Origin: Polyangiaceae bacterium
Lineage (GTDB): Bacteria > Myxococcota_A > Polyangia > Polyangiales > Polyangiaceae
Direction of reading: 5' to 3'
Length of the DNA stretch: 64,000 bases
NCBI GenBank assembly: GCA_965222375.1
Contig: CBDCTZ010000016.1
Coordinates: 32,001-96,000, forward strand
In this document: positions 1-64,000 of the stretch, piece after piece
Layout: every line of letters begins with the position of its first letter
How positions within the stretch are numbered: position 1 is the first letter of the stretch
Program-made: the position numbers and the translations under genes
Notes under the pieces: generated by a model
Told to the model about the DNA's origin: nothing
Database searches by the model: none
The model's input: only the letters and a program-made list of their open reading frames with translations

Positions 1-1044
1 CAGCACGTCGCTGTCGCGAATGGTTGCCAACACACGCTCGGCCAGCTCGACGCTCATGGCGTCGGGACTGTCCGGGTCGTCCAGATTCAACGTCAGCAGA
101 GAGAAGCGACGCTGGTGCCGGCGAGACTTGTCTATCTCGCGACCCGCGACATCCACGAAGTACGCGAAGGTGTACGCACTCGAACCCGGGTCCTTGATCG
201 CTCCGCGCATGGCCTGCTCACGGGCCGAAACCAGGCACAATGCGGCGGCAGCCTGAGCGCGCACGAGATCGATCAGTGGCCCCCGATGGGCACCGTGCCA
301 CTCGAGCCCGGCGTGAAGCAGTAGCCCCATGGCCTCCGAGCCCAATTCCAACCGCGCTATGTCGAGCTTGTTCTCGGCAGCAAAGGCCATGATGCCTAGC
401 TCGTCAGACACGGCGGGCGCCTGCTCCATCCCGGTCTCACTGATGCGCAGCAACTCCCGGGAGCGATCCGATGCGGTCACGAAAACAGCAGCCACCCGAG
501 CGCCGAGTTTCTCGCGCATCACGCGGATCACCTCGTCGGCTATCGCCCTTCGCCCACTCAGCGCTCCCAGGCCAGCTAATTCCCTGGCCAGCTCGCTTTC
601 GAGGCGGGAGGCACGGCTCTCGTTTTCCAACCGATCCCTGAGCTCGAGTTCCGCGCGATGAGAGCGCGCCTGGCCAACAGCGGACAGTATTTCATCCCCA
701 GCCGGCGGAGCGAGCACGATGGCATTGGCGCCGAGAGAGAGGGCCTGCGCGCCGAGCTCGATCCCGGACGGCGGCACCATGGCAACCACGCGGGCGTTTC
801 GGGTTGCTGCCTTCAGGTGATGGATCAGCGCCACCCCTGCGCCCCCGCCTAGACTCACATCGACAAAAACGACCTCCGGGAACTCGGCTTGGGCGCGCTC
901 TAGCGCTTCGTCCAGGTCCTCGGAGAAGGTCGGTGCCTCGACGTGGGTCCGCAGCGAACTGCGAAAGACATCCACGGTGTCTTGATCGCTGGTCACGACC
1001 AGCACGCCGCGTGCCGAGGGTGGGGCGTGGTCCGGGTCCGTCAC
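1..1044 (-). CDS. Receiver domain + GAF-like + degenerate GGDEF-like protein (3' end beyond window)
   Basis: Not in ORF track; my translation from GTG 1044 (overlapping dapF stop) is open to base 1: GVLVVTSDQD..PEVVFVDVSLGGGAG (REC), then IKDPGSSAYTFAYF..REIDKSRRHQRRFSLLTLNLD..IRDSDVL (GGDEF-like N-terminal half). Confidence 0.75.
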   Translation of the reverse strand, partial: MTDPDHAPPSARGVLVVTSDQDTVDVFRSSLRTHVEAPTFSEDLDEALERAQAEFPEVVFVDVSLGGGAGVALIHHLKAATRNARVVAMVPPSGIELGAQALSLGANAIVLAPPAGDEILSAVGQARSHRAELELRDRLENESRASRLESELARELAGLGALSGRRAIADEVIRVMREKLGARVAAVFVTASDRSRELLRISETGMEQAPAVSDELGIMAFAAENKLDIARLELGSEAMGLLLHAGLEWHGAHRGPLIDLVRAQAAAALCLVSAREQAMRGAIKDPGSSAYTFAYFVDVAGREIDKSRRHQRRFSLLTLNLDDPDSPDAMSVELAERVLATIRDSDVL

Positions 1045-1838
1045 GGAACCTCCACCGAACCGCTGAAGACGTGGCGGGCTGGACCCCGCGCCTGGACCCG
1101 CAGGTCGCGGTTGACCCGAATTTCGAGGGGGCCGCCAGGGAGGTGGACGTCCATGGGCTGGTCGTACGCGGCGCGATCCGTGAGAACTGCGGCCACGCCC
1201 GTAGCCGCCGCGCCCGTGCCACATGCCAGCGTGCGGCCAACGCCGCGTTCCCAGACGATCAGATCGAAACTCCTTGGGCCCCGCTTGCTCGCGAACTCCA
1301 CGTTGCTGCCTTGGGGAAAAGCGCTCGATATCTGGGGCCCCCAGCGATCGATCTGCTCGATGCTTGGCAGCTCGCCGAAGCTGATCGCGTGGGGGTTGCC
1401 CATGGACACTCGGGACAGCGTGAGCTCTCGGTCCTGGAGCTTCGCCACGTAGTCCGTTTCTTGGCGCCCCTGACCGAGATCCGTCAGGACTTGCGCGAGC
1501 TGAGGCGTTTGCACGTCGACTTCGCAAGCCAGCGCCCCAGCTTCCGTATCCACGACGTAGCTGATCGAGGCTGCGGAGTCTCGTCGTGCGAGGTGGAGCG
1601 CGACGCAGCGCAGGCCATTGCCGCACATTTCCGGGCGTGAACCGTCAGCATTCAGAACCGTCATCGTCGCTCGCGCACCCGACGACTGCGGCGCGGTCAC
1701 CAGCAGCACGCCGTCTGCACCGACCCCAAAGTGGCGATCGCACAGGGCCTGGGCGTGCTCGTGCAGCTGGTCTGGGCGTGCCTCGATCACGATGAAATCG
1801 TTGCCGAGGCCTTCGTATTTCTCGAACTCGAAGCGCAC
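1041..1838 (-). CDS. dapF: Diaminopimelate epimerase
   Basis: FEKYEGLGNDF, EMCGNGLRC, SMGNPH, WERGVGRTLACGTG motifs. Confidence 0.97.
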   Translation of the reverse strand: MRFEFEKYEGLGNDFIVIEARPDQLHEHAQALCDRHFGVGADGVLLVTAPQSSGARATMTVLNADGSRPEMCGNGLRCVALHLARRDSAASISYVVDTEAGALACEVDVQTPQLAQVLTDLGQGRQETDYVAKLQDRELTLSRVSMGNPHAISFGELPSIEQIDRWGPQISSAFPQGSNVEFASKRGPRSFDLIVWERGVGRTLACGTGAAATGVAAVLTDRAAYDQPMDVHLPGGPLEIRVNRDLRVQARGPARHVFSGSVEVP

Positions 1839-1840
1839 GC

Positions 1841-2146
1841 TCAGGTTCCCTCTTCCAGAAGCTGAACGCGACTGGCGACTTCGCCCAGGGCCAAGCCCTC
1901 CAAGAACAGAACTTTGTTTCGCGAGGCGGCGCCGCCAGCGAGGCGGATAGCGCTCTTTCTCAGGGTCAGGAATCGCGCGACGGTGTTGACCAACTCCTGG
2001 TTCGCGGCGCCATCCACGGGGGGCGCCGCAACAGCAACCTCAAGCGCTCCGTCGCGCACGCCGAGCACCCGGCTCTTGGCGGCTCGGGCGGTCAAGTGGA
2101 GCCCACCGGGGCGCTGCGTCAGTAGCGTGGCGGTCACCAGAGACAT
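1841..2146 (-). CDS. DUF167/YggU-family protein
   Basis: LEVAVAAPPVDGAANQEL..GAASRNK; start at ATG 2146. Confidence 0.85.
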   Translation of the reverse strand: MSLVTATLLTQRPGGLHLTARAAKSRVLGVRDGALEVAVAAPPVDGAANQELVNTVARFLTLRKSAIRLAGGAASRNKVLFLEGLALGEVASRVQLLEEGT

Positions 2147-2212
2147 CTTATCGCCTCGGGCTGGTTTTGGGACGACTGGGTGCCATGCCGTTTTTCGGGC
2201 ATATTCCCCACC

Positions 2213-3784
2213 ATGCTGCCTTTGGTCATCAACGGATTCATGGCCACGGGCAAGTCCGCCGTAGGCCGTGCCGTCGCCCGCAAACTTGGGCGGCCGTTCT
2301 ATGACCTCGACGAGGTTGTGGAAGGGCAAGCGGGTTGCAGCATCGCTGAGCTGTTTCGGCGCGATGGAGAGGCGGGATTTCGACAAGCGGAACGCCACGA
2401 GCTGCTCCGCATCCTGAAAGAGGACGGCGCCGTCATTTCGGTGGGTGGCGGCGCGCTGCTGGATCGCGAATTCCGACTCGATGTCCTAGAGCGCGCGCAG
2501 GTGGTTTCGCTGGTGGCGAGTGCCGAAGAGGTGTGCCGACGGGTTGCCGGTGACGGGGGCCGTCCACTGTTGGGCGCCGCGCCAGAGCCCGAACGGGTTC
2601 GAGAGCTCTTGGAGCTGCGCAGGCCGACCTACGCTGAGTGCCACCGGCAGATCCAGACGGATGGGTGGAGCATTGACAAGGTGGTGGAGGAGACTTGCCA
2701 TGCCGTGCGGGTGCGCTCAGTTGCGGTGGCCTGTGGCGAGGACTCGTACGCCGTCGAGGTGGGGGCGGGCGTAGCGGAATCGCGGCTTCGCAAAGCTGCG
2801 CTGGCTTCGCGAAGCCACTGCTTGGTCTCGGACACGAACGTCCACCCTCTGTACGGCGATGATGCGGCGAGCTGGCTAGGTGAGCCCGCTTCGGTGTCTC
2901 GAATGATTCTTCCGGCTGGCGAGGAATCCAAGACCGTGGAAACCATGCAGCGGCTCTGGACCCAGGCCGCTGGACTCGGGCTGGACCGACGCACTCAGGT
3001 CATCTCCCTGGGAGGAGGGGTCGTGTCGGACATCGCCGGCTTCTTCGCAGCAACCTGGCTACGGGGCCTGCGCTGGGGCGTCGTCCCAACGTCCCTCTTG
3101 GCCATGGTGGACGCTTCCGTTGGCGGCAAGACCGCCGTGGATTTCCTCGACATGAAGAACGCCGTTGGCGCGTTTTGGCAACCGGGGTTCGTGGTCTGCG
3201 ATACGGCGTTTCTTGCCACGGAGGCTGCTCGCGGACTTCAGAGCGCGTTAGCCGAGGCGGTCAAGACCGCCCTGGTCGGCGATCCCGAACTGCTCGATCT
3301 GCTCGAGGCGCGGGCCGCCGCAGTCTTGTCGCGGGAGCCTCAACTCTTGGCGGACGTCGTGTATCGCTGCGTTGCGGTGAAAGCTCGAATCGTGAGTCGG
3401 GACCCACGAGAAGCGGGGCTCCGCGCCGTGCTGAACCTCGGCCACACGGTGGGCCACGCCCTCGAGGCCAAAACCGAGTTCAAGCGTTTCACCCACGGAG
3501 AAGCGGTCAGCCTCGGGCTGGTCTCCGCGCTGCGGGTCGGCCACGCTCTGGGCCGCACTCCCGCGGCTCTTCATCGACGCGTGCGACGAGTCCTAGCTGC
3601 CTTCGAGCTGCCGGTTGATGTCGATCCTAGCTTGCTTGAAGGGTCGCTCGCGTTTCTGCATCGTGACAAGAAGCGCGTTGGACCGAACATCCGTTTCGTG
3701 GTCGCGCACGATGTAGGAGATGTGCGTACGTCGGATCTGTCGCTGGATTCGCTTCGCGCCGCGTTGAGGAATGGCGGCGCTTAA
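2213..3784 (+). CDS. aroKB: Bifunctional shikimate kinase / 3-dehydroquinate synthase
   Basis: GFMATGKS P-loop, GEAGFR; GEESK, LGGGVVSD, DASVGGKT, LNLGHTVGHALE, HGEAV. Confidence 0.95.
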   Translation: MLPLVINGFMATGKSAVGRAVARKLGRPFYDLDEVVEGQAGCSIAELFRRDGEAGFRQAERHELLRILKEDGAVISVGGGALLDREFRLDVLERAQVVSLVASAEEVCRRVAGDGGRPLLGAAPEPERVRELLELRRPTYAECHRQIQTDGWSIDKVVEETCHAVRVRSVAVACGEDSYAVEVGAGVAESRLRKAALASRSHCLVSDTNVHPLYGDDAASWLGEPASVSRMILPAGEESKTVETMQRLWTQAAGLGLDRRTQVISLGGGVVSDIAGFFAATWLRGLRWGVVPTSLLAMVDASVGGKTAVDFLDMKNAVGAFWQPGFVVCDTAFLATEAARGLQSALAEAVKTALVGDPELLDLLEARAAAVLSREPQLLADVVYRCVAVKARIVSRDPREAGLRAVLNLGHTVGHALEAKTEFKRFTHGEAVSLGLVSALRVGHALGRTPAALHRRVRRVLAAFELPVDVDPSLLEGSLAFLHRDKKRVGPNIRFVVAHDVGDVRTSDLSLDSLRAALRNGGA

Positions 3785-3891
3785 TTAAGTGTCGTTTCGG
3801 CATCGCGGATTGTTGGCGTCCATCGGCGCGGGCCGATACACTTCTGTTTGCGCGTCGAGCTTTGGTTCGTTCGCGGAAGAGAGGACACCCA

Positions 3892-4599
3892 ATGCGACGG
3901 CTTATGAGAGGTCTTTTCCTGTTCGGGGCGCTCGGCGCGCTCAGTTCGTCAGGCTGCGCGGACAACGACAGTTCGCTATTCGTTCGCGCCGTGCTCAGGC
4001 TGGAGTCAGGCGAGTGCGTTGCCAAGCCGGACCCATCTTCGACCTTTTATTCCTCCGGGGTGATGGATCTCGCATTTCGAGACAGCTATTCAGCAGCGTT
4101 GCTGGTCGGTAATCAGCTCGTGCGACGAGGCTCCAAGGATCTGGTCCGTACCGAGACGTCGCGATTCGTGATGCGGGGCGCCGAGGTTCGGCTTCTCAAC
4201 GACCAGCAGTCTCTGATTCGTGAGTTCACCGTGCCCATTTCAGGCTTCGTCGACCCTGGGTCCGGGGATGAGCCCGGGTACGGTGTCAGCGGCGCCTTGC
4301 TGATTCCATCAGGCTTGGGCCTGGCTGCCGGATCCCGCGTGGTCGCCGATGTCCGGGTGTTCGGTGACACCCTCGGAGGCGAGGAGATCACGAGCGAGTC
4401 CCTCAGCTTCCCCATCACGGTGTGCGACGGCTGCCTCGTGAGTTACCCCATTGGCGCCGACGACCCGGCCCAGCCGGGTTATCAGTGCGTTGCGGGCACG
4501 GATGCGAGCGACCTGGATGCGCCCTGCCGAATCGGCCAAGATGAACCCGTGGACTGCCGTCTTTGCCGTAACCTGTCCATCTGCGTCAATCCGCCCTAA
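3892..4599 (+). CDS. Lipoprotein of unknown function, Cys-rich C-terminus
   Basis: Signal peptide ending SSSGC; GAGGA RBS upstream. Confidence 0.75.
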   Translation: MRRLMRGLFLFGALGALSSSGCADNDSSLFVRAVLRLESGECVAKPDPSSTFYSSGVMDLAFRDSYSAALLVGNQLVRRGSKDLVRTETSRFVMRGAEVRLLNDQQSLIREFTVPISGFVDPGSGDEPGYGVSGALLIPSGLGLAAGSRVVADVRVFGDTLGGEEITSESLSFPITVCDGCLVSYPIGADDPAQPGYQCVAGTDASDLDAPCRIGQDEPVDCRLCRNLSICVNPP

Positions 4600-4604
4600 T
4601 CCTC

Positions 4605-5183
4605 TTGGCCTTCCCACGCTGGCGCCACGGCGTCTTGGGCGCCGTGTTGTGCGCTGCGTTCGGCTTCGCTCCGGCGGCCGAGGCGAAGCCGCAATACAGC
4701 GCCGGGGTGGTTTCCGGAGTTTGCGGACGCGGATCCGACGGTTCCTTTTGGCAAGATACGTGCTGGTTCAATGGCCTTCGGGGTGAGCTCGTGTTGGGTA
4801 GGCAGCGCAGTTCGGACTTCGGCGCGGGCCCCTTTCTCGACCTCACCACAGCCGGGTTCGACGATGTCCGTTTGGGCGGCGGTCTGATTGGCGTGGCGCC
4901 TTTCAGCGACTCGCTGCCCCTGGCGCTTTCCCTCGGAGGCTACGCCCGGCGAGATCACGAGGAGTGGTTTCCCGGCGTTGCCGGCTGGTTGTTTCTGGGC
5001 AGCCGCAGCTTCAACTTCCACTCCAAGTACGGCATCGCCGCCGGCTTACTGGTCGGGTATCAGCGAGACATCGACGACCAAGCAAATGACGCGATCGTCA
5101 TCGCGCTTCAGCTAGACGCGCTGCTGCTGGCGATTCCGGGCATTTACGCTGTCTCCGCCATGCGCGGCAGGCCCGAAGAGTGA
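4605..5183 (+). CDS. Exported protein, possibly outer-membrane beta-strand type
   Basis: Signal peptide (APAAEA), alternating Gly/aromatic strands. Confidence 0.6.
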   Translation: MAFPRWRHGVLGAVLCAAFGFAPAAEAKPQYSAGVVSGVCGRGSDGSFWQDTCWFNGLRGELVLGRQRSSDFGAGPFLDLTTAGFDDVRLGGGLIGVAPFSDSLPLALSLGGYARRDHEEWFPGVAGWLFLGSRSFNFHSKYGIAAGLLVGYQRDIDDQANDAIVIALQLDALLLAIPGIYAVSAMRGRPEE

Positions 5184-5318
5184 GCCGCCCCACCTGCTTT
5201 TCCTCCTGCAGATCCCGCCCGCCGCCCGGGGTGGCGCGGCTCCTCGCTTATGGCCTAAGGAACGAACTGCCGAGGCCTGCGTGCTCGGGATGCCGGACGG
5301 GGTGCTCAGCTGCGTTCC

Positions 5319-5651
5319 TCAGGTCGCGCTTGGTTGATCCGATGGTGGCTCGGGAGAAGGTTCCTCGGTCTCGTCCAGTAGGGCGTCGATCCTCTGAAGC
5401 ACGCTCGTGAGCATCTGCTTGGACCGCGCTTCCACCTCCTGAGTGCGAGCGCGCGCCTTCTCCAAATCGTGCGCCAGGGCCATCGCAACCAGAAGCAGCG
5501 ACTGCGGCGCGAGAGCTCGGCCCGGTCCGGCAAGGTCCCGGAGCCGACTGTCAACGACCTCTGCGAGCCGTTGGAGTTCAGCTTCGTCCGTGCTGGCAAC
5601 CACTCGGTATGACTGGCCGCCAACCCGCAGCTCCACGGGAGCGCGATTCAT
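5319..5651 (-). CDS. zapA: Cell division protein ZapA
   Basis: VELRVGGQSYRV..LQRLAEVVDSRLRDL..LVAMALAHDL plus coiled coil. Confidence 0.88.
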   Translation of the reverse strand: MNRAPVELRVGGQSYRVVASTDEAELQRLAEVVDSRLRDLAGPGRALAPQSLLLVAMALAHDLEKARARTQEVEARSKQMLTSVLQRIDALLDETEEPSPEPPSDQPSAT

Positions 5652-5711
5652 CGTAGGCACGGTAACACCGACCAGCTCAGATGGAAATGGCGTACGCCGT
5701 AGGCTCGAACG

Positions 5712-6203
5712 CTATTCGAAGATCGCGGAGACGGCAGTGGGTGGTGGTTCTTTTTCGTACCGCCTCAAGATCGCCAACGCGCCTCCCGCTAGCGCGACGG
5801 CTCGAGCATCACGAATACCCGTAGACGCGAAAACTCGCTCTAACACCGTAGAAAAGGGCTCTTCCTTGCGATGGGCTGTGGACAACAACAGGGCACGTCG
5901 AATGCTGCTTTGGGTCGCGTAGCGGAGGGCTATCGCGGCGATTTCGCGCGCGCCGGAGATCCGTCGCAGGGTGTGTTCGAGAGCGGCACCCGCCTGATCA
6001 ATCGCGATTCGCCGCGCCGTGTCGAGGTCACGAAAGTGTTGATAGAAGGTGTTTCTTCCCACCCCCGCGGCAGCGCAGATGTCACGAACTGTCGTCTTGT
6101 CGCCGCGCGCGGCAACTGCGTGTGCGACCGCGTCGTTGAGGGCTCTGCGTTGTCGCGCCCAGCGTTCCGCCCTTGTAGCATGGCGGTCGTATTTGCCGCG
6201 CAT
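5712..6203 (-). CDS. TetR/AcrR-family transcriptional regulator
   Basis: TTVRDICAAAGVGRNTFYQHFRD helix-turn-helix; ATG 6203. Confidence 0.75.
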   Translation of the reverse strand: MRGKYDRHATRAERWARQRRALNDAVAHAVAARGDKTTVRDICAAAGVGRNTFYQHFRDLDTARRIAIDQAGAALEHTLRRISGAREIAAIALRYATQSSIRRALLLSTAHRKEEPFSTVLERVFASTGIRDARAVALAGGALAILRRYEKEPPPTAVSAIFE

Positions 6204-6310
6204 AAAAACTGCTGGATATTGTAACGGTTCATCATAAAAACTGTGTCGTTTTATTGAATGATGTAAGTATTTGAAATATTTGAGATTATTGTGCTTTGGT
6301 TTTTTCGTAG
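6201..6310. promoter_or_regulatory. AT-rich divergent promoter region with 11-bp direct repeat and IHF-like boxes
   Basis: CATAAAAACTG at 6201-6211 and 6233-6243; TAAGTATTTGAAA resembles IHF consensus; sharp AT enrichment. Confidence 0.45.
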
Positions 6311-6399
6311 GTGTGTATCGCCTTGACCTGGCGTGAAGTAGTCTTCTTTGCATCGAATCGAGGGATGTTCCGCGGCTTCGTCGTGCTACGAGTCTTGTC

Positions 6400-7515
6400 G
6401 TGTCGCTACGCGATTGGGTCGACTCAGAGTTGCGCAGGTTGGCGGAAGCAGAGTTGTTGCGGGTTTCCACACCCTCGAGTCAACGTGATGGGTTCATAGA
6501 TGCGTTCTCGAACGATTACTTCGGACTAGCTCGGGCGACCGTTTCACGTGCAACACTGCTCGGGCGTTCCCCGGGATCCGGAGCATCTCGCCTCATCTAC
6601 GGCACAAGCGCTGAACATGAGCGGCTCGAGTCCAACCTGGCCGATTGGGTCCACCTGCCCGCAGCACTTGTGTTCTCGAGCGGATACGCCGCCAACCTGG
6701 GCGTTCTGACGGCGCTTGCGGACCCGAACACCCTGATTGTGTCCGACGAACTCAACCACGCATCAATCATCGACGGCTGTCGCCTGGCCCGAGCGGAAGT
6801 CCGGGTTGTTCCCCACCTGGACGTAGCAGCCGTTGAAGCCGCGCTCGCCTCTGCAGCAAAGGACACGCGCTGCTTGGTCGCCACGGAGTCATACTTTTCG
6901 ATGGACGGCGACAGCCCCGACCTTGCGAGTCTGCGGGAGATCACCACGCGCCACGGAGCTGGCCTGATCGTGGACGAGGCCCATGCACTTGGCGTATTCG
7001 GCCCCGCAGGAGCGGGCCTCTGCGCCGCCGCAGGTATCACTCCCGACATCGTGATCGGGACCCTGGGCAAGGCCGTAGGAGTCCAGGGCGCCTTCGTCGC
7101 GAGCTCGGCGCCACTACGAACCCTACTCTGGAACCGAGCACGAAGCTTCGTCTTCTCCACTGCCACGTCGCCGGCCCTGTCCGCCCTCATCAACGCTAAC
7201 GTCGAAATCCTGCGCGAGGCACACGCCCAACGGGCAACCTTGCTTGAAAACGCCAGCCGCCTACGCACGGCGATGTCTGGGCTCGTCGCGGAGCCGATTC
7301 CCAACATCGGCCCGATCGTCCCCCTCAGAACCGGCAGCTGGAAACGGGCGAAGCAGTGCGAAGACGCACTGCGGGAACACGGCATCCTCTCCCGCGCCGT
7401 CCGCCCTCCAACGGTCCCAGCCGGAACCGACCGGGTGCGCCTGACGGCCCACGCCGATTGGGAACGCGACGTACCCGACCGGATCGCCGCAGCCCTACGC
7501 GGCGCCCTGGCGTAG
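6400..7515 (+). CDS. bioF: 8-amino-7-oxononanoate synthase
   Basis: FSNDYFGL, FSSGYAANLG, SDELNHASIIDG, DEAHALG, GTLGKA, AVRPPTVP. Confidence 0.93.
   Translation: MSLRDWVDSELRRLAEAELLRVSTPSSQRDGFIDAFSNDYFGLARATVSRATLLGRSPGSGASRLIYGTSAEHERLESNLADWVHLPAALVFSSGYAANLGVLTALADPNTLIVSDELNHASIIDGCRLARAEVRVVPHLDVAAVEAALASAAKDTRCLVATESYFSMDGDSPDLASLREITTRHGAGLIVDEAHALGVFGPAGAGLCAAAGITPDIVIGTLGKAVGVQGAFVASSAPLRTLLWNRARSFVFSTATSPALSALINANVEILREAHAQRATLLENASRLRTAMSGLVAEPIPNIGPIVPLRTGSWKRAKQCEDALREHGILSRAVRPPTVPAGTDRVRLTAHADWERDVPDRIAAALRGALA
6540..6555. other. parS-like palindrome inside bioF
   Basis: CGTTTCACGTGCAACA vs consensus TGTTTCACGTGAAACA (2 mismatches). Confidence 0.5.
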
Positions 7516-7750
7516 CACCAACCGGAAACGATGGAGCGCGCCTCACCGCCCGCACCGACTGGGAACGCCCCGTACTCGACCGGATCGCCGCAGCCCTACG
7601 AGGCGCCCTGGCATAGCACCAACCGGAAACGATTGAGCGCGCCTGACCGCCCGCACCGATTGCGAAACGACGTACCCGACCGGATCGCCGCAGCCCTGGG
7701 CGGCGCACCAACCGAAAACGACTGGGCTTAGCACTAACCGAAAACGAACA
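7421..7750 (+). repeat. Tandem degenerate 101-bp repeats of the bioF 3' end
   Basis: Units start at 7421 (coding), 7522, 7623, then partial units at 7712 and 7738; shared core GACCGGATCGCCGCAGCCCT. Confidence 0.9.
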
Positions 7751-8100
7751 GGCTACGGACCCCCGCCCTACTCCGCGCCGCCCCGCGATGGCGGCATCGT
7801 CCGATCCGCTGAGGCGCCCTAGCCCCAGGCGAAGAGCCTGGAACCGCCAAGCCGCGAAGGTCGCCTAGCCGTGCTTCCGAGCCGCCCGACAACCCGACGT
7901 CCTCGGAGCGGGGACCTCACTGTCGACAGACGCGCGGTCTTCTCGCCGTATCGAAAGGTGAACCGTCAAGCGTCACGCCCCTCGGGAAGGGGTGAACAAG
8001 GAGGAGCGTTATGCCTCCAACACACGACGCGCCAAAGCGCGACCCGGCGCGAGACTAGCGAGGAAGCGCCGACCCAGCGACGCGACCCAACCAACCCAAC

Positions 8101-8763
8101 CTAACGCACCGCGTCATTCGCTACCCGGCCCGATTCCAAACGAAGCACGCGAGCCTTCAAGTGAGCCGCCATTCCGGGCGTGTGATTGACCACGACGACC
8201 AACGCGCCTCTCGCAACCTCCGCCTGCAGGATCAGCTCCAAGCGCTCCGCGCTCGCCGGGTCCAACCCGGTGAATGGTTCGTCCAGCAACACGACCGATG
8301 GCTCATGAACCAAAGCGCGCGCCAATGCGATTCGCTGTTTTTGTCCACGAGATAACGAACCGAAGGGCCGACGCCCAAAGGCCTCCGCCCCGACTCGGGC
8401 GCAAACCCGCTCCCAGCTACCGGACACCTCACATCCGTACAGCCTGGCAGCCAGCTCGACGTTCTCTTGTCCGCTCAACTCCCGGTAGCAAAACCCCTCG
8501 TGGGCCACCCATCCGATCTGACCTCGAATTGCGGCCAGATCCTCGCCGAAGGGCGGATAGCTCACGGCGCCACGCGTGGGCTTCAACAACGTCCCGACCA
8601 CTGCCAATAGCGTGCTTTTCCCCGCCCCATTCGGCCCTTCGAGGAACACCAGGGAACCGGCCTCAAACTCTGTCGAAACCCCGCGGAGAGCGGCCGTTCC
8701 CCCGAACATCCGGGTGACACCCGTCACGACCACACGCTCGACACCCGCCACGCTCCGGCCCAT
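8101..8763 (-). CDS. ABC transporter ATP-binding protein, CcmA-like
   Basis: GPNGAGKS, LSRGQKQR, LLDEPFTGLD; short standalone NBD. Confidence 0.85.
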   Translation of the reverse strand: MGRSVAGVERVVVTGVTRMFGGTAALRGVSTEFEAGSLVFLEGPNGAGKSTLLAVVGTLLKPTRGAVSYPPFGEDLAAIRGQIGWVAHEGFCYRELSGQENVELAARLYGCEVSGSWERVCARVGAEAFGRRPFGSLSRGQKQRIALARALVHEPSVVLLDEPFTGLDPASAERLELILQAEVARGALVVVVNHTPGMAAHLKARVLRLESGRVANDAVR

Positions 8764-8827
8764 ACCACACGCTAACCCCCATCCCCGCCTTTTCCCCTTA
8801 CCGATTTGCCCCACACCACGTGCTACG

Positions 8828-9802
8828 ATGCCCACGATGACCTCATCCGCGGTCGCCATTAGCGGCGAGCGACTTGAGCGCCTCACAGAGCTCAAACAAG
8901 CAGTCGAACGCGCCCTCGAAGGAAAGCCCGCGGTGGTCGAGCTCGCCGTCGTTGCGCTGCTGTCCCGCGGACATGTCCTGATCGAGGACGTGCCGGGCGT
9001 GGGCAAGACAACCCTTGCACGCGCTTTGGCCCGGGCCATCGGCGGCGACATGAAGCGCGTGCAGTTCACGAGCGATCTTTTGCCGAGCGATGTCTTGGGC
9101 GTTTCGGTCTACGACCAACGCACCACCGAGTTTTCACTCCGCCAGGGGCCAATCTTTTCGAACCTGCTCTTGGCCGACGAGATCAACCGCGCCAGCCCCC
9201 GCACCCAGTCCGCTTTGCTGGAAGCGATGAACGACAACCAGGTCTCTATCGATGGCAAGACTCTGCCGTTGCCGGACCCCTTCTTCGTGGTTGCCACACA
9301 GAACCCCCAAGACTTCACTGGCACCTTCCCGCTGCCCGAGTCGCAACTCGACCGATTCATGTTGCGGCTACGCATCGGCTATCCTCCGCCCCACGTCGAG
9401 ACCCGCTTGATGATGGAGCCCGAGGGTGATCGAGTGGAGAAAGTCCCGACGGTCCTCGACCCCCAGTCCCTGGTGGAACTCCAGCGGGAGGTCGATCGCG
9501 TCAGCATGGACGCCGCTTTGGGCACCTACCTGCAAGCTCTGGTTACGGCGACGCGCTCGACGCCATCGTTGGCGCTGGGAGCTTCCACCCGTGCCGGCAT
9601 GAATCTGAGCCGCGCGTCTCGAGCTCGCGCCCTCCTTTCGGGGCGGCGCTACTGCATCGCCGACGACATTCACGACTTGGCCGTCCCCTTGCTCGCGCAC
9701 CGCGTACGCCTGGCCTCCCACGCGGAAGGCTACGTACCGTCACGCGAGGAAGCCGAGTCCGCCGTCCGGGACGTCATCGCGCGCGTCCCCGTACCGCTCT
9801 AA
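8828..9802 (+). CDS. MoxR-family AAA+ ATPase
   Basis: EDVPGVGKT, RVQFTSDLLPSD, DEINRASPRTQSALLEAM, FPLPESQLDRF. Confidence 0.95.
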   Translation: MPTMTSSAVAISGERLERLTELKQAVERALEGKPAVVELAVVALLSRGHVLIEDVPGVGKTTLARALARAIGGDMKRVQFTSDLLPSDVLGVSVYDQRTTEFSLRQGPIFSNLLLADEINRASPRTQSALLEAMNDNQVSIDGKTLPLPDPFFVVATQNPQDFTGTFPLPESQLDRFMLRLRIGYPPPHVETRLMMEPEGDRVEKVPTVLDPQSLVELQREVDRVSMDAALGTYLQALVTATRSTPSLALGASTRAGMNLSRASRARALLSGRRYCIADDIHDLAVPLLAHRVRLASHAEGYVPSREEAESAVRDVIARVPVPL

Positions 9803-9807
9803 GCGCC

Positions 9808-10911
9808 GTGGCCCGCGCTCGGTCGAACCACCCGGACTTGCCCCAACCGCCCCTGGAGCGGTCCCGCGGCAACACACGACTGGCGCGCTTTCTGCGCTGG
9901 TTCCGTCCGCCCCGAAAACTCAAACTGACCCGAGAAGGCAAGTACTTCATCGGTATCACTTTCGGCGTTGGCTTCGCAGCCATCAATACGGGCAACAACC
10001 TGCTGTACCTGCTGCTGGGCATGCTGCTGTCGCTGATCGTCGTCTCCGGCGTGATGAGCGAACTCAGTCTTCGCCACCTCACGGTCGTTCGACGCCTGCC
10101 GCCACGAGCCCAAGTCGGGCGACCCCACTTGGTCGAGATCGAGGTCTACAACCACAAGCAGCGCATTCCTTCCTACGCCATCGAGATCGAAGACCTGCGA
10201 GCTGGGCAACCCGCGGACAAACGCTGCTTCTTCCTGAAGATAAGCCCGAGATCTGCCCAAGTGGCGGCCTACCGCCGAACGCCGGCCCGACGCGGTCGCG
10301 ACCACCACGTCGGCTTTCGCGTCGCAACCCGCTTTCCCTTCGGGCTGTTCGAGAAGTCTCGAGAGCTGAGTGCCAAAGGCGACTTGATCATCTATCCGGC
10401 CGTGGACGCCGTCCGACTGCCCCCGGACCAGGCCGGGCGCCGCGCCGGCGGTGAAGGCGCGCTGGGTCGGGGATTTGGCGACGAGCTGCTTGGCGTGCGC
10501 CCGATGCGGGATGGCGACGACCCAAGAGACATCTATTGGCGCAAGAGCACGATGCCGACCCAGCTGGTCCTGCGAGAACGCGCCAAAGAGACCCGCAGGG
10601 ACGTCGAGTACATCATCGACTCGATTCACCCCGGCGACGAGCCGGAAGACCCGTGGTCCGACCGCTTCGAACGGCGGATTCGCGACGTCGCTTCCCGCAG
10701 TGTGGCTCACCTGAAACGGGGAGACGCCGTTTCCGTCCGGACCTCCGCGGGAGAACGTACCCGCGCTAGCAGCGCCGGAGGGGCGGACCCACTGCTGCGC
10801 TTCTTGGCCCTGTTGCAGGCAACCCCGGAACACCGCGCGAAGACCGACCCGAGTATCCGCAGCAAGAAGTCCTCCAAGCCATCAGAAACGGAACTGAGGA
10901 AGGCTTCGTGA
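9808..10911 (+). CDS. DUF58-domain protein
   Basis: AAINTGNNLLY TM region, TRFPFGLF, RPMRDGDDPRDIYWRKS. Confidence 0.9.
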   Translation: MARARSNHPDLPQPPLERSRGNTRLARFLRWFRPPRKLKLTREGKYFIGITFGVGFAAINTGNNLLYLLLGMLLSLIVVSGVMSELSLRHLTVVRRLPPRAQVGRPHLVEIEVYNHKQRIPSYAIEIEDLRAGQPADKRCFFLKISPRSAQVAAYRRTPARRGRDHHVGFRVATRFPFGLFEKSRELSAKGDLIIYPAVDAVRLPPDQAGRRAGGEGALGRGFGDELLGVRPMRDGDDPRDIYWRKSTMPTQLVLRERAKETRRDVEYIIDSIHPGDEPEDPWSDRFERRIRDVASRSVAHLKRGDAVSVRTSAGERTRASSAGGADPLLRFLALLQATPEHRAKTDPSIRSKKSSKPSETELRKAS

Positions 10912-13061
10912 GGTTCGGGGTCATTCATCGGATCATGACCGACGCCCTGGCGGCGTTGGGCCTGCTTGCACTGATCACGAGTGGCGAGCTGAATCGTTGG
11001 GTCAGCACGGCAATCGTCGTGGGCATGGTGGTAGCGCTGGGCATTCCCGAGCGCTATCAAGACCGCGACTGGATGCGCCGAGTCGGGTTCTCGGCGCCGC
11101 TGGTGCTTCTCGCGCTCCAGACCACGCGCCTGTTCTTGGGTGGGTCCGTGCTGGGGATTGCCGTGGAGTTCGCCGCGGCGCTGCAGGTGGTGCGGCTGGC
11201 AACGCGCAGGGGGGCTGCCCACGACCAACAGGTCATCGTCCTGGCTCTGCTCCATCTGATCGCCGGCACGGTACTGGGAGGCGGCCTGGCCTACGGCCTA
11301 TGCTTCTTAGGATTCCTGGTCGTGGCGCCGGGCGCCTTGGTCCTCAGCCACCTTCGGCGAGAGGTCGAAGGCAACTACCGCCAGGGCGCGCGGGATCGAA
11401 CCGGCTTGCCCGTGGACGTGCCCCGTATCCTCCGCAGTCGGCGGGTGATCGGAAAGAACTTCCTGGTCTTCACCTGCCTGCTGTCCATCCCGATCTTCCT
11501 CTTCACGGCACTGTTGTTTGTGCTCTTCCCCCGGGTCGGGCTGAGCCTTTTGTTGCTCAACCACTCACGCCCCGAGCGCATGATTGGTTTCTCGGACCGC
11601 GTGGACCTGGGCGGCGTCGGCAAGCTCCGCAGCGATCCCACCATCGCCATGCGGGTCGACATTCCCGACCTGCCCGCCGACCCGCCACCGCGCCTAGCTC
11701 TCTATCTCCGGGGCACGGCCTTCGACCAATATGACGGGCGCGCGTGGTCGCGGTCCAAGAAGCTGCGCGTCGCCGCGGACGCCCACGGGCCCAATGTGCG
11801 CATCAAGCGCTTCCCAAACCCAGCGTCGGACCGGAAGATCATCATCGACCTGGAGCCCATCGAGCCCCCGGTCCTGTTCCTGCCACCGGACGCGGTAGCT
11901 CTGCGAGTGATGCCCCGGGGAACGCCCCTGCTGGGCGGCGGCCCCACCGTGTTGAAAGGACCGGAGGACGAGCTCAAGTACTCCAGCCTGGATGATCGCG
12001 GCCTACGCTACGAGGTGTACCTGGCTGGCAAGGACGAGCCCCGGCCCCGCAAGCTCTCGCGGAAGGATCGCGAGCGCTATCTCCGGCTACCCGCCGACGT
12101 GACTCCACGGATCCGGGAGCTGGCCCGCAGCTGGGCCAAGGGCGCCAAGACCGACTTCGCCACCGCCAAGCGCGTAGAGGCGCGCTTGCGTACGGACTAC
12201 AAATACGATCTCGAGTCGCCGTCAGGAGCGTCGTCCAACCCCCTCGACCACTTCCTTTTCGAGAGCAAGAGCGGTCATTGCGAGTTCTACAGCACTGCCA
12301 TGGCCGTGATGCTTCGGGTGGAGGGGATCCCGAGTCGCAACGTAACGGGCTTCATCGGCGGGACCTACAACCGATTCGGCAACTTCTACGCAGTACGTCA
12401 GGGCGACGCCCACTCCTGGGTGGAGGTGTACATCGAGAACAAGGGCTGGACGCGCTTCGACCCGACGCCTCCCTCGGACGCGGCGCCGCGGAGCGAGATC
12501 TCTGGAGTCTTGGCGTTCATTCGGGACCTCGTCGAAGCATCGGCGCAACGCTGGAACCGCCACATCGTCGGCTACGACTTCAAGCAGCAGGTCTCGCTCT
12601 TCCGCAACGTGCGCAACCGCTATTCCACCCTCCGTTCGCGGAGCGAGGTCCTCAGCGCCTTGTCACCTCAGCGGGTTGGGTTCCTCTTTCTCGGCCTCGT
12701 GCTGGTCGCTGGTGGCGTGTACTGGATGCGCCGCGGTCGGAAGAAGGATGACGGCGAGGAAGCCAAGACTGAGCAAAAGGAGCGGGACGCCAGACGCGCG
12801 GTGGAGCTTTACCGCGCGCTCGAGGCCGTCCTGCTACAGATCGGCGTGCCTCGGCCAACCAGCACTCCGCCGTGGGCTCACGCAAGAGCACTTCAGCAGA
12901 TCGGTCACCCCGGTGCCGATACCATCGTCGAGTTGACGAAGCTGTACGTCGCCGCCCGCTTTGGGGGCGAGGCGTTGACCGATGAGCAGCGCAAGAAGTT
13001 TGTGGAAGACACCCGCGAACTCAAGCGGATCCGCAAGCCACCGGAACGAGAAGCCGCTTAG
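10908..13061 (+). CDS. TgpA-like membrane transglutaminase-domain protein
   Basis: Multi-TM N-terminus, YLRGTAFDQYDG, GHCEFYS, DAHSWVEVY, FDPTP triad. Confidence 0.92.
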   Translation: MRFGVIHRIMTDALAALGLLALITSGELNRWVSTAIVVGMVVALGIPERYQDRDWMRRVGFSAPLVLLALQTTRLFLGGSVLGIAVEFAAALQVVRLATRRGAAHDQQVIVLALLHLIAGTVLGGGLAYGLCFLGFLVVAPGALVLSHLRREVEGNYRQGARDRTGLPVDVPRILRSRRVIGKNFLVFTCLLSIPIFLFTALLFVLFPRVGLSLLLLNHSRPERMIGFSDRVDLGGVGKLRSDPTIAMRVDIPDLPADPPPRLALYLRGTAFDQYDGRAWSRSKKLRVAADAHGPNVRIKRFPNPASDRKIIIDLEPIEPPVLFLPPDAVALRVMPRGTPLLGGGPTVLKGPEDELKYSSLDDRGLRYEVYLAGKDEPRPRKLSRKDRERYLRLPADVTPRIRELARSWAKGAKTDFATAKRVEARLRTDYKYDLESPSGASSNPLDHFLFESKSGHCEFYSTAMAVMLRVEGIPSRNVTGFIGGTYNRFGNFYAVRQGDAHSWVEVYIENKGWTRFDPTPPSDAAPRSEISGVLAFIRDLVEASAQRWNRHIVGYDFKQQVSLFRNVRNRYSTLRSRSEVLSALSPQRVGFLFLGLVLVAGGVYWMRRGRKKDDGEEAKTEQKERDARRAVELYRALEAVLLQIGVPRPTSTPPWAHARALQQIGHPGADTIVELTKLYVAARFGGEALTDEQRKKFVEDTRELKRIRKPPEREAA

Positions 13062-13504
13062 CTGGAACGCCGAAGGACGACCCGTGGCGCGTCGTCCTTC
13101 GCGGATGCCCAACCCACCGCGGCACCTTGACCAGGACGAGCAGTGCGTGCATCGAACTCCAAATTCGGTGCTCCCGGCTCGACCCAAGCAACGATGTCGC
13201 CAGCGTCCGCAGTCGTGTCGTCCGCGAGCTGCACGAGCCGCACCGGAACCCCCTTCCGCAGCTCTTCGGCGGTGACCGAACGCTGGTAGGAGCCCAGGGG
13301 CCGCGCGCCGTGACCCAGTGCCCCGCCCTCCACGCTGCCCTCGGGGTAGGAGTGAACGATCAGGCGGAACTCACCGTCGACGTCATCGGGCACGTCGTCG
13401 GATGCGACTTCAGCCTGCAAAACCAGCGCGCCCAAACCCAGCGACGTTGCCGCCACCAGATTGAGCCAACCGGCTCGGTGCTTTGGGCTGTGACCGCTGG
13501 TCAT
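13058..13504 (-). CDS. Hypothetical exported protein
   Basis: Hydrophobic N-terminus; 148-aa ORF fills the gap. Confidence 0.6.
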   Translation of the reverse strand: MTSGHSPKHRAGWLNLVAATSLGLGALVLQAEVASDDVPDDVDGEFRLIVHSYPEGSVEGGALGHGARPLGSYQRSVTAEELRKGVPVRLVQLADDTTADAGDIVAWVEPGAPNLEFDARTARPGQGAAVGWASAKDDAPRVVLRRSS

Positions 13505-13581
13505 GCTTCTCGGGTAAGCACGCCTCGTGCCACAGCAATGGTTCCGGACGATTTGCCCGTTTTTCCGGGCTTCCGGATCAG

Positions 13582-13590
13582 TTATCCACA
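13582..13590 (+). promoter_or_regulatory. Perfect DnaA box, single and intergenic
   Basis: TTATCCACA. Confidence 0.35.
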
Positions 13591-13642
13591 GGGACTCGGC
13601 GTCAGAGGCGTGGCGATTTCGACGCGCGCCATGGCACTCGTG

Positions 13643-15034
13643 TCAACGTTTCGACGCGATCGCGGTGGCCCAGGCCAGCGCGCCGGCACAGCGGGCCTCC
13701 GACTTGGGACCCTCGGGGCCACGGCGAAATGGGCCTGCCGTCAGCACCAGATCTCGGCCCTTGCGCACCAGAGCGTAGGGGCCAGCATCGGCTCGCTCCC
13801 GACACAGCTTGTTGTTGCGCAGCGCCTTTTCGGCCTCCGCCCGGGGCACAAATTGCTGCTTGCCCTTCTTCGCGGCCAACACCCCGCGAGCGAAGGCTGT
13901 GCCGGCCCGCTTCGCTCCCGCCAAATCGTCGTAGCGGAGGTGCCAGGCCATGGCGACGTGGCCGCCCTTGCCGTACACGACCACGCGATCCCCGCCCCAG
14001 CCCGCAGCCGAGGCGATGGCGGTCTTCTGAGGCATCCATTCCTCGAAGAGCAACCGCACGGTCTGCTCGCCCATGATGTCGCGGTACAGCACCGCAGTGG
14101 GTCCGCCAGGAAACGCCTCAGGGATCCCAACCGGGTCCCCGGGTTCGTTGGCAGCGTATTTCTCCGGATGCAGAACTTGCTCGGTCGTACTCGGAGGCCG
14201 CGCCCAGATGGCATCGACCGCTGACCAACCTCCGCGACGCCGGGCCCAGTGAATCAGCCCGAGCCCGTCGACGTATGGAGCCACGACGGATCGCTTGACG
14301 AAGGTCGGCACCCCGCTGGTGGACGGCGACATCTCCATGCTGCCCTGAACCTCGAGGGCGATTAGATCATCGCTGATGTCGATGGCCGTCATGCCTCGGG
14401 GAGCCAGCATGTAGTCGAGCATGGCGCTGGTCGCGTCGCCCTCCGCGAGGGCATGAAAAGCGGAGATCTTGTCGCCCTTATCCTCGGCGAACTTGACCTT
14501 GGAGCCCAGGTCCCAGTGCTGATCCTGCAGCGCGTGCACGAGCTCGTGGGCGAGGGTGGCCTCACGCTCGGCGCCAACCAGGTCCTCGAGCAAGTACATG
14601 GTCTTGTCCCGCGGCTCGTAGAAGCCAGCCAGCTGGGACTTCAGTAGCGACAGCAGCGCCTTTTCGAAATCGAAATCCGCCGGGGCAACGCCGAGGCCGA
14701 ACAGCAATTCGTTCTGCGCCACCACCACGCGCTTGGGAATTTCCCGGTGGATCTGAGCCTTCACGTGCTTGAGCATTTTCGCGCGCGAGATCGTCTTACC
14801 CCGCACCGCTCCTTTGGCGGGGAGCTGACGGCGGCGGGAGACGTGCGCCAAGGCCGCCTTCACGACCGAGTCGGCGGTGAGGGAGTTGTCTTGCTTGTTG
14901 GGCGCTTCGGGCAATGCAGCCGGAGCAGCGGACGCAGGCGGCGCGACGTCCGGCGACGTCGGCGCGGGAGGTGGCGCCGAGGTGCAGCTGGCAGCGAATA
15001 GCCACAGCGCAAAGGCACAGGCCCGAGACTTCAC
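13643..15034 (-). CDS. Lipoprotein with HExxH zinc-metallopeptidase-like motif
   Basis: FAASC lipobox; [35 protein letters not shown]. Confidence 0.8.
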
Positions 15035-15699
15035 GCTAGCTCCGCAACTGAGGTGCGTATGTTGGAGATCGCCGCAGCTCGGTTCTTCGCTCCGAAGACT
15101 GCCGAACCCGCTACCAACACATCCGCACCCGCACCCACCACGGCGGCTGCCGTGTCCGGGGACACCCCACCGTCCACCTCGATTCGGACATCCAGACCCA
15201 GAGCGTCCACGCGCTCTCGCAGGGCACGGATCTTCGGCAGGGCGGCGGGGAGAAAGCTCTGCCCGCCGAAGCCCGGGTTCACGCTCATCACCAGAACCAG
15301 GTCCACGTCCGCAAGTACGTATTCGATGCTGCTCTCGTGAGTGTGCGGGTTCAACACGACGCCAGCCTTTTTCCCGAGGCCACGAATCACAGCAAGGGTG
15401 CGCTGCAAGTGTGTGCTGGCCTCGACGTGCACGCTAATGACATCTGCCCCGGCTTCGGCAAAGGCCTCCACATAGCGCTCGGGTTCCACGATCATCAAAT
15501 GAACGTCCAGAGGCAGCTTGGTCGCCTTCCGCGCCGCCTCGACGACAATTGGGCCCAACGTGATGTTCGGCACGAACCGGCCATCCATCACATCGACGTG
15601 GATCCAATCGGCTCCGCCTTTGTCTACCTCGGCCACCTCCTGTGCCAAGCGACCGAGATCTGCACTGAGGATGGAAGGAGCGATCTTCACCGCATTCAT
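15031..15699 (-). CDS. rpe: Ribulose-phosphate 3-epimerase
   Basis: [43 protein letters not shown]. Confidence 0.97.
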
Positions 15700-15826
15700 C
15701 ACTAGTGCAGATACACGAGGGCTCGGCCGAGTGCCACTGCCCAGCGGGAACAAAGCTCGCAGAAGAACGCGCTTCCTCTTGCCCTCGAACCGCCGGACCG
15801 GGCTATGCTGAGGCTTGCCCCGGCCA

Positions 15827-16267
15827 ATGCTCACCCGCCCCCTTGGAAAACAGGACTACGACCACATCGTTCAGGTGATCGATAGATGGTGGGGCGGACC
15901 AACGAGCGCACTGGCCCACCCGATCTTTTTCTACGAGCTCGGAAACCTGAGCCGGGTCGTGGAGCATGACGGCGTCCTGGTGGGCTTCCTTTTTGGGTTC
16001 ATCACCCCGGGCCCGCCCAAGACCGGATACGTACACCTCGTCGGGATCCACCCAGACTACCGGCGCCGCGGGGTTGGCAAGGTGATGTATCAGAGCTTCG
16101 AAGAGGACTGCCGTGCGGCGCAATGCGCGCGCCTCAAAGCGATCACCACCACCGGCAACGAGGGGTCCATCGCCTTTCACAGGGCCACGGGCTGGACCGT
16201 GTCGACCGTGGACGACTATGCGGGCCCCGCGCGGCCCCGGATCGTGTTTCACAAAACCCTAGAGTGA
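15827..16267 (+). CDS. GNAT-family N-acetyltransferase
   Basis: [25 protein letters not shown]. Confidence 0.88.
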
Positions 16268-16390
16268 GCGAAACCCGCCTTCCGTCCGCGCTGCGAGGAA
16301 CGTTGGAACGCCAAATGGTAGCTCGGGATTTGATCCCGGTTGCACCGGGCGATAAGGTTGCAAGTGCAAGGTGCGGTCTGGAGGCCCGCC

Positions 16391-17233
16391 ATGAAGATCA
16401 CTTTCTTTCTGTTTTCACTCGTGTTCCTCGGTTGTGCCAAGGGCGAGCCCGTCCCCGGAGGGGGGGGCACAGCTGGCTTTGACGCCGGTTCGGATACCGG
16501 AGGTTCTGGCGGCTCGGACGCGGCTAGCGGAGGCACTGGAGGTATCGGCGCCACGGGCGGCTCCGACGCGGCCACGGGCGGCTCCGGGGGCAGCGGTGCT
16601 GGGCCCTGCACGCCGCCGGTGAGTGGCACTTGCGACACCTTTCCCCAATGCGGCTGCAACCCGGGGGAGCGCTGCGACGTCGTCAACACCACCGGCGAGA
16701 CGGGCTGTGTAGGAGACGGCACGGTGGAACCCTTCAAGGCATGCGCTGCGGGAACGCCGTGCAAAGCCGGAAGCGCTTGCGTGGGTAACGTCTGCAAGCC
16801 GTTCTGCAGCGTCAAGACCGACTGCAGCGGCGGCAATTGCATTCAGGTGCTGAGTGACCCCGGCGGACAGGGTACGCCAATCCCTGGCTTCATGGTGTGC
16901 ACCGCCGCCTGTTCCCTCGTGAACCCAGTGGCGATCTGCGGCACCCAGGCGGGTTGCTACCCGGACACCGAAACACCGACCGGGACCGACTGCGGCTCCG
17001 CAGGGGTTGGTACCGGCCCGGGCACCTGCACGGGCACGGGCGGTCAAGCCAATCCGACTTCCTGCGCGCCCGGCTTCGCGTGCGTCGCTGGCGCTCAGGC
17101 GGGCGCCTGGGATTGTCGCAAGTGGTGCCGAATCGGCTTCAGCACCGACTGCCCCGGCGGGGCGAGTTGTAGTGCTTTCGCGCCACCGAACTCGCTTTTC
17201 ATCGACGGAATCGAGCACGGGGTCTGCCCGTGA
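16391..17233 (+). CDS. Gly-rich / Cys-rich lipoprotein
   Basis: VFLGC lipobox, GGSGG linker, many C-x(n)-C modules. Confidence 0.8.
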   Translation: MKITFFLFSLVFLGCAKGEPVPGGGGTAGFDAGSDTGGSGGSDAASGGTGGIGATGGSDAATGGSGGSGAGPCTPPVSGTCDTFPQCGCNPGERCDVVNTTGETGCVGDGTVEPFKACAAGTPCKAGSACVGNVCKPFCSVKTDCSGGNCIQVLSDPGGQGTPIPGFMVCTAACSLVNPVAICGTQAGCYPDTETPTGTDCGSAGVGTGPGTCTGTGGQANPTSCAPGFACVAGAQAGAWDCRKWCRIGFSTDCPGGASCSAFAPPNSLFIDGIEHGVCP

Positions 17234-17739
17234 CCTCCCTACCGGCAACCGTGGAGCCGAGTGAGCTCCGCGCTATCGGGCTGTTTGGCGCCCTCAGTGA
17301 CGAAATCCTCGCCCACCTGTCAGCGACGCTGAAGGTCGACACGCCGGACGCCGGCTTCACGGTATTTCGCGAGGGGGAAAGCGCTCGCAACATGTACGTG
17401 CTGATCAACGGCGAAATGGAAGTGCTGAAGAAGAGCCAGGGCGGCATCGATGCCCGGGTTGCGCTTCTGGGTCCCGGGGACTGGTTCGGAGAAATGAGCA
17501 TTCTTGATGTGCAGCCGCGCTCCGCGACGATTCGAGCCCTCGCACCGTCCCGGCTGCTGTGCATTACGTCGGCGGATCTCGATGCTCTCTATCGTTACGA
17601 CTTGAAGTCCTACGCGATCATCGTGCTGAACCTGGCCCGCGAACTCAGCCGTAGATTGCGAGTCGCCGACGGAATTCTGGCCGACTTCATCGCCAACGTG
17701 CTGGATAGCTACGTGGCGCGTCGCCGCACGACTCCCTGA
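17230..17739 (+). CDS. Cyclic-nucleotide-binding domain protein
   Basis: VFREGESARNMYVLINGEM, GPGDWFGEMS, PRSATIRA. Confidence 0.9.
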   Translation: MTSLPATVEPSELRAIGLFGALSDEILAHLSATLKVDTPDAGFTVFREGESARNMYVLINGEMEVLKKSQGGIDARVALLGPGDWFGEMSILDVQPRSATIRALAPSRLLCITSADLDALYRYDLKSYAIIVLNLARELSRRLRVADGILADFIANVLDSYVARRRTTP

Positions 17740-17742
17740 GCT

Positions 17743-18114
17743 TCAATCGCTTCCGACCAGGGCGTCGCTTTCGGCGTCGCCGGCGTCTGGATCGCCGCCG
17801 TCACCACCATCTGTCTCGGCGTCGCCAGCGTCGTCATCCGCGTCGCTATCAGATCCGCCATCGAGGTGGGGCGGCACCCCACCCGCGCCTGCTGCGCCTG
17901 CGGAGCCGCCAGTGCCGCCAGTGCCGCCGAAGCCGCCGCTGCCCGAAGCGTCTAGACCCAGACCGGCTCCAGAGCCGCCCGTGGCAGCGCCGGCGATACC
18001 ACCACCTCCACCCGAATTGTCAGAGGGAACCTCGGGCTGAGGATTGAGAACGCACGAACCCAACAACACAAACGCAACGGCGACTGCTGCCACTAAACTC
18101 TTTCGCCGTTTCAC
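17743..18114 (-). CDS. Small Gly/Asp-rich lipoprotein, paralog B
   Basis: LLGSC lipobox then VLNPQPEVPS; GGAGG RBS. Confidence 0.7.
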   Translation of the reverse strand: MKRRKSLVAAVAVAFVLLGSCVLNPQPEVPSDNSGGGGGIAGAATGGSGAGLGLDASGSGGFGGTGGTGGSAGAAGAGGVPPHLDGGSDSDADDDAGDAETDGGDGGDPDAGDAESDALVGSD

Positions 18115-18223
18115 TTCGCCCCCTCCGCAGACTCGGGTCCGCTAGCAGCGCAATTTACCCAGACCATCAGGGCATTACCGCCCTGGCACAGCGTGGCACA
18201 AGCGCCCGATCTCAGCGTCCTGC

Positions 18224-18598
18224 TCAATCCGTACTCGCTTCCAATGGGTTTCCGTCGAGTTCGGCGTCTTCCCCCGCGTCCTGCCCGGCTTCGATGTCGG
18301 CGTCCCCCGCTTCGCCTGCCTCGGCGTCACCGCCATCATCTGGCACGGCACCATCCTGGAAGGTCGTGCCACCCGAACCGATGCTCCCCGCCGCACCACC
18401 AAAGCCCGCACCGCCGGAAAAACCACCCGATCCCTGGGCGCCAGAACCGCCGAAAGCACCGGAGCCACCAGCCGCGGTGCCACCAAAGCCGGCGCCACCA
18501 CCCGTATCTCCACTGGGGACTTCGGGCTGCGGATTGAGGTCGCAGGCCGCCGCGGCCAGCGTGATCCCAAGCACCACCCATGCAAGTCGTCGCAACAC
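18224..18598 (-). CDS. Small Gly/Asp-rich lipoprotein, paralog A (start uncertain, up to 18631)
   Basis: LAAAAC then DLNPQPEVPS. Confidence 0.7.
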   Translation of the reverse strand: MLRRLAWVVLGITLAAAACDLNPQPEVPSGDTGGGAGFGGTAAGGSGAFGGSGAQGSGGFSGGAGFGGAAGSIGSGGTTFQDGAVPDDGGDAEAGEAGDADIEAGQDAGEDAELDGNPLEASTD

Positions 18599-18654
18599 GA
18601 TGGAACTTCTTATAAGCAAGGACCTTACCAAACTATTCGAAGGTTAGAATATCG

Positions 18655-19488
18655 TCAGCTCCTCGAGCCCGGCTTGGCACGTCGGGCTGCAGCAAGAAGC
18701 TCAACGGCCCCGGAAATATCGGGTGGCTGCCGACTCAACCCCTCGGCCAAGCGTCCAAACTGCCCACCCAGAACTGCAGCATGCTCCGCGATGAAGTCGG
18801 CGTTGCTGGTGAACACATCTGCCCACATGTCCGCTCCGCCCCCGGCACCACGAGTCATACGCTCGAAGGCGGGCCCGGCGAATTGCGCGGCGTTCGTATC
18901 CCCGGCGCTGCGAACCATGGCGCTCGCCAAGAGCTGGGGCAGATGGCTGACAAGGGCTACTGCGCGGTCGTGTTCCTCCGCGGAGGTCTCGCGCGGTTCC
19001 GCACCGAGCCCCTCGATCAGCTCTCGGACCTTCGCGACGGACTCGGACGCCGCGCCATCGGGACAGATGAACCAAAGGGCACCCGTGAACAGATCCGCGC
19101 GGGCGTTTTCGATGCCACCCCGGGGCGCACCGGTCATGGGATGACCGGGAACGAAGTTGCGAGCGTTGGCGTGGCTAGCGGCCGCAGCGGCGATACGGCG
19201 CTTGGTGGAGCCAACGTCGGTGACGACTCTGCCAACGCCCAGAGTTGGCCCCGCCATCCGAATGATCGCGCCAACGGGTACCGCAAGAACGATGAGGTCG
19301 CACTCAGGCAGTCCTCCTAGAGGATCTCGTTGTTCAGACATAGACACGAAGGTGTCGAGCAAGCCGTCAGGCCTAGGGCCCGCGCTGGCATCCGCGCCGA
19401 GAATCTCGCACCCGGGCCAGCGGTGTCGAACGCCCAGGGCGATGGACCCGCCGATCAGGCCAAGACCGACGATCCCAATGCGTTTCAT
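18655..19488 (-). CDS. tyrA: Prephenate/arogenate dehydrogenase
   Basis: IVGLGLIGGS, DVGSTK, FVPGHPMTG, EHDRAVALVSHLPQ. Confidence 0.92.
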   Translation of the reverse strand: MKRIGIVGLGLIGGSIALGVRHRWPGCEILGADASAGPRPDGLLDTFVSMSEQRDPLGGLPECDLIVLAVPVGAIIRMAGPTLGVGRVVTDVGSTKRRIAAAAASHANARNFVPGHPMTGAPRGGIENARADLFTGALWFICPDGAASESVAKVRELIEGLGAEPRETSAEEHDRAVALVSHLPQLLASAMVRSAGDTNAAQFAGPAFERMTRGAGGGADMWADVFTSNADFIAEHAAVLGGQFGRLAEGLSRQPPDISGAVELLAAARRAKPGSRS

Positions 19489-20357
19489 CGACGCACAGCG
19501 GCGCCGATGGCCCGAACGCGCTCGGCGACTTCGACGACTTCGTTCCAACTCAAAGTCGCTGGGACCTTGGGAATCGCGCCCTCCCGGCCAACCCAGGCAC
19601 GAAGAATCACGCCGTCCGCCCCAGCTCCAACGGCCGCGCAGGCCACGGCGGCGCAGTAGCGCGCGCGCTGAGCAATGGTCGGTACGTCGACGACGATGGG
19701 AAGGTGCGTGCGGATCTTCGCTCGCGCGATGGCAGCGACTTCCAACGTGCGCGCTCCATTCGGATACTCGCCGCCGGCTTCGAGCAGAACGACGCTGCGC
19801 TCCCGCCGTTCCAACTCGCGCTCCGCCGCGCCGATCCACGAATTCGCGCCCCAGCTTGGAGCGCGCTCCACGAAAGCGATGGGCTTCTCCCGCTCCCGCG
19901 CGTTGGGGTGTAGCTGCAAGCAGGTCAGGGCGCCCACGCTCTCGGGCCCCGTTCGGTTGCGCGAGATTGCCGCGTCAAAGGGTCGGCCCGCGGCCACTTC
20001 GTAGGGCAGCTCCGCGCTGGGCGGGCCATTGTCCGAACTCGTCGACAGACCAATGGGTTCCAGAGCCACCCAGGGGCGCTCGCCTCCGATGCTGCCCCAG
20101 GAGCCCTCCACCACCGTGGAGGCTTGCCGAAAGCGGCGCGAGGAGAGCTTGTAAGGTTCGCTGACGCGCACCACCTCGGCGACGAAATCCAGCTCGCGCA
20201 CGACCGCAACATCAGCAGGCGTGACGTCGCCCACGACGCCCAGAAGCGTTCGCGTCTGCCCGCTGGAACGATGCACATCGAATCCGGTATCGACCAGATG
20301 GGCGATAACCGCTTCGACCGCCGAATCCGGGGCTTCCGTTTCCATTACTACGACCAT
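19485..20357 (-). CDS. DAHP synthase (type I-beta) homologue with regulatory N-domain and degenerate active site
   Basis: MVVVME..DVHRSSGQTRTLLGVVGD..VRVSEPYKLSSR N-domain; THLPIVVD and AVGAGADG barrel segments; ATGA-coupled to tyrA. Confidence 0.8.
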   Translation of the reverse strand: MVVVMETEAPDSAVEAVIAHLVDTGFDVHRSSGQTRTLLGVVGDVTPADVAVVRELDFVAEVVRVSEPYKLSSRRFRQASTVVEGSWGSIGGERPWVALEPIGLSTSSDNGPPSAELPYEVAAGRPFDAAISRNRTGPESVGALTCLQLHPNAREREKPIAFVERAPSWGANSWIGAAERELERRERSVVLLEAGGEYPNGARTLEVAAIARAKIRTHLPIVVDVPTIAQRARYCAAVACAAVGAGADGVILRAWVGREGAIPKVPATLSWNEVVEVAERVRAIGAAVRR

Positions 20358-20446
20358 GGCCCCAGTCAGCGTATCAGAACGGGTGCGTCGCGGAGCGCGG
20401 AAAGGTAAGGTCCAGTTCCCGAACCTGAAGAGGTGCACAGGGCGGC

Positions 20447-22123
20447 ATGCTGAGCCAACCCGACGAATTAATCGGAACACTTGTTGCGGAGCGCTACCGG
20501 ATCAAAGAGCGGCTGGGGCGAGGCGGCATGGGAACGGTGTTCCTGGCTGAACACGAGGCCATTCACAAGAAGGTCGCCCTCAAGGTTCTGCATCCGGAGT
20601 ACTCCGCCAAGCCCGATCTGGTAGAGCGCTTCCAACGCGAAGCCATCAGCGCTTCGCGGGTCAAGCACATCAACGTTCTCGAGGTCTTCGATTTCGGCGA
20701 GCTGCCCAACGGCTGCTTCTACCTGGCCATGGAGTTCTTGGAGGGCCATGACCTGGCCGACGAGTTGGAGCGCCGCAAGGCCCTTCCGGCGGACCGGGTT
20801 CTTATCATCGCGAAACAAATCTGTCGCGCCCTGGCAGCAGCGCATAGCCGTGGCGTGGTGCATCGTGACCTCAAACCCGAGAACGTTTTCCTTTCGCGCA
20901 CGGCGGACGGCGAAGAGGTCGTCAAGATCGTCGACTTCGGGATCGCCCAACTCCGCGCCCCGGACGAGGCCGCCAAGTCCGAGCCCACTCGACGCAGACT
21001 AACCCGCACCGGGATGATCTTCGGAACGCCGGAGTATATGTCACCGGAGCAGGCCCAGGGCGCGCGCTCGGATCACCGCGTGGACGTGTACGCGACAGGC
21101 GTCATCTTGTTCGAAATGCTGACTGGAGCCGTGCCCTTCACGGCCGAGACGTTCTTAGGCGTGTTGCAGGCGCACCTGAACAAACCGCTGCTGCCGATGA
21201 AGCACTTCTACCCAGAGGTGCAGGTGTCCGAGGAGTTGGAAGCGGTCATTGCTCACGCCCTGGAAAAGGACGCTGACAAGCGCTTCGCGCGCATGAATGA
21301 CCTCGCCGCGGCCCTCGTAGACACGGCGGAAGGGCGCAACCTGCGGGCCTCCGTGTTGCCACCCGCGGGGCCAGCCCTGGATCGGGTTTCCAGCGTACCC
21401 ACGGCATCCCATCCGGGGCAGCCCACCAGCGTCCAATTCGACGACACCAATCCAGAAGCTGAGGCCGAACCCGCAACCCGAGCAAACGCCGACACGGTGG
21501 CGGAAGCGGCACTGCCGCTGACCCACGCCAAAGAAAAGCCCGCGGCCGCCGTGACCGCCCTGGGCAGCACCACACCCAGCCCGACGGACGACCCTGCACC
21601 GCCACCGCGGCGCTCGGTAGGCATCTGGTTGGCGCGTGGTGGTTTCGTCGTTGCGTGCTTGGCGGCCCTCGGATGGTACGTGCGCAGCACTTCGCTGCGG
21701 GCCCCGCCGAAGCCGCCGGTGGATCCCGAAGACAAATCTGTGACAACAGCCACGGCACCCCAGGTGCCATCCAGCCCACCATCTGTCGAACCCACCACCT
21801 CCGCGGCACCGGCGATCCCACACGGCAAGGTAAGCCTGACTGTCGAGAGCAACCCAAAGGGTGCGACGCTCTTCATGAACGGCGCCCAAGTCTGCGACAG
21901 CACGCCCTGCAAGGTGCTCGTGAAGCGCGACGAAGTGGTGGAGCTGATGGCGGAGCACGGGGGCCGCAAGGCAAAGCGAAAGGTCATGGCTCAGAAGGAC
22001 CAGACCGTGAAGCTCGAGCTGAAGAAAAAGGTCATTCGGGGCCCAGCCCCCAAGAAGATGTGCACGGCCGAGGTGATGCGGGACGGAATCAAGGTCTTCG
22101 TCGACGTGCCCTGCAAACCTTGA
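20447..22123 (+). CDS. Membrane Ser/Thr protein kinase with C-terminal PEGA domain
   Basis: LGRGGMGTV, VALK, HRDLKPEN, DFG, GTPEYMSPEQ; TM; LTVESNPKGATLF..TPC. Confidence 0.95.
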   Translation: MLSQPDELIGTLVAERYRIKERLGRGGMGTVFLAEHEAIHKKVALKVLHPEYSAKPDLVERFQREAISASRVKHINVLEVFDFGELPNGCFYLAMEFLEGHDLADELERRKALPADRVLIIAKQICRALAAAHSRGVVHRDLKPENVFLSRTADGEEVVKIVDFGIAQLRAPDEAAKSEPTRRRLTRTGMIFGTPEYMSPEQAQGARSDHRVDVYATGVILFEMLTGAVPFTAETFLGVLQAHLNKPLLPMKHFYPEVQVSEELEAVIAHALEKDADKRFARMNDLAAALVDTAEGRNLRASVLPPAGPALDRVSSVPTASHPGQPTSVQFDDTNPEAEAEPATRANADTVAEAALPLTHAKEKPAAAVTALGSTTPSPTDDPAPPPRRSVGIWLARGGFVVACLAALGWYVRSTSLRAPPKPPVDPEDKSVTTATAPQVPSSPPSVEPTTSAAPAIPHGKVSLTVESNPKGATLFMNGAQVCDSTPCKVLVKRDEVVELMAEHGGRKAKRKVMAQKDQTVKLELKKKVIRGPAPKKMCTAEVMRDGIKVFVDVPCKP

Positions 22124-22128
22124 TCGCA
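22040..22128 (+). repeat. 89-bp direct repeat, left copy (attL-like; kinase 3' end)
   Basis: Matches 35558-35646 with one mismatch. Confidence 0.95.
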
Positions 22129-22207
22129 CCGGCGGTGACGGGTCGGTCACCCACGACCGGGTTCTATCTGGAATTGCTCGCGTGAACAGACAAATCGACA
22201 ATTCGTA

Positions 22208-22236
22208 TTCGACCATTTACCGGCCCCGGTTCGTTT
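22208..22236 (+). promoter_or_regulatory. Putative ECF promoter upstream of the sigma gene
   Basis: TTCGACCA-N13-GTTCGTTT, recurring at 23632-23660. Confidence 0.65.
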
Positions 22237-22275
22237 CGAAGGGGGCGGGTGCCTCTTTCCGGCCAACCGCTGTTC

Positions 22276-22851
22276 ATGACACTCTCGATTTCAATGCCCG
22301 TGAAACCCAGCGACCACGACTGGCTCGCCGAGTTTCATGAGGGAAGTCGACAGGTACTGGGGGAGTTCTACCGCGAGCACTTTCGAACCGTCGACCAAGC
22401 GGTGGGCCGACACCTGACCGGTCCGGACCGGGAAACGGTCGTTCACGAGGTTTTTTGTCGCCTGATCTCGATGCCCGAGCTCCGCCGGGCGTTTCGGGGA
22501 GGATCTGCGGCGGCGTGGATCGCAACAGTCGCCAAGAACCAAGCCATCGACTTTCGTCGCCGGCAGCGCCGAGAAGTCGTCAGCGACGAACCCGAGCGCA
22601 TTGTCGAAACCACCGGTGCCGAGTTCGCCGAACCCGAAATCGTTGATGCCGAAGCCCGGTTGTTGATGGAGCGTTTTTGCCGCGATGTGCTGCCCGACAA
22701 GTGGCGCCCCGTTTTCCAAACCTGCTTTGTTGAAGGCATGACGCAGCGAAGTGCAGCGACAAAGCTGGGACTCTCGCGCACGACGCTGCTGTATCAGCAG
22801 CATCGCGTGCGTGCCCTGCTCAGGAAGTTCTTGCTGGAGACCGACTCATGA
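22276..22851 (+). CDS. ECF RNA polymerase sigma factor
   Basis: ETVVHEVFCRL, AWIATVAKNQAIDFRR (region 2); EGMTQRSAATKLGLSRTT (region 4). Confidence 0.9.
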   Translation: MTLSISMPVKPSDHDWLAEFHEGSRQVLGEFYREHFRTVDQAVGRHLTGPDRETVVHEVFCRLISMPELRRAFRGGSAAAWIATVAKNQAIDFRRRQRREVVSDEPERIVETTGAEFAEPEIVDAEARLLMERFCRDVLPDKWRPVFQTCFVEGMTQRSAATKLGLSRTTLLYQQHRVRALLRKFLLETDS

Positions 22852-23606
22852 CGGACAGCGCCACCGACTGCTCGATGCAGGAGTTCGTCGACCGCCACTT
22901 CGCGGGTAAATTGCCGCCGATGGAGGAGCGAAGGCTGCGCACGCATTTGCCAGGATGCGTGCTGTGTGATCGCCGCTACCGGCGCCAGCTCTTGTGGGCG
23001 AGATTCGACAGACGAGCGCTTTCGCGACAAGAGCGGCTGGCCCGCGGTCTCGGCCTCGCCGGAAAGATCACGGGCGCCCGCTGGTCGTCACCTCGCGTAT
23101 TGGCACCCGCCTTGGCCGTCATCGGCGCACTGTTGTTGGTCATGGCCTTGCCGAATCTCGGCTCCCCGGCGTTTCAGGCTCGCGGAACCTCAGGGCCTGC
23201 CGCCACTGAAGTCTGGGCTTACCGCATCACGGCCGAAGGCTCCGCGCCGCTCGGTGATTCGATGGGCCAATACGACGAGTTGGCCTTCGCGTACTTCGTC
23301 CCAGCCGAGGCCGAGGCTACCAAGTACTTGTTGGTTTTCGCGGTCGACGAGCACCGGCGCGTCTACTGGTACCACCCGGCTTGGACCGATCCCGACGGCT
23401 CTCCACAGGCGATCCCAGTAGCGGCGGGGCGCCACGAGCTCCCTGAGGCGGTCGCCCACCAGTTCCGTGGCCGGGATCTGACGCTCTACGCGGTGTTTGT
23501 GGCTTCCCCGGTGAGCGTGTGGGAGGTCGAAAAGGCAATAAGTTCCGGGAGTGCCGAGTTCACCGGACAAGTGCAGTGGCAACGACGGGTGCGGGTCAAT
23601 CGGTGA
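22848..23606 (+). CDS. Zinc-binding (HxxxCxxC) transmembrane anti-sigma factor
   Basis: HLPGCVLC, single TM, extracytoplasmic beta domain; ATGA overlap with sigma. Confidence 0.85.
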   Translation: MTDSATDCSMQEFVDRHFAGKLPPMEERRLRTHLPGCVLCDRRYRRQLLWARFDRRALSRQERLARGLGLAGKITGARWSSPRVLAPALAVIGALLLVMALPNLGSPAFQARGTSGPAATEVWAYRITAEGSAPLGDSMGQYDELAFAYFVPAEAEATKYLLVFAVDEHRRVYWYHPAWTDPDGSPQAIPVAAGRHELPEAVAHQFRGRDLTLYAVFVASPVSVWEVEKAISSGSAEFTGQVQWQRRVRVNR

Positions 23607-23631
23607 AAGCGAGATTCGTCACGAGATCGGG

Positions 23632-23660
23632 TTCGACCAAAAGCCCCCGGTCGTTCGTTT
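23632..23660 (+). promoter_or_regulatory. Second copy of putative ECF promoter
   Basis: TTCGACCA-N13-GTTCGTTT. Confidence 0.65.
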
Positions 23661-23727
23661 GCATTCTCGGTCCCTAGCGACATCCTTCCCGCGCGCCGAT
23701 CGTCGGCGATGGGCCCCCAAGGCAAAG

Positions 23728-26118
23728 ATGAAGACTTCTATCTCGCTGACTTTATTAAACTTTTCCGCGGTCCTCACCGGATGCTTCGGTGAATCCGAGC
23801 TGGCTGGCCTGCCGTGCCCGTGCGCCGACGGCTGGACCTGTTGCGAAACCCAGGGCGTCTGTGTTCGCGACCCAGCTCAGTGCCCGGCGGGCGACCCAGA
23901 CGCCGGCACCCCGACAACAAGCGTGACGGTTGAGCCGACGTCGGCACGCCTACGGCTGGGTGGCACCCAATCCTTCACCGCCAACGTGGCGGTTACCTGG
24001 AGCGTCGAGGAGCCAAACGGCGGCGCGATTGACAGCAGTGGGCGTTATCGCGCGCCGCTAGTGCCCGGCGTCTACCACGTACGTGCGACCCCAGCGGAGG
24101 GGGAGGCCCAACTCGTTCTGGTTACCGTCGGACCACAAGACCTCGTCGTCGCGGCGGGGCAGCCTGGGGGTGCGGGACACGCCGACGGGTTCGGCGGTGA
24201 TGTCCGCTTTCGAGCCCCGAAGAGTCTCGTTGGAGATGACAAGTTCCTGTACGTGAACGACACCTACTCGCTCAGACGCATCGAGCTCGAAACGGGCGAA
24301 GTCTCTACGCTGGTCCGCGACCTCAAGGCTGGACATATCGCCGTGAGCGGTGGGCACCTTTACGTGTCGAACGTTGCCGGAACCTTGGTCAAGCGTGTCG
24401 ATAACGCCGCTGGCACGGTGGCTGATTTTGCCGGCGATGAAAAGTTCATCAATCCTTGGGATGACTGGAAGGACGGCATCGGCAGCGGGGCGGGCTTCTT
24501 CACCGTCAGCGGGATGGTCGGCAACGCCGACTACATCTACGTCAGCGATGCCAGCCTGCTGCGGCGCATCGACACACAGACCGGCGCCGTCGAAACCCTC
24601 GCCGTGAGTGAGTTTTGGAAAGACCACGGCCCGGTTGCTGTCAATTTCCCAGGCGCAAAAACCGGCCCCTGGAAGAACCTTGGACCGATCGCGATGCGCG
24701 ACGGACAGGTCTACGCCGTCGAAACCTACGCCGTGGGTACGGGCACGCCCAGTATCTGGAAGATCGATCCAGCAGCCGTGTCTTTCGAACAAGCGCTATC
24801 GTCCACCGTTCCTTTCGGACCCAACACAACACCGCTGCCCGCCGGCGGCGGCACCTTCGCTAGCCTGGCCTTCGACGAGCAGGGCACACCGCTCGTGGTC
24901 GATGGCCACGCCTTGGTGCGCCCCGTCATTGTCAACGGTAAGGTCGTGGTCTACCCGACGGTGGGCAAGGTTGATGAATACGGTGATGCCGACGGCCTTG
25001 GCTCCGTCGCGCGGCTTTCGACGCCGCAAGGCATCTGGAGTCCCGTTGGCGTTGGGCCAAGGGACTTGTTCGTCGCCGACACCACGAACAACAAGGTGCG
25101 TCGAGTGCAGATGACGGAGGCTGGGCCGCTTGGCAAGCAAGCATGGGTGGCGTCTACACTGGCTGGCGAATCCGACCACCGCGGTTCCGTCGACGGGGTC
25201 GGCAGCAAGGCACGTCTGGTGTCCCCGCATCGTCTGACCGTTGACGACAGCGGCGTGACCTTCGTCGCCGAGTTGTCATCGAACCAGTCGGCCTACGTGG
25301 ACCAGATCCGACGAATCGATCCCAGCGGCGCTGTCAGCGTGTTGACCGCGTTACCAAGCGAATTCTCTTATGTTCTAGGGATGGCTGCAGCCGGGGGTGC
25401 ACTGTTCGCTACGGCTACCTCTGGGAAGGCGCCGTACGACTTGTTGCGCTACGACTTGAGCGGCAGCAAGTGGACCACTCTCAACTGCGGCGCTCCAGGG
25501 ACTCGCCACTACACGGGCCTCGTCTACGACGGTGAGAACTACCTTTATGCAGTGGACTCGGTTCTGGGCACCGTTGAACAGATCGAGCTCACCGTCGCGT
25601 TGACCGCGTGCACTAACGGAAAGCAGGCAGCCACTAGCACCACGGTGCTGTCGGGTCTGACGCCGGCTACGTCGCTGGCCAAGACGTCGGCAGCAATCTT
25701 CAAAGCGTTTCGCGAACTGGCCGTGGACGCAGATCGCGGCGTGCTGTTCGTCAGCGACGACGACACCCTGAAAAGACTCGACCTAGGCAGTGGCCAGCTC
25801 GAAACGCTACCCGCGCCGCCGAACGGTTGGGGGCCCATCGAAGGACTGGCCTTCGACCCAGCTGGCGTGCTGTACGTGTTGCGAGCAGGTGACTGGCAAA
25901 AGCCAATCGGAGTCGAGCAGGGCGGTTCCCATCAGATCGTGGCGTTGGTCGTGGAAACGGGACAGACCTATGAAGTCGTGGGAGCGCCGGACCACGAAGG
26001 GGTGAAGCTCGGAGCACTGCCCGGCGGGGTGAACAATCCATCCGCCATCGCTCTGGGTCCGGGTGGCGAGCTCGTGATCGCCGATGAAGACGAGCACGTG
26101 GTGCTGACTGCAAGATGA
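23728..26118 (+). CDS. Lipoprotein with Cys module, Ig-like domain and NHL beta-propeller repeats
   Basis: VLTGC lipobox; PCPCADGWTCC; VTWSVEEPNGGAIDSSGRYRAP; repeated DGxGxxARL/F..P..LFVADTTNNKVRR. Confidence 0.85.
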   Translation: MKTSISLTLLNFSAVLTGCFGESELAGLPCPCADGWTCCETQGVCVRDPAQCPAGDPDAGTPTTSVTVEPTSARLRLGGTQSFTANVAVTWSVEEPNGGAIDSSGRYRAPLVPGVYHVRATPAEGEAQLVLVTVGPQDLVVAAGQPGGAGHADGFGGDVRFRAPKSLVGDDKFLYVNDTYSLRRIELETGEVSTLVRDLKAGHIAVSGGHLYVSNVAGTLVKRVDNAAGTVADFAGDEKFINPWDDWKDGIGSGAGFFTVSGMVGNADYIYVSDASLLRRIDTQTGAVETLAVSEFWKDHGPVAVNFPGAKTGPWKNLGPIAMRDGQVYAVETYAVGTGTPSIWKIDPAAVSFEQALSSTVPFGPNTTPLPAGGGTFASLAFDEQGTPLVVDGHALVRPVIVNGKVVVYPTVGKVDEYGDADGLGSVARLSTPQGIWSPVGVGPRDLFVADTTNNKVRRVQMTEAGPLGKQAWVASTLAGESDHRGSVDGVGSKARLVSPHRLTVDDSGVTFVAELSSNQSAYVDQIRRIDPSGAVSVLTALPSEFSYVLGMAAAGGALFATATSGKAPYDLLRYDLSGSKWTTLNCGAPGTRHYTGLVYDGENYLYAVDSVLGTVEQIELTVALTACTNGKQAATSTTVLSGLTPATSLAKTSAAIFKAFRELAVDADRGVLFVSDDDTLKRLDLGSGQLETLPAPPNGWGPIEGLAFDPAGVLYVLRAGDWQKPIGVEQGGSHQIVALVVETGQTYEVVGAPDHEGVKLGALPGGVNNPSAIALGPGGELVIADEDEHVVLTAR

Positions 26119-27662
26119 GACATTGGCTCGCTTTCTTGGGCTTTGCGGCGACGCTGTGCTTGACGACCACGGCAAGCGCCACCCGACCGACTGCGACCTT
26201 TGCGTTGATCATCGGCGTCAATCAAGCTGCCGACCGCGAGCTACCCAAACTTCGCTACGCCGATGACGATGCCGCCCGCTACCAGGATCTGTTCCGAGTC
26301 TTGGGGATGCGAACGCATCTCTTAGCGCGCATCGACAAGAACACGCGGCGCGTTCATGCCCAGGCGGCGGCGGAGGCCTCGCTGCCGACGCGTCGGAGCT
26401 TGGAGCGGGCGGTTTCTCGCCTAGCTGCGGAGATCCGTCGTGCCAAACGACGCAAGATTCGCACGCTCTTCTACTTGGTGTACGCGGGCCACGGGAACGT
26501 CAAGCGCGGCGAAGCGTACCTGCTTTTGGAAGACCACCGCCTAACCGGCAAGCGAATCGCCAAGTTGGTGACGCGACTCGGTGCAGACCAGTCTCACCTG
26601 ATCGTGGACGCCTGCCACTCGGGGCTGCTCGTCATGAGTCGCGGACCGGGTGGCACGCGCCGCAGGCTGGAAGGGTTCAGTCGCATCGGCGCGGCCCTGT
26701 CGGATCGGCGGATCGGACTGTTGCTGTCGTCATCCTCTGGACGTGAGAGTCACGAGTGGGAGAACTTCCAGGCGGGCGTGTTCAGTCACGAGGTCCGGTC
26801 CGGCCTCTACGGCGCTGCCGACGCGGATGGCGACGGACGCATCAGCTATCGGGAAATTGCTGCATTCATCGAACGTGCCAATGCCGCGATTCCCAATGAA
26901 CGCTATCGACCCGATGTTTACGCCAGGCCACCGGCCGATTCGGGCATGCTCGCTGATGTGCGTCGGGCGCTCGCACGTCGCGTCGAAGTCAAGACCAAGA
27001 CAGGCGCGCACTACGCTCTCGAAAACGGCCTCGGCGTTCGCTTGGCCGACCTGCACCCGGGCACCGGGCACAAGATGAACATTATTCGACCCGGCGTCGG
27101 CAAGCTCTACCTACGCCAGATCAAAGGCCGCGAGGAGTACGGATTGCCCGGAAACCAAGCCGTGATCCGGCTCGCCGATCTCCAACCCGAACAACCACGC
27201 GTGGCCATGCGCGGCGCGGCCCACGAGGCTTTTGGCCGGGTGTTTGCGCTGCCGTTCGATGAAGAGGCGGTGCGGCGCTTCCGTTTTCGGCCCCTCATTC
27301 CACGGAGCACGCCAATCGACACGCCTCCCCCATCGCAGACCACCTGGCGACACCCAGCGGGGATTGTTGCGCTTGGAGTTGGGGCGGCCGCGGCGACCAC
27401 GGGTCTGGCGTTCACGCTATCCGCCGAACGGCTCCACGCCGACGGCAGCTCCGGCGGCTCCCAAGCAGAGGTCGCCGCCCGCAACGATCGCGTCGCGGGC
27501 CGACAACTCGCCGCAGCAGTGTCCTTCGGTGTCGCTGGCGCCGCCGCCGCGGCCGGACTCACCTTGCTCTTGTGGCCGGACGAAAGCGGCGCCGGTCTCA
27601 GCGCGACGGCCTCCCCGAGCAGCGTGAGCATTGGGTTCGGCTCACGCTGGGATCCTTTCTGA
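26115..27662 (+). CDS. Exported caspase-family (C14) protein with C-terminal membrane hairpin
   Basis: Signal peptide; FALIIGVN, LRYADDDA, YAGHG, DACHSG dyad; DADGDGRISYRE EF-hand-like loop. Confidence 0.9.
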   Translation: MRHWLAFLGFAATLCLTTTASATRPTATFALIIGVNQAADRELPKLRYADDDAARYQDLFRVLGMRTHLLARIDKNTRRVHAQAAAEASLPTRRSLERAVSRLAAEIRRAKRRKIRTLFYLVYAGHGNVKRGEAYLLLEDHRLTGKRIAKLVTRLGADQSHLIVDACHSGLLVMSRGPGGTRRRLEGFSRIGAALSDRRIGLLLSSSSGRESHEWENFQAGVFSHEVRSGLYGAADADGDGRISYREIAAFIERANAAIPNERYRPDVYARPPADSGMLADVRRALARRVEVKTKTGAHYALENGLGVRLADLHPGTGHKMNIIRPGVGKLYLRQIKGREEYGLPGNQAVIRLADLQPEQPRVAMRGAAHEAFGRVFALPFDEEAVRRFRFRPLIPRSTPIDTPPPSQTTWRHPAGIVALGVGAAAATTGLAFTLSAERLHADGSSGGSQAEVAARNDRVAGRQLAAAVSFGVAGAAAAAGLTLLLWPDESGAGLSATASPSSVSIGFGSRWDPF

Positions 27663-27703
27663 TAGCTTTCGACGAGCCGCGGACGAAGTTTCGCTACCGC
27701 TGG

Positions 27704-28160
27704 TCACGTCTGCAGGTTCGGCGATGGCCGCGGCGTTGGCGTTCGGCGCTGGCTTGTTGCACGCTCAGCAATGATCGCGTGAGCGCGAGCGGCACTGAGC
27801 TTCAGGTCGAATTCACGAGACCCCTGGCGGTCAGTGCGCACCGAAATTCTCACGCGGGCGGTAGCGTACAGCGCCATGAACTCGGCGACCCTTTGCAATT
27901 GCTGGCGGTTAGCGCGAAAGAGCTCTGATGAGTCGGGTCGGAAGGTGAATTCTCCATCAGACCCGTCGTACCACCAGTCCAGCTTGAGCTCGGCACGTAC
28001 CGGCGACGGACCGGCCACCGGCTCTTCCGGTTTGGAAAGGCTCGCTTTGCCAGGTCATCGAAGCGTGCGGCGACGTCGAAGGGGGAGCCGACGCCGCGCA
28101 TGCCAACAAGGCAACGAATGCCGCGGTGACGACGGACAAGTCGGCGCACTGATCACTCAA
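27704..28160 (-). pseudogene. Frameshifted, truncated OmpA-like lipoprotein
   Basis: Lipobox in 27957..28160; FRPDSSEL..TDRQGSREFDLKLSAARA in another frame (27704..28018). Confidence 0.65.
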
Positions 28161-28162
28161 CT

Positions 28163-28801
28163 CTACTCATGACACTCCACGACGCTGGTGCTGACGGAGA
28201 GACACTTCGGATAGTAGCTCTGACAAAACTGGCCAAAGCAGCTGCAGCTAAGGCCCGAACAAGTCACGACGCCCTTCGCGAGACAGCGGTATTCGTGAAC
28301 CGTTTGCCCCGGTAGAGATTCGTAATGCACGCAATAAGTAGTCGACGGACAAGCCGCACAACCGCTTACTGACTTGCAAGAAGCGAAAGAAACGCAAGGG
28401 CCGAAGCAACCCGCACCATCGTGGGTCGGGACGTGTCCCTTGGCGCAAATGGGCATTGCTTTCTTGCACTGAACTTTGTCCAAGTCGCAGTCGGCGCCAC
28501 CACCAGCGCCGCCTGTGCCTCCTGTGACCACACCAGCGCTCCCGCCAGTACCCGCGGCTCCACCCGCTGCACTTCCTGCGATGCCACCGGCCCCGCTCGC
28601 AGCCGTTCCTCCGCTTCCACCAGTTCCGACCCCGGCTGAAGCGGAGGTACCACCGGAAGCAGACATCCCACCAGTGGCTGCAGCTCCGCCCCCTCCGCTG
28701 GCCTTCCCACCTCCCCCGCCCGCTTGATCCGAGTCTGTCTCACCGCAAGCGAGAGCGAAAACACCGCTCAACAGAATTCCATGCAACAATCGTCGTCTCA
28801 T
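28163..28801 (-). CDS. Gly-rich / Cys-rich lipoprotein
   Basis: FALAC lipobox, Gly linker, Cys-rich domain. Confidence 0.8.
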   Translation of the reverse strand: MRRRLLHGILLSGVFALACGETDSDQAGGGGGKASGGGGAAATGGMSASGGTSASAGVGTGGSGGTAASGAGGIAGSAAGGAAGTGGSAGVVTGGTGGAGGGADCDLDKVQCKKAMPICAKGHVPTHDGAGCFGPCVSFASCKSVSGCAACPSTTYCVHYESLPGQTVHEYRCLAKGVVTCSGLSCSCFGQFCQSYYPKCLSVSTSVVECHE

Positions 28802-28859
28802 CTGATGCGTGACCCGTGATTAGCACCGCCATCACAGCCGAGCAAACCATCTCATAAGG

Positions 28860-29350
28860 TGCAAAGACGGGTCGGCAGAGCGTGCTGGCACTCCCGCCGG
28901 ACTTGGAGATCTTGAGCAGCGCTTTATCTCCGTCCAGAACGTAGACGTGGGTGGCGTCGACGGCGAGTCCCCGCGCCTTGTGCAGACCGGTCCCCAACTT
29001 CACTGATGAGCCCCCCGCCTTCGGGATCTTCCCCACACCTCTTTTCCGGAGCCGTAGAATACGTGCGTGGCATCAAGGGCGATTGCATCGGAGCCGGCGC
29101 CGTTTGGCACCAGCACTTCCGGTTTGCATTCCGCGGTGCAACCGACGCTGCCGGCTGAGCCGCCGCTCGCGGTTCCGGCGGAGCCAACACTCGCGGCTCC
29201 AGCGGAGCCACCGCTTGCCGACCCGGCAGAGCCCCCCGAGGAACCACTGACTCCCCCTGTGGCGCCGCCGCTGCCTGCGATCTGTTCCCCGCCGCTGCCC
29301 GCGGCTCCGCCTCCGCCGACCAAGCCGACGCACTCGCCACCGCATTGGGG
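28860..29350 (-). pseudogene. Fragment of Gly-rich protein with beta-propeller repeats
   Basis: IALDATHVFY and GLAVDATHVYV repeats split across two frames; no clear start. Confidence 0.6.
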
Positions 29351-29392
29351 TAGCGAGCGCGTGGGCTCGTTGTCGTAGGAGCGTGAGCTCGC

Positions 29393-30781
29393 TCAACCGG
29401 AGCGCTTCCGCACGCCCTTCACGCTCGCCGACACCTGCTCGATCGTGCCGCGCAGCGCGCTACCACCCGGGATCAGCCCGACCGCCGCCTTCAACGCACC
29501 CTGGGTGTCGCCCTGAGCCAGCGCGCTGATGCCCTCGACCGAGGCTTTGACCAGGTTGAAGCCAGGCAGGCTGCCAAACAGATCGAAGCCCGCGTCCTCT
29601 GCTTCGGCGACCGCGGCTTCCGTCGCGGCGCCAGCACTCGGCATCGGCTTACCGCTCTCACCGAGCTTCTTGAGCTTCTTGCACGTAGGCCCGCTGACCA
29701 GGCTGCCCGGAGCGATGCTCTCGCCTCGGTAGCACTTGGCGCGGTCCGCCTCGTACTTCTGATTGGTCTCGTTGGCCATCTGAGTGACCGACTTCTGGCT
29801 ACCGGCCGTCTCGGCTTGGCGGAACACGGCGTCGATGCCGTCCTTGTACTGGGCCTCGTAGCGCTGATCGCCGTGGATCTTGCGCATCATGCCTTCGTAC
29901 TGCGCTTTGACCTGGCCGACCGTTCCGCTCAGGTTCTTCACATAGCTCTTGGCCTCGTCCAAGCTGACCTCGGGCTCCTTGGGGAACGACTCGAGGGCCT
30001 TGGTAGATAGCGCCTCGAGCACCGCCGGATTGCCGCCGGCGTTGAGCACGGCCTGATAGGAGGTCAAAAGCCCGAACGAGAGCGCGGCGACGTGTTCCAC
30101 GCGGCGTTGCAGCTTGAGCCAACGCTGCACGCGCTTGTAGTCCGCCTCGTTGAACTCCATCTCCTGCTGCTTGCGCGTTCGCACCATGCCAGCCACGCGC
30201 AAAACCGTGGTCAGGGCGTTGGTCTGCAGCATGTCGTTGGACTGCATGGTGACCATCGAGAGATTCATGACCTGCATGCGCAAGTCCGTGAGCTTCTGGA
30301 CGTGCTTGCTCGCCGCCCGAAACTCCTTCAGCTCCCGCTGGCTCATCTTCTTGCCCGCGGGCCGCGCCTTCATCTTGTCGGTGAAGGAGTCCTTGAGCTG
30401 CAGGAAGTTACCGGCCACCTGCTTGCCGTGTTGATCCTCGACTGGCACGAGGCTCAGCTTGATCTTGGCGCCTCGCAGATCCTTAATCGCGGTGGCCGAG
30501 GGCGTGGGCATCGGCCCACCCGGACTGATCGCCTCCTTGCCAAGCGCCTGCTTCAGCGCTTTTTCCAGCTTCTCTTCGTGGCCGGTCACCTGTTGGCCAA
30601 GCACGTTGTTCTTGGCTTCCATTTGGTCGGCCAAGGCCTCCTGGTCACGAACGGCGTCCTTCTGCTCCTGGCTGACCAGTGGACCTTGCTGGGCACCGGC
30701 GTTTTGCTGGGGTGGCATCAGGCAAGCGCCGAGAGAAGCGGACAAAAGCAATGCTACGGGAAGGTGATAACGAAACTTCAT
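29393..30781 (-). CDS. Helical lipoprotein of unknown function
   Basis: SLGAC lipobox, 462 aa, strong GC3 codon bias. Confidence 0.85.
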   Translation of the reverse strand: MKFRYHLPVALLLSASLGACLMPPQQNAGAQQGPLVSQEQKDAVRDQEALADQMEAKNNVLGQQVTGHEEKLEKALKQALGKEAISPGGPMPTPSATAIKDLRGAKIKLSLVPVEDQHGKQVAGNFLQLKDSFTDKMKARPAGKKMSQRELKEFRAASKHVQKLTDLRMQVMNLSMVTMQSNDMLQTNALTTVLRVAGMVRTRKQQEMEFNEADYKRVQRWLKLQRRVEHVAALSFGLLTSYQAVLNAGGNPAVLEALSTKALESFPKEPEVSLDEAKSYVKNLSGTVGQVKAQYEGMMRKIHGDQRYEAQYKDGIDAVFRQAETAGSQKSVTQMANETNQKYEADRAKCYRGESIAPGSLVSGPTCKKLKKLGESGKPMPSAGAATEAAVAEAEDAGFDLFGSLPGFNLVKASVEGISALAQGDTQGALKAAVGLIPGGSALRGTIEQVSASVKGVRKRSG

Positions 30782-31029
30782 GGTCTTGCTTTCCAGGTCG
30801 AAGGCTCGAGCTCGCGCGGCCCGGGCCGAGCGCGGCCGAAGCCGCTGCGGTCGTTTGCGGCTCTAGCCGCTTCACTTGCGCCGCCAAGAGCAAGCTGCGT
30901 ACCACCCGAATTCCGCGCGGATCTGGCGTTCCCACTCATCCAAGTTGGGGCGCCGCCGCCACACTCGCCTCCCCCGCCGAGGCACCCACGCCGCAGCGTC
31001 TCGTCTGCCCACCGCGGCACACTGCCACT

Positions 31030-31209
31030 CGTCCCCTGCCCGCCACGATGAGGCAGGAGCTCACGAGCCGCGCGCACAAGCCCGCAACCAATCCCAACCA
31101 GTGTCTCCGCACTTTCCGAGGTCGCGTCCAGCAGAAGGCGCGTAAACGCCGCATCCCACCAAGCTCCTCGCTCGTGAGCGCGTCCGCGCCGCGCTCCATT
31201 GTTCGCCAT
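31030..31209 (-). pseudogene. Possible N-terminal remnant of a SAM methyltransferase
   Basis: WWDAAFTRLLLD..TLVGIGCG resembles motif I; degenerates afterwards. Confidence 0.35.
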
Positions 31210-31492
31210 CCCAGTGCAAGTTACTCTGATGTACGGCTAGCCTTCGGATAGGAGCGCGAATCCGATAGCACAACAAGCGAAGTCGAGGACCAGCCGGACC
31301 CGTTGAGAGTAGCCCCGCCTGCGCGCCCCGAGGCGCCCACTGAAGCGCTCATCCATCCTGCCCCCTCGCCACAGGGCGGGAGCTCGCGGCGTTTTCCCCG
31401 AGGTCGGTGGTGGCCGGTGACGGCGGTGAAAATGCTCTAAGGTCCAGCCCACGCGGAACGCCCGCGCTCCCTTGAAGCCAACGAAGTAGACC

Positions 31493-31913
31493 ATGACGAA
31501 CTTATTCATGACGAAAGCAACTCTCGTATTGGCAGCGCCCGTCGCCCTCGCGGTTGGCTGCGGCAGCGGCCTCGGGAGGGGCGAGTCCAAAGCAGTGGCG
31601 ACCGTGCCCGCCGCCTACCCGGCAAGAGCAGTCGAACATGCCTTCAGCGCAGCGAACTCCACGCTGGAATTCGTTGAACGTCACCAAGAACATTTCTCTC
31701 CCGGCAACGATCAAGACTCAGAACGGCAGTATCAAGGTCGCTGCGGAGTTCGCGATCAATCGCCAGGACTTCGGTATCAAGTACCCCGGAAGGCTCGACG
31801 ACCTGATCGAGGACGATGTGGCGATCAAGCTCCGCATCGCCGCGAACGAGCCCCTCCAATACACCGCGACACCCTTGGCACATCAGCCCCAACCGGAAAC
31901 GCGAGCCCGATAG
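31493..31913 (+). pseudogene. YceI-family lipoprotein with internal deletion and frameshift
   Basis: LAVGC..FSAANSTLEFV joined out of frame to VTKNISLPATI..EFAINRQDFGIKYPG..DDVAIKL. Confidence 0.7.
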
Positions 31914-32050
31914 AAGGAGATGTGTCCGAAACCTGATTCGTTGTCGGTGAATGCAGCAAAAACGCTGCCAGCCGCCCACGTCAACCCGACGCAGTCGCCC
32001 AGCCACGTAGGGCTACCCGAGCGGGGCTGAAGGCGATCGGCTCTTTCACT
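31883..32050 (-). pseudogene. C-terminal remnant of a sialidase-like/beta-propeller protein
   Basis: WLGDCVGLTW..VFAAFTDN. Confidence 0.35.
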
Positions 32051-32175
32051 GCGCCCGTTTGCAGCGAAGTCCTTGCCGTTTGCCGCGCGAACATGGCCAC
32101 GGTTTCTTGAATCCGAGCCCCAGCTTGCCATCCGCGCGCCGCTCGAGGCGGTCTTGGGCCACGGATGGTCGCGTG

Positions 32176-32235
32176 ATGTATACACAAAGTCGCTCGACGC
32201 GGCGGCGGTCGCGGCCGTGGACGCGTTGGGCTGCG
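32176..32235 (+). repeat. 60-bp repeat copy A (integrase C-terminus-like remnant)
   Basis: 52/60 identical to 35481-35540; frame reads VLGHGWSRDVYTKSLDAAAVAAVDALG. Confidence 0.8.
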
Positions 32236-32327
32236 TGGCGCCCGCTCGCCAGCGCAATAAAGGGACGGGCCAGAGCGACAGCGCGGCGACTGGCAGGCGC
32301 TTTGCCATCGACTTATGTTTCACCGAG

Positions 32328-32780
32328 ATGAGCTTGCGTACGATCGGACTCGGCTTGATGAAAGGCGCTGGTCTGGGCGTCGCGACTGTCGTGGGCTTCG
32401 TCGTGCTCATGTGTTCGTTTCCGGTGATTGGATCAGTGACGACACCTGGCATACCGGTCGGCCGGGCACTCAGCGAAATCGTCCCCTTGCTGCCATCACT
32501 GTTGCCGGTCGGCTTGGGGTTCGGCGTGATCCTCGGTGGCTTGGCCGCCGTGGCCGGCCGGGTTCGGGTGCCGCTGATGACGACGGTGGCGACGCTCGGC
32601 TACCTGTTCGCCGTCTGGATCGGCCTCGGTGCGCTATCAACCACTCCGCCGCCGGCCGCGCTGCGCGGCGTGCTGACCCTGTTCGGCGCCGTCGCCTTCG
32701 CTCCGTTCGCCGGCCCGTTACTGTTCCTGGGCGTCTTCCTGCTCAGCCGCTGGGTCAAGCCGCTCGGTTCTGAAGGTTGA
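32328..32780 (+). CDS. Small 4-TM membrane protein
   Basis: Four hydrophobic segments from ATG 32328. Confidence 0.65.
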   Translation: MSLRTIGLGLMKGAGLGVATVVGFVVLMCSFPVIGSVTTPGIPVGRALSEIVPLLPSLLPVGLGFGVILGGLAAVAGRVRVPLMTTVATLGYLFAVWIGLGALSTTPPPAALRGVLTLFGAVAFAPFAGPLLFLGVFLLSRWVKPLGSEG

Positions 32781-32977
32781 AATCCGAGCTCGACGAAGCC
32801 ACACCCCACTGTCGGCAATCAGCTTGACCTACACCGACATCACGCAGTTGCTCGCAGAGCACGTGCCGGGCCCGAGGGCGCGCCTCCGGCGCGACGCTCA
32901 CTTCGGGTGCCCGAGCAGTCAAGCTTGGGGTTCCGGGAGGTGTGAGGAGCAACCGAGTCGGGTCCGCCGGGCGGAGG

Positions 32978-34033
32978 TCAGCGGGGGGCATCAAGCGAAT
33001 GAGCGAACTCCGCGATGCGTTTGAGGGCTTGCGGATCGTGCAGGAGAAAGTAGTGCCCGCCTTTGAACCACTCGATTGAAACCTGCGCCCCGCGGCGCTT
33101 GAGCTGAGCCTGCTTACCCGCAGCTGTAGCTGCGGAGACCATGCGGTCGGTGCGACTGTTGAGCATGAGGATGGGCGTGTTGGTTGGGATTCGGCGGGCA
33201 CTTCCGAGGGGATGCCCCGCAATGCTCACGAACGCGGCGAACGACGGTGGGGCGCTGTTCATCACTTGAAAGCCTCCCATGGCTCCGTCGGATAGGCCAA
33301 CGAGGACGAATGTCGGAGCGCGCAACTTGCTGAACTTGAGAAACGCGCTCCGAGACTCAGCGAGGTACGTGAGGTTTGGCCTCCTCCATGACACACCATG
33401 GCTGGGGGAGACGATCCAGACGTCAGGCAGGGCTCGCGCCAGCAACCAGGCGTACAGTTTACCGTTACCGCCATAACCGTGGAGAAACCAGATCACCTTT
33501 GGACGATGGGCTTGTAGTGCTGACTTGCCTCGTGGCGGAACGATGAGCATCATCGGCGTCCGGCTTTCGAACGCCGATGCCATTGGACTGTCGAGATCTT
33601 TCCAAACCCCGTCTCGTTCCAGCTCACGGTATCCATCGACGAGCGCATCGATGGTCGCCTGGCGCCGACTCTTCGGTAGCTTCAAGAGGCTGGGGGCTGC
33701 GTTGAGGATGCTGACGACCGTTGCACCCTCGCCTCGAGAGTCCAGCGACGATAGCGCTGCGGCAGTACCTAAGCGTTCAACGGCGTTCTTGGGTTGGTAG
33801 ATGGGGAGTCTTTGGCGGGTCGACACGGGCAAGCTGACGGGTCGGCGCTTACTTGGAACGGCTCGCGCATGCCGCCCCTTTGTCACAACGCTCGGTTTCG
33901 GCGGCGGTTTGGTGGTGGCACCTGCACCCTGTGAGGCGCCCGCCGTACCGGTCGCGGGCTGGGTAGACGCCAATTCCTCGCTCCGATTGCAGGCAACCAG
34001 AGGGAGCGCAGCAGCGATCAAGAGAAGTCGCAT
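32978..34033 (-). CDS. Alpha/beta-hydrolase lipoprotein
   Basis: LVAC lipobox, FLHGYGG, GLSDG nucleophile elbow, D..GGH. Confidence 0.8.
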   Translation of the reverse strand: MRLLLIAAALPLVACNRSEELASTQPATGTAGASQGAGATTKPPPKPSVVTKGRHARAVPSKRRPVSLPVSTRQRLPIYQPKNAVERLGTAAALSSLDSRGEGATVVSILNAAPSLLKLPKSRRQATIDALVDGYRELERDGVWKDLDSPMASAFESRTPMMLIVPPRGKSALQAHRPKVIWFLHGYGGNGKLYAWLLARALPDVWIVSPSHGVSWRRPNLTYLAESRSAFLKFSKLRAPTFVLVGLSDGAMGGFQVMNSAPPSFAAFVSIAGHPLGSARRIPTNTPILMLNSRTDRMVSAATAAGKQAQLKRRGAQVSIEWFKGGHYFLLHDPQALKRIAEFAHSLDAPR

Positions 34034-34341
34034 GCGGAAAGCGTCGAGGTAACCACAATCGGTGCGCAGACCGCTACAGGACCCCAGCGCTCGGGTCCAG
34101 GTCCAGGCGACGACACCGTTTCGAGGGCGTAACCAATATCGAATCACGGACGGGCGATCAGGTCAGCGTACAGAACTACCGCTCGGTGTCGCTGGGTCCA
34201 GAACGCCCCACTGCGCCGACGCTCTGTGGCTCCGGCGCCGCGGAACATAGATGCGCCACAGCTCCCCCCGGCAGCATTCCGACCCGAAGGGACAGGTGGC
34301 ATGCACCTTGCTCTGACCGCGCCCGTCTACGGGAGTACCCA

Positions 34342-35457
34342 ATGATCCGATATGTCACATCTGCAACACTCCTGCTCTGCATTGGGGCTGCATGCACGGA
34401 CGCCAATACTGATGATGTGAGCCCGGACGCGAGTGGCGCCGGGGGCAATGCCGCAGGCACCGGCGGCTTCTTTGCGGGCACTGGCGGAAGGGTCGACGGT
34501 GGCGTGTGGGACGGAGCGGGTGATGCGGCGACGGACGCTGGGGACAAGAACGACGGTGCGGCGGGCTGCGAGAGCCAATGCACAACAACCCAAGTGTGCC
34601 AGAACGGTACGTGTGTGGAGCTTCCGCCAGCGTGTCCCTGTCCTCTCGAGTCCTACTGCGACCTCTCTACGGGCACCTGCGTGAAAGGATGCTACCAACA
34701 CAGCCAGTGTGACTCAGCGCGATACTGCGACGTGGATCTCCGAGTGTGCAAACCCGGCTGTCGCGACGCTTCCGAGTGCGCAAAACCGGAGCACGGAAGT
34801 GTCACTTGCAGCGCGGGCACCTGCACCGCGAGCTGCGACCCTGGGTTTCATATGTGTGGCGAGATCTGCAAGAGTGACACCGCGATCGACGCATGCGGCG
34901 CTTCCTGTATGGCGTGTCCGGCTATCGCCAACGCCGTAGCGCTTTGTCAGGCTGGCCAGTGCGGGTTTTCCTGCGCTACCGGGTTTGAGGACTGCAACGG
35001 CAAAGCCGGGGACGGTTGTGAGGCGCCGCTCGTGAAGTGTTATCGCGACCAAGATGGGGATGGGTACGTAGTGAGCGCAACTCCGAAGCTTGCATGTTCG
35101 TGTGGGGTCGGGTGGACCACGAAATTGTCTTCCGAACTTGACTGCGACGATTCGGACAACCGTGTCTTTCCTGGCCAAACTGACTTTTTCACCACAGCCA
35201 GCGCATCGGGTGGGTTTGATTTCAACTGCGACGGCAAGGCAGAGCTCAAGCTCGCGGTCACGTCGCAAGCTTGCTACAAGTTCGGTTCGACCTGCAAATG
35301 GACCGAAGGCTGGGCATACTACGCTGGTTACGCATGGTATGTGCCGCCGTGTGGAAAGAAAGGCAGTGTCGTCCCCTGCGTCTACGAGACGGGTCCGTGG
35401 GCAGGCTGCGACGGTGCCTACTCCGGCGGCAAGACCCGAATTCAGGCCTGCCGATGA
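34342..35457 (+). CDS. Cys-rich lipoprotein with DxDGDG / DCDD metal-binding-like motifs
   Basis: GAAC lipobox; DCNGKAGDGCE, YRDQDGDGY, DCDDSDNRVFPG, DFNCDG. Confidence 0.85.
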   Translation: MIRYVTSATLLLCIGAACTDANTDDVSPDASGAGGNAAGTGGFFAGTGGRVDGGVWDGAGDAATDAGDKNDGAAGCESQCTTTQVCQNGTCVELPPACPCPLESYCDLSTGTCVKGCYQHSQCDSARYCDVDLRVCKPGCRDASECAKPEHGSVTCSAGTCTASCDPGFHMCGEICKSDTAIDACGASCMACPAIANAVALCQAGQCGFSCATGFEDCNGKAGDGCEAPLVKCYRDQDGDGYVVSATPKLACSCGVGWTTKLSSELDCDDSDNRVFPGQTDFFTTASASGGFDFNCDGKAELKLAVTSQACYKFGSTCKWTEGWAYYAGYAWYVPPCGKKGSVVPCVYETGPWAGCDGAYSGGKTRIQACR

Positions 35458-35480
35458 ACGGACGGACGTCGGCGAACGGT

Positions 35481-35540
35481 ATGTACATACAAAGTCGCTC
35501 GATGCGGCGGCGTTCGCGGCCGTTGACGCTTTGGACTACG
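35481..35540 (+). repeat. 60-bp repeat copy B, adjacent to the right att-like repeat
   Basis: Reads RYVHTKSLDAAAFAAVDALDYG. Confidence 0.8.
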
Positions 35541-35557
35541 GGGATAAGGTCGTGGGC

Positions 35558-35646
35558 GGCCCAGCCCCCAAGAAGATGTGCACGGCCGAGGTGATGCGGG
35601 ACGGAATCAAGGTCTTCATCGACGTGCCCTGCAAACCTTGATCGCA
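35558..35646 (+). repeat. 89-bp direct repeat, right copy (attR-like)
   Basis: Encodes GPAPKKMCTAEVMRDGIKVFIDVPCKP*, duplicating the kinase C-terminus. Confidence 0.95.
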
Positions 35647-35720
35647 GCGCTTGACGCTATCGGTGCTCCGCGGCTACCTAGGCGCCTCGTTCGACAAGCC
35701 CGGTCGGCGGAGGCGAGGGG

Positions 35721-37691
35721 ATGCGCGAAAACTGGAAAAGCCGATGGGGACTGATTCTGGCGGCGGCAGGCAACGCCGTCGGCATCGGCAACCTGTTGCG
35801 CTTTCCCGGCCAAGCCGCGCAGAACGGCGGGGGCGCCTTCATGGTGCCCTACCTCATTTCGCTGCTGATCTTCGGCCTGCCGATGATGTGGATCGCTTGG
35901 ACCCTCGGCCGCTTCGGCTCACGGCATGGTCACGGCACGCTGCCGGGCATCTTCGACAAGCTGAGCTCCTGGCGCGGCGCCAAGTACCTGGGCGCTTTGG
36001 GCGTGGCCGGCCCGCTGATCTTCTGCTTCTACTACACGTACCTCGAAGCCTGGTGTTTCGCTTACGCCTGGTTTTCGTTCCGCGGGCTGTACGAGTCGGC
36101 TCACCTGCCGACCTTCTTGAGTGAGTTCCAGGGCGTGCTGCCTACAGGCAGCTACTTCTCGTCGACGAACACGGCCTTGGCCTTCCTGGTGGTCACCATC
36201 GGGTTGAACGTGTGGGTGCTGTATCGAGGCGTCGCTCGAGGCATCGAGCTGCTGGCCAAGATCGCGATGCCGCTGCTGCTCGCGTTCTGCGTGTTGATGT
36301 GTTGGCGCATCTTCACGCTGCCCGACGCCAAGGGGAGCGTGATCGATGGCTTGGCTTTCATGTGGAATCCGAATTTCTCGGCGTTGGGCAGCCCCAGCGT
36401 GTGGTTGGCGGCCGCGGGGCAGGTCTTTTTCACCCTGAGCATCGGCTTCGGCGCGTTGGAAACCTACGCCAGCTACCTGCGTCACAACGACGACGTCGCG
36501 GTCACCGGGTTGACCACGGCCGGCGCGAACGAGTTCGTCGAGATCATCTTCGGCAGCATGATCGCCATCCCCGCCGCAGCGGTGTTTTTCGGCGCTGCCG
36601 CCATTCCCGAGATCGCGTCCAGCGGGACCTTCGACATCGGCATGGTCAGCATGCCCGAGATCCTACGAGCCACCCAGTCCACCCAGATCTTCGGGACGAT
36701 CTGGTTCCTGCTGCTGTTCTTCGCTGCCTTCACTTCCTCGGTCGCGGTCTGCCAACCCGTGATGGCATTCTTGCAAGATGAAGCTGGCCTGCGCCGAGGT
36801 TCAGCGGCCGCGGTGATCGGCTTGTTCTGGCTGCTGGGCAGCATCCCGGTCGTGTTCTTCCTGCGCTACGGGTTCCTGGACGAGTTGGATTTCTGGGCGG
36901 GAACCCTCGGCCTCGTGCTGGTGAGCGCGATCGAAGTCGTGTTCTTCTCTTGGGTCTTCGGCATCGACCGCGGTTGGAAGGAGCTACACCGTGGCGCGCT
37001 GATGAAGGTGCCGCGCATCTTCCGCTTCACGATGCAGTATGTGACTCCCGTGGCCCTGGCGCTGATCCTCGGCGGCTGGGTGTATGGCGACGTGATCGTC
37101 GGCGGAAAACTGAATCCAAGGCCTGGCATGGTCACGGGCATCGTCGACCGCGGCGCTTTCGAGGGCGATTTCGTCAAGAAGCCGCCGAAGGGCGAGGGTG
37201 CCGACGCCAAGGAGCACGGTCTGTTGAAGCAGAGCCTGCTCGGCGCCGTCGAAGTGGCAGGCCGGGATCTGAAGGGTTGGGCGTACCTGGAGATCGACGC
37301 GGGCGGCGGGGTCGTCGTCTCTCGCTTCGAGGGAGACCCAACGCTGACGTCGGCGTTTCCAAAGAAGACCCTGCAGCGAATGCTGGAGCTGGAGGGGTAC
37401 CACTACGCTGTCGACGGGACGAAGACCGCGACTCAGGCCACGTTGCTGATCGAAGGCCTCAATCGGAAGCCGTATATTTGGTTGGCCCGAGGCCTGATGC
37501 TCGGCCTAATCGCGATGATCTGCGTGATGATTGGAGTCATCTGGAAGCACCGCCGCGAGCGCGAAGAAGAGGAAGAAGTGAGTGAGGCAGCCGGGGCCAC
37601 TACTGCAACAGCAGAGGGCGACTCGGAGGAAGCCGACGAGGCGGAGGCCGCCGCTCCAAAGACGAAAGTGACCGAGGAGGAGGAATCATGA
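35721..37691 (+). CDS. Sodium-dependent transporter, NSS/SNF family
   Basis: AGNAVGIGNLLRFP, NGGGAFMVPY, AAGQVFFTLSIGFG, YASY. Confidence 0.95.
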   Translation: MRENWKSRWGLILAAAGNAVGIGNLLRFPGQAAQNGGGAFMVPYLISLLIFGLPMMWIAWTLGRFGSRHGHGTLPGIFDKLSSWRGAKYLGALGVAGPLIFCFYYTYLEAWCFAYAWFSFRGLYESAHLPTFLSEFQGVLPTGSYFSSTNTALAFLVVTIGLNVWVLYRGVARGIELLAKIAMPLLLAFCVLMCWRIFTLPDAKGSVIDGLAFMWNPNFSALGSPSVWLAAAGQVFFTLSIGFGALETYASYLRHNDDVAVTGLTTAGANEFVEIIFGSMIAIPAAAVFFGAAAIPEIASSGTFDIGMVSMPEILRATQSTQIFGTIWFLLLFFAAFTSSVAVCQPVMAFLQDEAGLRRGSAAAVIGLFWLLGSIPVVFFLRYGFLDELDFWAGTLGLVLVSAIEVVFFSWVFGIDRGWKELHRGALMKVPRIFRFTMQYVTPVALALILGGWVYGDVIVGGKLNPRPGMVTGIVDRGAFEGDFVKKPPKGEGADAKEHGLLKQSLLGAVEVAGRDLKGWAYLEIDAGGGVVVSRFEGDPTLTSAFPKKTLQRMLELEGYHYAVDGTKTATQATLLIEGLNRKPYIWLARGLMLGLIAMICVMIGVIWKHRREREEEEEVSEAAGATTATAEGDSEEADEAEAAAPKTKVTEEEES

Positions 37692-37780
37692 CCACGGGTG
37701 GATGGATCTTCATGCTCGGCACTTGGAGCGTCGTACTGGCGGTGAACGTGTTCTGCATCAGACGCCTAATCAAGCGCTGA
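37688..37780 (+). CDS. 30-aa single-TM peptide, MetS-like small subunit candidate
   Basis: MTTGGWIFMLGTWSVVLAVNVFCIRRLIKR; GAGGAGG RBS; ATGA overlap with the NSS gene. Confidence 0.7.
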   Translation: MTTGGWIFMLGTWSVVLAVNVFCIRRLIKR

Positions 37781-37786
37781 GAGCCA

Positions 37787-39460
37787 GTGCTGAAGAAGCT
37801 TCGCGACAACCCAAGCCTGGTCGGGGCCGCGGCCTTTGCCATCGTCGCGGTGATCTTCCTACCTCGCCTGCCGAAGGTGACGCTGGAGTCGGGCTTCGTC
37901 GCGGGGGCACCCGCTCTGGTGCCCCCGGTGATCGCCATCTGTATGGCTCTCGCCACCCGCCGGCTACTGATCTCACTGGCTAGCGCCGTGGTCGTTGGCG
38001 CTCTGCTGCGCCACGGCGTGGGACAATTCCTGCAGGCGGGCTTTTCGGCCTACGTCGTCGACAACGTCGTCGACTCGGCCCATCTGTACATCATCGGCTT
38101 CACCTTGGCGCTGCTGGGCATGGTGCAGGCGACGGCACGCTCCGGCGGCGCCCAGGGCATCGTCGACGCCGTCGCCCGTCGAGCCAAAACCCGACGCGGC
38201 GCCCAAGTCAGCACCTGGGGCATGGGGCTACTGGTCTTTTTCGACGACTACGCAAACTGCATGTTGGTGGGTCCGACCATGCGGCCCCTCACGGACAAGC
38301 TGCGCATCTCCCGGGAGAAGCTGGCCTACCTCATCGACTCGACTGCGGCGCCGGTTGCCGGGATCGTGATCATCTCGACCTGGGTCGGCTACGAAACGGG
38401 GCTCCTCGACGATGTGAGCAAGTCCCTGGGGCTCCCCTTGAGCGGCTACGCGCTGCTTCTGGCTGGTCTGCCCCTGCGCTTCTATTGCGTGTTGATGCTG
38501 TTCTTCGTCCTACTCTCCGCGTGGTCTGGCCGTGACTTCGGCCCCATGTTGCGGGCGGAGCGCCGCGCATTGACCGAGGGCAAACTCCTGCGCGACGGCG
38601 CAAAGCCCATGGGAGGCAACGTCGAGGCCGAGACCGCCGACAGGCCCAAGGGTCGATGGTCCAACGCCGCCGCGCCGGTAGCGCTGGTCGTGCTGGGAAC
38701 CCTGGGTGGTTTGGTGATCGATGGCGGCGGCGCCACGACCCTCGCAGCGCAACCCTGGAACGCCTTCGGTGTCGCCTTCTGGCGGGACACCCTGGGCGCT
38801 AGCGAGAACAACACGCAGGTTCTGTTCATCGCGGCGTTGGCCGGCGCAGCTTGCGCGGTGTTGTTGCCCGCCGTGCGCCGAGACCTGGCGCTGCCCAAGG
38901 GCTTGCGAGCCTTCGCCCGAGGAGTGAAGTCCGGCCTATACGCCGTCTTGGTGTTGCTCTTGGCCTGGGCCTTGGCGCAGGTCTGCAAAGATCTCGGCAC
39001 GGGCCCTGTGGTGATCGCTGCCGTCGGCAAGTCCCTGCCCGCCGTGGCTGTGCCCGCCGTCACCTTCTTGGGGGCAGCCGCGGTGGCGTTTTCCACGGGC
39101 ACCTCCTGGGGCACCATGGCGATCTTGATCCCCACCGCCATCCCCATTGCTCACCAACTCGGCGGCATGCCCCTATTGGTGCTCACCGTAGCAAGTGTGC
39201 TGGACGGAGCGATCTTCGGAGATCACTGTTCTCCCATCAGCGACACCACCCTCATGTCGAGCATCGCCGCCGGCGCGGATCACCTCGACCACGTCGGCAC
39301 CCAATTGCCCTACGCCTTCGTGGTGATGTGCATCGCCGTCTTGGGCGGCTACTTGCCGGTGGCCATGGGCGCGCCGGCGTGGCTGTCCTACCTGGGCTGC
39401 CTAGTGGTTGCCGCCGGATTCCTGTTCAGCGTTGGCCGTCGAGCCGAGGCAACACCGTGA
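37787..39460 (+). CDS. NhaC-family Na+/H+ antiporter-like transporter
   Basis: FFDDYAN, ISREKLAYLIDSTAAP, FSTGTSWGT, GAIFGDHCSPISDTT. Confidence 0.92.
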   Translation: MLKKLRDNPSLVGAAAFAIVAVIFLPRLPKVTLESGFVAGAPALVPPVIAICMALATRRLLISLASAVVVGALLRHGVGQFLQAGFSAYVVDNVVDSAHLYIIGFTLALLGMVQATARSGGAQGIVDAVARRAKTRRGAQVSTWGMGLLVFFDDYANCMLVGPTMRPLTDKLRISREKLAYLIDSTAAPVAGIVIISTWVGYETGLLDDVSKSLGLPLSGYALLLAGLPLRFYCVLMLFFVLLSAWSGRDFGPMLRAERRALTEGKLLRDGAKPMGGNVEAETADRPKGRWSNAAAPVALVVLGTLGGLVIDGGGATTLAAQPWNAFGVAFWRDTLGASENNTQVLFIAALAGAACAVLLPAVRRDLALPKGLRAFARGVKSGLYAVLVLLLAWALAQVCKDLGTGPVVIAAVGKSLPAVAVPAVTFLGAAAVAFSTGTSWGTMAILIPTAIPIAHQLGGMPLLVLTVASVLDGAIFGDHCSPISDTTLMSSIAAGADHLDHVGTQLPYAFVVMCIAVLGGYLPVAMGAPAWLSYLGCLVVAAGFLFSVGRRAEATP

Positions 39461-40656
39461 CTGTTCGGCCGGGACAACGCTTCACCTTCAAGGGCAACGT
39501 CGCCCAGTCGCGCCACGGCTGGCTGCGCTTGACCCCTGCGTACTCGGTTCATCTGGTGAGGGAACTCTTGGACAAACACGCGGAGCCCGGACGCGCGGTG
39601 CTCGATCCCTTTTGCGGAACCGGCACCACCCTGCTGGCCTGCGCCGAGGCTGGGCTCGACTGCGTCACCGTCGATGTGAACCCGTTCCTGATCTGGCTCG
39701 CCAAGACCAAGACGACCAACTTCGGCGCCAAGGCCCTCGGCGAAGGCGCCGCCTTGGTCAAGAGCATGCGCCGAGCCGCCGAGCGCCCACCCAAGCGCCG
39801 GCGCTGGACCCCCGCGCTGCACAAGATCGAGCGCTGGTGGGACCCCGCGACTCTCGACGCCCTGGCCGCTGCGTTTCACAAGCTGCGCACCAGCGACGCT
39901 TCACCCCGAGCCAAGGACTTGGCGCGGCTGGCGTTCTGTCGCGCCCTGATCCGGAGCTCCAAGGCGAGCTTCGGTCATCAATCCATGTCCTTCAAAACCG
40001 AAGCCGCTGCCGGACCCAGCGTTTCGCAGCAGCTTGCGACGGCCTTTGAACTCGTCGACGCAGCTTGCGCTCCAGCCTTGCGCCGCTCCAAGCGCCACGC
40101 ACGCCTGGGCGACGCCCGAGAGCTACACGCCGTGAAAAGCGATCTACGCGTCGGTACGTTGATCACCTCGCCGCCCTACGCCAATCGCATGAGCTACGTG
40201 CGCGAGCTGCGTCCCTACATGTATTGGCTCGGACACCTCCAGGACGGGCGCCAGGCCGGCGAGCTCGACTGGCGCGCCATTGGCGGCACTTGGGGCATTG
40301 CCACCAGTCGCCTCGCCCATTGGCGCCCTTCCGAGCGCCGCATGCCACGCAAGCTCAGCCGCTCCATCAAAGTGATTCGAGAGCAGAGCGCCTTGCTGGG
40401 CAACTACGTCGATCGCTACTTCGAGGACATGGACCGCCACGTCCGAAGCGCTTTTCAGCGCGTCGATCACGGCGGCACCGTGCACTACATCGTCGGCAAC
40501 TCGAAGTTCTTCGACGAGGTCGTTCCCGTCGAAGAACTTGTCGCTAAGCAGCTCGAAGCCGCAGGTTTTCGCCGCGCATCCGTGACTCGCCTTCGCAAAC
40601 GCACCAGCAAACGCGAACTCTACGAATACCTGGTCAGCGCAGAAAAACCCCGCTGA
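39457..40656 (+). CDS. Amino (N4-C/N6-A) DNA methyltransferase, orphan
   Basis: VLDPFCGTGTT then ITSPPY; GTG 39457. Confidence 0.88.
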   Translation: MTVRPGQRFTFKGNVAQSRHGWLRLTPAYSVHLVRELLDKHAEPGRAVLDPFCGTGTTLLACAEAGLDCVTVDVNPFLIWLAKTKTTNFGAKALGEGAALVKSMRRAAERPPKRRRWTPALHKIERWWDPATLDALAAAFHKLRTSDASPRAKDLARLAFCRALIRSSKASFGHQSMSFKTEAAAGPSVSQQLATAFELVDAACAPALRRSKRHARLGDARELHAVKSDLRVGTLITSPPYANRMSYVRELRPYMYWLGHLQDGRQAGELDWRAIGGTWGIATSRLAHWRPSERRMPRKLSRSIKVIREQSALLGNYVDRYFEDMDRHVRSAFQRVDHGGTVHYIVGNSKFFDEVVPVEELVAKQLEAAGFRRASVTRLRKRTSKRELYEYLVSAEKPR

Positions 40657-40774
40657 CCCGCCTTGGTGATCTTTGTGGGTTTGGGGTCGCGGCATTGTGG
40701 AGACGTTGGGCCACTACTCTAGAACTGGGCCGCGGGTTGGCGGGTTCGGCGTAGCGGACGGGCCTCTCTACGCA

Positions 40775-40823
40775 ACCGGACATTACCGACCAGGTTGACA
40801 AACTGTCCGGTGAGCCCTAAACT
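40775..40823 (+). promoter_or_regulatory. Sigma70 promoter with overlapping inverted-repeat operator
   Basis: TTGACA(40795)-17 bp-TAAACT(40818); ACCGGACA(40775)/TGTCCGGT(40804). Confidence 0.75.
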
Positions 40824-40829
40824 AGCTCG

Positions 40830-41111
40830 GTGGCCAGGGTCGCGGCGTTCGGTCTCCCCGGCTTGGACCTCTGGTTCAACTCGGACGACCACCTACCTCC
40901 CCACTTCCACGCGGAGCAACCGGGCGACTAGGAAGTCCGCGTGCTCTTTCTGCGAGACCAGTCCGAGATGATCGAAGTTAGATGGAACAGGCGCCGCCCC
41001 AGAGCTGCAACGCTCCGCACACTATGTCAAGCAGCTGAAGCACACCGCCAGCAGCTTCTCGAAGAGTGGGACCAGAAGGTATCGGCCCCCACCCCAGGAC
41101 CGCGCAGGTGA
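40830..41111 (+). pseudogene. DUF4160-like toxin gene with in-frame TAG at 40929
   Basis: My translation: MARVAAFGLPGLDLWFNSDDHLPPHFHAEQPGD*EVRVLF..HRQQLLEEWDQK. Confidence 0.75.
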
Positions 41112-41115
41112 ACTC

Positions 41116-41970
41116 ATGGGTGTAGCAATCGAAGTTCTCGTTACAGAGCCCTCCAAGAGTGTCGTTCAGAAGCGGCTCGGTGCGTTGCCAAACGTCAGCA
41201 TCGTTTCACAACCGTCGGAACGCGCCGTCGCCAGACTGCTCGTAGCGCTCCTGGAAGATCTCCAGAAGCGCCGCCCGGAGTTCGAGCGTTGGCTGGAACG
41301 TGCGCCCGCGACTGTTCCGCTCGTATTCCTAGGCCCGGACGGCGGGGCGAACATCTCGGCGAGCCTCGTTGTCTTTCAGACATTCGCTCTCGTATCAAGG
41401 CGACTCTCGTCGAATACGGTGGATCCCTACGTGGCTCCCGACCGAGAGGCCGCCCGGCGTCTCGTGCTCGCGCACAGCCTGGACGCCGAAAAGGAGCTCA
41501 TCGCGTCCGCGTCGATCGAAGATGACACGCTGTACGTCTGGAGCTGCGAGCCGCGGCTCTATCGTTGTCCCGTGTCGGACATCCCCGCCCTCGCGAGATT
41601 GAGCAAGAAGCAGCTCCAGGGGTTCGAAGTCAGCAAGAGTGGGAGCCGCCTGCGGTGGCCTGACGCCGATATCGACATCAACCTCGACACTATCCGTGTT
41701 CAAGTGGATCCGGCGCACCGGCGGGAGGCTGAAGCAGGGTTTCGGCAGGAGGCCTCCCGATATGCTGAAGCCATCCGAACCGTCCGCGAGAAGAAGGGGC
41801 TTCGGCAGGGAGATGTCGCTGGGTTGAGCGAGCGACACGTCCGCCGTCTGGAGCAAGGCGAAACCTTCCCGCAGGCGAAGACGGTGAAGAAGCTCGCCGC
41901 GGCCCACGGACTGTCCGTCGGCGACTACCTGAAAGAGCTTGCGAGACACTCGAAGCAAACAGGATCATAG
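41116..41970 (+). CDS. DUF2442-like + XRE HTH protein (antitoxin/regulator)
   Basis: LRWPDADIDINLD; IRTVREKKGLRQGDVAGLSERHVRRLEQG. Confidence 0.8.
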   Translation: MGVAIEVLVTEPSKSVVQKRLGALPNVSIVSQPSERAVARLLVALLEDLQKRRPEFERWLERAPATVPLVFLGPDGGANISASLVVFQTFALVSRRLSSNTVDPYVAPDREAARRLVLAHSLDAEKELIASASIEDDTLYVWSCEPRLYRCPVSDIPALARLSKKQLQGFEVSKSGSRLRWPDADIDINLDTIRVQVDPAHRREAEAGFRQEASRYAEAIRTVREKKGLRQGDVAGLSERHVRRLEQGETFPQAKTVKKLAAAHGLSVGDYLKELARHSKQTGS

Positions 41971-41983
41971 CCTTCGAGCACTA

Positions 41984-42150
41984 CTTGCACGGACTTGAGC
42001 TTCAGCTTGCACGTGCGCCTGAACTTCGGCTTGCACTTGAACTTCGACGTGGGCTTGGGCTTCAACGTCGGCCTAGGCATCGGCGAGGGTGGACGCCTAC
42101 GTGCAAGCAGACGCCTACGTGCAAGCGGACGTTCACGGGCGAGTCAAGGT
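41984..42150. repeat. Low-complexity ~6-bp-unit repeats forming an imperfect inverted pair between convergent genes
   Basis: CTTGCAC/CTTGAAC units then GTGCAAG units; GACGCCTACGTGCAAGC twice (42092, 42110). Confidence 0.7.
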
Positions 42151-42302
42151 GCGACCCTGTTGGCGGCGCGCTTGGGTGCGCCAAGTCGAGAGTAGGGCCC
42201 CAATGCCACCCCAACTCCGCGACCCCCAAACAGCCAAATCCAGCAATGGACGTGCAGGTCCGAGCTCAGTTCGATCTAGCCACCTCGCAAAATCGGGTTG
42301 GA

Positions 42303-44261
42303 TCAGAGCGACGATGTGGAGCGCTGACGGGTTGTTGGACGCTTCTTTTTGGCGAGGGCGGCGCTGATCAGGCTTTCGGCGGCGGATTGCGCGTCGCGAA
42401 CTTGCGGAGTGGAAGCGTCGGGTTGCAGCACGCGTCCGGTTTCGTCGAGGGCGTCGGGAAGAGAGCCGAGACCCTTGCTGAGCAGCCAGACCAAGAGCGC
42501 GCGAGTGAGGGGACCGGCGCCTGCGCTTTGCTCACTGCGCCACTCGCGCTTCAGTTGGCGGGCCACGGCCATTTTTGCGACGCCGCGGGCTCGGGCTCGG
42601 AGGGCGGAAGCTCCGGTGGGTAGCAAGTGTCGATCACGCTCGAGCGCGCGTTCTACTTCACGCAGTTGGGCGTGGGGCGGCTTCACGCCGTCCCGCAGTT
42701 GCTCGGCGAACAAGCAGACGCCGCGGTACACGGCTTTGAGGAAGTGGAAGGCGCGGTAACGCTCGGGGCCAGAGAACACGACGGCGGCGCGCGAGAGGCC
42801 CACCAGGTTGAGGATCTCCATGGGGATGGGGGCCGCGGGAGCCTTGGCGGCCTCGAACATGGTGGTGAGTACTTCGTCGCCGATCTGCTGCGAGTTGAAT
42901 TCCGATGTCGCATAAGAGAGGTAGTGCTCCGCATCCTGCAGCGCGTCGTTCTTGATGACGGTGGCGAAGTCGTAGAGTTGAAACGGATTGAGCGCGTAGG
43001 TGAAACACACGGGGCGCTCTTCGTGCCCTTGGTTGAGGCTGACGATCAGCTTTCGAGTGGCCGCGAGGGACTCGGCGGTTTCTCCGGGGAAGCCGTGAAT
43101 GAAAGAGAAGTAGGTGCCGATTCCGTGTCGAGCACAGGCCTCGAGGGCGGGACGGATCTGGGAAACCTTCGTGCCCTTCTTCATGGCGTTGAGCAGTCGT
43201 TGGTCCCCGGACTCCTGTCCGATGAAGAGCAGGCGAACGTTCGCCCGAGCCATCAGGTCGGCGCACTCGTCGTCGATGTCTGCGACCCGGGCGAAGGCAC
43301 TGATCGGCAGAGGGCAGCCGCCGCGGTCGGCGAGGCCGCGCAAGACCTCGAGCCAACGGGCGTGGGGCACCGAGGCGGTGGCATCGGCGAGATTGATCAT
43401 GCCGCTGTGGGCCAAGGCCGAACCCAGGATTTCCTCGACGGCGCGATCCGCGGGCATCACGCTGAGCTCGGCCAGAGTCCGAAAGGTACAGAACTCGCAC
43501 TTGAAGACGCAGCCACGCTGAGTTTCCACAGGCTGCATCAAGGTATGGCGGGCCAAGTCGATTGGGGGATCGATGCGGCTGGCCAGAGCCCAATTCGGCG
43601 TTGGAAGCTGTGCCAGCTCGAGGGCCTCTGCTCGACCCGTGTAGTCCAGGCCACCTGTCGGGCGGCGAATGTAGATCCCCGGGATGCGCCGGAGCGCGGC
43701 CGGATCCTTGTCGTGAAGGGCTCGCACGATGTCCACCAATCGCTGCTCGCCCTCGCCGATGCAGAACACATCGGCATCGAGAGACAGGAAGCCCTCGGCA
43801 TCCGTGGAGTAGTAGTAGCCACCCACCACGATTTGCGCCTTGGGCAGCGCATTGTGAACCATGCGGCACAGGGTGCGTAGCCAGGCGGTTTTCATCACGA
43901 AGGTCGTCGAGATCCCCACGACCTTGGGCGGATTGCGCCGCGCCGTTTCGAGGCGCTTTCGCCAAAAAGAAAGCCCTGTGACGCCGGGATCGCAGACCTC
44001 CCAATCGAGCTTTGCAGCCTCGAGGTGAGTCGCCATGGCGATGGCGCCGAGGGACCGATGGGCGACGGATGGCGCGCCAAAAATCGTGTCGTCTTCTTCG
44101 GCCTGGAGGGAGATGCGCATGCCCATGTGAGCTTCGAGCTTGGCGTGGGCCTCCATCAGAGGCATGTAGATGCGCGCGCCGGTGACTCGACGGACATGCT
44201 CGTCAAAGAGCATGTTCATGTCGGGCTCGAACGGCACGAGCAGCAATACGTCCGGCCCCAT
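42303..44261 (-). CDS. Cobalamin-binding radical SAM enzyme
   Basis: VVGISTTF, VVGG, GEGE (B12 domain); ETQRGCVFKCEFC; GQESGD, GFPGET. Confidence 0.9.
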   Translation of the reverse strand: MGPDVLLLVPFEPDMNMLFDEHVRRVTGARIYMPLMEAHAKLEAHMGMRISLQAEEDDTIFGAPSVAHRSLGAIAMATHLEAAKLDWEVCDPGVTGLSFWRKRLETARRNPPKVVGISTTFVMKTAWLRTLCRMVHNALPKAQIVVGGYYYSTDAEGFLSLDADVFCIGEGEQRLVDIVRALHDKDPAALRRIPGIYIRRPTGGLDYTGRAEALELAQLPTPNWALASRIDPPIDLARHTLMQPVETQRGCVFKCEFCTFRTLAELSVMPADRAVEEILGSALAHSGMINLADATASVPHARWLEVLRGLADRGGCPLPISAFARVADIDDECADLMARANVRLLFIGQESGDQRLLNAMKKGTKVSQIRPALEACARHGIGTYFSFIHGFPGETAESLAATRKLIVSLNQGHEERPVCFTYALNPFQLYDFATVIKNDALQDAEHYLSYATSEFNSQQIGDEVLTTMFEAAKAPAAPIPMEILNLVGLSRAAVVFSGPERYRAFHFLKAVYRGVCLFAEQLRDGVKPPHAQLREVERALERDRHLLPTGASALRARARGVAKMAVARQLKREWRSEQSAGAGPLTRALLVWLLSKGLGSLPDALDETGRVLQPDASTPQVRDAQSAAESLISAALAKKKRPTTRQRSTSSL

Positions 44262-44307
44262 GCTTGAAACATAGTGGCCGGACAGCGAAAGCGCGAGGTG
44301 CCAGGGA

Positions 44308-45669
44308 CTAGCTAGCCGGCTTTCTGCGCCGAATAACAGCGATGATGGGATCCCGGGGGCGAAGCGTGACCTGGCCGAGGGGCTGAACGGGATGGTCACT
44401 CACAGGCTCGAAAGACACGCGCTGCAGCAAGGTAGCAAGCACCATCTGGCCCTCCATGAGAGCGTAGCCGCTGCCCAGACAGCGCCGGGGTCCTTCGATG
44501 AACGGGATGAAGCCACCCCGGGGCAGGCCGGTTTCGAACTCCCTGGTCCAACGCCCTGGGCGGAACTCGTCGGGAGACTCGAAGAGTCGCGGGTTGCGGT
44601 GAATGCCGTAGATGTTGAGCACTACTCGCGCGCCCTTTGGCACGGCTACTCCCGACAGCGTCGTGGCTTCGGTGGCTTCACGCACTGTCATGAACACCGG
44701 TGGATACAGCCGCAAGGTTTCTTTGAAAACCCGAAGCGCGCAGGGCAGCCGCGGGCCGTCACTGGCGTTCGGAACACGTCCGGCCAGCACTTCATCGACT
44801 TCAGTTTGAAGCTCCGCGGCGAACTCTGGCTTCGCGATCAGACAGTGGATGGCCCAGGCCAGGGCATTTGGGGTCGTGTCCTGACAGGCGATGGCGAGAC
44901 CCACGGCCTCGTCCCGAGGCGAAGACCCGCTCGCTCGCAGGTCTTCGGCGCGCTGCTGAACCAGCACGGAAAGTAGATCTCGCACCGGCCGCCGCCCCGC
45001 CTCCTGGATCAACCGCGCGATCACGCGATCCAAAACGCGAACGGCTGCTCTGCCGCTCAGGCTGGCGCGGGATGGCAGCCATTTGCGAACACCCCGAGGC
45101 GCCCCGAGGCGTTCGTGGACGAGTTGATCGACGCGATCCACCGCCGAGATGACGTCGGAAGCCGGCCCCACGTCCTTGCCGAAGAGCGTGCGCGACACCA
45201 GCGCCAGGTTGAGCTGCAGCATCGCTTGCAGCACGTCGATGTGGGCGTCGTCCTGCCAACTGTGCTGTAAGCCCTCGGCCAGCTCCGCCATGGCGTCCGC
45301 GTAGCGCTCGATGGCGGGGCGACTGAAAGATGGTGCTAGAATGCGCCTACGCGTGCGGTGCTGCGGGCCGTCGGTCCAGCCCAGGTTTCGCCCCAGAAAG
45401 CCCGACGCCCAGCGATAGCCTTGGGTCTTGCGGAACAGTCCGCGGTCTTGGGCCAGCACGCTCATGGCGGCCTCGGGGGACGACACGACGAAGAGTGAGT
45501 CTCGCCCCGTCGAAACTCGGAGGACCGGCGCCGCCTCTGCAGCCTGCTGCAGGAAGTCGAAGGGGCGAGTGCGCAAGTTGCGTACATCCTGCAACGAGGC
45601 TCGACCCGCCAGCTTTCGACCCATGGCCGAGGATACCGACGTCCCTCGCGCAGGAGCAACCGGGCTCAC
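44308..45669 (-). CDS. Cytochrome P450
   Basis: ETLRLYPP, FRPGRW, PFIEGPRRCLG; I-helix ACQDTT. Confidence 0.93.
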   Translation of the reverse strand: MSPVAPARGTSVSSAMGRKLAGRASLQDVRNLRTRPFDFLQQAAEAAPVLRVSTGRDSLFVVSSPEAAMSVLAQDRGLFRKTQGYRWASGFLGRNLGWTDGPQHRTRRRILAPSFSRPAIERYADAMAELAEGLQHSWQDDAHIDVLQAMLQLNLALVSRTLFGKDVGPASDVISAVDRVDQLVHERLGAPRGVRKWLPSRASLSGRAAVRVLDRVIARLIQEAGRRPVRDLLSVLVQQRAEDLRASGSSPRDEAVGLAIACQDTTPNALAWAIHCLIAKPEFAAELQTEVDEVLAGRVPNASDGPRLPCALRVFKETLRLYPPVFMTVREATEATTLSGVAVPKGARVVLNIYGIHRNPRLFESPDEFRPGRWTREFETGLPRGGFIPFIEGPRRCLGSGYALMEGQMVLATLLQRVSFEPVSDHPVQPLGQVTLRPRDPIIAVIRRRKPAS

Positions 45670-46973
45670 GTCGTGGGATCGCCCCGAGTGACGGTCAGCC
45701 GGTGGCCTTTGGGTGGTCGCAGGGTCAGCGCTGCTCGAGGGCGCAATCCCTGGCGTGTTGCGCCGAAGCCAACCTGCCGCAGCAGCGACGCCAGTACGAG
45801 CTGGCCTTCCATCAGCGCGAAGTGGCTTCCGATACAGCGGCGAGGACCCGCAATGAATGGGATGTACGCACCGCGAGGCAGGGTTTGCTCGAAACCATCA
45901 CCCCAGCGCTGCGGTCGGAACTCCTCCGGCTCCGAGAACAGATCTGGCCGCCGCTGGATGCCATAGATGTTGAAAATGAGGTTGGACCCAGGGCTCAGTG
46001 TCACGCCGCCAACATCGAGGCTGGTTCGCGCCTGGCGCATCGTCATGTAGGCCGGCGGATACAAACGCAGCGTCTCTTTGAACACCGCGAGGGCAAGCGG
46101 AAGCTCAGCGGCGCCGGCTGCTGACAGCGCAGTGCATTGGCGCGCTTCCCGTTGCACTGCCCTCGCCGTTTCGCTCTGCTGCGCCAGCAGGTGAAGGCAC
46201 CAAGCGAGCACATAGGGCGTCGTGTCCTGACACGCGACCAGCAGCCCCACGGCTTCATCCCGCACGCTGGAGCCAGCGTCGCGGATACGCTCCCGCGATG
46301 CCCGCGAAAGGAGTTGCCCGGAGCATTGTGCGCTGGCGACGCCGGATTGACGTAAGCGCCGCAGTAGTCCTTCGATCTGCCGCACTGCAGCTCGCGCCCG
46401 CCATGCTCGCCACGATGTCCGAGCGAGGGAGCTGTCTCCCCCCAGCCGCGCCTCGAGCAAGGCATCAACTTCCTGGACCGCACTCACGATGGTGTCTACG
46501 TCCGCGTCGGAAAGCTGACCCAATAGCGACTCGGTCACGATCGAAACATTGAGGCGCAGCATGCTCTGCAGCACATCCACGCTCGCGCCGTGATGCCAGT
46601 TGCGCGCCGCTTCTTCCGAGTGTCGGAGGATTGCCGCCGCGTAGCTCTGCACGGCGCGAGGGCTGAAGCATGGGGTCAGTGCTCCTCGCTGGCGTTGATG
46701 TGCTTGTCCTTCTGCCCACAGCAGTCCGCGCCCCAGAAAGCGGGTGGCCCGGCGATAGCGAGGGGTCTTTGCGACCGTAGCGCCGTCTTGAACTAGGAGC
46801 GCGTGCACATCCTCCGGGGCGGAGAGAACATAGGCGTCCTTCCCTTGCTGCTGAATCTTGCACACGGGTGCAATGTCCGCGGCTCGAAGGAGCAGCCCAA
46901 GGGGATCGGCCCGCAAGGCGTCGCCGGATCCGATCAGCGGAGCTGAGGACATCGTCGGCCACGCTAGCTCCAC
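45666..46973 (-). CDS. Cytochrome P450 (paralog)
   Basis: ETLRLYPP, FRPQRW, PFIAGPRRCIG; I-helix ACQDTT. Confidence 0.93.
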   Translation of the reverse strand: MELAWPTMSSAPLIGSGDALRADPLGLLLRAADIAPVCKIQQQGKDAYVLSAPEDVHALLVQDGATVAKTPRYRRATRFLGRGLLWAEGQAHQRQRGALTPCFSPRAVQSYAAAILRHSEEAARNWHHGASVDVLQSMLRLNVSIVTESLLGQLSDADVDTIVSAVQEVDALLEARLGGDSSLARTSWRAWRARAAVRQIEGLLRRLRQSGVASAQCSGQLLSRASRERIRDAGSSVRDEAVGLLVACQDTTPYVLAWCLHLLAQQSETARAVQREARQCTALSAAGAAELPLALAVFKETLRLYPPAYMTMRQARTSLDVGGVTLSPGSNLIFNIYGIQRRPDLFSEPEEFRPQRWGDGFEQTLPRGAYIPFIAGPRRCIGSHFALMEGQLVLASLLRQVGFGATRQGLRPRAALTLRPPKGHRLTVTRGDPTT

Positions 46974-46997
46974 ACAAACGCGAGACCAAGAAGTGCT

Positions 46998-49900
46998 TCA
47001 GAACAAAGTGTAGATGTAGGGTCGAGGCTGCTCCCGCGGTGACATGGCTGCAGCCGCGGGAATCAGCGCGGCAACGAGTGCCGACAGCATGGGTTTGCGC
47101 CGAGCCTGCAGAAACGCGATCAAGCGGCGGTAATGCTTCGACTGCGGGCCGGGCTCGCGGTCGAAACCTTCGGGTAGGTGTGTGTACGGCTGCCAATGGC
47201 TCGTTGGGGTCCTGTTTGGATCGTTTGGCTCCAACGCACGAAAACAAGCTCCCGTCGGCACGACGAGGCCGTAATACGCCAACGCGGCCGCCCACGCCGA
47301 AACTCGGGAGCGCAACGGTGCTGCTTTGACTCCGACCAGAGTTCGAGCCCGCGCTGCCACCCCGGGCACCTGCAGCCCCAGGCGGGAGAAGAGAGCCGCC
47401 CCGGTGGTTCGAAGCAGCGCTGGCTGCATCTGCGGCTGCTGCAGGTCCCCGCGCGCAATTCGTCGAGGGAGCTTCTCGTAGTTCGCGCAGGCAGAGTCCA
47501 CGTCACCGGCGAGGGCCGCAGCTAACGCGCGAGCGCGCCGGACCTCGGGGTCATGCGGGCTGAGGGCCTCCGCTTGGCGCAGATACTCTTCCACTTGGCG
47601 CTGCGCGCCATCCGAGTCCCAGTTCTGCAGCAGCGCCAACGCGAACAGGTATTGGACACGTGAGCAAAGCACCGCGGTCTGAGTCGCGCTGTCCAGAGCG
47701 AACGCGCGGCGCACGTCCTCGATGTTCGGGCGCCGAAAAGCCGCTTGATGCGCAGCACCGTCGCTCAGCGCTTCGCGGAAACAGAGAGCGAGCTGTAGGT
47801 AGCCCTCCAGAGTGGGGTGACAATTGTCCCAGAACAGACCGGACTCATCCAACGCTTCGAGGAGCTGTGCACAGTCCGCGAGGGGCACGCTGAGCCTAGC
47901 GCAGACCTGTCGAATCGCGGTGTTCAACGCAGAGGTGCACCGGGTTGGCGCAGCGTCGTGGTCCCGGGCAGCTAGGAAGTGCGGCAGCGCTTCCCGCTTC
48001 CGTCCTTGAGCAGCCAGCTCCCGCGCGAGGAGGAAATGCGCCCAAGCCACACCGGGATCTACGCGCAAGATACGCCGAGCGGTTTGTACTGCCTCGTGGC
48101 TGTCGCCAGCTCGCGCGCGCTGCCGCGCGTGGGTCATCAGCGACGCGACTTGCCTGAGGCTCCCGCGCTTGGCCACGCGCGAACGATTCGGCGCCCATTG
48201 CGTCAGATTGCCCGCGGCAGTCGCCACCACGAGCCCTATGCCCTGGCGTTGCAGGTGCTCGATGCTCGCTTCGAGGTTGCGCGTGAGCCTGCGTACAGCG
48301 CGCTCGTGGTGCAGTGGCCCGACGCCAGAGGTCTGCGCTGGAGCGGGCCCGCGGCCGCGTATGAAGTCCAGAGGCGCACCCAGCGCGGATGGTTGATGGC
48401 GGAGGTACTCGTTGTGGCCGGTGTAGAGCAACACTAGAGACGCCGATGCGGGCACTTGGCGCGCAGCTTCGAGAACGGCGTCGGAATCCATCGCAGCGTG
48501 GGCCAGGTTCACCACCCGCACGGCGCGACCTTGCCTAGTGCCCCCCAGGCAGAACCCCACCAACTTTCCCAAGTCCAAGTCCGGGCCATAAGGTTCGCCA
48601 GCTGCAGTGGATCCGCCAAGAACGTAGATCGTGAAAAAGTCCCCGGGATCTTCGTCGGGTCCAAGCTCGGCTGGCGCTTGCTGATCAGGGCGTGCGATCA
48701 AAAAGCGGTCGAGGACGAGGTAGTCGAGACTGGTTCGGGTGAAGCAACGGTAGGCATCGCTGGGCGATTGCACGATGGGCTCGTCGCGCCCGTTGAAGCT
48801 GGTGTTGAGCAATACCGGGCAACCCGTGCGCTCTGCAAACCTGGAAAGCAAGCCGTGAAAGCGAGGATTGTGGTCCGGGCGCACGGTTTGAACCCGAGCG
48901 CTGTAGTCCACATGGGTAACGGCAGGCAGCTCGGAGCGCACGGCGTCGAGGCTGCGGGGAGACTCGCCGCTTTCTGCAGCGTGCTCTGAGCGAACCTGGG
49001 CCACGATGGCCATGTAGTCGCTGTCACCCTCGAGCTCGAAGTAGTCGGAAGCGGCTTCGCGCAGCACAGCGGGCGCAAAGGGCCGGAAAGACTCGCGGCG
49101 CTTGATTCGGTCATTCAGCCGCCGCCGCATGTCGGGTTCACGCGGGTCCGCCAGAATCGACCGCGCCCCAAGGGCACGGGGGCCAAACTCTGCGCGGTCC
49201 TGAAACCAACCCACCGCGCTCCCCGACTCGATCAGCTGTGCGGTTCGGTCTAACAGGGCATCCGTCGCTCCGAGTTCTTCGAAGGGGATCTTGCTGGCGC
49301 AGAGGTACTCCCGAACTGCTGCCTCCTCGAAGCGGGGTCCGAGCAGGGAACCCGCCTGGCCATCACTACCGTCCCGGAGCTCTCGTGTCTGACCTAGGCG
49401 CTGATGCCACAAGTAGAGCGCGGCACCCAGTGCGCCGCCGGCGTCTCCGGCCGCGGGCTGAACCCAGAGTCGATCGCAGACGGAATCACGCAACAGCCGC
49501 CCATTGGCTACGCTGTTTTGAGCCACTCCCCCTGCCAAGCAAAGATCACGAGTTCCGGCGGACTGAACTGCGTGACGTGCAACGCGCCGCACGACTTCCT
49601 CGGTCACGTACTGCAATGACGCGGCGAGATCCATGTGGGCAGGCGTCAGCGCAGCCTCGGGCGCACGACGCGGAATGCCCAAGTAGTGCTCTAGCTTGGC
49701 GCCCGCCATTCGAAGCAACGCCTGGTAGTCGAAATAGGCCATGTTCAGGCGAAAGGAGCCATCGGACTTGAGGTCGATGAGTTCCTCGTAGAAGCGCTGC
49801 GCAAGGCGAGGCGTGCCATAGGGCGCGAGGCCCATGACCTTGTACTCGTCACGGTTGACGCTGAATCCGAGCAGGTAGGTGATCGCCGAGTAGAGCAAGC

Positions 49901-50435
49901 CCAGCGAGTGGGGAAAACGAAGCTCTTGGCGTAGCGACAGGCTAGGCCCCTCGCCGTAGCCCCACGCACTGGTGGCCCACTCACCGGCCCCGTCCAAACT
50001 AACCACGGCAGCTCGAGTGAAGGGCGACGGGTAGAACGCACTGGCGGCGTGGGCCTCGTGGTGCGTGCACCACGCGATTTCCCCATCGAAGTCCAAGTCC
50101 CGCCGCAGCGAGCCGGTTATGCGCGTGCGCTCCCGGAGCCAACGGAGAACCGAACTGCGAAAAGTCTCGAATCCCCGGGGAGCGACTGTCAGCTGGGTCT
50201 GCAGGATCCGCTCGAACTTCAGCTGTGTGGATTCGTAGAAGCCCACGAGATCGACCTCGGCGGCCGAGCCCAGCTTGGCTTGGCGCAGGCAGAAGTCGAC
50301 GGCCTGGTTCGGGAAGCTCGCGTCATTCTTCTTGCGCGAGAACCGCTCCTCTTGAGCCGCCGCGATGACTCGGCCGTCCTCGAGAATGGCCGCAGCACTG
50401 TCATGATAGAGTGCGGAGATCCCGAGGATCCTCAT
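46998..50435 (-). CDS. NodU/CmcH carbamoyltransferase fused to SGNH-like/TPR and SxtJ-/SxtK(DUF5989)-like segments
   Basis: HDSAAA, QEERFSRKK, HHEAHAASAF, YKVMGLAPYG, EFGPRALGARS, LNTSFN; GGSTAAG/GHNE/DNCHP; ends PYIYTLF. Confidence 0.9.
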   Translation of the reverse strand: MRILGISALYHDSAAAILEDGRVIAAAQEERFSRKKNDASFPNQAVDFCLRQAKLGSAAEVDLVGFYESTQLKFERILQTQLTVAPRGFETFRSSVLRWLRERTRITGSLRRDLDFDGEIAWCTHHEAHAASAFYPSPFTRAAVVSLDGAGEWATSAWGYGEGPSLSLRQELRFPHSLGLLYSAITYLLGFSVNRDEYKVMGLAPYGTPRLAQRFYEELIDLKSDGSFRLNMAYFDYQALLRMAGAKLEHYLGIPRRAPEAALTPAHMDLAASLQYVTEEVVRRVARHAVQSAGTRDLCLAGGVAQNSVANGRLLRDSVCDRLWVQPAAGDAGGALGAALYLWHQRLGQTRELRDGSDGQAGSLLGPRFEEAAVREYLCASKIPFEELGATDALLDRTAQLIESGSAVGWFQDRAEFGPRALGARSILADPREPDMRRRLNDRIKRRESFRPFAPAVLREAASDYFELEGDSDYMAIVAQVRSEHAAESGESPRSLDAVRSELPAVTHVDYSARVQTVRPDHNPRFHGLLSRFAERTGCPVLLNTSFNGRDEPIVQSPSDAYRCFTRTSLDYLVLDRFLIARPDQQAPAELGPDEDPGDFFTIYVLGGSTAAGEPYGPDLDLGKLVGFCLGGTRQGRAVRVVNLAHAAMDSDAVLEAARQVPASASLVLLYTGHNEYLRHQPSALGAPLDFIRGRGPAPAQTSGVGPLHHERAVRRLTRNLEASIEHLQRQGIGLVVATAAGNLTQWAPNRSRVAKRGSLRQVASLMTHARQRARAGDSHEAVQTARRILRVDPGVAWAHFLLARELAAQGRKREALPHFLAARDHDAAPTRCTSALNTAIRQVCARLSVPLADCAQLLEALDESGLFWDNCHPTLEGYLQLALCFREALSDGAAHQAAFRRPNIEDVRRAFALDSATQTAVLCSRVQYLFALALLQNWDSDGAQRQVEEYLRQAEALSPHDPEVRRARALAAALAGDVDSACANYEKLPRRIARGDLQQPQMQPALLRTTGAALFSRLGLQVPGVAARARTLVGVKAAPLRSRVSAWAAALAYYGLVVPTGACFRALEPNDPNRTPTSHWQPYTHLPEGFDREPGPQSKHYRRLIAFLQARRKPMLSALVAALIPAAAAMSPREQPRPYIYTLF

Positions 50436-50479
50436 GGGATCTCACTAGCAGTGGATATCGTCTGCACCAAGCGAGGGTG

Positions 50480-51927
50480 ATGACAGCGCCTGACGCGGGT
50501 GAGGAAAACCCGGACCGCGAGCCAGCCAAACGATTGCGCCGCGCCGTAGTCGGAGGGACAGCCTATCTTGGGGCCGGCGCGAGCGCGCGTCTGCTGCAGC
50601 TCCTGGTTCTGCCGTTGGTGATGCGAGCTGTCTCCCCCGAGGTGTTCGGCAAGTACGTGCTGATTCGGGTCGCTCTGTTTCTCTTTCGCAGCCTGACGGA
50701 TCTGGGAACGAGCTCAGCGACGGTGCGCTACGCGGGGCGCGGAGCCACGGACTAGGGCCTGACCAACGCCAGCGTTTGGTGGGGGCGGGTGACGCTGGCT
50801 GGGACTGGGTCGGTGGCGCTCGTGACCCTCACCTACGCAGTTTCGCCAGCCCACACACCCGTCGCCGTGCTGGCAGCAGGAGCCTTCTTCAGCCTGAGCG
50901 TTGGCGACGCTTTGGCTGCCATCGCCCGAGCACAGGAGCGACACCGGCTGGTTGCGACGGCACATGTCGTAGGCGCGGTCATGGAGGCCACGAGCCTACT
51001 CGTTTTCGTGTGGTTGCTCGAACACGCCCTGGTTGGTCTGGCGGCATCCCTGTGCTTGCGTTTTGTGCGGCGTTCGGGGTGATTGCTCCGCGGGTGTTGG
51101 GCGCGGCGCTGGGTCGACCCAGTCTGTCCCGCTACGTCGCGTTGCTGCGCTTTGGCGTGCCAGCCGCGATTGCGGCACTGATGGGGACCCTGGGCGCAAT
51201 GGACCGCTGGTTGATCGAGCGGGTCTCGTCCCTGGCCAACGTAGCCGCGTACCACTTCGCGAGCATTCCGGGAGTGGTGATCGAAGTGGTGCAGCACGCC
51301 GTCTTCCACGCCGCCGAACCCTGGGTCTACGGCTCGAACGTGGCGTCGCGTGCCCGGGCATTGCAACGCCTGACACAGCTCTACTTCAGCGCGGCGACTG
51401 CGGCAGCACTCGTCGCGAGCCTTTCGGCGCCGGAAGTGTTGTTCGTTCTGGCGCCCCCGGAATATGGCGCCGCCCCCAGCGTCATCCCCTGGTTGACCTT
51501 CGCAGCCGTCTTGCGTGGTGGCGTTCGGATCGTCGGCATCGCAGCGGGCATTGCCCACCAAACGCGGCCGTGGGCGATCGCTGGCTTGATCGACTTGGCC
51601 TTGCTCGCGATCCTGATTGCCGGCGGCGTGCCGCATTTTGGTGTGCTTGCGGCGGGGATCGCTCGATTCGTCGCGGCGGCCGCGGGACTGGTCGCCTGCC
51701 ACCGCTTGTCGGAACTCGCATCGAAGTCGCGAATCCGGGCCGGGTGGGCCATTGGATGGGCAATCCTGTGCGCAGCGCTCTGCGTCGCGTGTATCGACGG
51801 TCCTCTGGGACCAGGGCAGCCCCTGACGATACGGGGAGCGGTGTTGTTCGCCTTGGGCCTGCTCACGCTCGTGTTGCACAAGCACGTCAGTTCCTCCCGT
51901 CTTCGAGGGCCGGCTGCATTAGGCTGA
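50480..51927 (+). pseudogene. Wzx/MOP-family flippase with in-frame TAG (50753) and frameshift near 51060
   Basis: LPLVMRAVSPEVFGKY..DLG; LLRFGVP..MDRWLIE..VAAY in a second frame. Confidence 0.75.
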
Positions 51928-51993
51928 CACCATGACGCGCACGCGGCGGCGGCTGATCCAAGTACGGCACGGCAAGTCCCAAGCAGGCGCTCG

Positions 51994-53568
51994 GTGCATC
52001 GCGTGAAACCACAAACCATCGAAACCGATGTTTGCATCATCGGCGCGGGGCCCGCCGGGGCGGTACTGGGCGCCAAGCTCACTCTGGCGGGCAAACGGGT
52101 CGTGATCCTCGAGCGAGGGCCAAAGTTCAAGGGACTCGTCACGCGCAAAGAGCTGGTCGCGAACCGCGCCGTACATCGGGCACCGATGAACTACCACGAC
52201 GCCCTCAAAGGCGATCAACCCGCGTTCCTCGCTGCCAGCGGCAGCAAGCGGCCGTACTTCTACAGCCGGGTGTCGGCTGCCGGCGGCACGAGTCTCACCT
52301 GGCGCGCATTCTGTCAGCGCCCCCTGGCGGAGGAGATGCAGGCGCGGAGTCAATTGGATCGCGGACGTGACTGGCCACTGAGCTACGACCAGCTCGAACC
52401 CTGGTTGACTGCAGCCGAAACTGAACTGGGGGTCGCGGGCGCGGACAGCCCCTATGCGTCTGCTCGCTCGAAACCTTTCCCTTTGCCCGCTCACGCTTTT
52501 TCCTACTGCGACCTGGCGCTACTGAAACCCGCCCTGCAGCGCCTGGGGTGGCACCTGCACAGCAACCCCGTCGCAATCGCGTCGCGCCCGTACCGAGGTC
52601 GACCGGCCTGCCGCGGCTGCCGCCAATGCGATCTATGCCCCTCGGGGGCGCGCTACTCGGCTGATCTGTCGCACTTGGCCTTCTTCCAAAGCAAGGGAGG
52701 GACGCTCTATCCGCACACTCAGGCCCTTCGGGTCGCCTTCGACTCCTCCGCACGCCGCATTGGGCACGTCCTCGCCGTCGATCGAAAGACTGGCAACAAG
52801 CTTCGAATCCGTGGTGAAAGCATCGTGATTGCCGCCGGCGGAGTGGAAAGTCCAAGGCTGCTCCAGCTATCTCTTCCCGTCCAAGCGACTGAATTCAGCG
52901 ACGCATTGGGCACGGGCTTTGGCGACAGCCTCGTGACCATCTCGACGCTGGTGCTCAAAGAGGAGACGGGGACGAGCCTGGGTTTCTCGACCTCCGCGAC
53001 GGATCACTTCCGCGTCGCCGCCAACCGCTCGGACCATGACGGCTTCCACCTGATGTTCGCCGCGGGGCGCTACGACTCCGAGGGCTTGCTGCGCTGGGTC
53101 ACGCGACATGGGAAGTACTCGCCGCAGCGCTACCAGGAGGCGGCGCGCCGCAGCGTCATGGTGGTGGCAACCGTCGAACTCGAAGCCAACGGCTCGATTG
53201 GACTGGCGCAGGATCGGCGCGACAGCAACAAGGACCCCATCCCTCGCATCGAGTACGCGGTGAGCGAGCGCGGCGAAAAAACAATGCAGGCGGCCACCAG
53301 TGCCATTGACGAGCTCGGGCGAGCTCTAGGCGCAGAACACGTGCACCATGGCACCAGTCACGGCTACCTGTGGGGCGGCAGCCCCCGGGGCGGCTGTGGC
53401 ATGGGCGAAGGCGGCGTCTGCGACGCAGACCTTCAGGTGCGCGGCACGGAGAATCTGTACGTGCTGAGTAGCGCGGCCTTCCCCCACTTGGGCAGCACCA
53501 GCCCGACGCTCACCCTCGTCGCGCTAGCGCTGAGATTGGCCAACAGGTTGGTGGCGAGCGTGCCATGA
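51994..53568 (+). CDS. GMC-family FAD oxidoreductase
   Basis: DVCIIGAGPAG, ILERG, WPLSYDQLEP, CRGCRQCDLCP, AAGGVESPRLL, PTLTLVALALR. Confidence 0.9.
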   Translation: MHRVKPQTIETDVCIIGAGPAGAVLGAKLTLAGKRVVILERGPKFKGLVTRKELVANRAVHRAPMNYHDALKGDQPAFLAASGSKRPYFYSRVSAAGGTSLTWRAFCQRPLAEEMQARSQLDRGRDWPLSYDQLEPWLTAAETELGVAGADSPYASARSKPFPLPAHAFSYCDLALLKPALQRLGWHLHSNPVAIASRPYRGRPACRGCRQCDLCPSGARYSADLSHLAFFQSKGGTLYPHTQALRVAFDSSARRIGHVLAVDRKTGNKLRIRGESIVIAAGGVESPRLLQLSLPVQATEFSDALGTGFGDSLVTISTLVLKEETGTSLGFSTSATDHFRVAANRSDHDGFHLMFAAGRYDSEGLLRWVTRHGKYSPQRYQEAARRSVMVVATVELEANGSIGLAQDRRDSNKDPIPRIEYAVSERGEKTMQAATSAIDELGRALGAEHVHHGTSHGYLWGGSPRGGCGMGEGGVCDADLQVRGTENLYVLSSAAFPHLGSTSPTLTLVALALRLANRLVASVP

Positions 53569-54038
53569 GGCTACCGCGGCGCAGAGTGCTCTTCTTCCTA
53601 GGCTCCCTGGGAGCCGCTGCTGCTGGAGTCTGGGTGTTGTTGCTACGCCTGCGTGGGCCAAGCTCCGGCCCGGAAACTGAGCAGGCGCCGGTTTCCACGG
53701 CGCGTCAGCGATTGGTCCGCGGGCTGCTTGGTGTGACGACCGGCGCCGCTTTGGACAATCCTACCCGAGGGAATTCCCTGCTGCGTGTGCCCGATAGCGT
53801 GAATCTGCGCTCCCTCGCCGAACGCGTTGAAGGAGCACTCGCCGAGGGCGGCGAACTTCGATTGAAGGAATTGGCCAAAGACGAGCGCGAGTGGGTCTGG
53901 CGGCTCATCGCGGATCTTCAAGACACTCAACCTGCGCGCGAGGCTGCCCGGGTCGATCCGTCGGGTTGTTTGGAGGACGCTGCCCTTCACACCCTGTCCC
54001 CCGAGGCTCTGCGAAGGCGTTTTCGGCGCCGGCCCTAA
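53565..54038 (+). CDS. Small membrane-anchored/Tat-like protein, possible GMC partner
   Basis: RRRVLFFLG N-terminus; ATGA overlap with the GMC gene. Confidence 0.55.
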   Translation: MRLPRRRVLFFLGSLGAAAAGVWVLLLRLRGPSSGPETEQAPVSTARQRLVRGLLGVTTGAALDNPTRGNSLLRVPDSVNLRSLAERVEGALAEGGELRLKELAKDEREWVWRLIADLQDTQPAREAARVDPSGCLEDAALHTLSPEALRRRFRRRP

Positions 54039-56848
54039 GGCTGGTCTTCGAACCAGGGCGCACCATCCCCACAGCGGTGTACACGCAGCCGCGTGATGCG
54101 AGTCTCAGGCGCTTCGGCGTCCCATAACGTCCAGGTCGCGAGTCGGAGCTTGACCCAGCGGCCATCCCACTCGCTGAGGGGAAGGTCTGCGAGATCGATC
54201 TGCTCTTTGTCAGGCCCCAGCTCGACCCGCGACAGGCGAACGACATCAGAGCCGTACATGATTCCGACATCCAAGGCGGCGCCCGCAGACTTTTCGGAGC
54301 GCGGCTCTCGCAATCCGGTCAGCGCGATGCAACGACCCTTCTTGGCCAATACCGGGATCAAGACTTCTGTCGGAGGCACCCCTCTGGCTTCCGGCTGCAT
54401 CACCAGCCCGGCGCCACTCACCCGAGCCTGACCTTGGGTGAGCTCGAATTCGCTTCGGTGCAGGTTGAGAGCCAAGTTGACCAGGCTGCTGCATGCTCCC
54501 AATCGTGGTCGCCGAAAGACGCCACGGTTGTTGCTCCGGCCTTGCGCACTGACCCCGAGACGCAAAACCACATCCCGCCCTGCCCAAGGCGCCAGAGGCA
54601 ATTCCATGGGCAGAGCGTCGGCACCTGGTTTCGCCGTGTAATGCACGACCCGGGGGCGGTCGTAGCCATCGATGATGTGCGCCTCGACTTCAACTGGGTC
54701 CGGGTCGTCTCCGGCCACACTCAGCTGCCCGAAGAAGCACGTGTCCTTGCAGGGGACGGTGGGCAAGAACATCTCGGCCAGGGGTTGGCCGGGTGCGTTG
54801 GGGCGAAGTTGCAAGTCGTCGCCGTTCACCTCCGGTGACGTCCAACGCGGCATCGCCCGATCATGAGCGCGCGCGAACTCTGTGCCCGCCTCACAGTTCT
54901 TCGGTAGCGCGCGCGGCTCGTCTCCGGGCGCAAGCTCCATCAGACTGTGAATTCTCAGCGATGCACTCTTGGGTGAAGCCGGGCGTGGCGCAACGGAGAT
55001 CACCATGCGATCCGCGAAACGTTCGATCTTTGGCGCGCGGCCCGCAACCCAGCGCCATTCCGCCACGTCCGCAACCACGGGCAGGATGGTCGTGAGGTTG
55101 TCGCCAACACCGGCGTAGGGCACGCTCATGGGGCGGGACAGGGGCTCGTCGCCGTCAAAGAAGCGTACCGTCAAGATGGGCGCGCCCCCGACGAGCAGCC
55201 GAGCTGCGCTGATGCCGAGGGAGTACTCGAGGCGCACGGCGTTTTCCCAGGGCACGCGCCGACCAAACGGAATGCTCACCCGCGCCGGAAGCGCCAGCTC
55301 CGTCTCCGCAGTCAAATCCGCGAACAGCGGCCTCTGCTTGGGTCGCACGGGAACTGCCCGCAATACCGAGGCCACCAGGTCCGGACCCAGCATCTCCCTT
55401 GGTTCATACAGTTCGTGCTGGGCCAGCATGATGTCGCTGAAGCCCCAGCTACCGCCGTCAAAGGAAATGATCTCCCGGGCAGCGTGAGGGCATCGTTTCT
55501 CTCGAATTCGATCGGCCATGGCGCGCTGCAGGGGTTCGGACCAACCCAGCATGAGTTCCGTGGGTCCAGGCACGCCCGTGAGTGCATGCAGGGACTCCGC
55601 GCTGCCTGGCAGGCCGATGCAGCCGCCGTCTTTCGGTTGGTTTGCTTCCACCCAACGCCGTAGCCGCGCAAATTCGCCCTGGTACTCGACGCGGGGCGGA
55701 GCGCGCAGTGCCCGGTACAAAGCGACAAAGCGGGTCGGTTCCCATGCGGATGGGCGATCGCGATGGCTGCCGAACCATGCAAGCCCGAATATCAAAGACA
55801 GAAGACCGGCGAACCCCGCCACAAAACGCTGCGTGCGTAGGGTCCGCGCGCAGACCAGTACGAGCACGGCAGCCAGCGGAACCAACCCCGCATACAGATG
55901 CTCTGCGTCGGCACGGAGCACGGTGCGGTACGCCAGGGGCAGCGCGCCCACCAACCAGGTACCGATCACCGGTTCGACCCGTAGCAAAGCAATGATCCCC
56001 GAAAGTAGCGTCGCGAAAACCACGAACGCGATGGCCGCTGCCGGATCGAAACCAGTGGGGGCGAGCAGCATGGTCGTGCCGTAGGCGTGCACGATGTCAA
56101 AGGAGCTCTTGACGAAGTGTGCGTAACTGCCCCCAAGCAGGGCCAACACACCCGCGACGACGAACTGCCACAAAGCGACCGCCGCAAGTGCACGCAGCCC
56201 CCTGACCAGCGCGGGGCGTCCTCCCGCCAACACGAAAGACTCGTAGCCGCACATGACGAGCAGGCTCGCCAGGCTCAATAGGCCGGTGTCGAAAGAGAGC
56301 AGCACGCCTACCGTCACCAGACCGCCCACGATCAAGTCCCGGCGACGGGTCGTCGCTTGTCGAGGTGCCTCGGCGGCGTAGTACAGGACGACCGAGAGGG
56401 GCAGGATCGCGCGAAAGGTCCGAACGTCGTCGTGCAACGCAAACACGCTCATCCCCAACAAGGCCGCTGCCCGAACCCGCGGCGACAGAGGCTGGGACAA
56501 CACCAGCAACGTGCAAACCACCAAGGAAGCGAGGGGAAAGACGAGATGCAAGCCGGCGACGACCCGAGGACCCGTCAGCGGAGACCCCAGAGTGGGCAGT
56601 GTGGCCAGGGCTTGCCACAGCGGTCCGATCGGATAGGCGAGTTCCCGACCCACCCAGCGGCCCTGGCGCGCAGCCCACGGCAACATCAACTCCCAGCCGT
56701 AGTCCCACTTGCGGCGCTCGAGCATCCAATCGTCGAAGGACAGATGCCACCACAGGGCGTTCGCGACGACCGCGCAGGTCAGATAGCCGAGCACTATCAG
56801 ACTCAGCCTCCCGGGCTTCTTCAGACGTTGGATCAGTTCTGTGGACAT
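54035..56848 (-). CDS. Large polytopic membrane protein with extracytoplasmic C-terminal domains (paralog 2)
   Basis: WDYGWELMLPWAARQGRWVGRELAYPIGPLWQALA, ~10 TM. Confidence 0.8.
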   Translation of the reverse strand: MSTELIQRLKKPGRLSLIVLGYLTCAVVANALWWHLSFDDWMLERRKWDYGWELMLPWAARQGRWVGRELAYPIGPLWQALATLPTLGSPLTGPRVVAGLHLVFPLASLVVCTLLVLSQPLSPRVRAAALLGMSVFALHDDVRTFRAILPLSVVLYYAAEAPRQATTRRRDLIVGGLVTVGVLLSFDTGLLSLASLLVMCGYESFVLAGGRPALVRGLRALAAVALWQFVVAGVLALLGGSYAHFVKSSFDIVHAYGTTMLLAPTGFDPAAAIAFVVFATLLSGIIALLRVEPVIGTWLVGALPLAYRTVLRADAEHLYAGLVPLAAVLVLVCARTLRTQRFVAGFAGLLSLIFGLAWFGSHRDRPSAWEPTRFVALYRALRAPPRVEYQGEFARLRRWVEANQPKDGGCIGLPGSAESLHALTGVPGPTELMLGWSEPLQRAMADRIREKRCPHAAREIISFDGGSWGFSDIMLAQHELYEPREMLGPDLVASVLRAVPVRPKQRPLFADLTAETELALPARVSIPFGRRVPWENAVRLEYSLGISAARLLVGGAPILTVRFFDGDEPLSRPMSVPYAGVGDNLTTILPVVADVAEWRWVAGRAPKIERFADRMVISVAPRPASPKSASLRIHSLMELAPGDEPRALPKNCEAGTEFARAHDRAMPRWTSPEVNGDDLQLRPNAPGQPLAEMFLPTVPCKDTCFFGQLSVAGDDPDPVEVEAHIIDGYDRPRVVHYTAKPGADALPMELPLAPWAGRDVVLRLGVSAQGRSNNRGVFRRPRLGACSSLVNLALNLHRSEFELTQGQARVSGAGLVMQPEARGVPPTEVLIPVLAKKGRCIALTGLREPRSEKSAGAALDVGIMYGSDVVRLSRVELGPDKEQIDLADLPLSEWDGRWVKLRLATWTLWDAEAPETRITRLRVHRCGDGAPWFEDQP

Positions 56849-59667
56849 GACCCAACACTGAAGTTCTGAAGCAACAAACGCGCGTCTTTCGAACCCGCGA
56901 TCACCCGCGTTTCCAAGCTGAGCGCAAGGTGCCGCCGGAACCAGTCGTGGAGCGAGAAGATCAGATCTGGTGGGTCTTGGCTGGCCGACAGCGTCTCACG
57001 ATAAAGTCGGTGCCTTCGGCCATCCACCTCGACCCACACCGCAAGCTCCAACCGAGTGCTCTCACCGCCCTCCAATTTCGGTTGGGCGCGAACGCAGGTG
57101 TCAGCGCTGACGTAGAAGGGGTAGCTGAGCGCCGCGTTCGGCGACATGGCGACATAGGACGGTCCTTCGGGGCGTGCCCAACCCTTTGGGACTCGAACCA
57201 ACCGGCGCCGCAACTTCTCAGCGACCACGGCGCGGTTGCTGCAACGATTCAGACGGGGTTTGCCAACGAACAGAAAGTCGTTTGCCGGGCTGTCTCGGGT
57301 CTCGGAGCCGAGGCGGAGCAAGACGTCCCGGTCCTTCCAGCGGTCCAAGGGCAATTCGATCTTGTGTGCCTGCTCGCCGGGCAAGACCACCTGGCGGAAG
57401 ATGACCGGACGCTGATCCGCATCGTGCACATGCACCTCTGCCAACGCACCGTCGCCTGAACCTTTGGGCATTTCGATACCCAGTTCCATGTACAGACAGG
57501 TGGAGCCGCAGGGGCGAACCGGAAAATACACTTCAGCGGGCTGCTCGGGCTTGGGCGTGGGGTGCAACAAGAAGCGCTGCTCCGTGGGTCGAACGGCAAC
57601 CCCACGCGGCATCGCGGCGCCCGACTGCACCGACTCCAACAAGTCGGCTTTCGGCGTGCAGTGCGCCTTGCGCGGCGTGACAACCTTGGTCCGTGGGGAC
57701 CAAGCCTCAGCCGCGTGAACCACGAACTCGATCTCGCTCGGTGACAATCTCCCCCGAGGCGCGAAACGCAGCCGCACTGAATCCGCTCGCGCGGGCTCCT
57801 TGCGTGCACGCGCGACTATCCAGCGCCACTCGGCGTCGACAGGGTCGACGGCCAGAGTCGCTTTTGTCCGTGTGTTGATCGCAACATCCGTCCAAGGCAC
57901 TTCAGCACTCACCGCTTTTCCGTCGCGTTCGAAGCGGTAGAAGATCTCCGGCGACGCCCCCAACATGCGCGTCAGCTCTTGGATTTCGAAACTGTGGTCC
58001 AACCACAGGAAGTCGGGCCCGGTGAGCTCTCGGCCCAGCGACAGAACCAGTTCACCAGGGACCGAAACCGTCGTCGTGCGGCCCACCTCGGCAAGGGGTA
58101 GCGACTGCCGCTTGGGAGGAAGGGGCACTTGCCTGAGGCGCATCGCGAAAGTCGCCGGCCCTAGGCGCCGCTCGACTTCGTACAGTTCGCTGATCACGAA
58201 CAGGTCTTCTCCCAAGAACCAATTCGGCTGGTCAGGGCGATCGAAGCTGCCGATCTGATACACGAAGGTGGGGCAACGCTCCTCACGAATCCGCTGGCCG
58301 AGCCGGCGCTGCTGCTCGCTGTTCCAGCGCAACGCGATGCTCGTGGGGCCCGGCAGGTCCGCTAGTGCGTGAGCCACTGAGAGCCCCGGTGACAGACTCA
58401 CGCAAGCTCCGTCGAGGGTTCGCTTCTTGTCTCGCAAGAAGGCGGTGGTCGTCGAAATGTCGGTCGCGAAGTCCAGTTGGGGCTTTCGCTCACCGCGCCG
58501 TACTTTCGACGCCTCGGCAAAGACCTTGGGACTGAGCCAGAGGTTTTCGGAGCGCGCGCCGTACCAGCCGAGTAGGAAGATGGCGGCGAGGAGCGCCGTC
58601 GCCGAGCGGGTCTTCGTCGTGCCTGCGCTGGGCCGGGCGGCGATCACGATCAGCACGCCTACCAATGGCAGCACTCCCATGAACACATGCCCGGCGTTGG
58701 GCTGTGGAATGGCGAAGACCGCGAGGGGCAACGCTCCGGCGATCCAGCACGCCTCCAACGCGCGCCGCTCTCGGGATGCGACCCCGAACAAGGCAACCAT
58801 GCAGGCGCACACCACGAGCAGGATCACATTCGCCGCATTGTCCTCTGCGGTCTTCGCGAGAGTGACTGCGTAGGACGCCGCCATGGCGCGCTGCTCCGCA
58901 ACATACTCAGTCGGACTCACACCGAGCCCAAGACCGATGGCGCACACGCCGGCGAGCCAGCCAGCCTGCGCGACGAGGTACAGCGCAAATCGCCTCAACC
59001 CAGGTCGCAACGGAAGTCCGTGGCGCCACCGAAGGAGCAGCTCGACACACGCCATCAAGCCGACGGTTCCCCCCGCCAACACCAAGCGGTCGAGGGAGAG
59101 CAGCGCTGCCACGGTGGCGACACCCGCCGCGAGGACGGCATCGCGTGCCGTGGGTCGCCGCTCGCTCGACTCACTGGGCAAGTAGAGCAGCACGTGGGCG
59201 AGCGAAAGCATCGGCCTCAGGGTCGCGACGCCGGCGCCATAGCAGAGCAGCCCAAGCAAGCCATATACAAGCAGGCGAGCGAGGGGATGCTTGGTGCTGC
59301 GCCATGCAATGACGAAGGAGAGGATCACGCCGAGGGCTTGCACCACGGCTTGCATGCCAGCGGCCGCGTGCGCTGCATCGAACGCGCCGGGCAAGGCGCC
59401 AAAGTAGGCGAGCGCTTGCCACAAGGGGCCCATGGGGAAGTGGAAGTCGCGACCGACCCATTGCCCGTGGCTAGCGTGCCAAGGCAGCGACAGCTGCCAA
59501 GAGTAGTCCACGGGGTTCGAAAGCAAGGTCCGCGAGTCCCACAGGCGAAAACGCACATAGGCACCAGCGGCGATGGCTGCGGTAGCATACAGGGAGAACA
59601 AAGCCACCGGTAGGTGACGAAGAAAGCGCCGCGCCCGCCCCAGATTCTGGCTCGGCTGCTCCGTCAC
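56833..59667 (-). CDS. Large polytopic membrane protein (paralog 1; start uncertain, up to 59730)
   Basis: VDYSWQLSLPWHASHGQWVGRDFHFPMGPLWQALA, same architecture. Confidence 0.8.
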   Translation of the reverse strand: MTEQPSQNLGRARRFLRHLPVALFSLYATAAIAAGAYVRFRLWDSRTLLSNPVDYSWQLSLPWHASHGQWVGRDFHFPMGPLWQALAYFGALPGAFDAAHAAAGMQAVVQALGVILSFVIAWRSTKHPLARLLVYGLLGLLCYGAGVATLRPMLSLAHVLLYLPSESSERRPTARDAVLAAGVATVAALLSLDRLVLAGGTVGLMACVELLLRWRHGLPLRPGLRRFALYLVAQAGWLAGVCAIGLGLGVSPTEYVAEQRAMAASYAVTLAKTAEDNAANVILLVVCACMVALFGVASRERRALEACWIAGALPLAVFAIPQPNAGHVFMGVLPLVGVLIVIAARPSAGTTKTRSATALLAAIFLLGWYGARSENLWLSPKVFAEASKVRRGERKPQLDFATDISTTTAFLRDKKRTLDGACVSLSPGLSVAHALADLPGPTSIALRWNSEQQRRLGQRIREERCPTFVYQIGSFDRPDQPNWFLGEDLFVISELYEVERRLGPATFAMRLRQVPLPPKRQSLPLAEVGRTTTVSVPGELVLSLGRELTGPDFLWLDHSFEIQELTRMLGASPEIFYRFERDGKAVSAEVPWTDVAINTRTKATLAVDPVDAEWRWIVARARKEPARADSVRLRFAPRGRLSPSEIEFVVHAAEAWSPRTKVVTPRKAHCTPKADLLESVQSGAAMPRGVAVRPTEQRFLLHPTPKPEQPAEVYFPVRPCGSTCLYMELGIEMPKGSGDGALAEVHVHDADQRPVIFRQVVLPGEQAHKIELPLDRWKDRDVLLRLGSETRDSPANDFLFVGKPRLNRCSNRAVVAEKLRRRLVRVPKGWARPEGPSYVAMSPNAALSYPFYVSADTCVRAQPKLEGGESTRLELAVWVEVDGRRHRLYRETLSASQDPPDLIFSLHDWFRRHLALSLETRVIAGSKDARLLLQNFSVGSCPQN

Positions 59668-59748
59668 ACTTGTGTCCTGCTCTTTCACGACGTTAGAACG
59701 GCTCGGGTGGCTTCCGGCACCAAACGGCATGCAGCAATCCGGCGTGCC

Positions 59749-60378
59749 ATGGCGCTACGGCTCGAGGATAAGCCGGAGCTCGGCGCGTACCACGTCGACT
59801 TTGCATCGATGGTGCGGCGGATGCGGGCAATCGAGGCCATTTGCGAGAAGAGCGACAGGATCCTCTTCCTCGGGGATGACGATCTCGCATCGCTAGCCGT
59901 GCATTTCTTGGGCTATCACAACCTAACGGTTCTGGATCTCGACCAGCAGCTCCTCGCAGTCGTCAAGAAGCACTCCCGAGGCCGGATCCGCACCGTCCCC
60001 CACGATCTACGCGGGGTCTATCGGGGGCGCCTTCCCCGCCTGGGCGTGAAGTTCGACTTGTTCGTCACCGACCCGCCCTACGGCGCCGACGGGCTTCGGG
60101 CGTTCAGCGGCGTCGGTCTGGCCAATCTCGCGCTGGGCGGGATGGGTCTGGTGGCGACTCCGGAACGCAAGGCACCCGTGACCAACGTCGGCGATCCGGA
60201 AACTCTGACCCACTCGCTGCAGGAGTTCCTCATCGCCAGTGGTGGGCTGCTACTCCGCGCAGACTCGGCCGCCATCCGCTCCTATCATGGCACGGTCGCG
60301 ACGATGCTTTGGTTGAAGAAGCACACGCGACGCAAGCCCCGATTCGATCTCCTAGAGGGCCCCGGTGCCTTCTACTGA
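59749..60378 (+). CDS. BpsA/DUF43-like aminopropyl- or methyltransferase domain protein
   Basis: ILFLGDDDLASLA, VLDLD, HDLR, FDLFVTDPPY. Confidence 0.75.
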   Translation: MALRLEDKPELGAYHVDFASMVRRMRAIEAICEKSDRILFLGDDDLASLAVHFLGYHNLTVLDLDQQLLAVVKKHSRGRIRTVPHDLRGVYRGRLPRLGVKFDLFVTDPPYGADGLRAFSGVGLANLALGGMGLVATPERKAPVTNVGDPETLTHSLQEFLIASGGLLLRADSAAIRSYHGTVATMLWLKKHTRRKPRFDLLEGPGAFY

Positions 60379-61777
60379 CGAAGGCGCTGCTGACCTTCGC
60401 GGCCCCGATCCTCACGCAGAGCGCCGCTTGGAATTGCTTGTGGCCTACGCGCGGGGCGCCTTCAAACTTCTTCCTGAGCTTATCGGAATTCCCTGGCTCC
60501 CCGTGCCCGCACTTCGTGCGTTGGTGCGTCGACGGCGCAGGGCACTGGTGACGCGGGCCTTCAGAGACGTTCCTTTCTATCGAGATGCCTTTGGCTCGGC
60601 TGGCTTCGCCGAGACCGATGTTGGCCGAGCCGAAAACTTCACCCAGCTCCCTCTCCTCACGAAGGAGCATCTACTGACAGCCGGCAGCTCCCTGTTCAGC
60701 TCCGGGGCGGCACCCCGTGATCAATTGCTGGCCCGGCGCTCCAGCGGGTCCACGGGCGCACCGACGGTCGGCTATTTCGACCCTTTGCGTGAGGCTCAAC
60801 GCCGAGCTCAAGAGCTGCGCATGCTCTCTAGCCATGGGGTGCGACCGCGACACGTTCAGCTGATATTGGACGCCCCGGCACATCTGCCACCGAAGCCTTT
60901 CATCCTGCAGCGCATGGGCCTGTGGCGCCGCATACCTTATCCAGTGGAGCTCTCGCCCGCCGCGGCCCTCGACGAGATCGAGCGCATGCAACCTGAAGTC
61001 ATTCACGGCGTCTTGGCAGGGCTGCGTATGCTGGCGCTCGCAGCCGAGGCCCGCGGCGGCCTCGAGCACCGACCGCATCGCATCTTCTCTCGGGGCGAAG
61101 TCTTGGATGCACAAACGCGCTGGTTCATCGAAAACGCCCTTGGCGCCCCTCTGGTCGACTTCTACGCAACCGAGGAAACGGGGATCGTGGCCTGGGAGTG
61201 TCCCCTGGGCGGCGGATACCACGTGGACTCGGACTTGGTTTTCGTCGAGGTGTTGCGGGAAGACGGCTCCACGGCGGCGCCCGGGGAGCTTGGTGAACTC
61301 GTGCTGACGAACTTGTTTCAACACACCATGCCAATCATCCGCTACCGCGTAGGCGATATGGGTGCGCTGAGCGCAACACGGTGCCCATGCGGGCGTGGCC
61401 TACCTCTGCTCACGGAGCTTCAAGGGCGACGCTTGGACTTCATCGTCACGCCCGGTGGCAAGCTGCACGACCCCTTTCGAGTCATGGCCATATTCGAGCA
61501 CGTCTCTGGCGTTCGCTGGTTTCGCGTTCAGCAACGGTCCGTCGAACTGCTTGTCGTACAGCTCGGTTTCGAAGCCGAACTGACCCCGGAAGAGCGCGAG
61601 CATGTTCGGAAGCAGCTGCGCCTGGGGTTTGAGCGCCTGTTTCGAGAACCCATCAAGCTCGACTTCGAGGACGCCGGCGAGTTCCAGGTCCCCATGGGTA
61701 CCAAGGCGCCGTTGGTGAAAGGCCTCGGCCTCAGCCTGGAGCAGCTCGCGGAAAAGGGCTACCGCTTCCGAATCTAG
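60365..61777 (+). CDS. Phenylacetate-CoA-ligase-like (CapK/PaaK) adenylate-forming enzyme
   Basis: VPFYR, LPLLTKE, SSGSTGAP, YATEE, MPIIRYRVGD, CPCGRGLP. Confidence 0.9.
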   Translation: MPSTDEGAADLRGPDPHAERRLELLVAYARGAFKLLPELIGIPWLPVPALRALVRRRRRALVTRAFRDVPFYRDAFGSAGFAETDVGRAENFTQLPLLTKEHLLTAGSSLFSSGAAPRDQLLARRSSGSTGAPTVGYFDPLREAQRRAQELRMLSSHGVRPRHVQLILDAPAHLPPKPFILQRMGLWRRIPYPVELSPAAALDEIERMQPEVIHGVLAGLRMLALAAEARGGLEHRPHRIFSRGEVLDAQTRWFIENALGAPLVDFYATEETGIVAWECPLGGGYHVDSDLVFVEVLREDGSTAAPGELGELVLTNLFQHTMPIIRYRVGDMGALSATRCPCGRGLPLLTELQGRRLDFIVTPGGKLHDPFRVMAIFEHVSGVRWFRVQQRSVELLVVQLGFEAELTPEEREHVRKQLRLGFERLFREPIKLDFEDAGEFQVPMGTKAPLVKGLGLSLEQLAEKGYRFRI

Positions 61778-61786
61778 CCGCGGACA

Positions 61787-62509
61787 TCAGCGGCGGTAGG
61801 CGACCACGATGAGAAAGCTACCGAGACTGGGCACCAACTTCGCCAACCAGCGAGACGCCCAGCGCACTTGTTCGGGTTCCCTGGGGTCGCGGCGAAAGAC
61901 CACCAGCGTGCTCGACAGCTCTTGGACGTCGAGGCCAGCCTCGGCAAGGGCCCGCTTCAACGTGCCGGGGGCGAAGGGGCGAATGTGGAGCTTCAAGTAC
62001 GGATGCAACGGTTGCACCTGCATTGGCGCGCGCCCGAGCAATAGCCGGAAGCGGTCCGGTAGGTGGGCCAGGTTCGGCGTGGTCAGCACCAGCTTGCCGC
62101 CGGGCTTCAACACGCGCCGCACCTCCGCCAAGAACGCACGAGTGTCGAATAAGTGCTCGATGATCTCGCCAGCGAAAACGACATCGAAATTACCAGCCTG
62201 TACCGGGATTTCTGAACTCACATCCCCCTTGAGGGGCGTGATGCCCCGCTCTGCGGCCTCAGCCAGTGCTTGCTCCGAAACGTCCATACCGGTGACTCGA
62301 TAGCCGAGTCGCGACAGTCGCTCACCCACTCGGCCATCTCCACAACCCAGATCGAGTAGGCGCGGCTGCCCCATTGGGTCCGCGAGGAGCTTTTCGACAA
62401 CCTGCAACCGCAGCACGTTGTCGGCATCACGCGCGAGGAAGTCGAAAGCGTTTCGTCTTCCGAACCACTCGGCGTTGTCGCCGGCGGTGTCTGGGCGCTG
62501 GGAGGTCAT
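61787..62509 (-). CDS. Class I SAM-dependent methyltransferase
   Basis: LLDLGCGDG, FDVVFAGEIIEHL, RVLKPGG..TTPN. Confidence 0.92.
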   Translation of the reverse strand: MTSQRPDTAGDNAEWFGRRNAFDFLARDADNVLRLQVVEKLLADPMGQPRLLDLGCGDGRVGERLSRLGYRVTGMDVSEQALAEAAERGITPLKGDVSSEIPVQAGNFDVVFAGEIIEHLFDTRAFLAEVRRVLKPGGKLVLTTPNLAHLPDRFRLLLGRAPMQVQPLHPYLKLHIRPFAPGTLKRALAEAGLDVQELSSTLVVFRRDPREPEQVRWASRWLAKLVPSLGSFLIVVAYRR

Positions 62510-62519
62510 GACCAGTGCG

Positions 62520-63581
62520 TCAGAAGTAGAAGTCGTCTTTCGTATTCGCCAAGATCTTGCACTGGGAAGCACACTCATACACATGGTCCCTGGCGCGGCC
62601 CGCAGCAGCGCCAGTCCACATTTTGTGCAAATCCTGGCGCAGAATGTGGCCGAAGCTCTCCCACGTGTTCGGGCACATCTTGACCTGACCCTGTTCGGTT
62701 ACGAGTAGCGTCTTCAATTCGCTCTCGCAGCTCTCCAGCTTTCCAAAGGCAACCGGATCGCGGAAGTAGGCGCGCCACTGACGAAAATCGTTGTCGCTGT
62801 TCTGGATCGGATAGCCAGCCGCTTTGCGGCCCTCCAGCTCCGCCACGAACTCCATGGCTGCGTCGGGAACTGGGAACAGCGGGCTCTTCTCGAACCAACG
62901 GTCACCCTGGGGGCGTTCGCCCATGAAGAAGTCCGTGCTGGCGACGGGCTGGAAGCTGTGGCCCTCGATACCTTCATTCTTCACCCAATCCGACAGCTGC
63001 AGCAACCCGTCGAGGTTGTCTCGCATGATGATGCTGTTGACCCATACGCGCGGGTGCTCCAGCCCGAGCCGCTCCCGCGCCTCCCGGATGTGCTCGATGG
63101 CCTTCTTGGCAAGAACCCATGCGCCTTTCTTGCCGCGACTCGCATCGTGATAGGCCGCGTCCGCACTGTCGATGGACACGGCCATGAACGACAGCCCGGA
63201 GCGCACGACCCGTTCTGCCCGCTGTCGAGTGGCGATCAGCGTTCCGTTGGTGGTGACGCTCGTGGTCACGTCCAAGTCGCGCGCGGTCGCCACGACGTCC
63301 AGCAGGTCACGATGCAAGAACGGCTCACCGGCGATAAAGGAGAGGCTGAACGGCGCGCCGACAAAGCTGCGCAGCCGCCGCAGCGCTTCGCGTTTCTCGC
63401 TGAGTGAAAGCGAGGGCTCTAAGCGGTAGCTCTTGGTGCGTCGACCGATATCGCAGTGGTTGCAGGACAGGTTGCAGATCTGCTCCCACCACCAAAAGAT
63501 GCGCTCGGGCTTGGGGTGCACAGTGGTCGCAGGCGACGATCCGCCGCGGCGCAACAAGCGGTCCACAAGCACCAAAGACAT
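62520..63581 (-). CDS. Radical SAM protein with SPASM/Twitch-like C-terminus
   Basis: CNLSCNHC, GEPF, TTNG; C..GQVKMC..FGHI..CASQC. Confidence 0.9.
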   Translation of the reverse strand: MSLVLVDRLLRRGGSSPATTVHPKPERIFWWWEQICNLSCNHCDIGRRTKSYRLEPSLSLSEKREALRRLRSFVGAPFSLSFIAGEPFLHRDLLDVVATARDLDVTTSVTTNGTLIATRQRAERVVRSGLSFMAVSIDSADAAYHDASRGKKGAWVLAKKAIEHIREARERLGLEHPRVWVNSIIMRDNLDGLLQLSDWVKNEGIEGHSFQPVASTDFFMGERPQGDRWFEKSPLFPVPDAAMEFVAELEGRKAAGYPIQNSDNDFRQWRAYFRDPVAFGKLESCESELKTLLVTEQGQVKMCPNTWESFGHILRQDLHKMWTGAAAGRARDHVYECASQCKILANTKDDFYF

Positions 63582-63649
63582 GGAAAAACGGTACGAGGGG
63601 GTGGGGGCTCGGTCAAGCGCCGAGCCGCTTTGCGAATACCCGCAGTGAG

Positions 63650-64000
63650 CTAGAGGCGGATGCCGCGTTGTGCGAGGAAGTCGAGATAACCCGACATGCT
63701 GACGGCAATTCGCTCCTCGGAGAGCCCAAACTGACGCAAGGAGTAACGATGGGCTCCGCGGCTGTGATGCGTCGCGCGCGACAATTGTCTAGCGATACCG
63801 CGCCGCCCGGTGTCATCGAGTTCGTACCCGAAGCGATCGTAGATGCCTTCGACGACACGTATGGGGCTGTCGACCAGGTCGGAATACGCGACGTCCCAGC
63901 AGCGCTGATCTGAAATGCATCGTCGACGCGCGAGCCCACTCGCGACGAGCTCGGTCAGGGACTGCAGCACCGCACTGCCGAGCGGCGCAGGGTCGACACC
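63650..64000 (-). CDS. Sulfotransferase-family protein, C-terminal part (start beyond window)
   Basis: DVAYSDLVDSPIRVVEGIYDRFG..HRYSLRQFGL. Confidence 0.75.
   Translation of the reverse strand, partial: GVDPAPLGSAVLQSLTELVASGLARRRCISDQRCWDVAYSDLVDSPIRVVEGIYDRFGYELDDTGRRGIARQLSRATHHSRGAHRYSLRQFGLSEERIAVSMSGYLDFLAQRGIRL

Follow-up and report, generated by a model that had tools for sequence, protein, structure and literature searches.

The window, a stretch of 64,000 nucleotides from a soil-type myxobacterium, carries four genes, all on the forward strand, which encode an ECF sigma factor, a zinc-type single-pass anti-sigma factor, an NHL lipoprotein and an exported C14 (caspase-fold) protein. 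The initial annotation described them as a co-oriented block coupled by ATGA overlaps, and this is borne out, as the overlaps can be read directly in the sequence at 22848-22851 and 26115-26118. The genes and the motifs belonging to the sigma factor and the lipoprotein are:

22208..22235, + strand: P1, ECF-type promoter-like motif TTCGACCA-N16-CGTT upstream of the sigma gene (pattern match)
22249..22851, + strand: sigma gene as the longest ORF, start GTG 22249
22276..22851, + strand: ECF sigma factor gene in its likelier extent (TIGR02937, Sigma70_r2 and Sigma70_r4 matches)
22848..23606, + strand: single-pass ZAS-type anti-sigma factor (AF2 model; zf-HC2 in relatives)
23551..26118, + strand: lipoprotein gene as the longest ORF (ORF list)
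23632..23659, + strand: P2, second promoter-like copy, TTCGACCA-N16-CGTT, 69 nt upstream of the lipoprotein start
23728..26118, + strand: lipoprotein gene in its likelier extent (ATG 23728 start, MKTSISL...LTGC)
23815..23844, + strand: CPCADGWTCC, the constant motif of the lipoprotein family (pattern recurrence in related loci)
26115..27662, + strand: exported C14 caspase-fold protease (signal peptide, clan CD fold)

Since P1 ends at 22235, ATG 22276 or 22294 is a likelier sigma start than GTG 22249. The sigma protein matches TIGR02937 (2e-14, 53.6 bits with a cut-off of 42.9), Sigma70_r2 (2.3e-7) and Sigma70_r4 (4e-4). Besides its lipobox (LTGC, Cys19), the lipoprotein has a Cys motif at the N-terminal end and a beta-propeller region of NHL/DUF6923 type (DUF6923 1.3e-8, TEN_NHL 1.1e-5, NHL 2e-4).

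The window holds one copy of a widely conserved Myxococcota envelope-signalling module. Of the 76 related Myxococcota loci with enough upstream DNA, 75 have the sigma, anti-sigma and caspase genes side by side. Counted over 80 loci, 75 have the sigma gene and 77 the anti-sigma gene immediately ahead of the caspase gene and in the same orientation, and the co-conservation on which the initial annotation had staked its reading thus held. Five loci lack one or both of these genes; a contig end explains four, leaving L080 as the sole real exception. The gaps around the caspase gene in the sigma/anti-sigma operon range from about -3 to 250 nt in most loci. Across 201 sampled genomes of the phylum, the 53 matches to the anti-sigma profile include at least 34 that lie directly upstream of a caspase match. 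Of 38 caspase matches at E<=1e-62, 26 have an anti-sigma neighbour, and inspection of the remaining 12 revealed an anti-sigma-like ORF upstream in 10 and a sigma match upstream in 2. No close homologue was found in the same-genus genomes.

One ECF-type motif, TTCG[T/A]CCA-N16-CGTT, stands ahead of both the sigma gene and the lipoprotein gene. P1 and P2 are the same variant (TTCGACCA) and make up 2 of 25 matches in 10.56 Mb, compared with 15 matches for a reversed control pattern. In 50 of the 73 sequences examined, sigma is preceded by a related motif, TCGTC-N17-19-CGT[TC], a count in which the window's own P1 is scored as a miss (A in place of T), and the strict motif precedes 19 of 50 CPC-lipoprotein genes in related loci. 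Because a copy of the sigma-type promoter of its own precedes the gene, the lipoprotein is at least a predicted output of the system; it may be both receiver of the signal and induced by it. The initial annotation had proposed the NHL propeller lipoprotein as sensor or output. The output part gained support from the promoter, but the propeller did not prove to be the conserved component: the conserved part is an N-terminal CPCxxG[WYF]xCC, shared by 50 gene copies in related loci, whereas the C-terminal domains are very different between members (NHL, FG-GAP, fn3, Big, VWA, lectin, RCC1). Apart from the window, only 2 of 80 loci have an NHL gene between the anti-sigma and caspase genes. The usual place is downstream of the caspase gene: of 73 loci whose sequence extends at least 300 nt beyond that gene, 41 have CPC-x2-4-[WYF]-x-CC within the next 500 nt, and further loci have a CPC-motif lipoprotein elsewhere in the cluster.

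The sites of interest in the anti-sigma factor and the protease are:

22944..22967, + strand: zinc-binding anti-sigma motif H33-x3-C37-x2-C40 (H33 73/74, C37 72/74, C40 72/74)
23172..23186, + strand: FQARG (residues 109-113), candidate site-1 site R112/G113 (conservation and coil position)
26490..26492, + strand: catalytic His126, in G-H-G (invariant, 36/36)
26613..26615, + strand: catalytic Cys167, in D165-A-C167 (D165, A166 and C167 invariant, 36/36)
26634..26663, + strand: MSRGPGGTRR loop 3' of the catalytic Cys, candidate autoprocessing linker (R176, P178, G179, G180 and R182 invariant)
26820..26855, + strand: EF-hand-like loop D236-E247 (PDB EF-hand matches; kept in distant paralogues)
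27204..27215, + strand: AMRG (residues 364-367), second invariant Arg-Gly, between beta-sandwich and anchor (R366, G367 and A368 36/36)
27354..27578, + strand: C-terminal pair of Gly/Ala-rich hydrophobic helices (residues 414-488), membrane anchor (hydropathy; model helices 409-442 and 450-486)

The anti-sigma factor is predicted (AF2, pLDDT 86) to consist of cytoplasmic helices 11-74, a membrane helix at about 84-102, a linker and an Ig-like periplasmic domain at 121-251, and hydropathy gives a single hydrophobic segment, 79-109. At E<=0.1 the zf-HC2 profile detects 60 of 72 family members, with an E-value of only 0.032 for the protein in the window. The FQARG motif that the initial annotation had noticed outside the membrane helix is indeed present, with R in 72/72, G in 70/72, F in 53/72 and A/P/S at P2 in 70/72 sequences (consensus [F/L/V/I]-x-[A/P/S]-R-G). 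Only 10 columns of the alignment, whose mean column identity is 26%, are invariant, and R112 is among them. In the model, the Arg-Gly lies about 10 residues outside the membrane helix, in DSSP coil preceding the first strand, and residues 103-110 have pLDDT <50. The suggested check on RG conservation was thus positive for Arg-Gly within the family, while divergent paralogues keep a basic residue, with Lys often replacing Arg. Among the six divergent anti-sigmas whose alignments were listed, five have R-G and the sixth R-S; 10 more distant pairs, read from alignments, have R-G (2), K-G (5), K-A (1), K-D (1) and M-G (1). An invariant Arg next to a folded domain could also be structural, as the block 111-120 (mean pLDDT 72) may be partly ordered in the model; in the distant K-G subfamily the motif is just 3-4 residues ahead of the first strand.

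The C14 protein, which has more than 1,400 homologues, is modelled (AF2, pLDDT 83) as a signal peptide, a catalytic domain (26-260), a beta-sandwich (268-352), a linker, two hydrophobic helices and a C-terminal beta-hairpin; hydropathy shows a signal-peptide-like segment at 4-23 and hydrophobic segments at 414-437 and 464-488. The signal peptide, His/Cys dyad, EF-hand-like loop, membrane hairpin and two xRG motifs listed in the initial annotation are all seen. Many homologues carry PF00656, but the window's own protein gives no match to it at E<0.01. Structure comparison confirms the caspase fold: the top Foldseek match is MALT1 (6f7i, E 6.2e-7) and the top VIA-align match AtMC4 (6w8r, Z 17.9, rmsd 3.7, 218 aligned), with the VIA-align Z scores of metacaspases, legumains and caspases tied as to clan CD subfamily. 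Invariant acidic residues are found at the start of alpha-1 (D50-D52), at D165 two residues before the catalytic Cys, and at E211/E214 (with W215) after strand 200-207. Mapped by secondary-structure position rather than by residue-level structural alignment, they would occupy the three S1 regions that hold the P1 Arg in metacaspases and MALT1. The corresponding residues are Asp365/Asp462/Glu500 in MALT1 and Asp95/Asp211 in TbMCA2, while caspases have Arg/Gln/Arg instead (PMC4357240).

MSRG occupies residues 174-177 (R176 36/36; residues 174-178 pLDDT <50), and paralogues keep R/K in the loop after the catalytic Cys; the block around AMRG, 361-370, has a mean pLDDT of 57. The EF-hand-like loop, DADGDGRISYRE at residues 236-247, resembles solved EF-hand proteins (1jfj, E 2.1e-5) and is common to caspase paralogues at 26-33% identity. 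On the sequence comparison it is a clade feature and not evidence for a specific trigger of this system. The C-terminal helix-pair module recurs on other exported proteins of the same genome and corresponds to no Pfam family. The terminal residue of the protease is mostly aromatic, and the anchor may lie in the outer rather than the inner membrane, in which case the active site would be further from the juxtamembrane anti-sigma site.

Taken together, these data point to a module of an ECF sigma factor, a zinc-type single-pass anti-sigma factor whose periplasmic domain is small and Ig-like, a C14 protease that is exported and membrane-anchored and putatively of metacaspase/paracaspase type, and a lipoprotein in which the Cys-rich N-terminal motif is constant while the binding domain varies. 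We infer a signal upon which the protease would bind the anti-sigma factor and cut it after the invariant Arg112, in the linker just beyond the membrane (a site-1 cut); a site-2 metalloprotease would then clear the stub, and the freed sigma would use P1 to transcribe its own operon and P2 for the lipoprotein gene and, in the window, for the caspase gene as well. The protease, from its signal peptide and C-terminal helices, and the periplasmic linker are predicted to share a compartment. The genome has Peptidase_M50 genes as site-2 candidates (best E 2.5e-65). The preferred sequence of MALT1 is Leu-Val-Ser-Arg, in which P4 is hydrophobic and P2 small (PMC3304489), and the anti-sigma motif shows, by analogy, the same arrangement of hydrophobic P4, small P2 and P1 Arg. 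That the protease makes the site-1 cut is, judging from sequence, the reading we favour, at about even odds. An Arg-directed site-1 protease is the best-supported part of the initial proposal, because co-conservation and RG conservation held; for a Ca2+ trigger, another part of it, the EF-hand loop is no specific evidence, being a clade feature.

Sigma/metacaspase operons are already known: Asplund-Samuelsson et al. (2012) assigned 4 of the 5 metacaspases of M. xanthus DK 1622 to predicted operons that include sigma factors, and reported the like in Anaeromyxobacter, Haliangium, Sorangium, Ralstonia and Fibrobacter (PMC3501461). In the passages describing them these operons are an observation only, without anti-sigma, cleavage motif, promoter, lipoprotein partner or mechanism. 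Also known is DdvS/DdvA of Myxococcus xanthus, described in 2024, an ECF sigma factor with a zinc-type single-pass anti-sigma fused to a periplasmic caspase-fold His/Cys protease; the proposal is that this protease cuts the linker beside the membrane helix at site 1 and that RseP follows, the site-1 cut itself being unproven (PMC11506125). The window, from the same phylum, has the same three elements. As described, however, the anti-sigma part of DdvA is fused to a TPR-CHAT domain of roughly 900 residues, whose proposed target is the partner protomer, whereas the window anti-sigma has only a 130-residue Ig-like domain, and the protease is encoded separately, as a C14 protein that has a signal peptide, an anchor and an EF-hand loop of its own but no TPR. 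Two further features set the window system apart from that description, a defined site in the form of the invariant Arg-Gly and a lipoprotein partner that is polymorphic.

In RseA/DegS/RseP, the periplasmic domain of a single-pass anti-sigma blocks the site-2 protease until the site-1 cut (PMC11506125). The window resembles it in anti-sigma topology and in the M50 proteases of its genome, but the site-1 candidate is a clan CD Cys protease with predicted P1 Arg, whereas DegS is a PDZ serine protease. In Fec-type cell-surface signalling (FecA/FecR/FecI), the outer-membrane protein is both sensor and target of the sigma it activates, a logic possible for the window lipoprotein as well; unlike in Fec-type systems, Pfam finds no TonB-dependent receptor or FecR domain in these genes. 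The MALT1 paracaspase needs Arg at P1, carries an Ig-like domain after its caspase domain, and uses cleavage to control transcription factors (PMC3304489, PMC4357240). The likeness lies in the caspase fold with acidic S1 residues and the P4/P2/P1 pattern, but identity to MALT1 and metacaspases is only 15-20%, and the window protein is exported and membrane-anchored, with the EF-hand loop embedded in the fold and no death/Ig N-terminal domains. Lastly, the caspase-fold protease of Craspase (type III-E CRISPR Cas7-11/Csx29) acts on a sigma/anti-sigma-like pair (PMC10028731). Craspase, as reported, is cytoplasmic, RNA-guided and of TPR-CHAT type, while the four genes have no CRISPR context and their proteins no PADLOC match.

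Synteny and the shared promoter are equally compatible with the protease as a co-regulated output. Co-transcribed or induced, it would process other envelope proteins while another protease or signal inactivates the anti-sigma; the neighbouring Cys-motif lipoprotein, a candidate substrate, might be released or matured. In the window a sigma-type promoter copy stands ahead of the lipoprotein gene and of the caspase gene behind it; the caspase gene is usually followed by the lipoprotein gene; 43 of 50 lipoproteins have a basic residue before the Cys motif (R 34, K 5, H 4); and one public gene call (P0121) fuses the caspase and lipoprotein ORFs. That basic residue is, however, followed by Pro/Ala/Ser-Cys, with Leu there in the window's own protein, and the caspase gene is mostly inside the sigma/anti-sigma operon, the usual place of co-regulators. 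As this explanation also leaves the invariant basic-Gly motif of the anti-sigma linker across paralogous subfamilies unexplained, we consider it rather unlikely.

Still less probable, to our minds, is an interaction without cleavage, where the Ig-like domain would hold or inhibit the protease, or the protease would be an RseB-like co-sensor, with Arg-Gly as docking or pseudo-substrate motif and signalling by release. The protease does have a similar invariant V-A-x-R-G-A-A around R366/G367, a possible pseudo-substrate, and Ig-like protease-inhibitor folds are among the weak structural matches of the anti-sigma domain (3isy, E 0.043; the alpha-2-macroglobulin domain 2p9r, E 0.052). The matches are nevertheless generic Ig-like, none at E<=0.001, and the invariance of the catalytic His, its adjacent Gly and the Cys in all 36 aligned sequences argues for catalysis. 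It is very improbable that the cluster is a defence or cell-death device with the protease as effector and the sigma pair setting dosage only (compare the DdvS/DdvA-controlled defence island): caspase-fold proteases are common in conflict systems, the best NCBIfam match of the C14 protein is an EACC1-associated caspase type (34.4 bits, cut-off 140), the partner lipoprotein is polymorphic, and the distribution is patchy with third-position GC of 0.70-0.77 versus 0.81-0.84 in flanking genes, but no PADLOC model matches any of the four proteins, the variable lipoprotein domains are binding modules rather than toxins or nucleases, and ORF list and Pfam profiles reveal no CRISPR, CBASS or NTPase gene adjoining the cluster.

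Beyond the four genes, and with regard to the decayed island described in the initial annotation, the ORF list and profile search place an OmpA-domain fragment ORF at 27704..28018, and the short overlapping ORFs at 28740..29340 look like one gene in pieces.

The four genes described in the initial annotation were all present as it had them, and every motif that it had named was found at its position. ATGA overlaps can be read directly at 22848, where the anti-sigma gene overlaps the sigma stop codon, and at 26115. The ORF listing and, for the lipoprotein, the lipobox give the following features:

22249..22851, + strand: ECF sigma factor ORF
22848..23606, + strand: anti-sigma factor ORF
23551..26118, + strand: long lipoprotein ORF, with a plausible start at ATG 23728 (MKTSISL...LTGC, lipobox)
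26115..27662, + strand: C14 (caspase-fold) protein ORF

ECF (group IV) sigma-70 factors contain only the sigma-2 and sigma-4 regions, in about 200 residues, and the first gene encodes such a factor by its domain content, with 53.6 bits to the ECF superfamily model TIGR02937 (cut-off 42.9), 31 bits to Sigma70_r2 (cut-off 24) and 20.3 bits to Sigma70_r4, the last being under its cut-off of 24.1. Class I ZAS anti-sigma factors have an N-terminal H-x3-C-x2-C anti-sigma domain and a gene adjoining that of their sigma. The anti-sigma of the window alone has no Pfam match at E<0.01 (zf-HC2 reaches E 0.032), and zf-HC2 is matched by 60 of 72 family members; the protein carries H33-x3-C37-x2-C40, which is conserved in the family. 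Motif and gene position thus point to the class I zinc-binding (ZAS) type. The third protein matches NHL (21.7 bits, cut-off 20), DUF6923 (35.4 bits, cut-off 27) and TEN_NHL, and its lipobox and NHL-type repeats mark it as a predicted NHL-repeat beta-propeller lipoprotein.

At least 1,496 proteins of equal length are related to the C14 protein, at roughly 45–75% identity, and those with a named source all come from Myxococcota. In 80 loci around C14 homologues, taken from species-representative genomes and searched for the neighbours by tblastn, the sigma gene was found 75 times and the anti-sigma gene 77 times, invariably on the same strand and directly upstream. Four loci (L031, L035, L048 and L077) end at a contig end, and the sole true exception is L080, a locus with 8 kb of upstream DNA in which both tblastn and a direct profile search came back empty. 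A second sample, of 201 genomes drawn evenly from the phylum, placed at least 34 of 53 anti-sigma-profile matches directly upstream of a caspase match, a lower bound counted by hand from two tables with 150 of the 243 caspase matches listed. For 12 strong caspase matches without a reported anti-sigma neighbour we fetched the locus, and found an anti-sigma-like ORF directly upstream in 10 and a sigma match in 2. The linkage even reaches paralogous pairs in which nothing but the catalytic domain is recognizable. The 80-locus synteny, the 201-genome sample and the 12 fetched loci together make linkage to sigma and anti-sigma close to obligatory for this C14 caspase family, and the co-conservation supposed by the initial annotation therefore survives.

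Regulated intramembrane proteolysis of an anti-sigma factor begins with a site-1 cut on the periplasmic side, close to the membrane, after which an M50 site-2 protease acts; Peptidase M50 (site-2 type) genes occur in the genome. The candidate site-1 position in the anti-sigma is R112|G113, in the motif FQARG (residues 109–113). The alignment covers 72 anti-sigmas, two rows having been left out for a frameshift or an in-frame stop. Its columns average 26% identity and only 10 are invariant, R112 among them; both flanks of its motif are variable and of low complexity. Position P1 is Arg in all 72 sequences and P1' is Gly in 70, so that the conservation of the RG motif, on which the proposed system depended, holds; P4 is mostly Phe (F 53, L 6, V 3, I 3) and P2 is small (A 46, P 14, S 10). 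In the structural model (pLDDT 86), the segment around R112 is predicted to be coil between the membrane helix 88–99 and the first strand at 121, with pLDDT below 50 for residues 103–110. Among divergent partners of caspases at 30–37% identity, the printed alignments give R-G in five of six and R-S in one. In ten remoter pairs, the stretch after the membrane segment contains F-Q-A-R-G once, F-A-P-R-G once, [F/V/W]-R-x-K-G in five, and I-R-V-K-A, I-R-T-K-D and I-R-W-M-G once each; the proposed P1 is basic in nine of the ten, a count read by eye from the printed sequences without an aligner.

The anti-sigma is 252 residues long and includes a predicted 130-residue Ig-like domain, for which a Foldseek search returned generic Ig-like matches only (best E 7.1e-3). 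No common origin of the beta domains of the anti-sigma and the caspase was detected by hhalign of the two profiles, which paired just 17 columns, in hydrophobic helices (probability 0.6%). DUF4384 was set aside as a weak lead, as it is matched by only 3 of the 72 members (best E 0.014). Two related loci have an intact caspase gene and a broken anti-sigma gene (L065, 3412–4179; L088, 7066–7923), one with an in-frame stop within the zinc motif and the other with a frameshift; these may reflect either genuine decay or faulty sequencing of metagenome bins.

Sequence profiles identify the C14 protein poorly: the only NCBIfam match is a weak one to caspase_w_EACC1 (34 bits, cut-off 140), and the protein of the window does not reach E 0.01 with Pfam PF00656, a domain that many of its homologues carry. 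The predicted structure (pLDDT 83) is clearly of the clan CD type. Foldseek aligned it with MALT1 (6f7i, E 6.2e-7) and also with Yca1, the C. glabrata metacaspase and GSU0716, and VIA-align with AtMC4 (6w8r, Z 17.9, rmsd 3.7, 218 residues aligned), legumains and caspases being tied with AtMC4 within 1 Z unit. Members of Peptidase family C14 in clan CD have a caspase-haemoglobinase fold in which first the His and then the Cys end neighboring strands, with a Gly beside the His. The motifs G125-H126-G127 and D165-A-C167 are invariant, and this His/Cys arrangement, with the modelled fold, assigns the protein to that family.

In clan CD, three regions set P1 specificity: helix alpha-1, the loop leading up to the catalytic Cys, and loop L5. 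They contain Asp365, Asp462 and Glu500 in MALT1, Asp95 and Asp211 in TbMCA2, and Arg, Gln and Arg in caspases (PMC4357240). An acidic S1 pocket built from them marks the Arg/Lys-specific metacaspase/paracaspase subfamily. In the C14 family of the window, an invariant D50-D52 opens helix 49–62, an invariant D165 lies two residues ahead of C167, and the likewise invariant E211 and E214, with W215, come after strand 200–207. Matched by secondary-structure position, these acidic residues would fit a basic P1. The preferred sequence of MALT1 is Leu-Val-Ser-Arg, with Phe tolerated at P4 and a small residue favored at P2 (PMC3304489); the anti-sigma consensus has the same shape. The C14 protein has two invariant Arg-Gly pairs of its own, one in a low-confidence loop (174–178) directly past the catalytic Cys and one between the beta-sandwich and the membrane anchor; in caspases, it is the loop past the catalytic Cys that is processed. 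The EF-hand loop is canonical, and a PDB sequence search with the caspase profile matched EF-hand proteins only. Since the loop is kept in paralogues at 26–33% identity it is a feature of the clade, and calcium dependence of the protease is plausible, with the loop not a specific sign of a trigger.

The N-terminus of the C14 protein resembles a signal peptide, with a family consensus A-R-A ahead of the mature part. Near the C-terminus are two Gly/Ala-rich hydrophobic helices (414–437 and 464–488), followed by a short beta-hairpin and, in most sequences, an aromatic last residue. We read the helices as a putative hairpin in the inner membrane that leaves the catalytic domain on the periplasmic side; the anchor may instead lie in the outer membrane. 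The same anchor module (two hydrophobic helices, polar loop, beta-hairpin; 27354–27662 in the window, 705–1475 and 405–1364 in loci L115 and L116) is also present on other exported TPR and TPR-PEGA proteins, in this genome and many relatives, and is matched by no Pfam family.

The initial annotation had taken the NHL lipoprotein as a standing part of the system, as sensor or output, and here it needs correction. A gene intervening between anti-sigma and caspase was found, besides the window, in only two of the 80 loci (L016 and L045), and the NHL propeller is an atypical component. The conserved part is a lipoprotein in which the lipobox cysteine is followed, a few residues on, by the motif CPC-x2-4-[WYF]-x-CC. 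In 41 of the 73 loci with at least 300 nt of DNA downstream of the caspase gene, this motif starts no more than 500 nt behind that gene; it overlaps the end of the caspase gene in L090, and lies upstream of sigma instead in L030, L032, L036, L053 and L072. We extracted 50 CPC lipoprotein genes, encoding 140 to 1,296 residues. A domain scan of 42 proteins (41 of the 50, and the lipoprotein of the window) showed C-terminal parts with NHL, FG-GAP plus fn3, Big_6/Big_13, VWA, Laminin_G_3 or RCC1, or nothing recognizable, a design of variable heads on a constant adaptor. Two positions ahead of the first CPC Cys there is a basic residue in 43 of the 50 (R 34, K 5, H 4; L013–L090) and a Leu in the lipoprotein of the window. 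In locus L040 the caspase gene is followed by two CPC-motif NHL lipoprotein genes in tandem (7277–9475 and 9577–11829), each with a copy of the promoter motif ahead of it.

ECF sigma factors commonly have an autoregulated bipartite promoter upstream of their own gene. Of the 73 sequences examined, 50 have the motif TCGTC-N17-19-CGT[TC] in front of the sigma gene; the window, with its TTCGACCA, is not among these 50. Scanning 1.04 Mb of loci with a related pattern yielded 81 matches. On the + strand, 42 of them lie 1,500–2,000 nt ahead of the caspase start, a position upstream of sigma, and 17 lie 1,250–1,750 nt past that start, just ahead of the lipoprotein gene; in four loci with the lipoprotein ahead of sigma, the motif sits there too. 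The strict motif stands ahead of 19 of the 50 lipoprotein genes, and has 75 matches in 2.08 Mb (both strands of the loci). Judged by this placement, sigma would very probably drive both the operon it belongs to and the lipoprotein gene. Genome-wide, TTCGWCCA-N15-18-CGTT gave 25 matches, against 15 for a reversed control. Two of the 25 are in the window, at 22208–22235 before sigma (P1) and at 23632–23659 before the lipoprotein start (P2); both are copies of the motif TTCG[T/A]CCA-N16-CGTT and have its A variant. In the window, the P2 unit would take in the caspase gene also. A wider regulon was not accepted from these matches, those beyond the window's two being, given the control, probably mostly chance.

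Conserved linkage and a conserved RG site, the two parts of the proposed signaling system that hold, leave its mechanism to be inferred. That the C14 protein is the site-1 protease of the anti-sigma we consider an even bet. A longer chain of events seems to us rather improbable as a whole: polymorphic lipoprotein receptors would switch on a calcium-gated, paracaspase-like protease, which would cut the anti-sigma at the invariant basic-Gly site and so free the ECF sigma. Modular extracytoplasmic recognition pathways would then come as families in myxobacteria, their receptors joining an unvarying Cys-knot N-terminus to exchangeable heads of the propeller, Ig, lectin or VWA kind, and paralogous modules would be insulated from one another by R-G versus R-x-K-G sites. 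Bacterial caspase homologues are abundant, and to our knowledge a substrate or role has been established for almost none of them. If true, this chain would be a bacterial counterpart to MALT1-type proteolytic signaling and would provide the first defined physiological substrate of a bacterial metacaspase homologue.

Sigma-factor/metacaspase operons in M. xanthus and further genera had been pointed out in 2012, without a mechanism, in a survey of caspase homologues from prokaryotes (PMC3501461), and our literature searches found no published mechanism, cleavage site, promoter or lipoprotein partner for them. The words 'caspase' and 'C14' are absent from the text and the examined part of the supplement of the ECF classification paper (PMC7826278). 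In work on DdvA from 2024, the anti-sigma was proposed to have its own site-1 protease in the periplasmic CHAT domain to which it is fused (PMC11506125). The DdvA type has a large periplasmic TPR-CHAT part fused to the anti-sigma, whereas the anti-sigma of the window has only its Ig-like domain, and Pfam found no CHAT or TPR domain. Lacking the fused TPR-CHAT domain, the module falls outside the DdvA type; it may still work in the DdvA manner. Four longer fused forms of the caspase domain were found, none with an anti-sigma part; the best of them, the public protein call P0121, was rejected as a fusion to an anti-sigma, being a caspase ORF run into the downstream lipoprotein ORF. PADLOC defence models matched none of the four proteins (0 families at E<=0.01). 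A cut at R112, if real, would add an Arg-directed Cys-protease site-1 step to the known routes of ECF sigma release, support the as-yet unproven fused-DdvA proposal, and account for sigma/metacaspase operons known since 2012 and so far unexplained; the lipoproteins with a constant motif and variable heads would then hint at the signals sensed by such pathways. The module lends itself to a specific and cheap test, with a single protease, a single 5-residue site and a single reporter promoter.

Third-position GC is 0.70–0.77 in the four module genes (22276–27662) versus 0.81–0.84 in flanking genes (12003–13061, 13643–14914, 29393–30781 and 35721–37691), and same-genus genomes have no close homologue; together these suggest that the module was acquired, or patchily lost. 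A co-oriented Ser/Thr protein kinase that carries a PEGA domain at its C-terminus (20447–22123, + strand) lies 125 nt upstream. It is probably outside the module, since it has matches in just 9 of the 80 loci, at inconsistent positions. The downstream ORFs are not conserved with the module either (0, 0 and 1 of the 80 loci). One of the neighbors, on the − strand at 28163–28801, is a predicted lipoprotein of 212 residues, which has a long stretch rich in Gly, Ala and Ser and many Cys in its C-terminal part, but no Pfam match and no relative among the 80 loci. The description of the island as decayed finds some support in a 104-residue ORF with part of an OmpA domain (27704–28018, − strand) and in two overlapping short ORFs at 28740–29340 (− strand), each with a 'DATHV[YF]' stretch, which look like frame-shifted pieces of a single gene.

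Follow-up and report, generated by a model that had tools for sequence, protein, structure and literature searches.

What do the tailoring enzymes of this locus work on, when no scaffold-making gene stands among them? The window analysed here (the whole 64,000-nucleotide stretch) comes from a soil-type, mesophilic myxobacterium, and a preliminary description had read a run of its genes as one cluster for a heavily modified lipid-linked or glycoconjugate product. All the enzymes named there were located by Pfam (table below), and its remark that no PKS, NRPS, terpene cyclase or precursor peptide is visible also holds further downstream: none of the three enzyme types was found among the open-reading frames of 8.5-37.7 kb, the cluster and the contig downstream to window coordinate 81.4 kb, and no space for a precursor gene was seen across the same range. 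The cluster does run past the window, as had been supposed, ending about 2.75 kb beyond it, at ~66755, with the sulfotransferase and a second B12-binding radical SAM enzyme (B12-rSAM B) as its last genes; the genes beyond these are housekeeping ones (a cytochrome c, SerRS, a kinase and RNase R), and extending the contig brought in no scaffold gene.

We propose, with about an even chance of being right, that the locus serves to glycosylate an envelope glycan in the periplasm, drawing on a lipid-linked donor which cytoplasmic enzymes have tailored, and that it carries a strain-specific accessory arm in addition. The proposal starts from observed gene identities, folds, a conservation pattern and a pseudogene, from which we infer a donor, an acceptor, an order of steps and an action of the arm on the product of the core. 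The target would most likely be a cell-surface sugar polymer.

Features of the locus, in window coordinates (aa, amino acids)
Feature	Coordinates	Strand	Basis
B12-binding radical SAM enzyme A (B12-rSAM A), 698-aa ORF	42303..44399	-	Pfam B12-binding and Radical_SAM
Cytochrome P450 A	44308..45669	-	PF00067, 211 bits
Cytochrome P450 B, paralogue of A	45666..46973	-	PF00067, 168 bits
NodU/CmcH-type carbamoyltransferase fused to SGNH/GDSL-like and TPR part, 1145-aa ORF	46998..50435	-	
Wzx/MOP-type flippase pseudogene	50480..51927	+	PF01943 on N-terminal fragment
GMC-family FAD oxidoreductase	51994..53568	+	GMC_oxred_N and GMC_oxred_C
Doubtful 157-aa ORF	53565..54038	+	4-nt overlap with GMC stop
GT-C-fold membrane glycosyltransferase, 937 aa	54035..56848	-	AF2 model, structural matches
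Paralogous GT-C-fold membrane glycosyltransferase, 965-aa ORF, first gene of pair	56833..59730	-	Homology to 937-aa protein
BpsA catalytic-domain homologue, 209 aa	59749..60378 (gene call; ORF 59614-60378)	+	BpsA_C PF01861
PaaK/F390-synthetase-type adenylate-forming ligase	60365..61777	+	NCBIfam, PDB sequence search
Class I SAM methyltransferase	61787..62584	-	Methyltransf_11, 78.7 bits
Radical SAM enzyme, short twitch-like C-terminal Cys domain	62520..63581	-	Radical_SAM, 62 bits
Sulfotransferase, C-terminal part (full 422 aa)	63650..64000, to 64918 beyond window	-	Sulfotransfer_3
B12-rSAM B, 619 aa	64896-66755, beyond window		Next after sulfotransferase

A pair of GT-C membrane glycosyltransferases

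The glycoconjugate reading gained from the two large membrane proteins, which proved to be GT-C-fold proteins with CBM-like periplasmic domains; the GT-C fold is that of enzymes which, on the outer side of the membrane, transfer sugars carried by lipid-linked donors. The two align end to end at 27% identity and each has ~10-11 hydrophobic segments. The AF2 model of the 937-aa protein (pLDDT 87.3) aligns over residues 6-499 to ArnT (5f15; Z 16.6, 390 residues, rmsd 5.6), its membrane domain also matches Pmt4, AglB, AftA, PimE, STT3 and PglB (Z 13-16), and Foldseek matched AftD and EmbC as well. Residues 653-926 align to CBM51 modules (2vmg; Z 13.5, rmsd 2.0), the periplasmic part being predicted as a tandem of CBM51-like beta-sandwich domains. 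Both paralogues keep an acidic residue 12 positions past the first transmembrane segment: D49 in the 937-aa protein, present in 16/16 aligned sequences, and a residue within the motif VDYSWQL in the 965-aa protein, where 13/13 sequences agree. The 937-aa protein matches no Pfam or NCBIfam model, and the pair are members of a rare family for which Pfam has no model, tandem pairs of which recur at other loci; the family is present in at least 11 of 201 genomes of the order, a lower bound because up to four candidates were scored per genome. A shared fold does not reveal a substrate, and the product, donor and acceptor assigned here are proposals. The pair would span the inner membrane with about 11 helices each, the first periplasmic loop bearing the acidic residue and the CBM51-like domains also lying in the periplasm, and would transfer a sugar carried on polyprenyl phosphate to a glycan, either secreted or of the envelope, that those domains hold.

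The flippase of the preliminary description is in fact a pseudogene and, as encoded, could not carry out export. Its N-terminal piece is recognised as Polysacc_synt (PF01943, 30.5 bits vs a cut-off of 28.2), and three-frame translation shows that the frame is interrupted by a TAG at 50753 and shifts near 51050-51080. Identical lesions occur in independently assembled contigs from two samples of one study; a minor variant contig has CAG at 50753. No polyprenyl-phosphate sugar-loading enzyme (GT2, UbiA or PPPRS type) was found in the scanned open-reading frames of 41.1-66.8 kb and, with the only flippase of the locus dead, donor synthesis and export would be encoded elsewhere. Ordinary Leloir glycosyltransferase and nucleotide-sugar genes are absent from the locus. 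We counted the dead flippase and both of these absences against the glycan reading.

Among the closest parallels is GT136 of Citrobacter youngae O antigens, a prototype of three-component extracytoplasmic glycosylation that has been compared with Gtr- and Arn-type systems (PMC11127046). It shares the GT-C fold, ~11 transmembrane helices, a C-terminal beta-rich CBM and a small periplasmic domain past the first helix with a proposed catalytic Asp, its decoration takes place in the periplasm on a glycan already completed, and its locus holds a MOP/MATE-superfamily flippase gene (PMC11127046). The present locus differs in its two tandem paralogous GT-C genes, which lack sequence likeness to Pfam/NCBIfam families, in its dead flippase and lack of a polyprenyl-phosphate sugar synthase, and in its partners, which are radical SAM, B12-rSAM, BpsA-type, PaaK-type, sulfo- and carbamoyltransferase and P450 enzymes where GT136 has an epimerase (PMC11127046). 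The mycobacterial arabinosyltransferases EmbA/EmbB/EmbC, AftA and AftD (7bvf, 7bve, 8if8, 6w98) are likewise large GT-C proteins with periplasmic CBMs and side-by-side paralogues, but sequence identity is only 9-13%, organism and envelope differ, and decaprenyl-phospho-arabinose pathway genes are missing near the pair. The membrane domain of the 937-aa protein has its best structural match in ArnT, the enzyme that transfers L-Ara4N onto lipid A; ArnT, however, lacks CBM-like domains, and its locus supplies the donor-building and flipping genes ArnA-D/E/F, none of which was detected here.

A conserved core beside a variable arm

The interval divides into a core that is conserved and an arm specific to the strain, and is not one fixed cluster as first described: co-conservation and synteny in relatives are limited to the right half (54.0-66.8 kb) and do not extend to the left. 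The core comprises the GT-C pair, the BpsA-type enzyme, the PaaK-type ligase, the methyltransferase and the radical SAM enzyme, to which the sulfotransferase and B12-rSAM may or may not be added. It recurs in related Polyangiaceae and in one second family, and is syntenic in genomes G182, G150 and G138, whilst in G022, from another family, the sulfotransferase, BpsA-like, ligase, methyltransferase and radical SAM genes lie together with no GT-C gene adjacent. Methyltransferase orthologues adjoin the radical SAM gene in all four; the sulfotransferase is found in G150 and G022 and is missing from G182. Radical SAM orthologues occur in 5/201 genomes and BpsA-like genes in 7/201, every one of them among the genomes with the GT-C family. 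G196 gave no GT-C match among up to four candidates scored and, together with the G022 arrangement, this implies that cytoplasmic and GT-C modules are able to work apart, a separability counted against the glycan reading. Paralogous loci encode GT4, GT2, GH13, GH57, a sugar nucleotidyltransferase, epimerases, a class-III aminotransferase, Wzx and MatE, and this richness in sugar genes was counted in its favour.

The arm (window 40640-54576) holds B12-rSAM A, both P450s, the carbamoyltransferase fusion, the flippase remnant and the GMC oxidoreductase. In the same-genus G182 it is replaced by an unrelated 4.7 kb encoding a GH123-like protein, itself counted towards a glycan; the lack of co-conservation between arm and core was counted against one. 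No carbamoyltransferase orthologue was found in two same-genus genomes, the best match in G182 reaching only 1e-60 and G150 having none at 1e-20. Such a pattern would fit two unrelated neighbours, the core being a glycan or other envelope system and the arm an independently acquired operon for a different substrate (a small molecule, for example a lipid or terpenoid, whose synthesis other parts of the genome encode), and so would the arm's own transcription units, divergent from the flippase remnant, and the nearest NCBIfam likenesses of its P450s, which are terpene oxygenases far below cut-off. We consider this rather unlikely, as arm gene types adjoin core types elsewhere: a carbamoyltransferase, PaaK-like ligase and B12-rSAM are adjacent in G196, a GMC gene adjoins the B12-rSAM B orthologue in G150, Wzx adjoins GT-C in G036, and G185 has a B12-rSAM of the A/B subfamily beside epimerases and a Wzx-like gene. 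B12-rSAM A and B (40% identity) are moreover paralogues of one rare subfamily, matched in 9/201 genomes of the order (E≤1e-90), the base composition is even with no tRNA, integrase or boundary repeats to mark an island, and the scanned open-reading frames of 8.5-81.4 kb offer no scaffold gene. On the periplasmic glycosylation reading, the arm would be an accessory tailoring set that varies between species, like the variable parts of surface-glycan loci.

Cytoplasmic enzymes of the core

In the same reading, the cytoplasmic core enzymes would make or modify the sugar to be transferred, or a group attached to it, ahead of flipping, the set being the BpsA-type enzyme, the translationally coupled PaaK-type ligase, the methyltransferase, the twitch-type radical SAM enzyme, the PAPS-type sulfotransferase and B12-rSAM. 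The BpsA-type protein has invariant GDDD and DPPY motifs, and its AF2 model (pLDDT 87.9) aligns to BpsA (5xnc) over 194/209 residues at 26% identity with Z 19.7, the next methyltransferase reaching Z 16.7. In BpsA, the GDDD motif positions the aminopropyl group of dcSAM (PMC12979288), and the protein here is likely an aminopropyl or N-alkyl transferase. The retained motif and nearest fold, and the five cytoplasmic genes of G022, would also suit a soluble modified polyamine or acyl-amine made by the BpsA-type enzyme, ligase, methyltransferase, radical SAM enzyme and sulfotransferase, with the GT-C pair a frequent neighbour in a separate role. We judge this improbable: 7/7 genomes with BpsA-like genes carry the GT-C family, the BpsA-like-ligase pair directly abuts the GT-C genes in divergent orientation in G000 (the genome of the window), G182, G150, G138 and G088, and the protein lacks the N-terminal domain and C-terminal acidic carrier cluster of BpsA (PMC12979288). 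The likeness to BpsA covers catalytic-domain fold and GDDD (PMC12979288); the 209-aa protein differs in its coupling to a PaaK-type ligase, its linkage to GT-C genes and its mesophilic, soil-type host, which is not a thermophile.

The ligase gene overlaps the BpsA-type gene by 14 nt and encodes the motif SSGSTG. Its NCBIfam matches (DVU_1553, PaaK and FlxY-type) are each below cut-off, and PDB sequence search returns PaaK 4r1l at 4.5e-19. In 9/12 loci a ligase homologue is found no more than 3 kb from the GT-C gene(s), and three of the five homologues in G000 adjoin its three GT-C pairs. The radical SAM enzyme, described earlier as SPASM-type, is a radical SAM protein (CX3CX2C at residue 36) that scores 21.3 bits for SPASM vs a cut-off of 21.5 and lacks the CX2CX5CX3C motif; it is classed as twitch-like because it has only four C-terminal Cys. 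Of the proteins with solved structures, it is most closely related to the sugar decarboxylase BlsE (2.5e-11), a likeness that we counted for the glycan reading. The full sulfotransferase frame scores 127 bits for Sulfotransfer_3 and bears the motif PRTGST.

Chemistry on small molecules, lipids or peptides is the more typical setting of P450s and B12-rSAMs, and both this and their best NCBIfam likenesses here, which include terpene oxygenases and the RiPP enzymes ApyO and ApyD, all far below cut-off, were counted against a glycan. Sub-threshold matches to ApyD for both B12-rSAMs (3e-18, 4e-21), to ApyO for both P450s (6e-45, 2e-43) and to rSAM_ocin_1 recall a RiPP-type pathway, in which B12-rSAM C-methyltransferases, a SPASM-type maturase, P450s and a methyltransferase would modify a peptide from an unnoticed small gene. 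This we find very improbable: the scores are 65-154 bits vs cut-offs of 282-750, and the genes stand close together with hardly any space between them, the sole gaps being filled by the broken flippase and a conserved ~340-aa acidic protein. A Pfam scan of cluster and downstream sequence found no protease, ABC exporter or RRE-type domain, and the radical SAM enzyme has four, not seven, C-terminal Cys and a sugar-acting best solved relative.

Genes of the variable arm

The arm's operon ends with B12-rSAM A (CX3CX2C at residue 297), whose true start is probably ~45 codons downstream of the open-reading frame start. Both P450s keep the haem motif FxxGxRxCxG (FIEGPRRCLG in A, FIAGPRRCIG in B), and their genes share a 72-nt stretch of 72% identity. 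The carbamoyltransferase occupies residues 1-581 of its fusion (Carbam_trans_N 260 bits, Carbam_trans_C 235 bits), the remainder (~590-1145) resembling stand-alone GDSL+TPR proteins (Atlas score 0.96); the sequence shows the motifs GGS and DNCH, and no second protein with this fusion was found.

Comparable enzymes decorate sugars in Nod factors (NodU, NodH, NodS) and aminoglycosides (TobZ, BtrN, GenK, NeoQ-type GMC), through O-carbamoylation, sulfation, methylation, radical-SAM oxidation or C-methylation and FAD oxidation. Orthology to those sets is not seen, however, the NodU model scoring 131 bits vs an NCBIfam cut-off of 1000, and the locus has no chitin-oligomer or aminocyclitol scaffold genes.

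The doubtful 157-aa frame has no Pfam match, and its GC3 is only 0.66 vs 0.77 for an antisense frame. It begins with an N-terminal RRRVLFF, has one hydrophobic segment and is weakly like a small open-reading frame ahead of a GMC gene in G150 (E 0.019); perhaps its product is a small protein with a Tat signal that partners the GMC enzyme.

Gene content and conservation of the locus

The window (C16:32001-96000) belongs to a 10.56-Mb, 64% GC genome in 16 contigs, designated G000, the closest named relatives of which are uncultured Polyangiaceae MAGs. When the ORFs of the flagged interval were gone through one by one, every enzyme named in the preliminary description was borne out by Pfam, with corrections. 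The catalytic signatures were intact: each of the three radical SAM proteins has CX3CX2C and each P450 the haem Cys motif, and the ligase carries SSGSTG and the sulfotransferase PRTGST. The cluster does continue beyond the window as described, but for just 2.75 kb, holding the rest of the sulfotransferase gene and a second B12-radical SAM gene; to its right lie cytochrome c, seryl-tRNA synthetase, Ser/Thr kinase, RNase R and more housekeeping genes, and the upstream neighbours (MoxR, transglutaminase, kinases, a sigma factor and transporters) are unrelated.

Features of the locus in window coordinates; positions above 64000 lie beyond the window
Feature	Position	Strand	Basis or remark
DUF2442 + HTH_3/HTH_31 protein	41116-41970		Left edge of variable arm
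B12-binding radical SAM enzyme (A)	42303-44399	-	Pfam
P450, two genes	44308-45669 and 45666-46973	-	Pfam
Carbamoyltransferase, inside 1145-aa ORF	46998-50435	-	Pfam
GMC oxidoreductase	51994-53568	+	Pfam
937-aa membrane protein	54035-56848	-
965-aa membrane protein	56833-59730	-
BpsA_C (BpsA-like) protein, 209 aa	59749-60378	+	Pfam; database gene call
PaaK/F390-type adenylating enzyme (ligase)	60365-61777	+
Methyltransferase	61787-62584	-	Pfam
Radical SAM enzyme	62520-63581	-	Pfam
Sulfotransferase, end of gene	63650-64000	-	Pfam; rest beyond window; full length 422 aa
Second B12-radical SAM gene (B)	64896-66755		Beyond window

We compared the window locus with 11 other loci holding members of the family of the two large membrane proteins (GT-C family). 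The order GT-C 965, GT-C 937 / BpsA-like, ligase / methyltransferase, radical SAM recurs in two genomes of the same genus (G182 and G150) and one of the same family (G138); the sulfotransferase is also found in G150 and is missing from G182, where B12-radical SAM B is also found. Nucleotide homology between the window and G182 covers 35554-40640 and 54576-70235, and the 13.9 kb between these blocks, comprising the HTH/DUF2442 gene and the whole left arm, is swapped for an unrelated 4.7 kb in G182. For the carbamoyltransferase of the arm, the best match in G182 reaches just 1e-60 and nothing in G150 reaches 1e-20; the N-terminal domain of this enzyme is by itself widespread (127 of 201 genomes, with the unpublished genome G123 included in the count). 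The claim of a single co-conserved cluster therefore holds for the right half, conserved with synteny, but not for the left arm, which is replaced in G182; the interval is a composite, not a single heavily tailoring cluster. In G182 the replacement slot (L015:1561-3891) holds a gene for a GH123-like glycoside hydrolase of 776 aa, together with three small ORFs that match no family.

Of 201 genomes across the order, 7 have the BpsA-like gene, 5 the radical SAM orthologue and at least 11 the GT-C family, the last figure being a lower bound because at most four candidates per genome were scored. In 9 of the 12 loci a homologue of the ligase is found no more than 3 kb from the GT-C gene(s). The ligase-less loci are G036-C76, a second locus on the window's own contig (at 2.15 Mb on G000-C16) and G094-C56, a locus truncated by the end of its contig. 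G000 itself has three GT-C pairs and five ligase homologues, three of which adjoin pairs. The ligase and BpsA-like genes are divergent from a single GT-C in G088, and in G022, from another family, the sulfotransferase, BpsA-like gene, a fragmented ligase, methyltransferase and radical SAM stand together without an adjacent GT-C. The GT-C family is rare, occurs nearly always as a tandem pair, and has a PaaK-type ligase and a truncated BpsA-type enzyme as tightly linked partners. The two further tandem pairs in G000 lie outside the window at C14:1000671-1006351 and C16:2152537-2158142; the genes flanking the C14 pair encode two PaaK-like ligases, a PhyH dioxygenase and a radical SAM enzyme, as well as a sugar nucleotidyltransferase, an epimerase and a GT2.

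The predicted GT-C pair and its partner enzymes

The 937-aa and 965-aa membrane proteins are paralogues which align end to end at 27% identity. In an AlphaFold2 model of the 937-aa protein (16 input sequences, mean pLDDT 87.3), the top structural matches of the membrane domain (residues 6-499) were GT-C enzymes only: ArnT (Z 16.6, 390 residues aligned, rmsd 5.6), Pmt4 (Z 15.8), AglB (15.4), AftA (14.8), PimE (14.2) and STT3/PglB (13-14), with AftD and EmbC also among the Foldseek matches. For residues 653-926 the matches are CBM51 modules, both single and tandem (2vmg, Z 13.5, rmsd 2.0; 2ygl, Z 12.2). The model thus places the multi-helix membrane domain in the GT-C superfamily by fold, and predicts a C-terminal carbohydrate-binding module on the 937-aa protein. 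An Asp/Glu ~12 residues after TM1, in the first periplasmic loop, is present in all 16 rows of the 937-aa protein alignment (A1) and all 13 of the 965-aa protein alignment (A2), as D49 and D75 respectively. In PMC11127046 the proposed catalytic Asp of GT-C enzymes sits at this same position, from which we infer that D49/D75 is a putative catalytic acidic residue.

By sequence, the pair appears to belong to no named GT-C family among the Pfam and NCBIfam models: the 937-aa protein has no Pfam match even at E<=5 and no NCBIfam match, the 965-aa protein matches only DUF2142 (E 1.2) in Pfam and nothing in NCBIfam, and none of 20 tested homologues had a Pfam match at E<=0.01. A word-indexed search of 5.8 billion clusters recovered 14 family proteins, all annotated "hypothetical", whilst a profile run against 1.84 billion representative proteins yielded 287 matches at E<=1e-3, 142 at E<=1e-10 and 84 at E<=1e-30. 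Complex prediction on the two membrane domains (residues 1-490 and 30-525; A1 and A2) scored 0.00, with no pairing call.

The BpsA-like protein matches PF01861 at 58.7 bits (cut-off 27), with an invariant DPPY motif and a GDDD motif invariant in 11 of 11 sequences, and the structure nearest to its model (pLDDT 87.9) is BpsA 5xnc (Z 19.7, 194/209 residues), three units above generic methyltransferases. It shares with BpsA the catalytic-domain fold and the GDDD, which according to PMC12979288 positions the aminopropyl group of dcSAM. However, it covers residues 113-343 of 5xnc only, and lacks both the N-terminal domain and the C-terminal acidic aminopropyl-carrier cluster which the same paper describes as features of BpsA, the protein ending ...LLEGPGAFY. 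Because these two parts are absent, it is treated here as a predicted aminopropyl or N-alkyl transferase, not a BpsA. An enzyme of this type brings a soluble polyamine-type product into consideration, which we regard as unlikely; all genomes with the BpsA-like gene or the radical SAM orthologue also carry the GT-C family.

The radical SAM enzyme had been called SPASM-type, which did not hold: it scores 21.3 against the SPASM cut-off of 21.5, and its four C-terminal Cys (285, 303, 337, 341), without CX2CX5CX3C, fall short of the seven-Cys motif, so that twitch-like is the better name. Among proteins of solved structure, the sugar decarboxylase BlsE is its best match (2.5e-11). For the N_Twi_rSAM model (NF033640, cut-off 170 bits) the best match in the whole genome reaches 47 bits, and the cluster gene does not figure among the 17 matches listed. 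In NCBIfam the ligase and the methyltransferase come nearest to DVU_1553 and DVU_1556, both below cut-off and named after one Desulfovibrio cassette, which may reflect a distant shared module.

The variable arm and a proposed route to the envelope

The flippase of the preliminary description is recognisable from the Polysacc_synt match of its N-terminal piece (30.5 bits, cut-off 28.2), but the gene is a pseudogene, its frame broken by a TAG at 50753 and a frame change near 51050-51080; contigs assembled independently from two samples of one study, probably the source material, carry identical sequence over both lesions. At 50753 a variant contig of low depth has CAG, and the contigs of one run over 50654-51662 contain a second strain, ~8% divergent, in the same sample. 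As this second strain reads CAG, the TAG stop is strain-specific; no indel difference around the frameshift was reported between the strains over this stretch.

The carbamoyltransferase carries Carbam_trans_N (260 bits) and Carbam_trans_C (235 bits), both above cut-off, and stays far below the NodU equivalog (131 bits vs 1000). The C-terminal 550 residues of its ORF resemble stand-alone GDSL/SGNH+TPR proteins and keep the GGS and DNCH motifs; when 5.8 billion proteins were searched by shared words for further carbamoyltransferase-SGNH/TPR fusions, the window's own protein alone came up. A relative in G196 has a 550-aa N-terminal extension instead of the fusion, and adjoins an SxtJ-like gene. 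Following the GMC gene, a 157-aa ORF with a twin-arginine-like start and weak coding statistics may be a putative Tat-signal small subunit, by analogy with what is generally known of membrane-bound sugar dehydrogenases.

The arm is tied to the core by recurring company, not by synteny. B12-radical SAM A and B share 40% identity and form one rare subfamily (9 of 201 genomes at E<=1e-90), members of which adjoin a PaaK-like ligase, a 1151-aa carbamoyltransferase and the SxtJ-like gene in G196, or lie amid epimerases, cupins, a FemAB-type acyltransferase and a Wzx-like gene in G185, whilst the B orthologue in G150 adjoins a GMC oxidoreductase gene accompanied by a small ORF with an RRRF start. 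A Wzx gene adjoins a GT-C in G036. No GT-C family member was found in the B12-radical SAM loci of G196, G185, G169, G150-C8 or G102 (A1 profile against six-frame ORFs). Paralogous GT-C loci carry GT4, GT2, GH13, GH57, sugar nucleotidyltransferase and epimerases, and also class-III aminotransferases, PhyH dioxygenases and MatE; overall, the company of these gene types is glycan-related. That arm and core are nonetheless unrelated neighbours has perhaps half the weight of the joint reading set out next: the arm is replaceable and the modules stand apart in some genomes, which also counts against that joint reading, while the shared company speaks for a connection.

The joint reading, to which we give about even chances, is that a cytoplasm-edited sugar would be flipped and then put on a glycan by the GT-C pair. 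A sugar, or a sugar with an amine or acyl substituent, would be edited in the cytoplasm, probably on a polyprenyl-phosphate carrier, then flipped to the periplasmic face, where GT-C enzymes would act and the pair would transfer it to a glycan held by the CBM-like domains. Tailoring enzymes of these families need cytoplasmic cofactors (SAM, ATP, PAPS, carbamoyl phosphate and reducing power), and apart from the GT-C pair and perhaps the GMC enzyme none here has hydrophobic segments. P450 and B12-radical SAM chemistry, equally at home on lipids or peptides, counts against this reading. A RiPP pathway is nevertheless very improbable: in the regions scanned no free intergenic space remains for a precursor gene, and no RRE, protease or ABC exporter domains were found in the Pfam-scanned ORFs. 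In agreement with the preliminary description, no PKS, NRPS or terpene cyclase was seen in the regions scanned.

In its working the locus would most resemble the three-component systems of periplasmic glycosylation (GT136, Gtr, Arn), along with the Emb/Aft enzymes. PMC11127046 describes periplasmic glycan decoration by a GT-C that has a CBM at its C-terminus, and the GT-C with a C-terminal CBM-like module is the feature shared here. However, two of the three features of the synthase, flippase and GT-C scheme failed, both counting against the joint reading: no GT2, UbiA or PPPRS-type domain for donor loading, hence no polyprenyl-phosphate sugar synthase, is present in the ORFs scanned at 41.1-66.8 kb, and the locus has no working flippase, the Wzx-type gene having the stop and frameshift. 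The earlier idea of a lipid-linked or glycoconjugate product is partly supported, by the GT-C fold with CBM51-like domains, but not as the output of a single co-conserved cluster. Nowhere in the literature searched on GT-C enzymes, myxobacterial radical SAM, F390 synthetase and BpsA is such a gene set described; what is new, and open to testing, is the GT-C family together with its fixed partners.

In myxobacteria, gliding, fruiting-body formation and cell-cell recognition all depend on surface glycans, the chemistry of which has to our knowledge been little described outside Myxococcus. A more speculative extension, which we hold to be rather doubtful, is that the Pfam-less pair acts as a heteromer transferring a natural-product-like sugar to the myxobacterial envelope, a kind of decoration not described before, with the swappable arm diversifying it. 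Radical-SAM, B12, P450 and BpsA-type enzymes would assemble on a lipid carrier a sugar that is aminopropylated or amide-linked, C-methylated and sulfated, and in this strain also carbamoylated and hydroxylated, the arm giving strain-specific surface chemistry for, e.g., kin recognition or phage evasion. If the joint reading holds, it would connect radical-SAM, B12 and polyamine-type chemistry with the decoration of glycans in the periplasm, and offer glycobiologists a new donor-acceptor system to characterise; if the halves are unrelated, this would be an ordinary variable region beside an uncharacterised envelope locus.

Borders and minor reading frames

No tRNA genes occur within the window, no direct or inverted repeats beyond chance-size matches were found at the arm boundaries, no GC shift marks an island, and the surroundings of the DUF2442 + HTH protein hold no integrase, tRNA or flanking repeat. 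Two ORFs at this side were not counted as cluster members: a 212-aa ORF (41985-42623), which overlaps a better-supported gene, and a 601-aa "DNA methylase" ORF (38851-40656), which overlaps a Na+/H+ antiporter gene. The latter carries a short DNA-methylase-like stretch, and belongs to the conserved flank rather than the variable arm because homology with G182 extends up to 40640. At the other end, a 196-aa plus-strand ORF (67243-67833) was rejected as probably spurious, the same space being filled by a conserved minus-strand ORF. This ~340-aa ORF (~66805-67830; L001:4805-5830 in the downstream segment) lies between B12-radical SAM B and the cytochrome c gene, has a long acidic, repeat-rich middle (AE/VAE-type repeats), and has a 355-aa homologue at the same place in G182.
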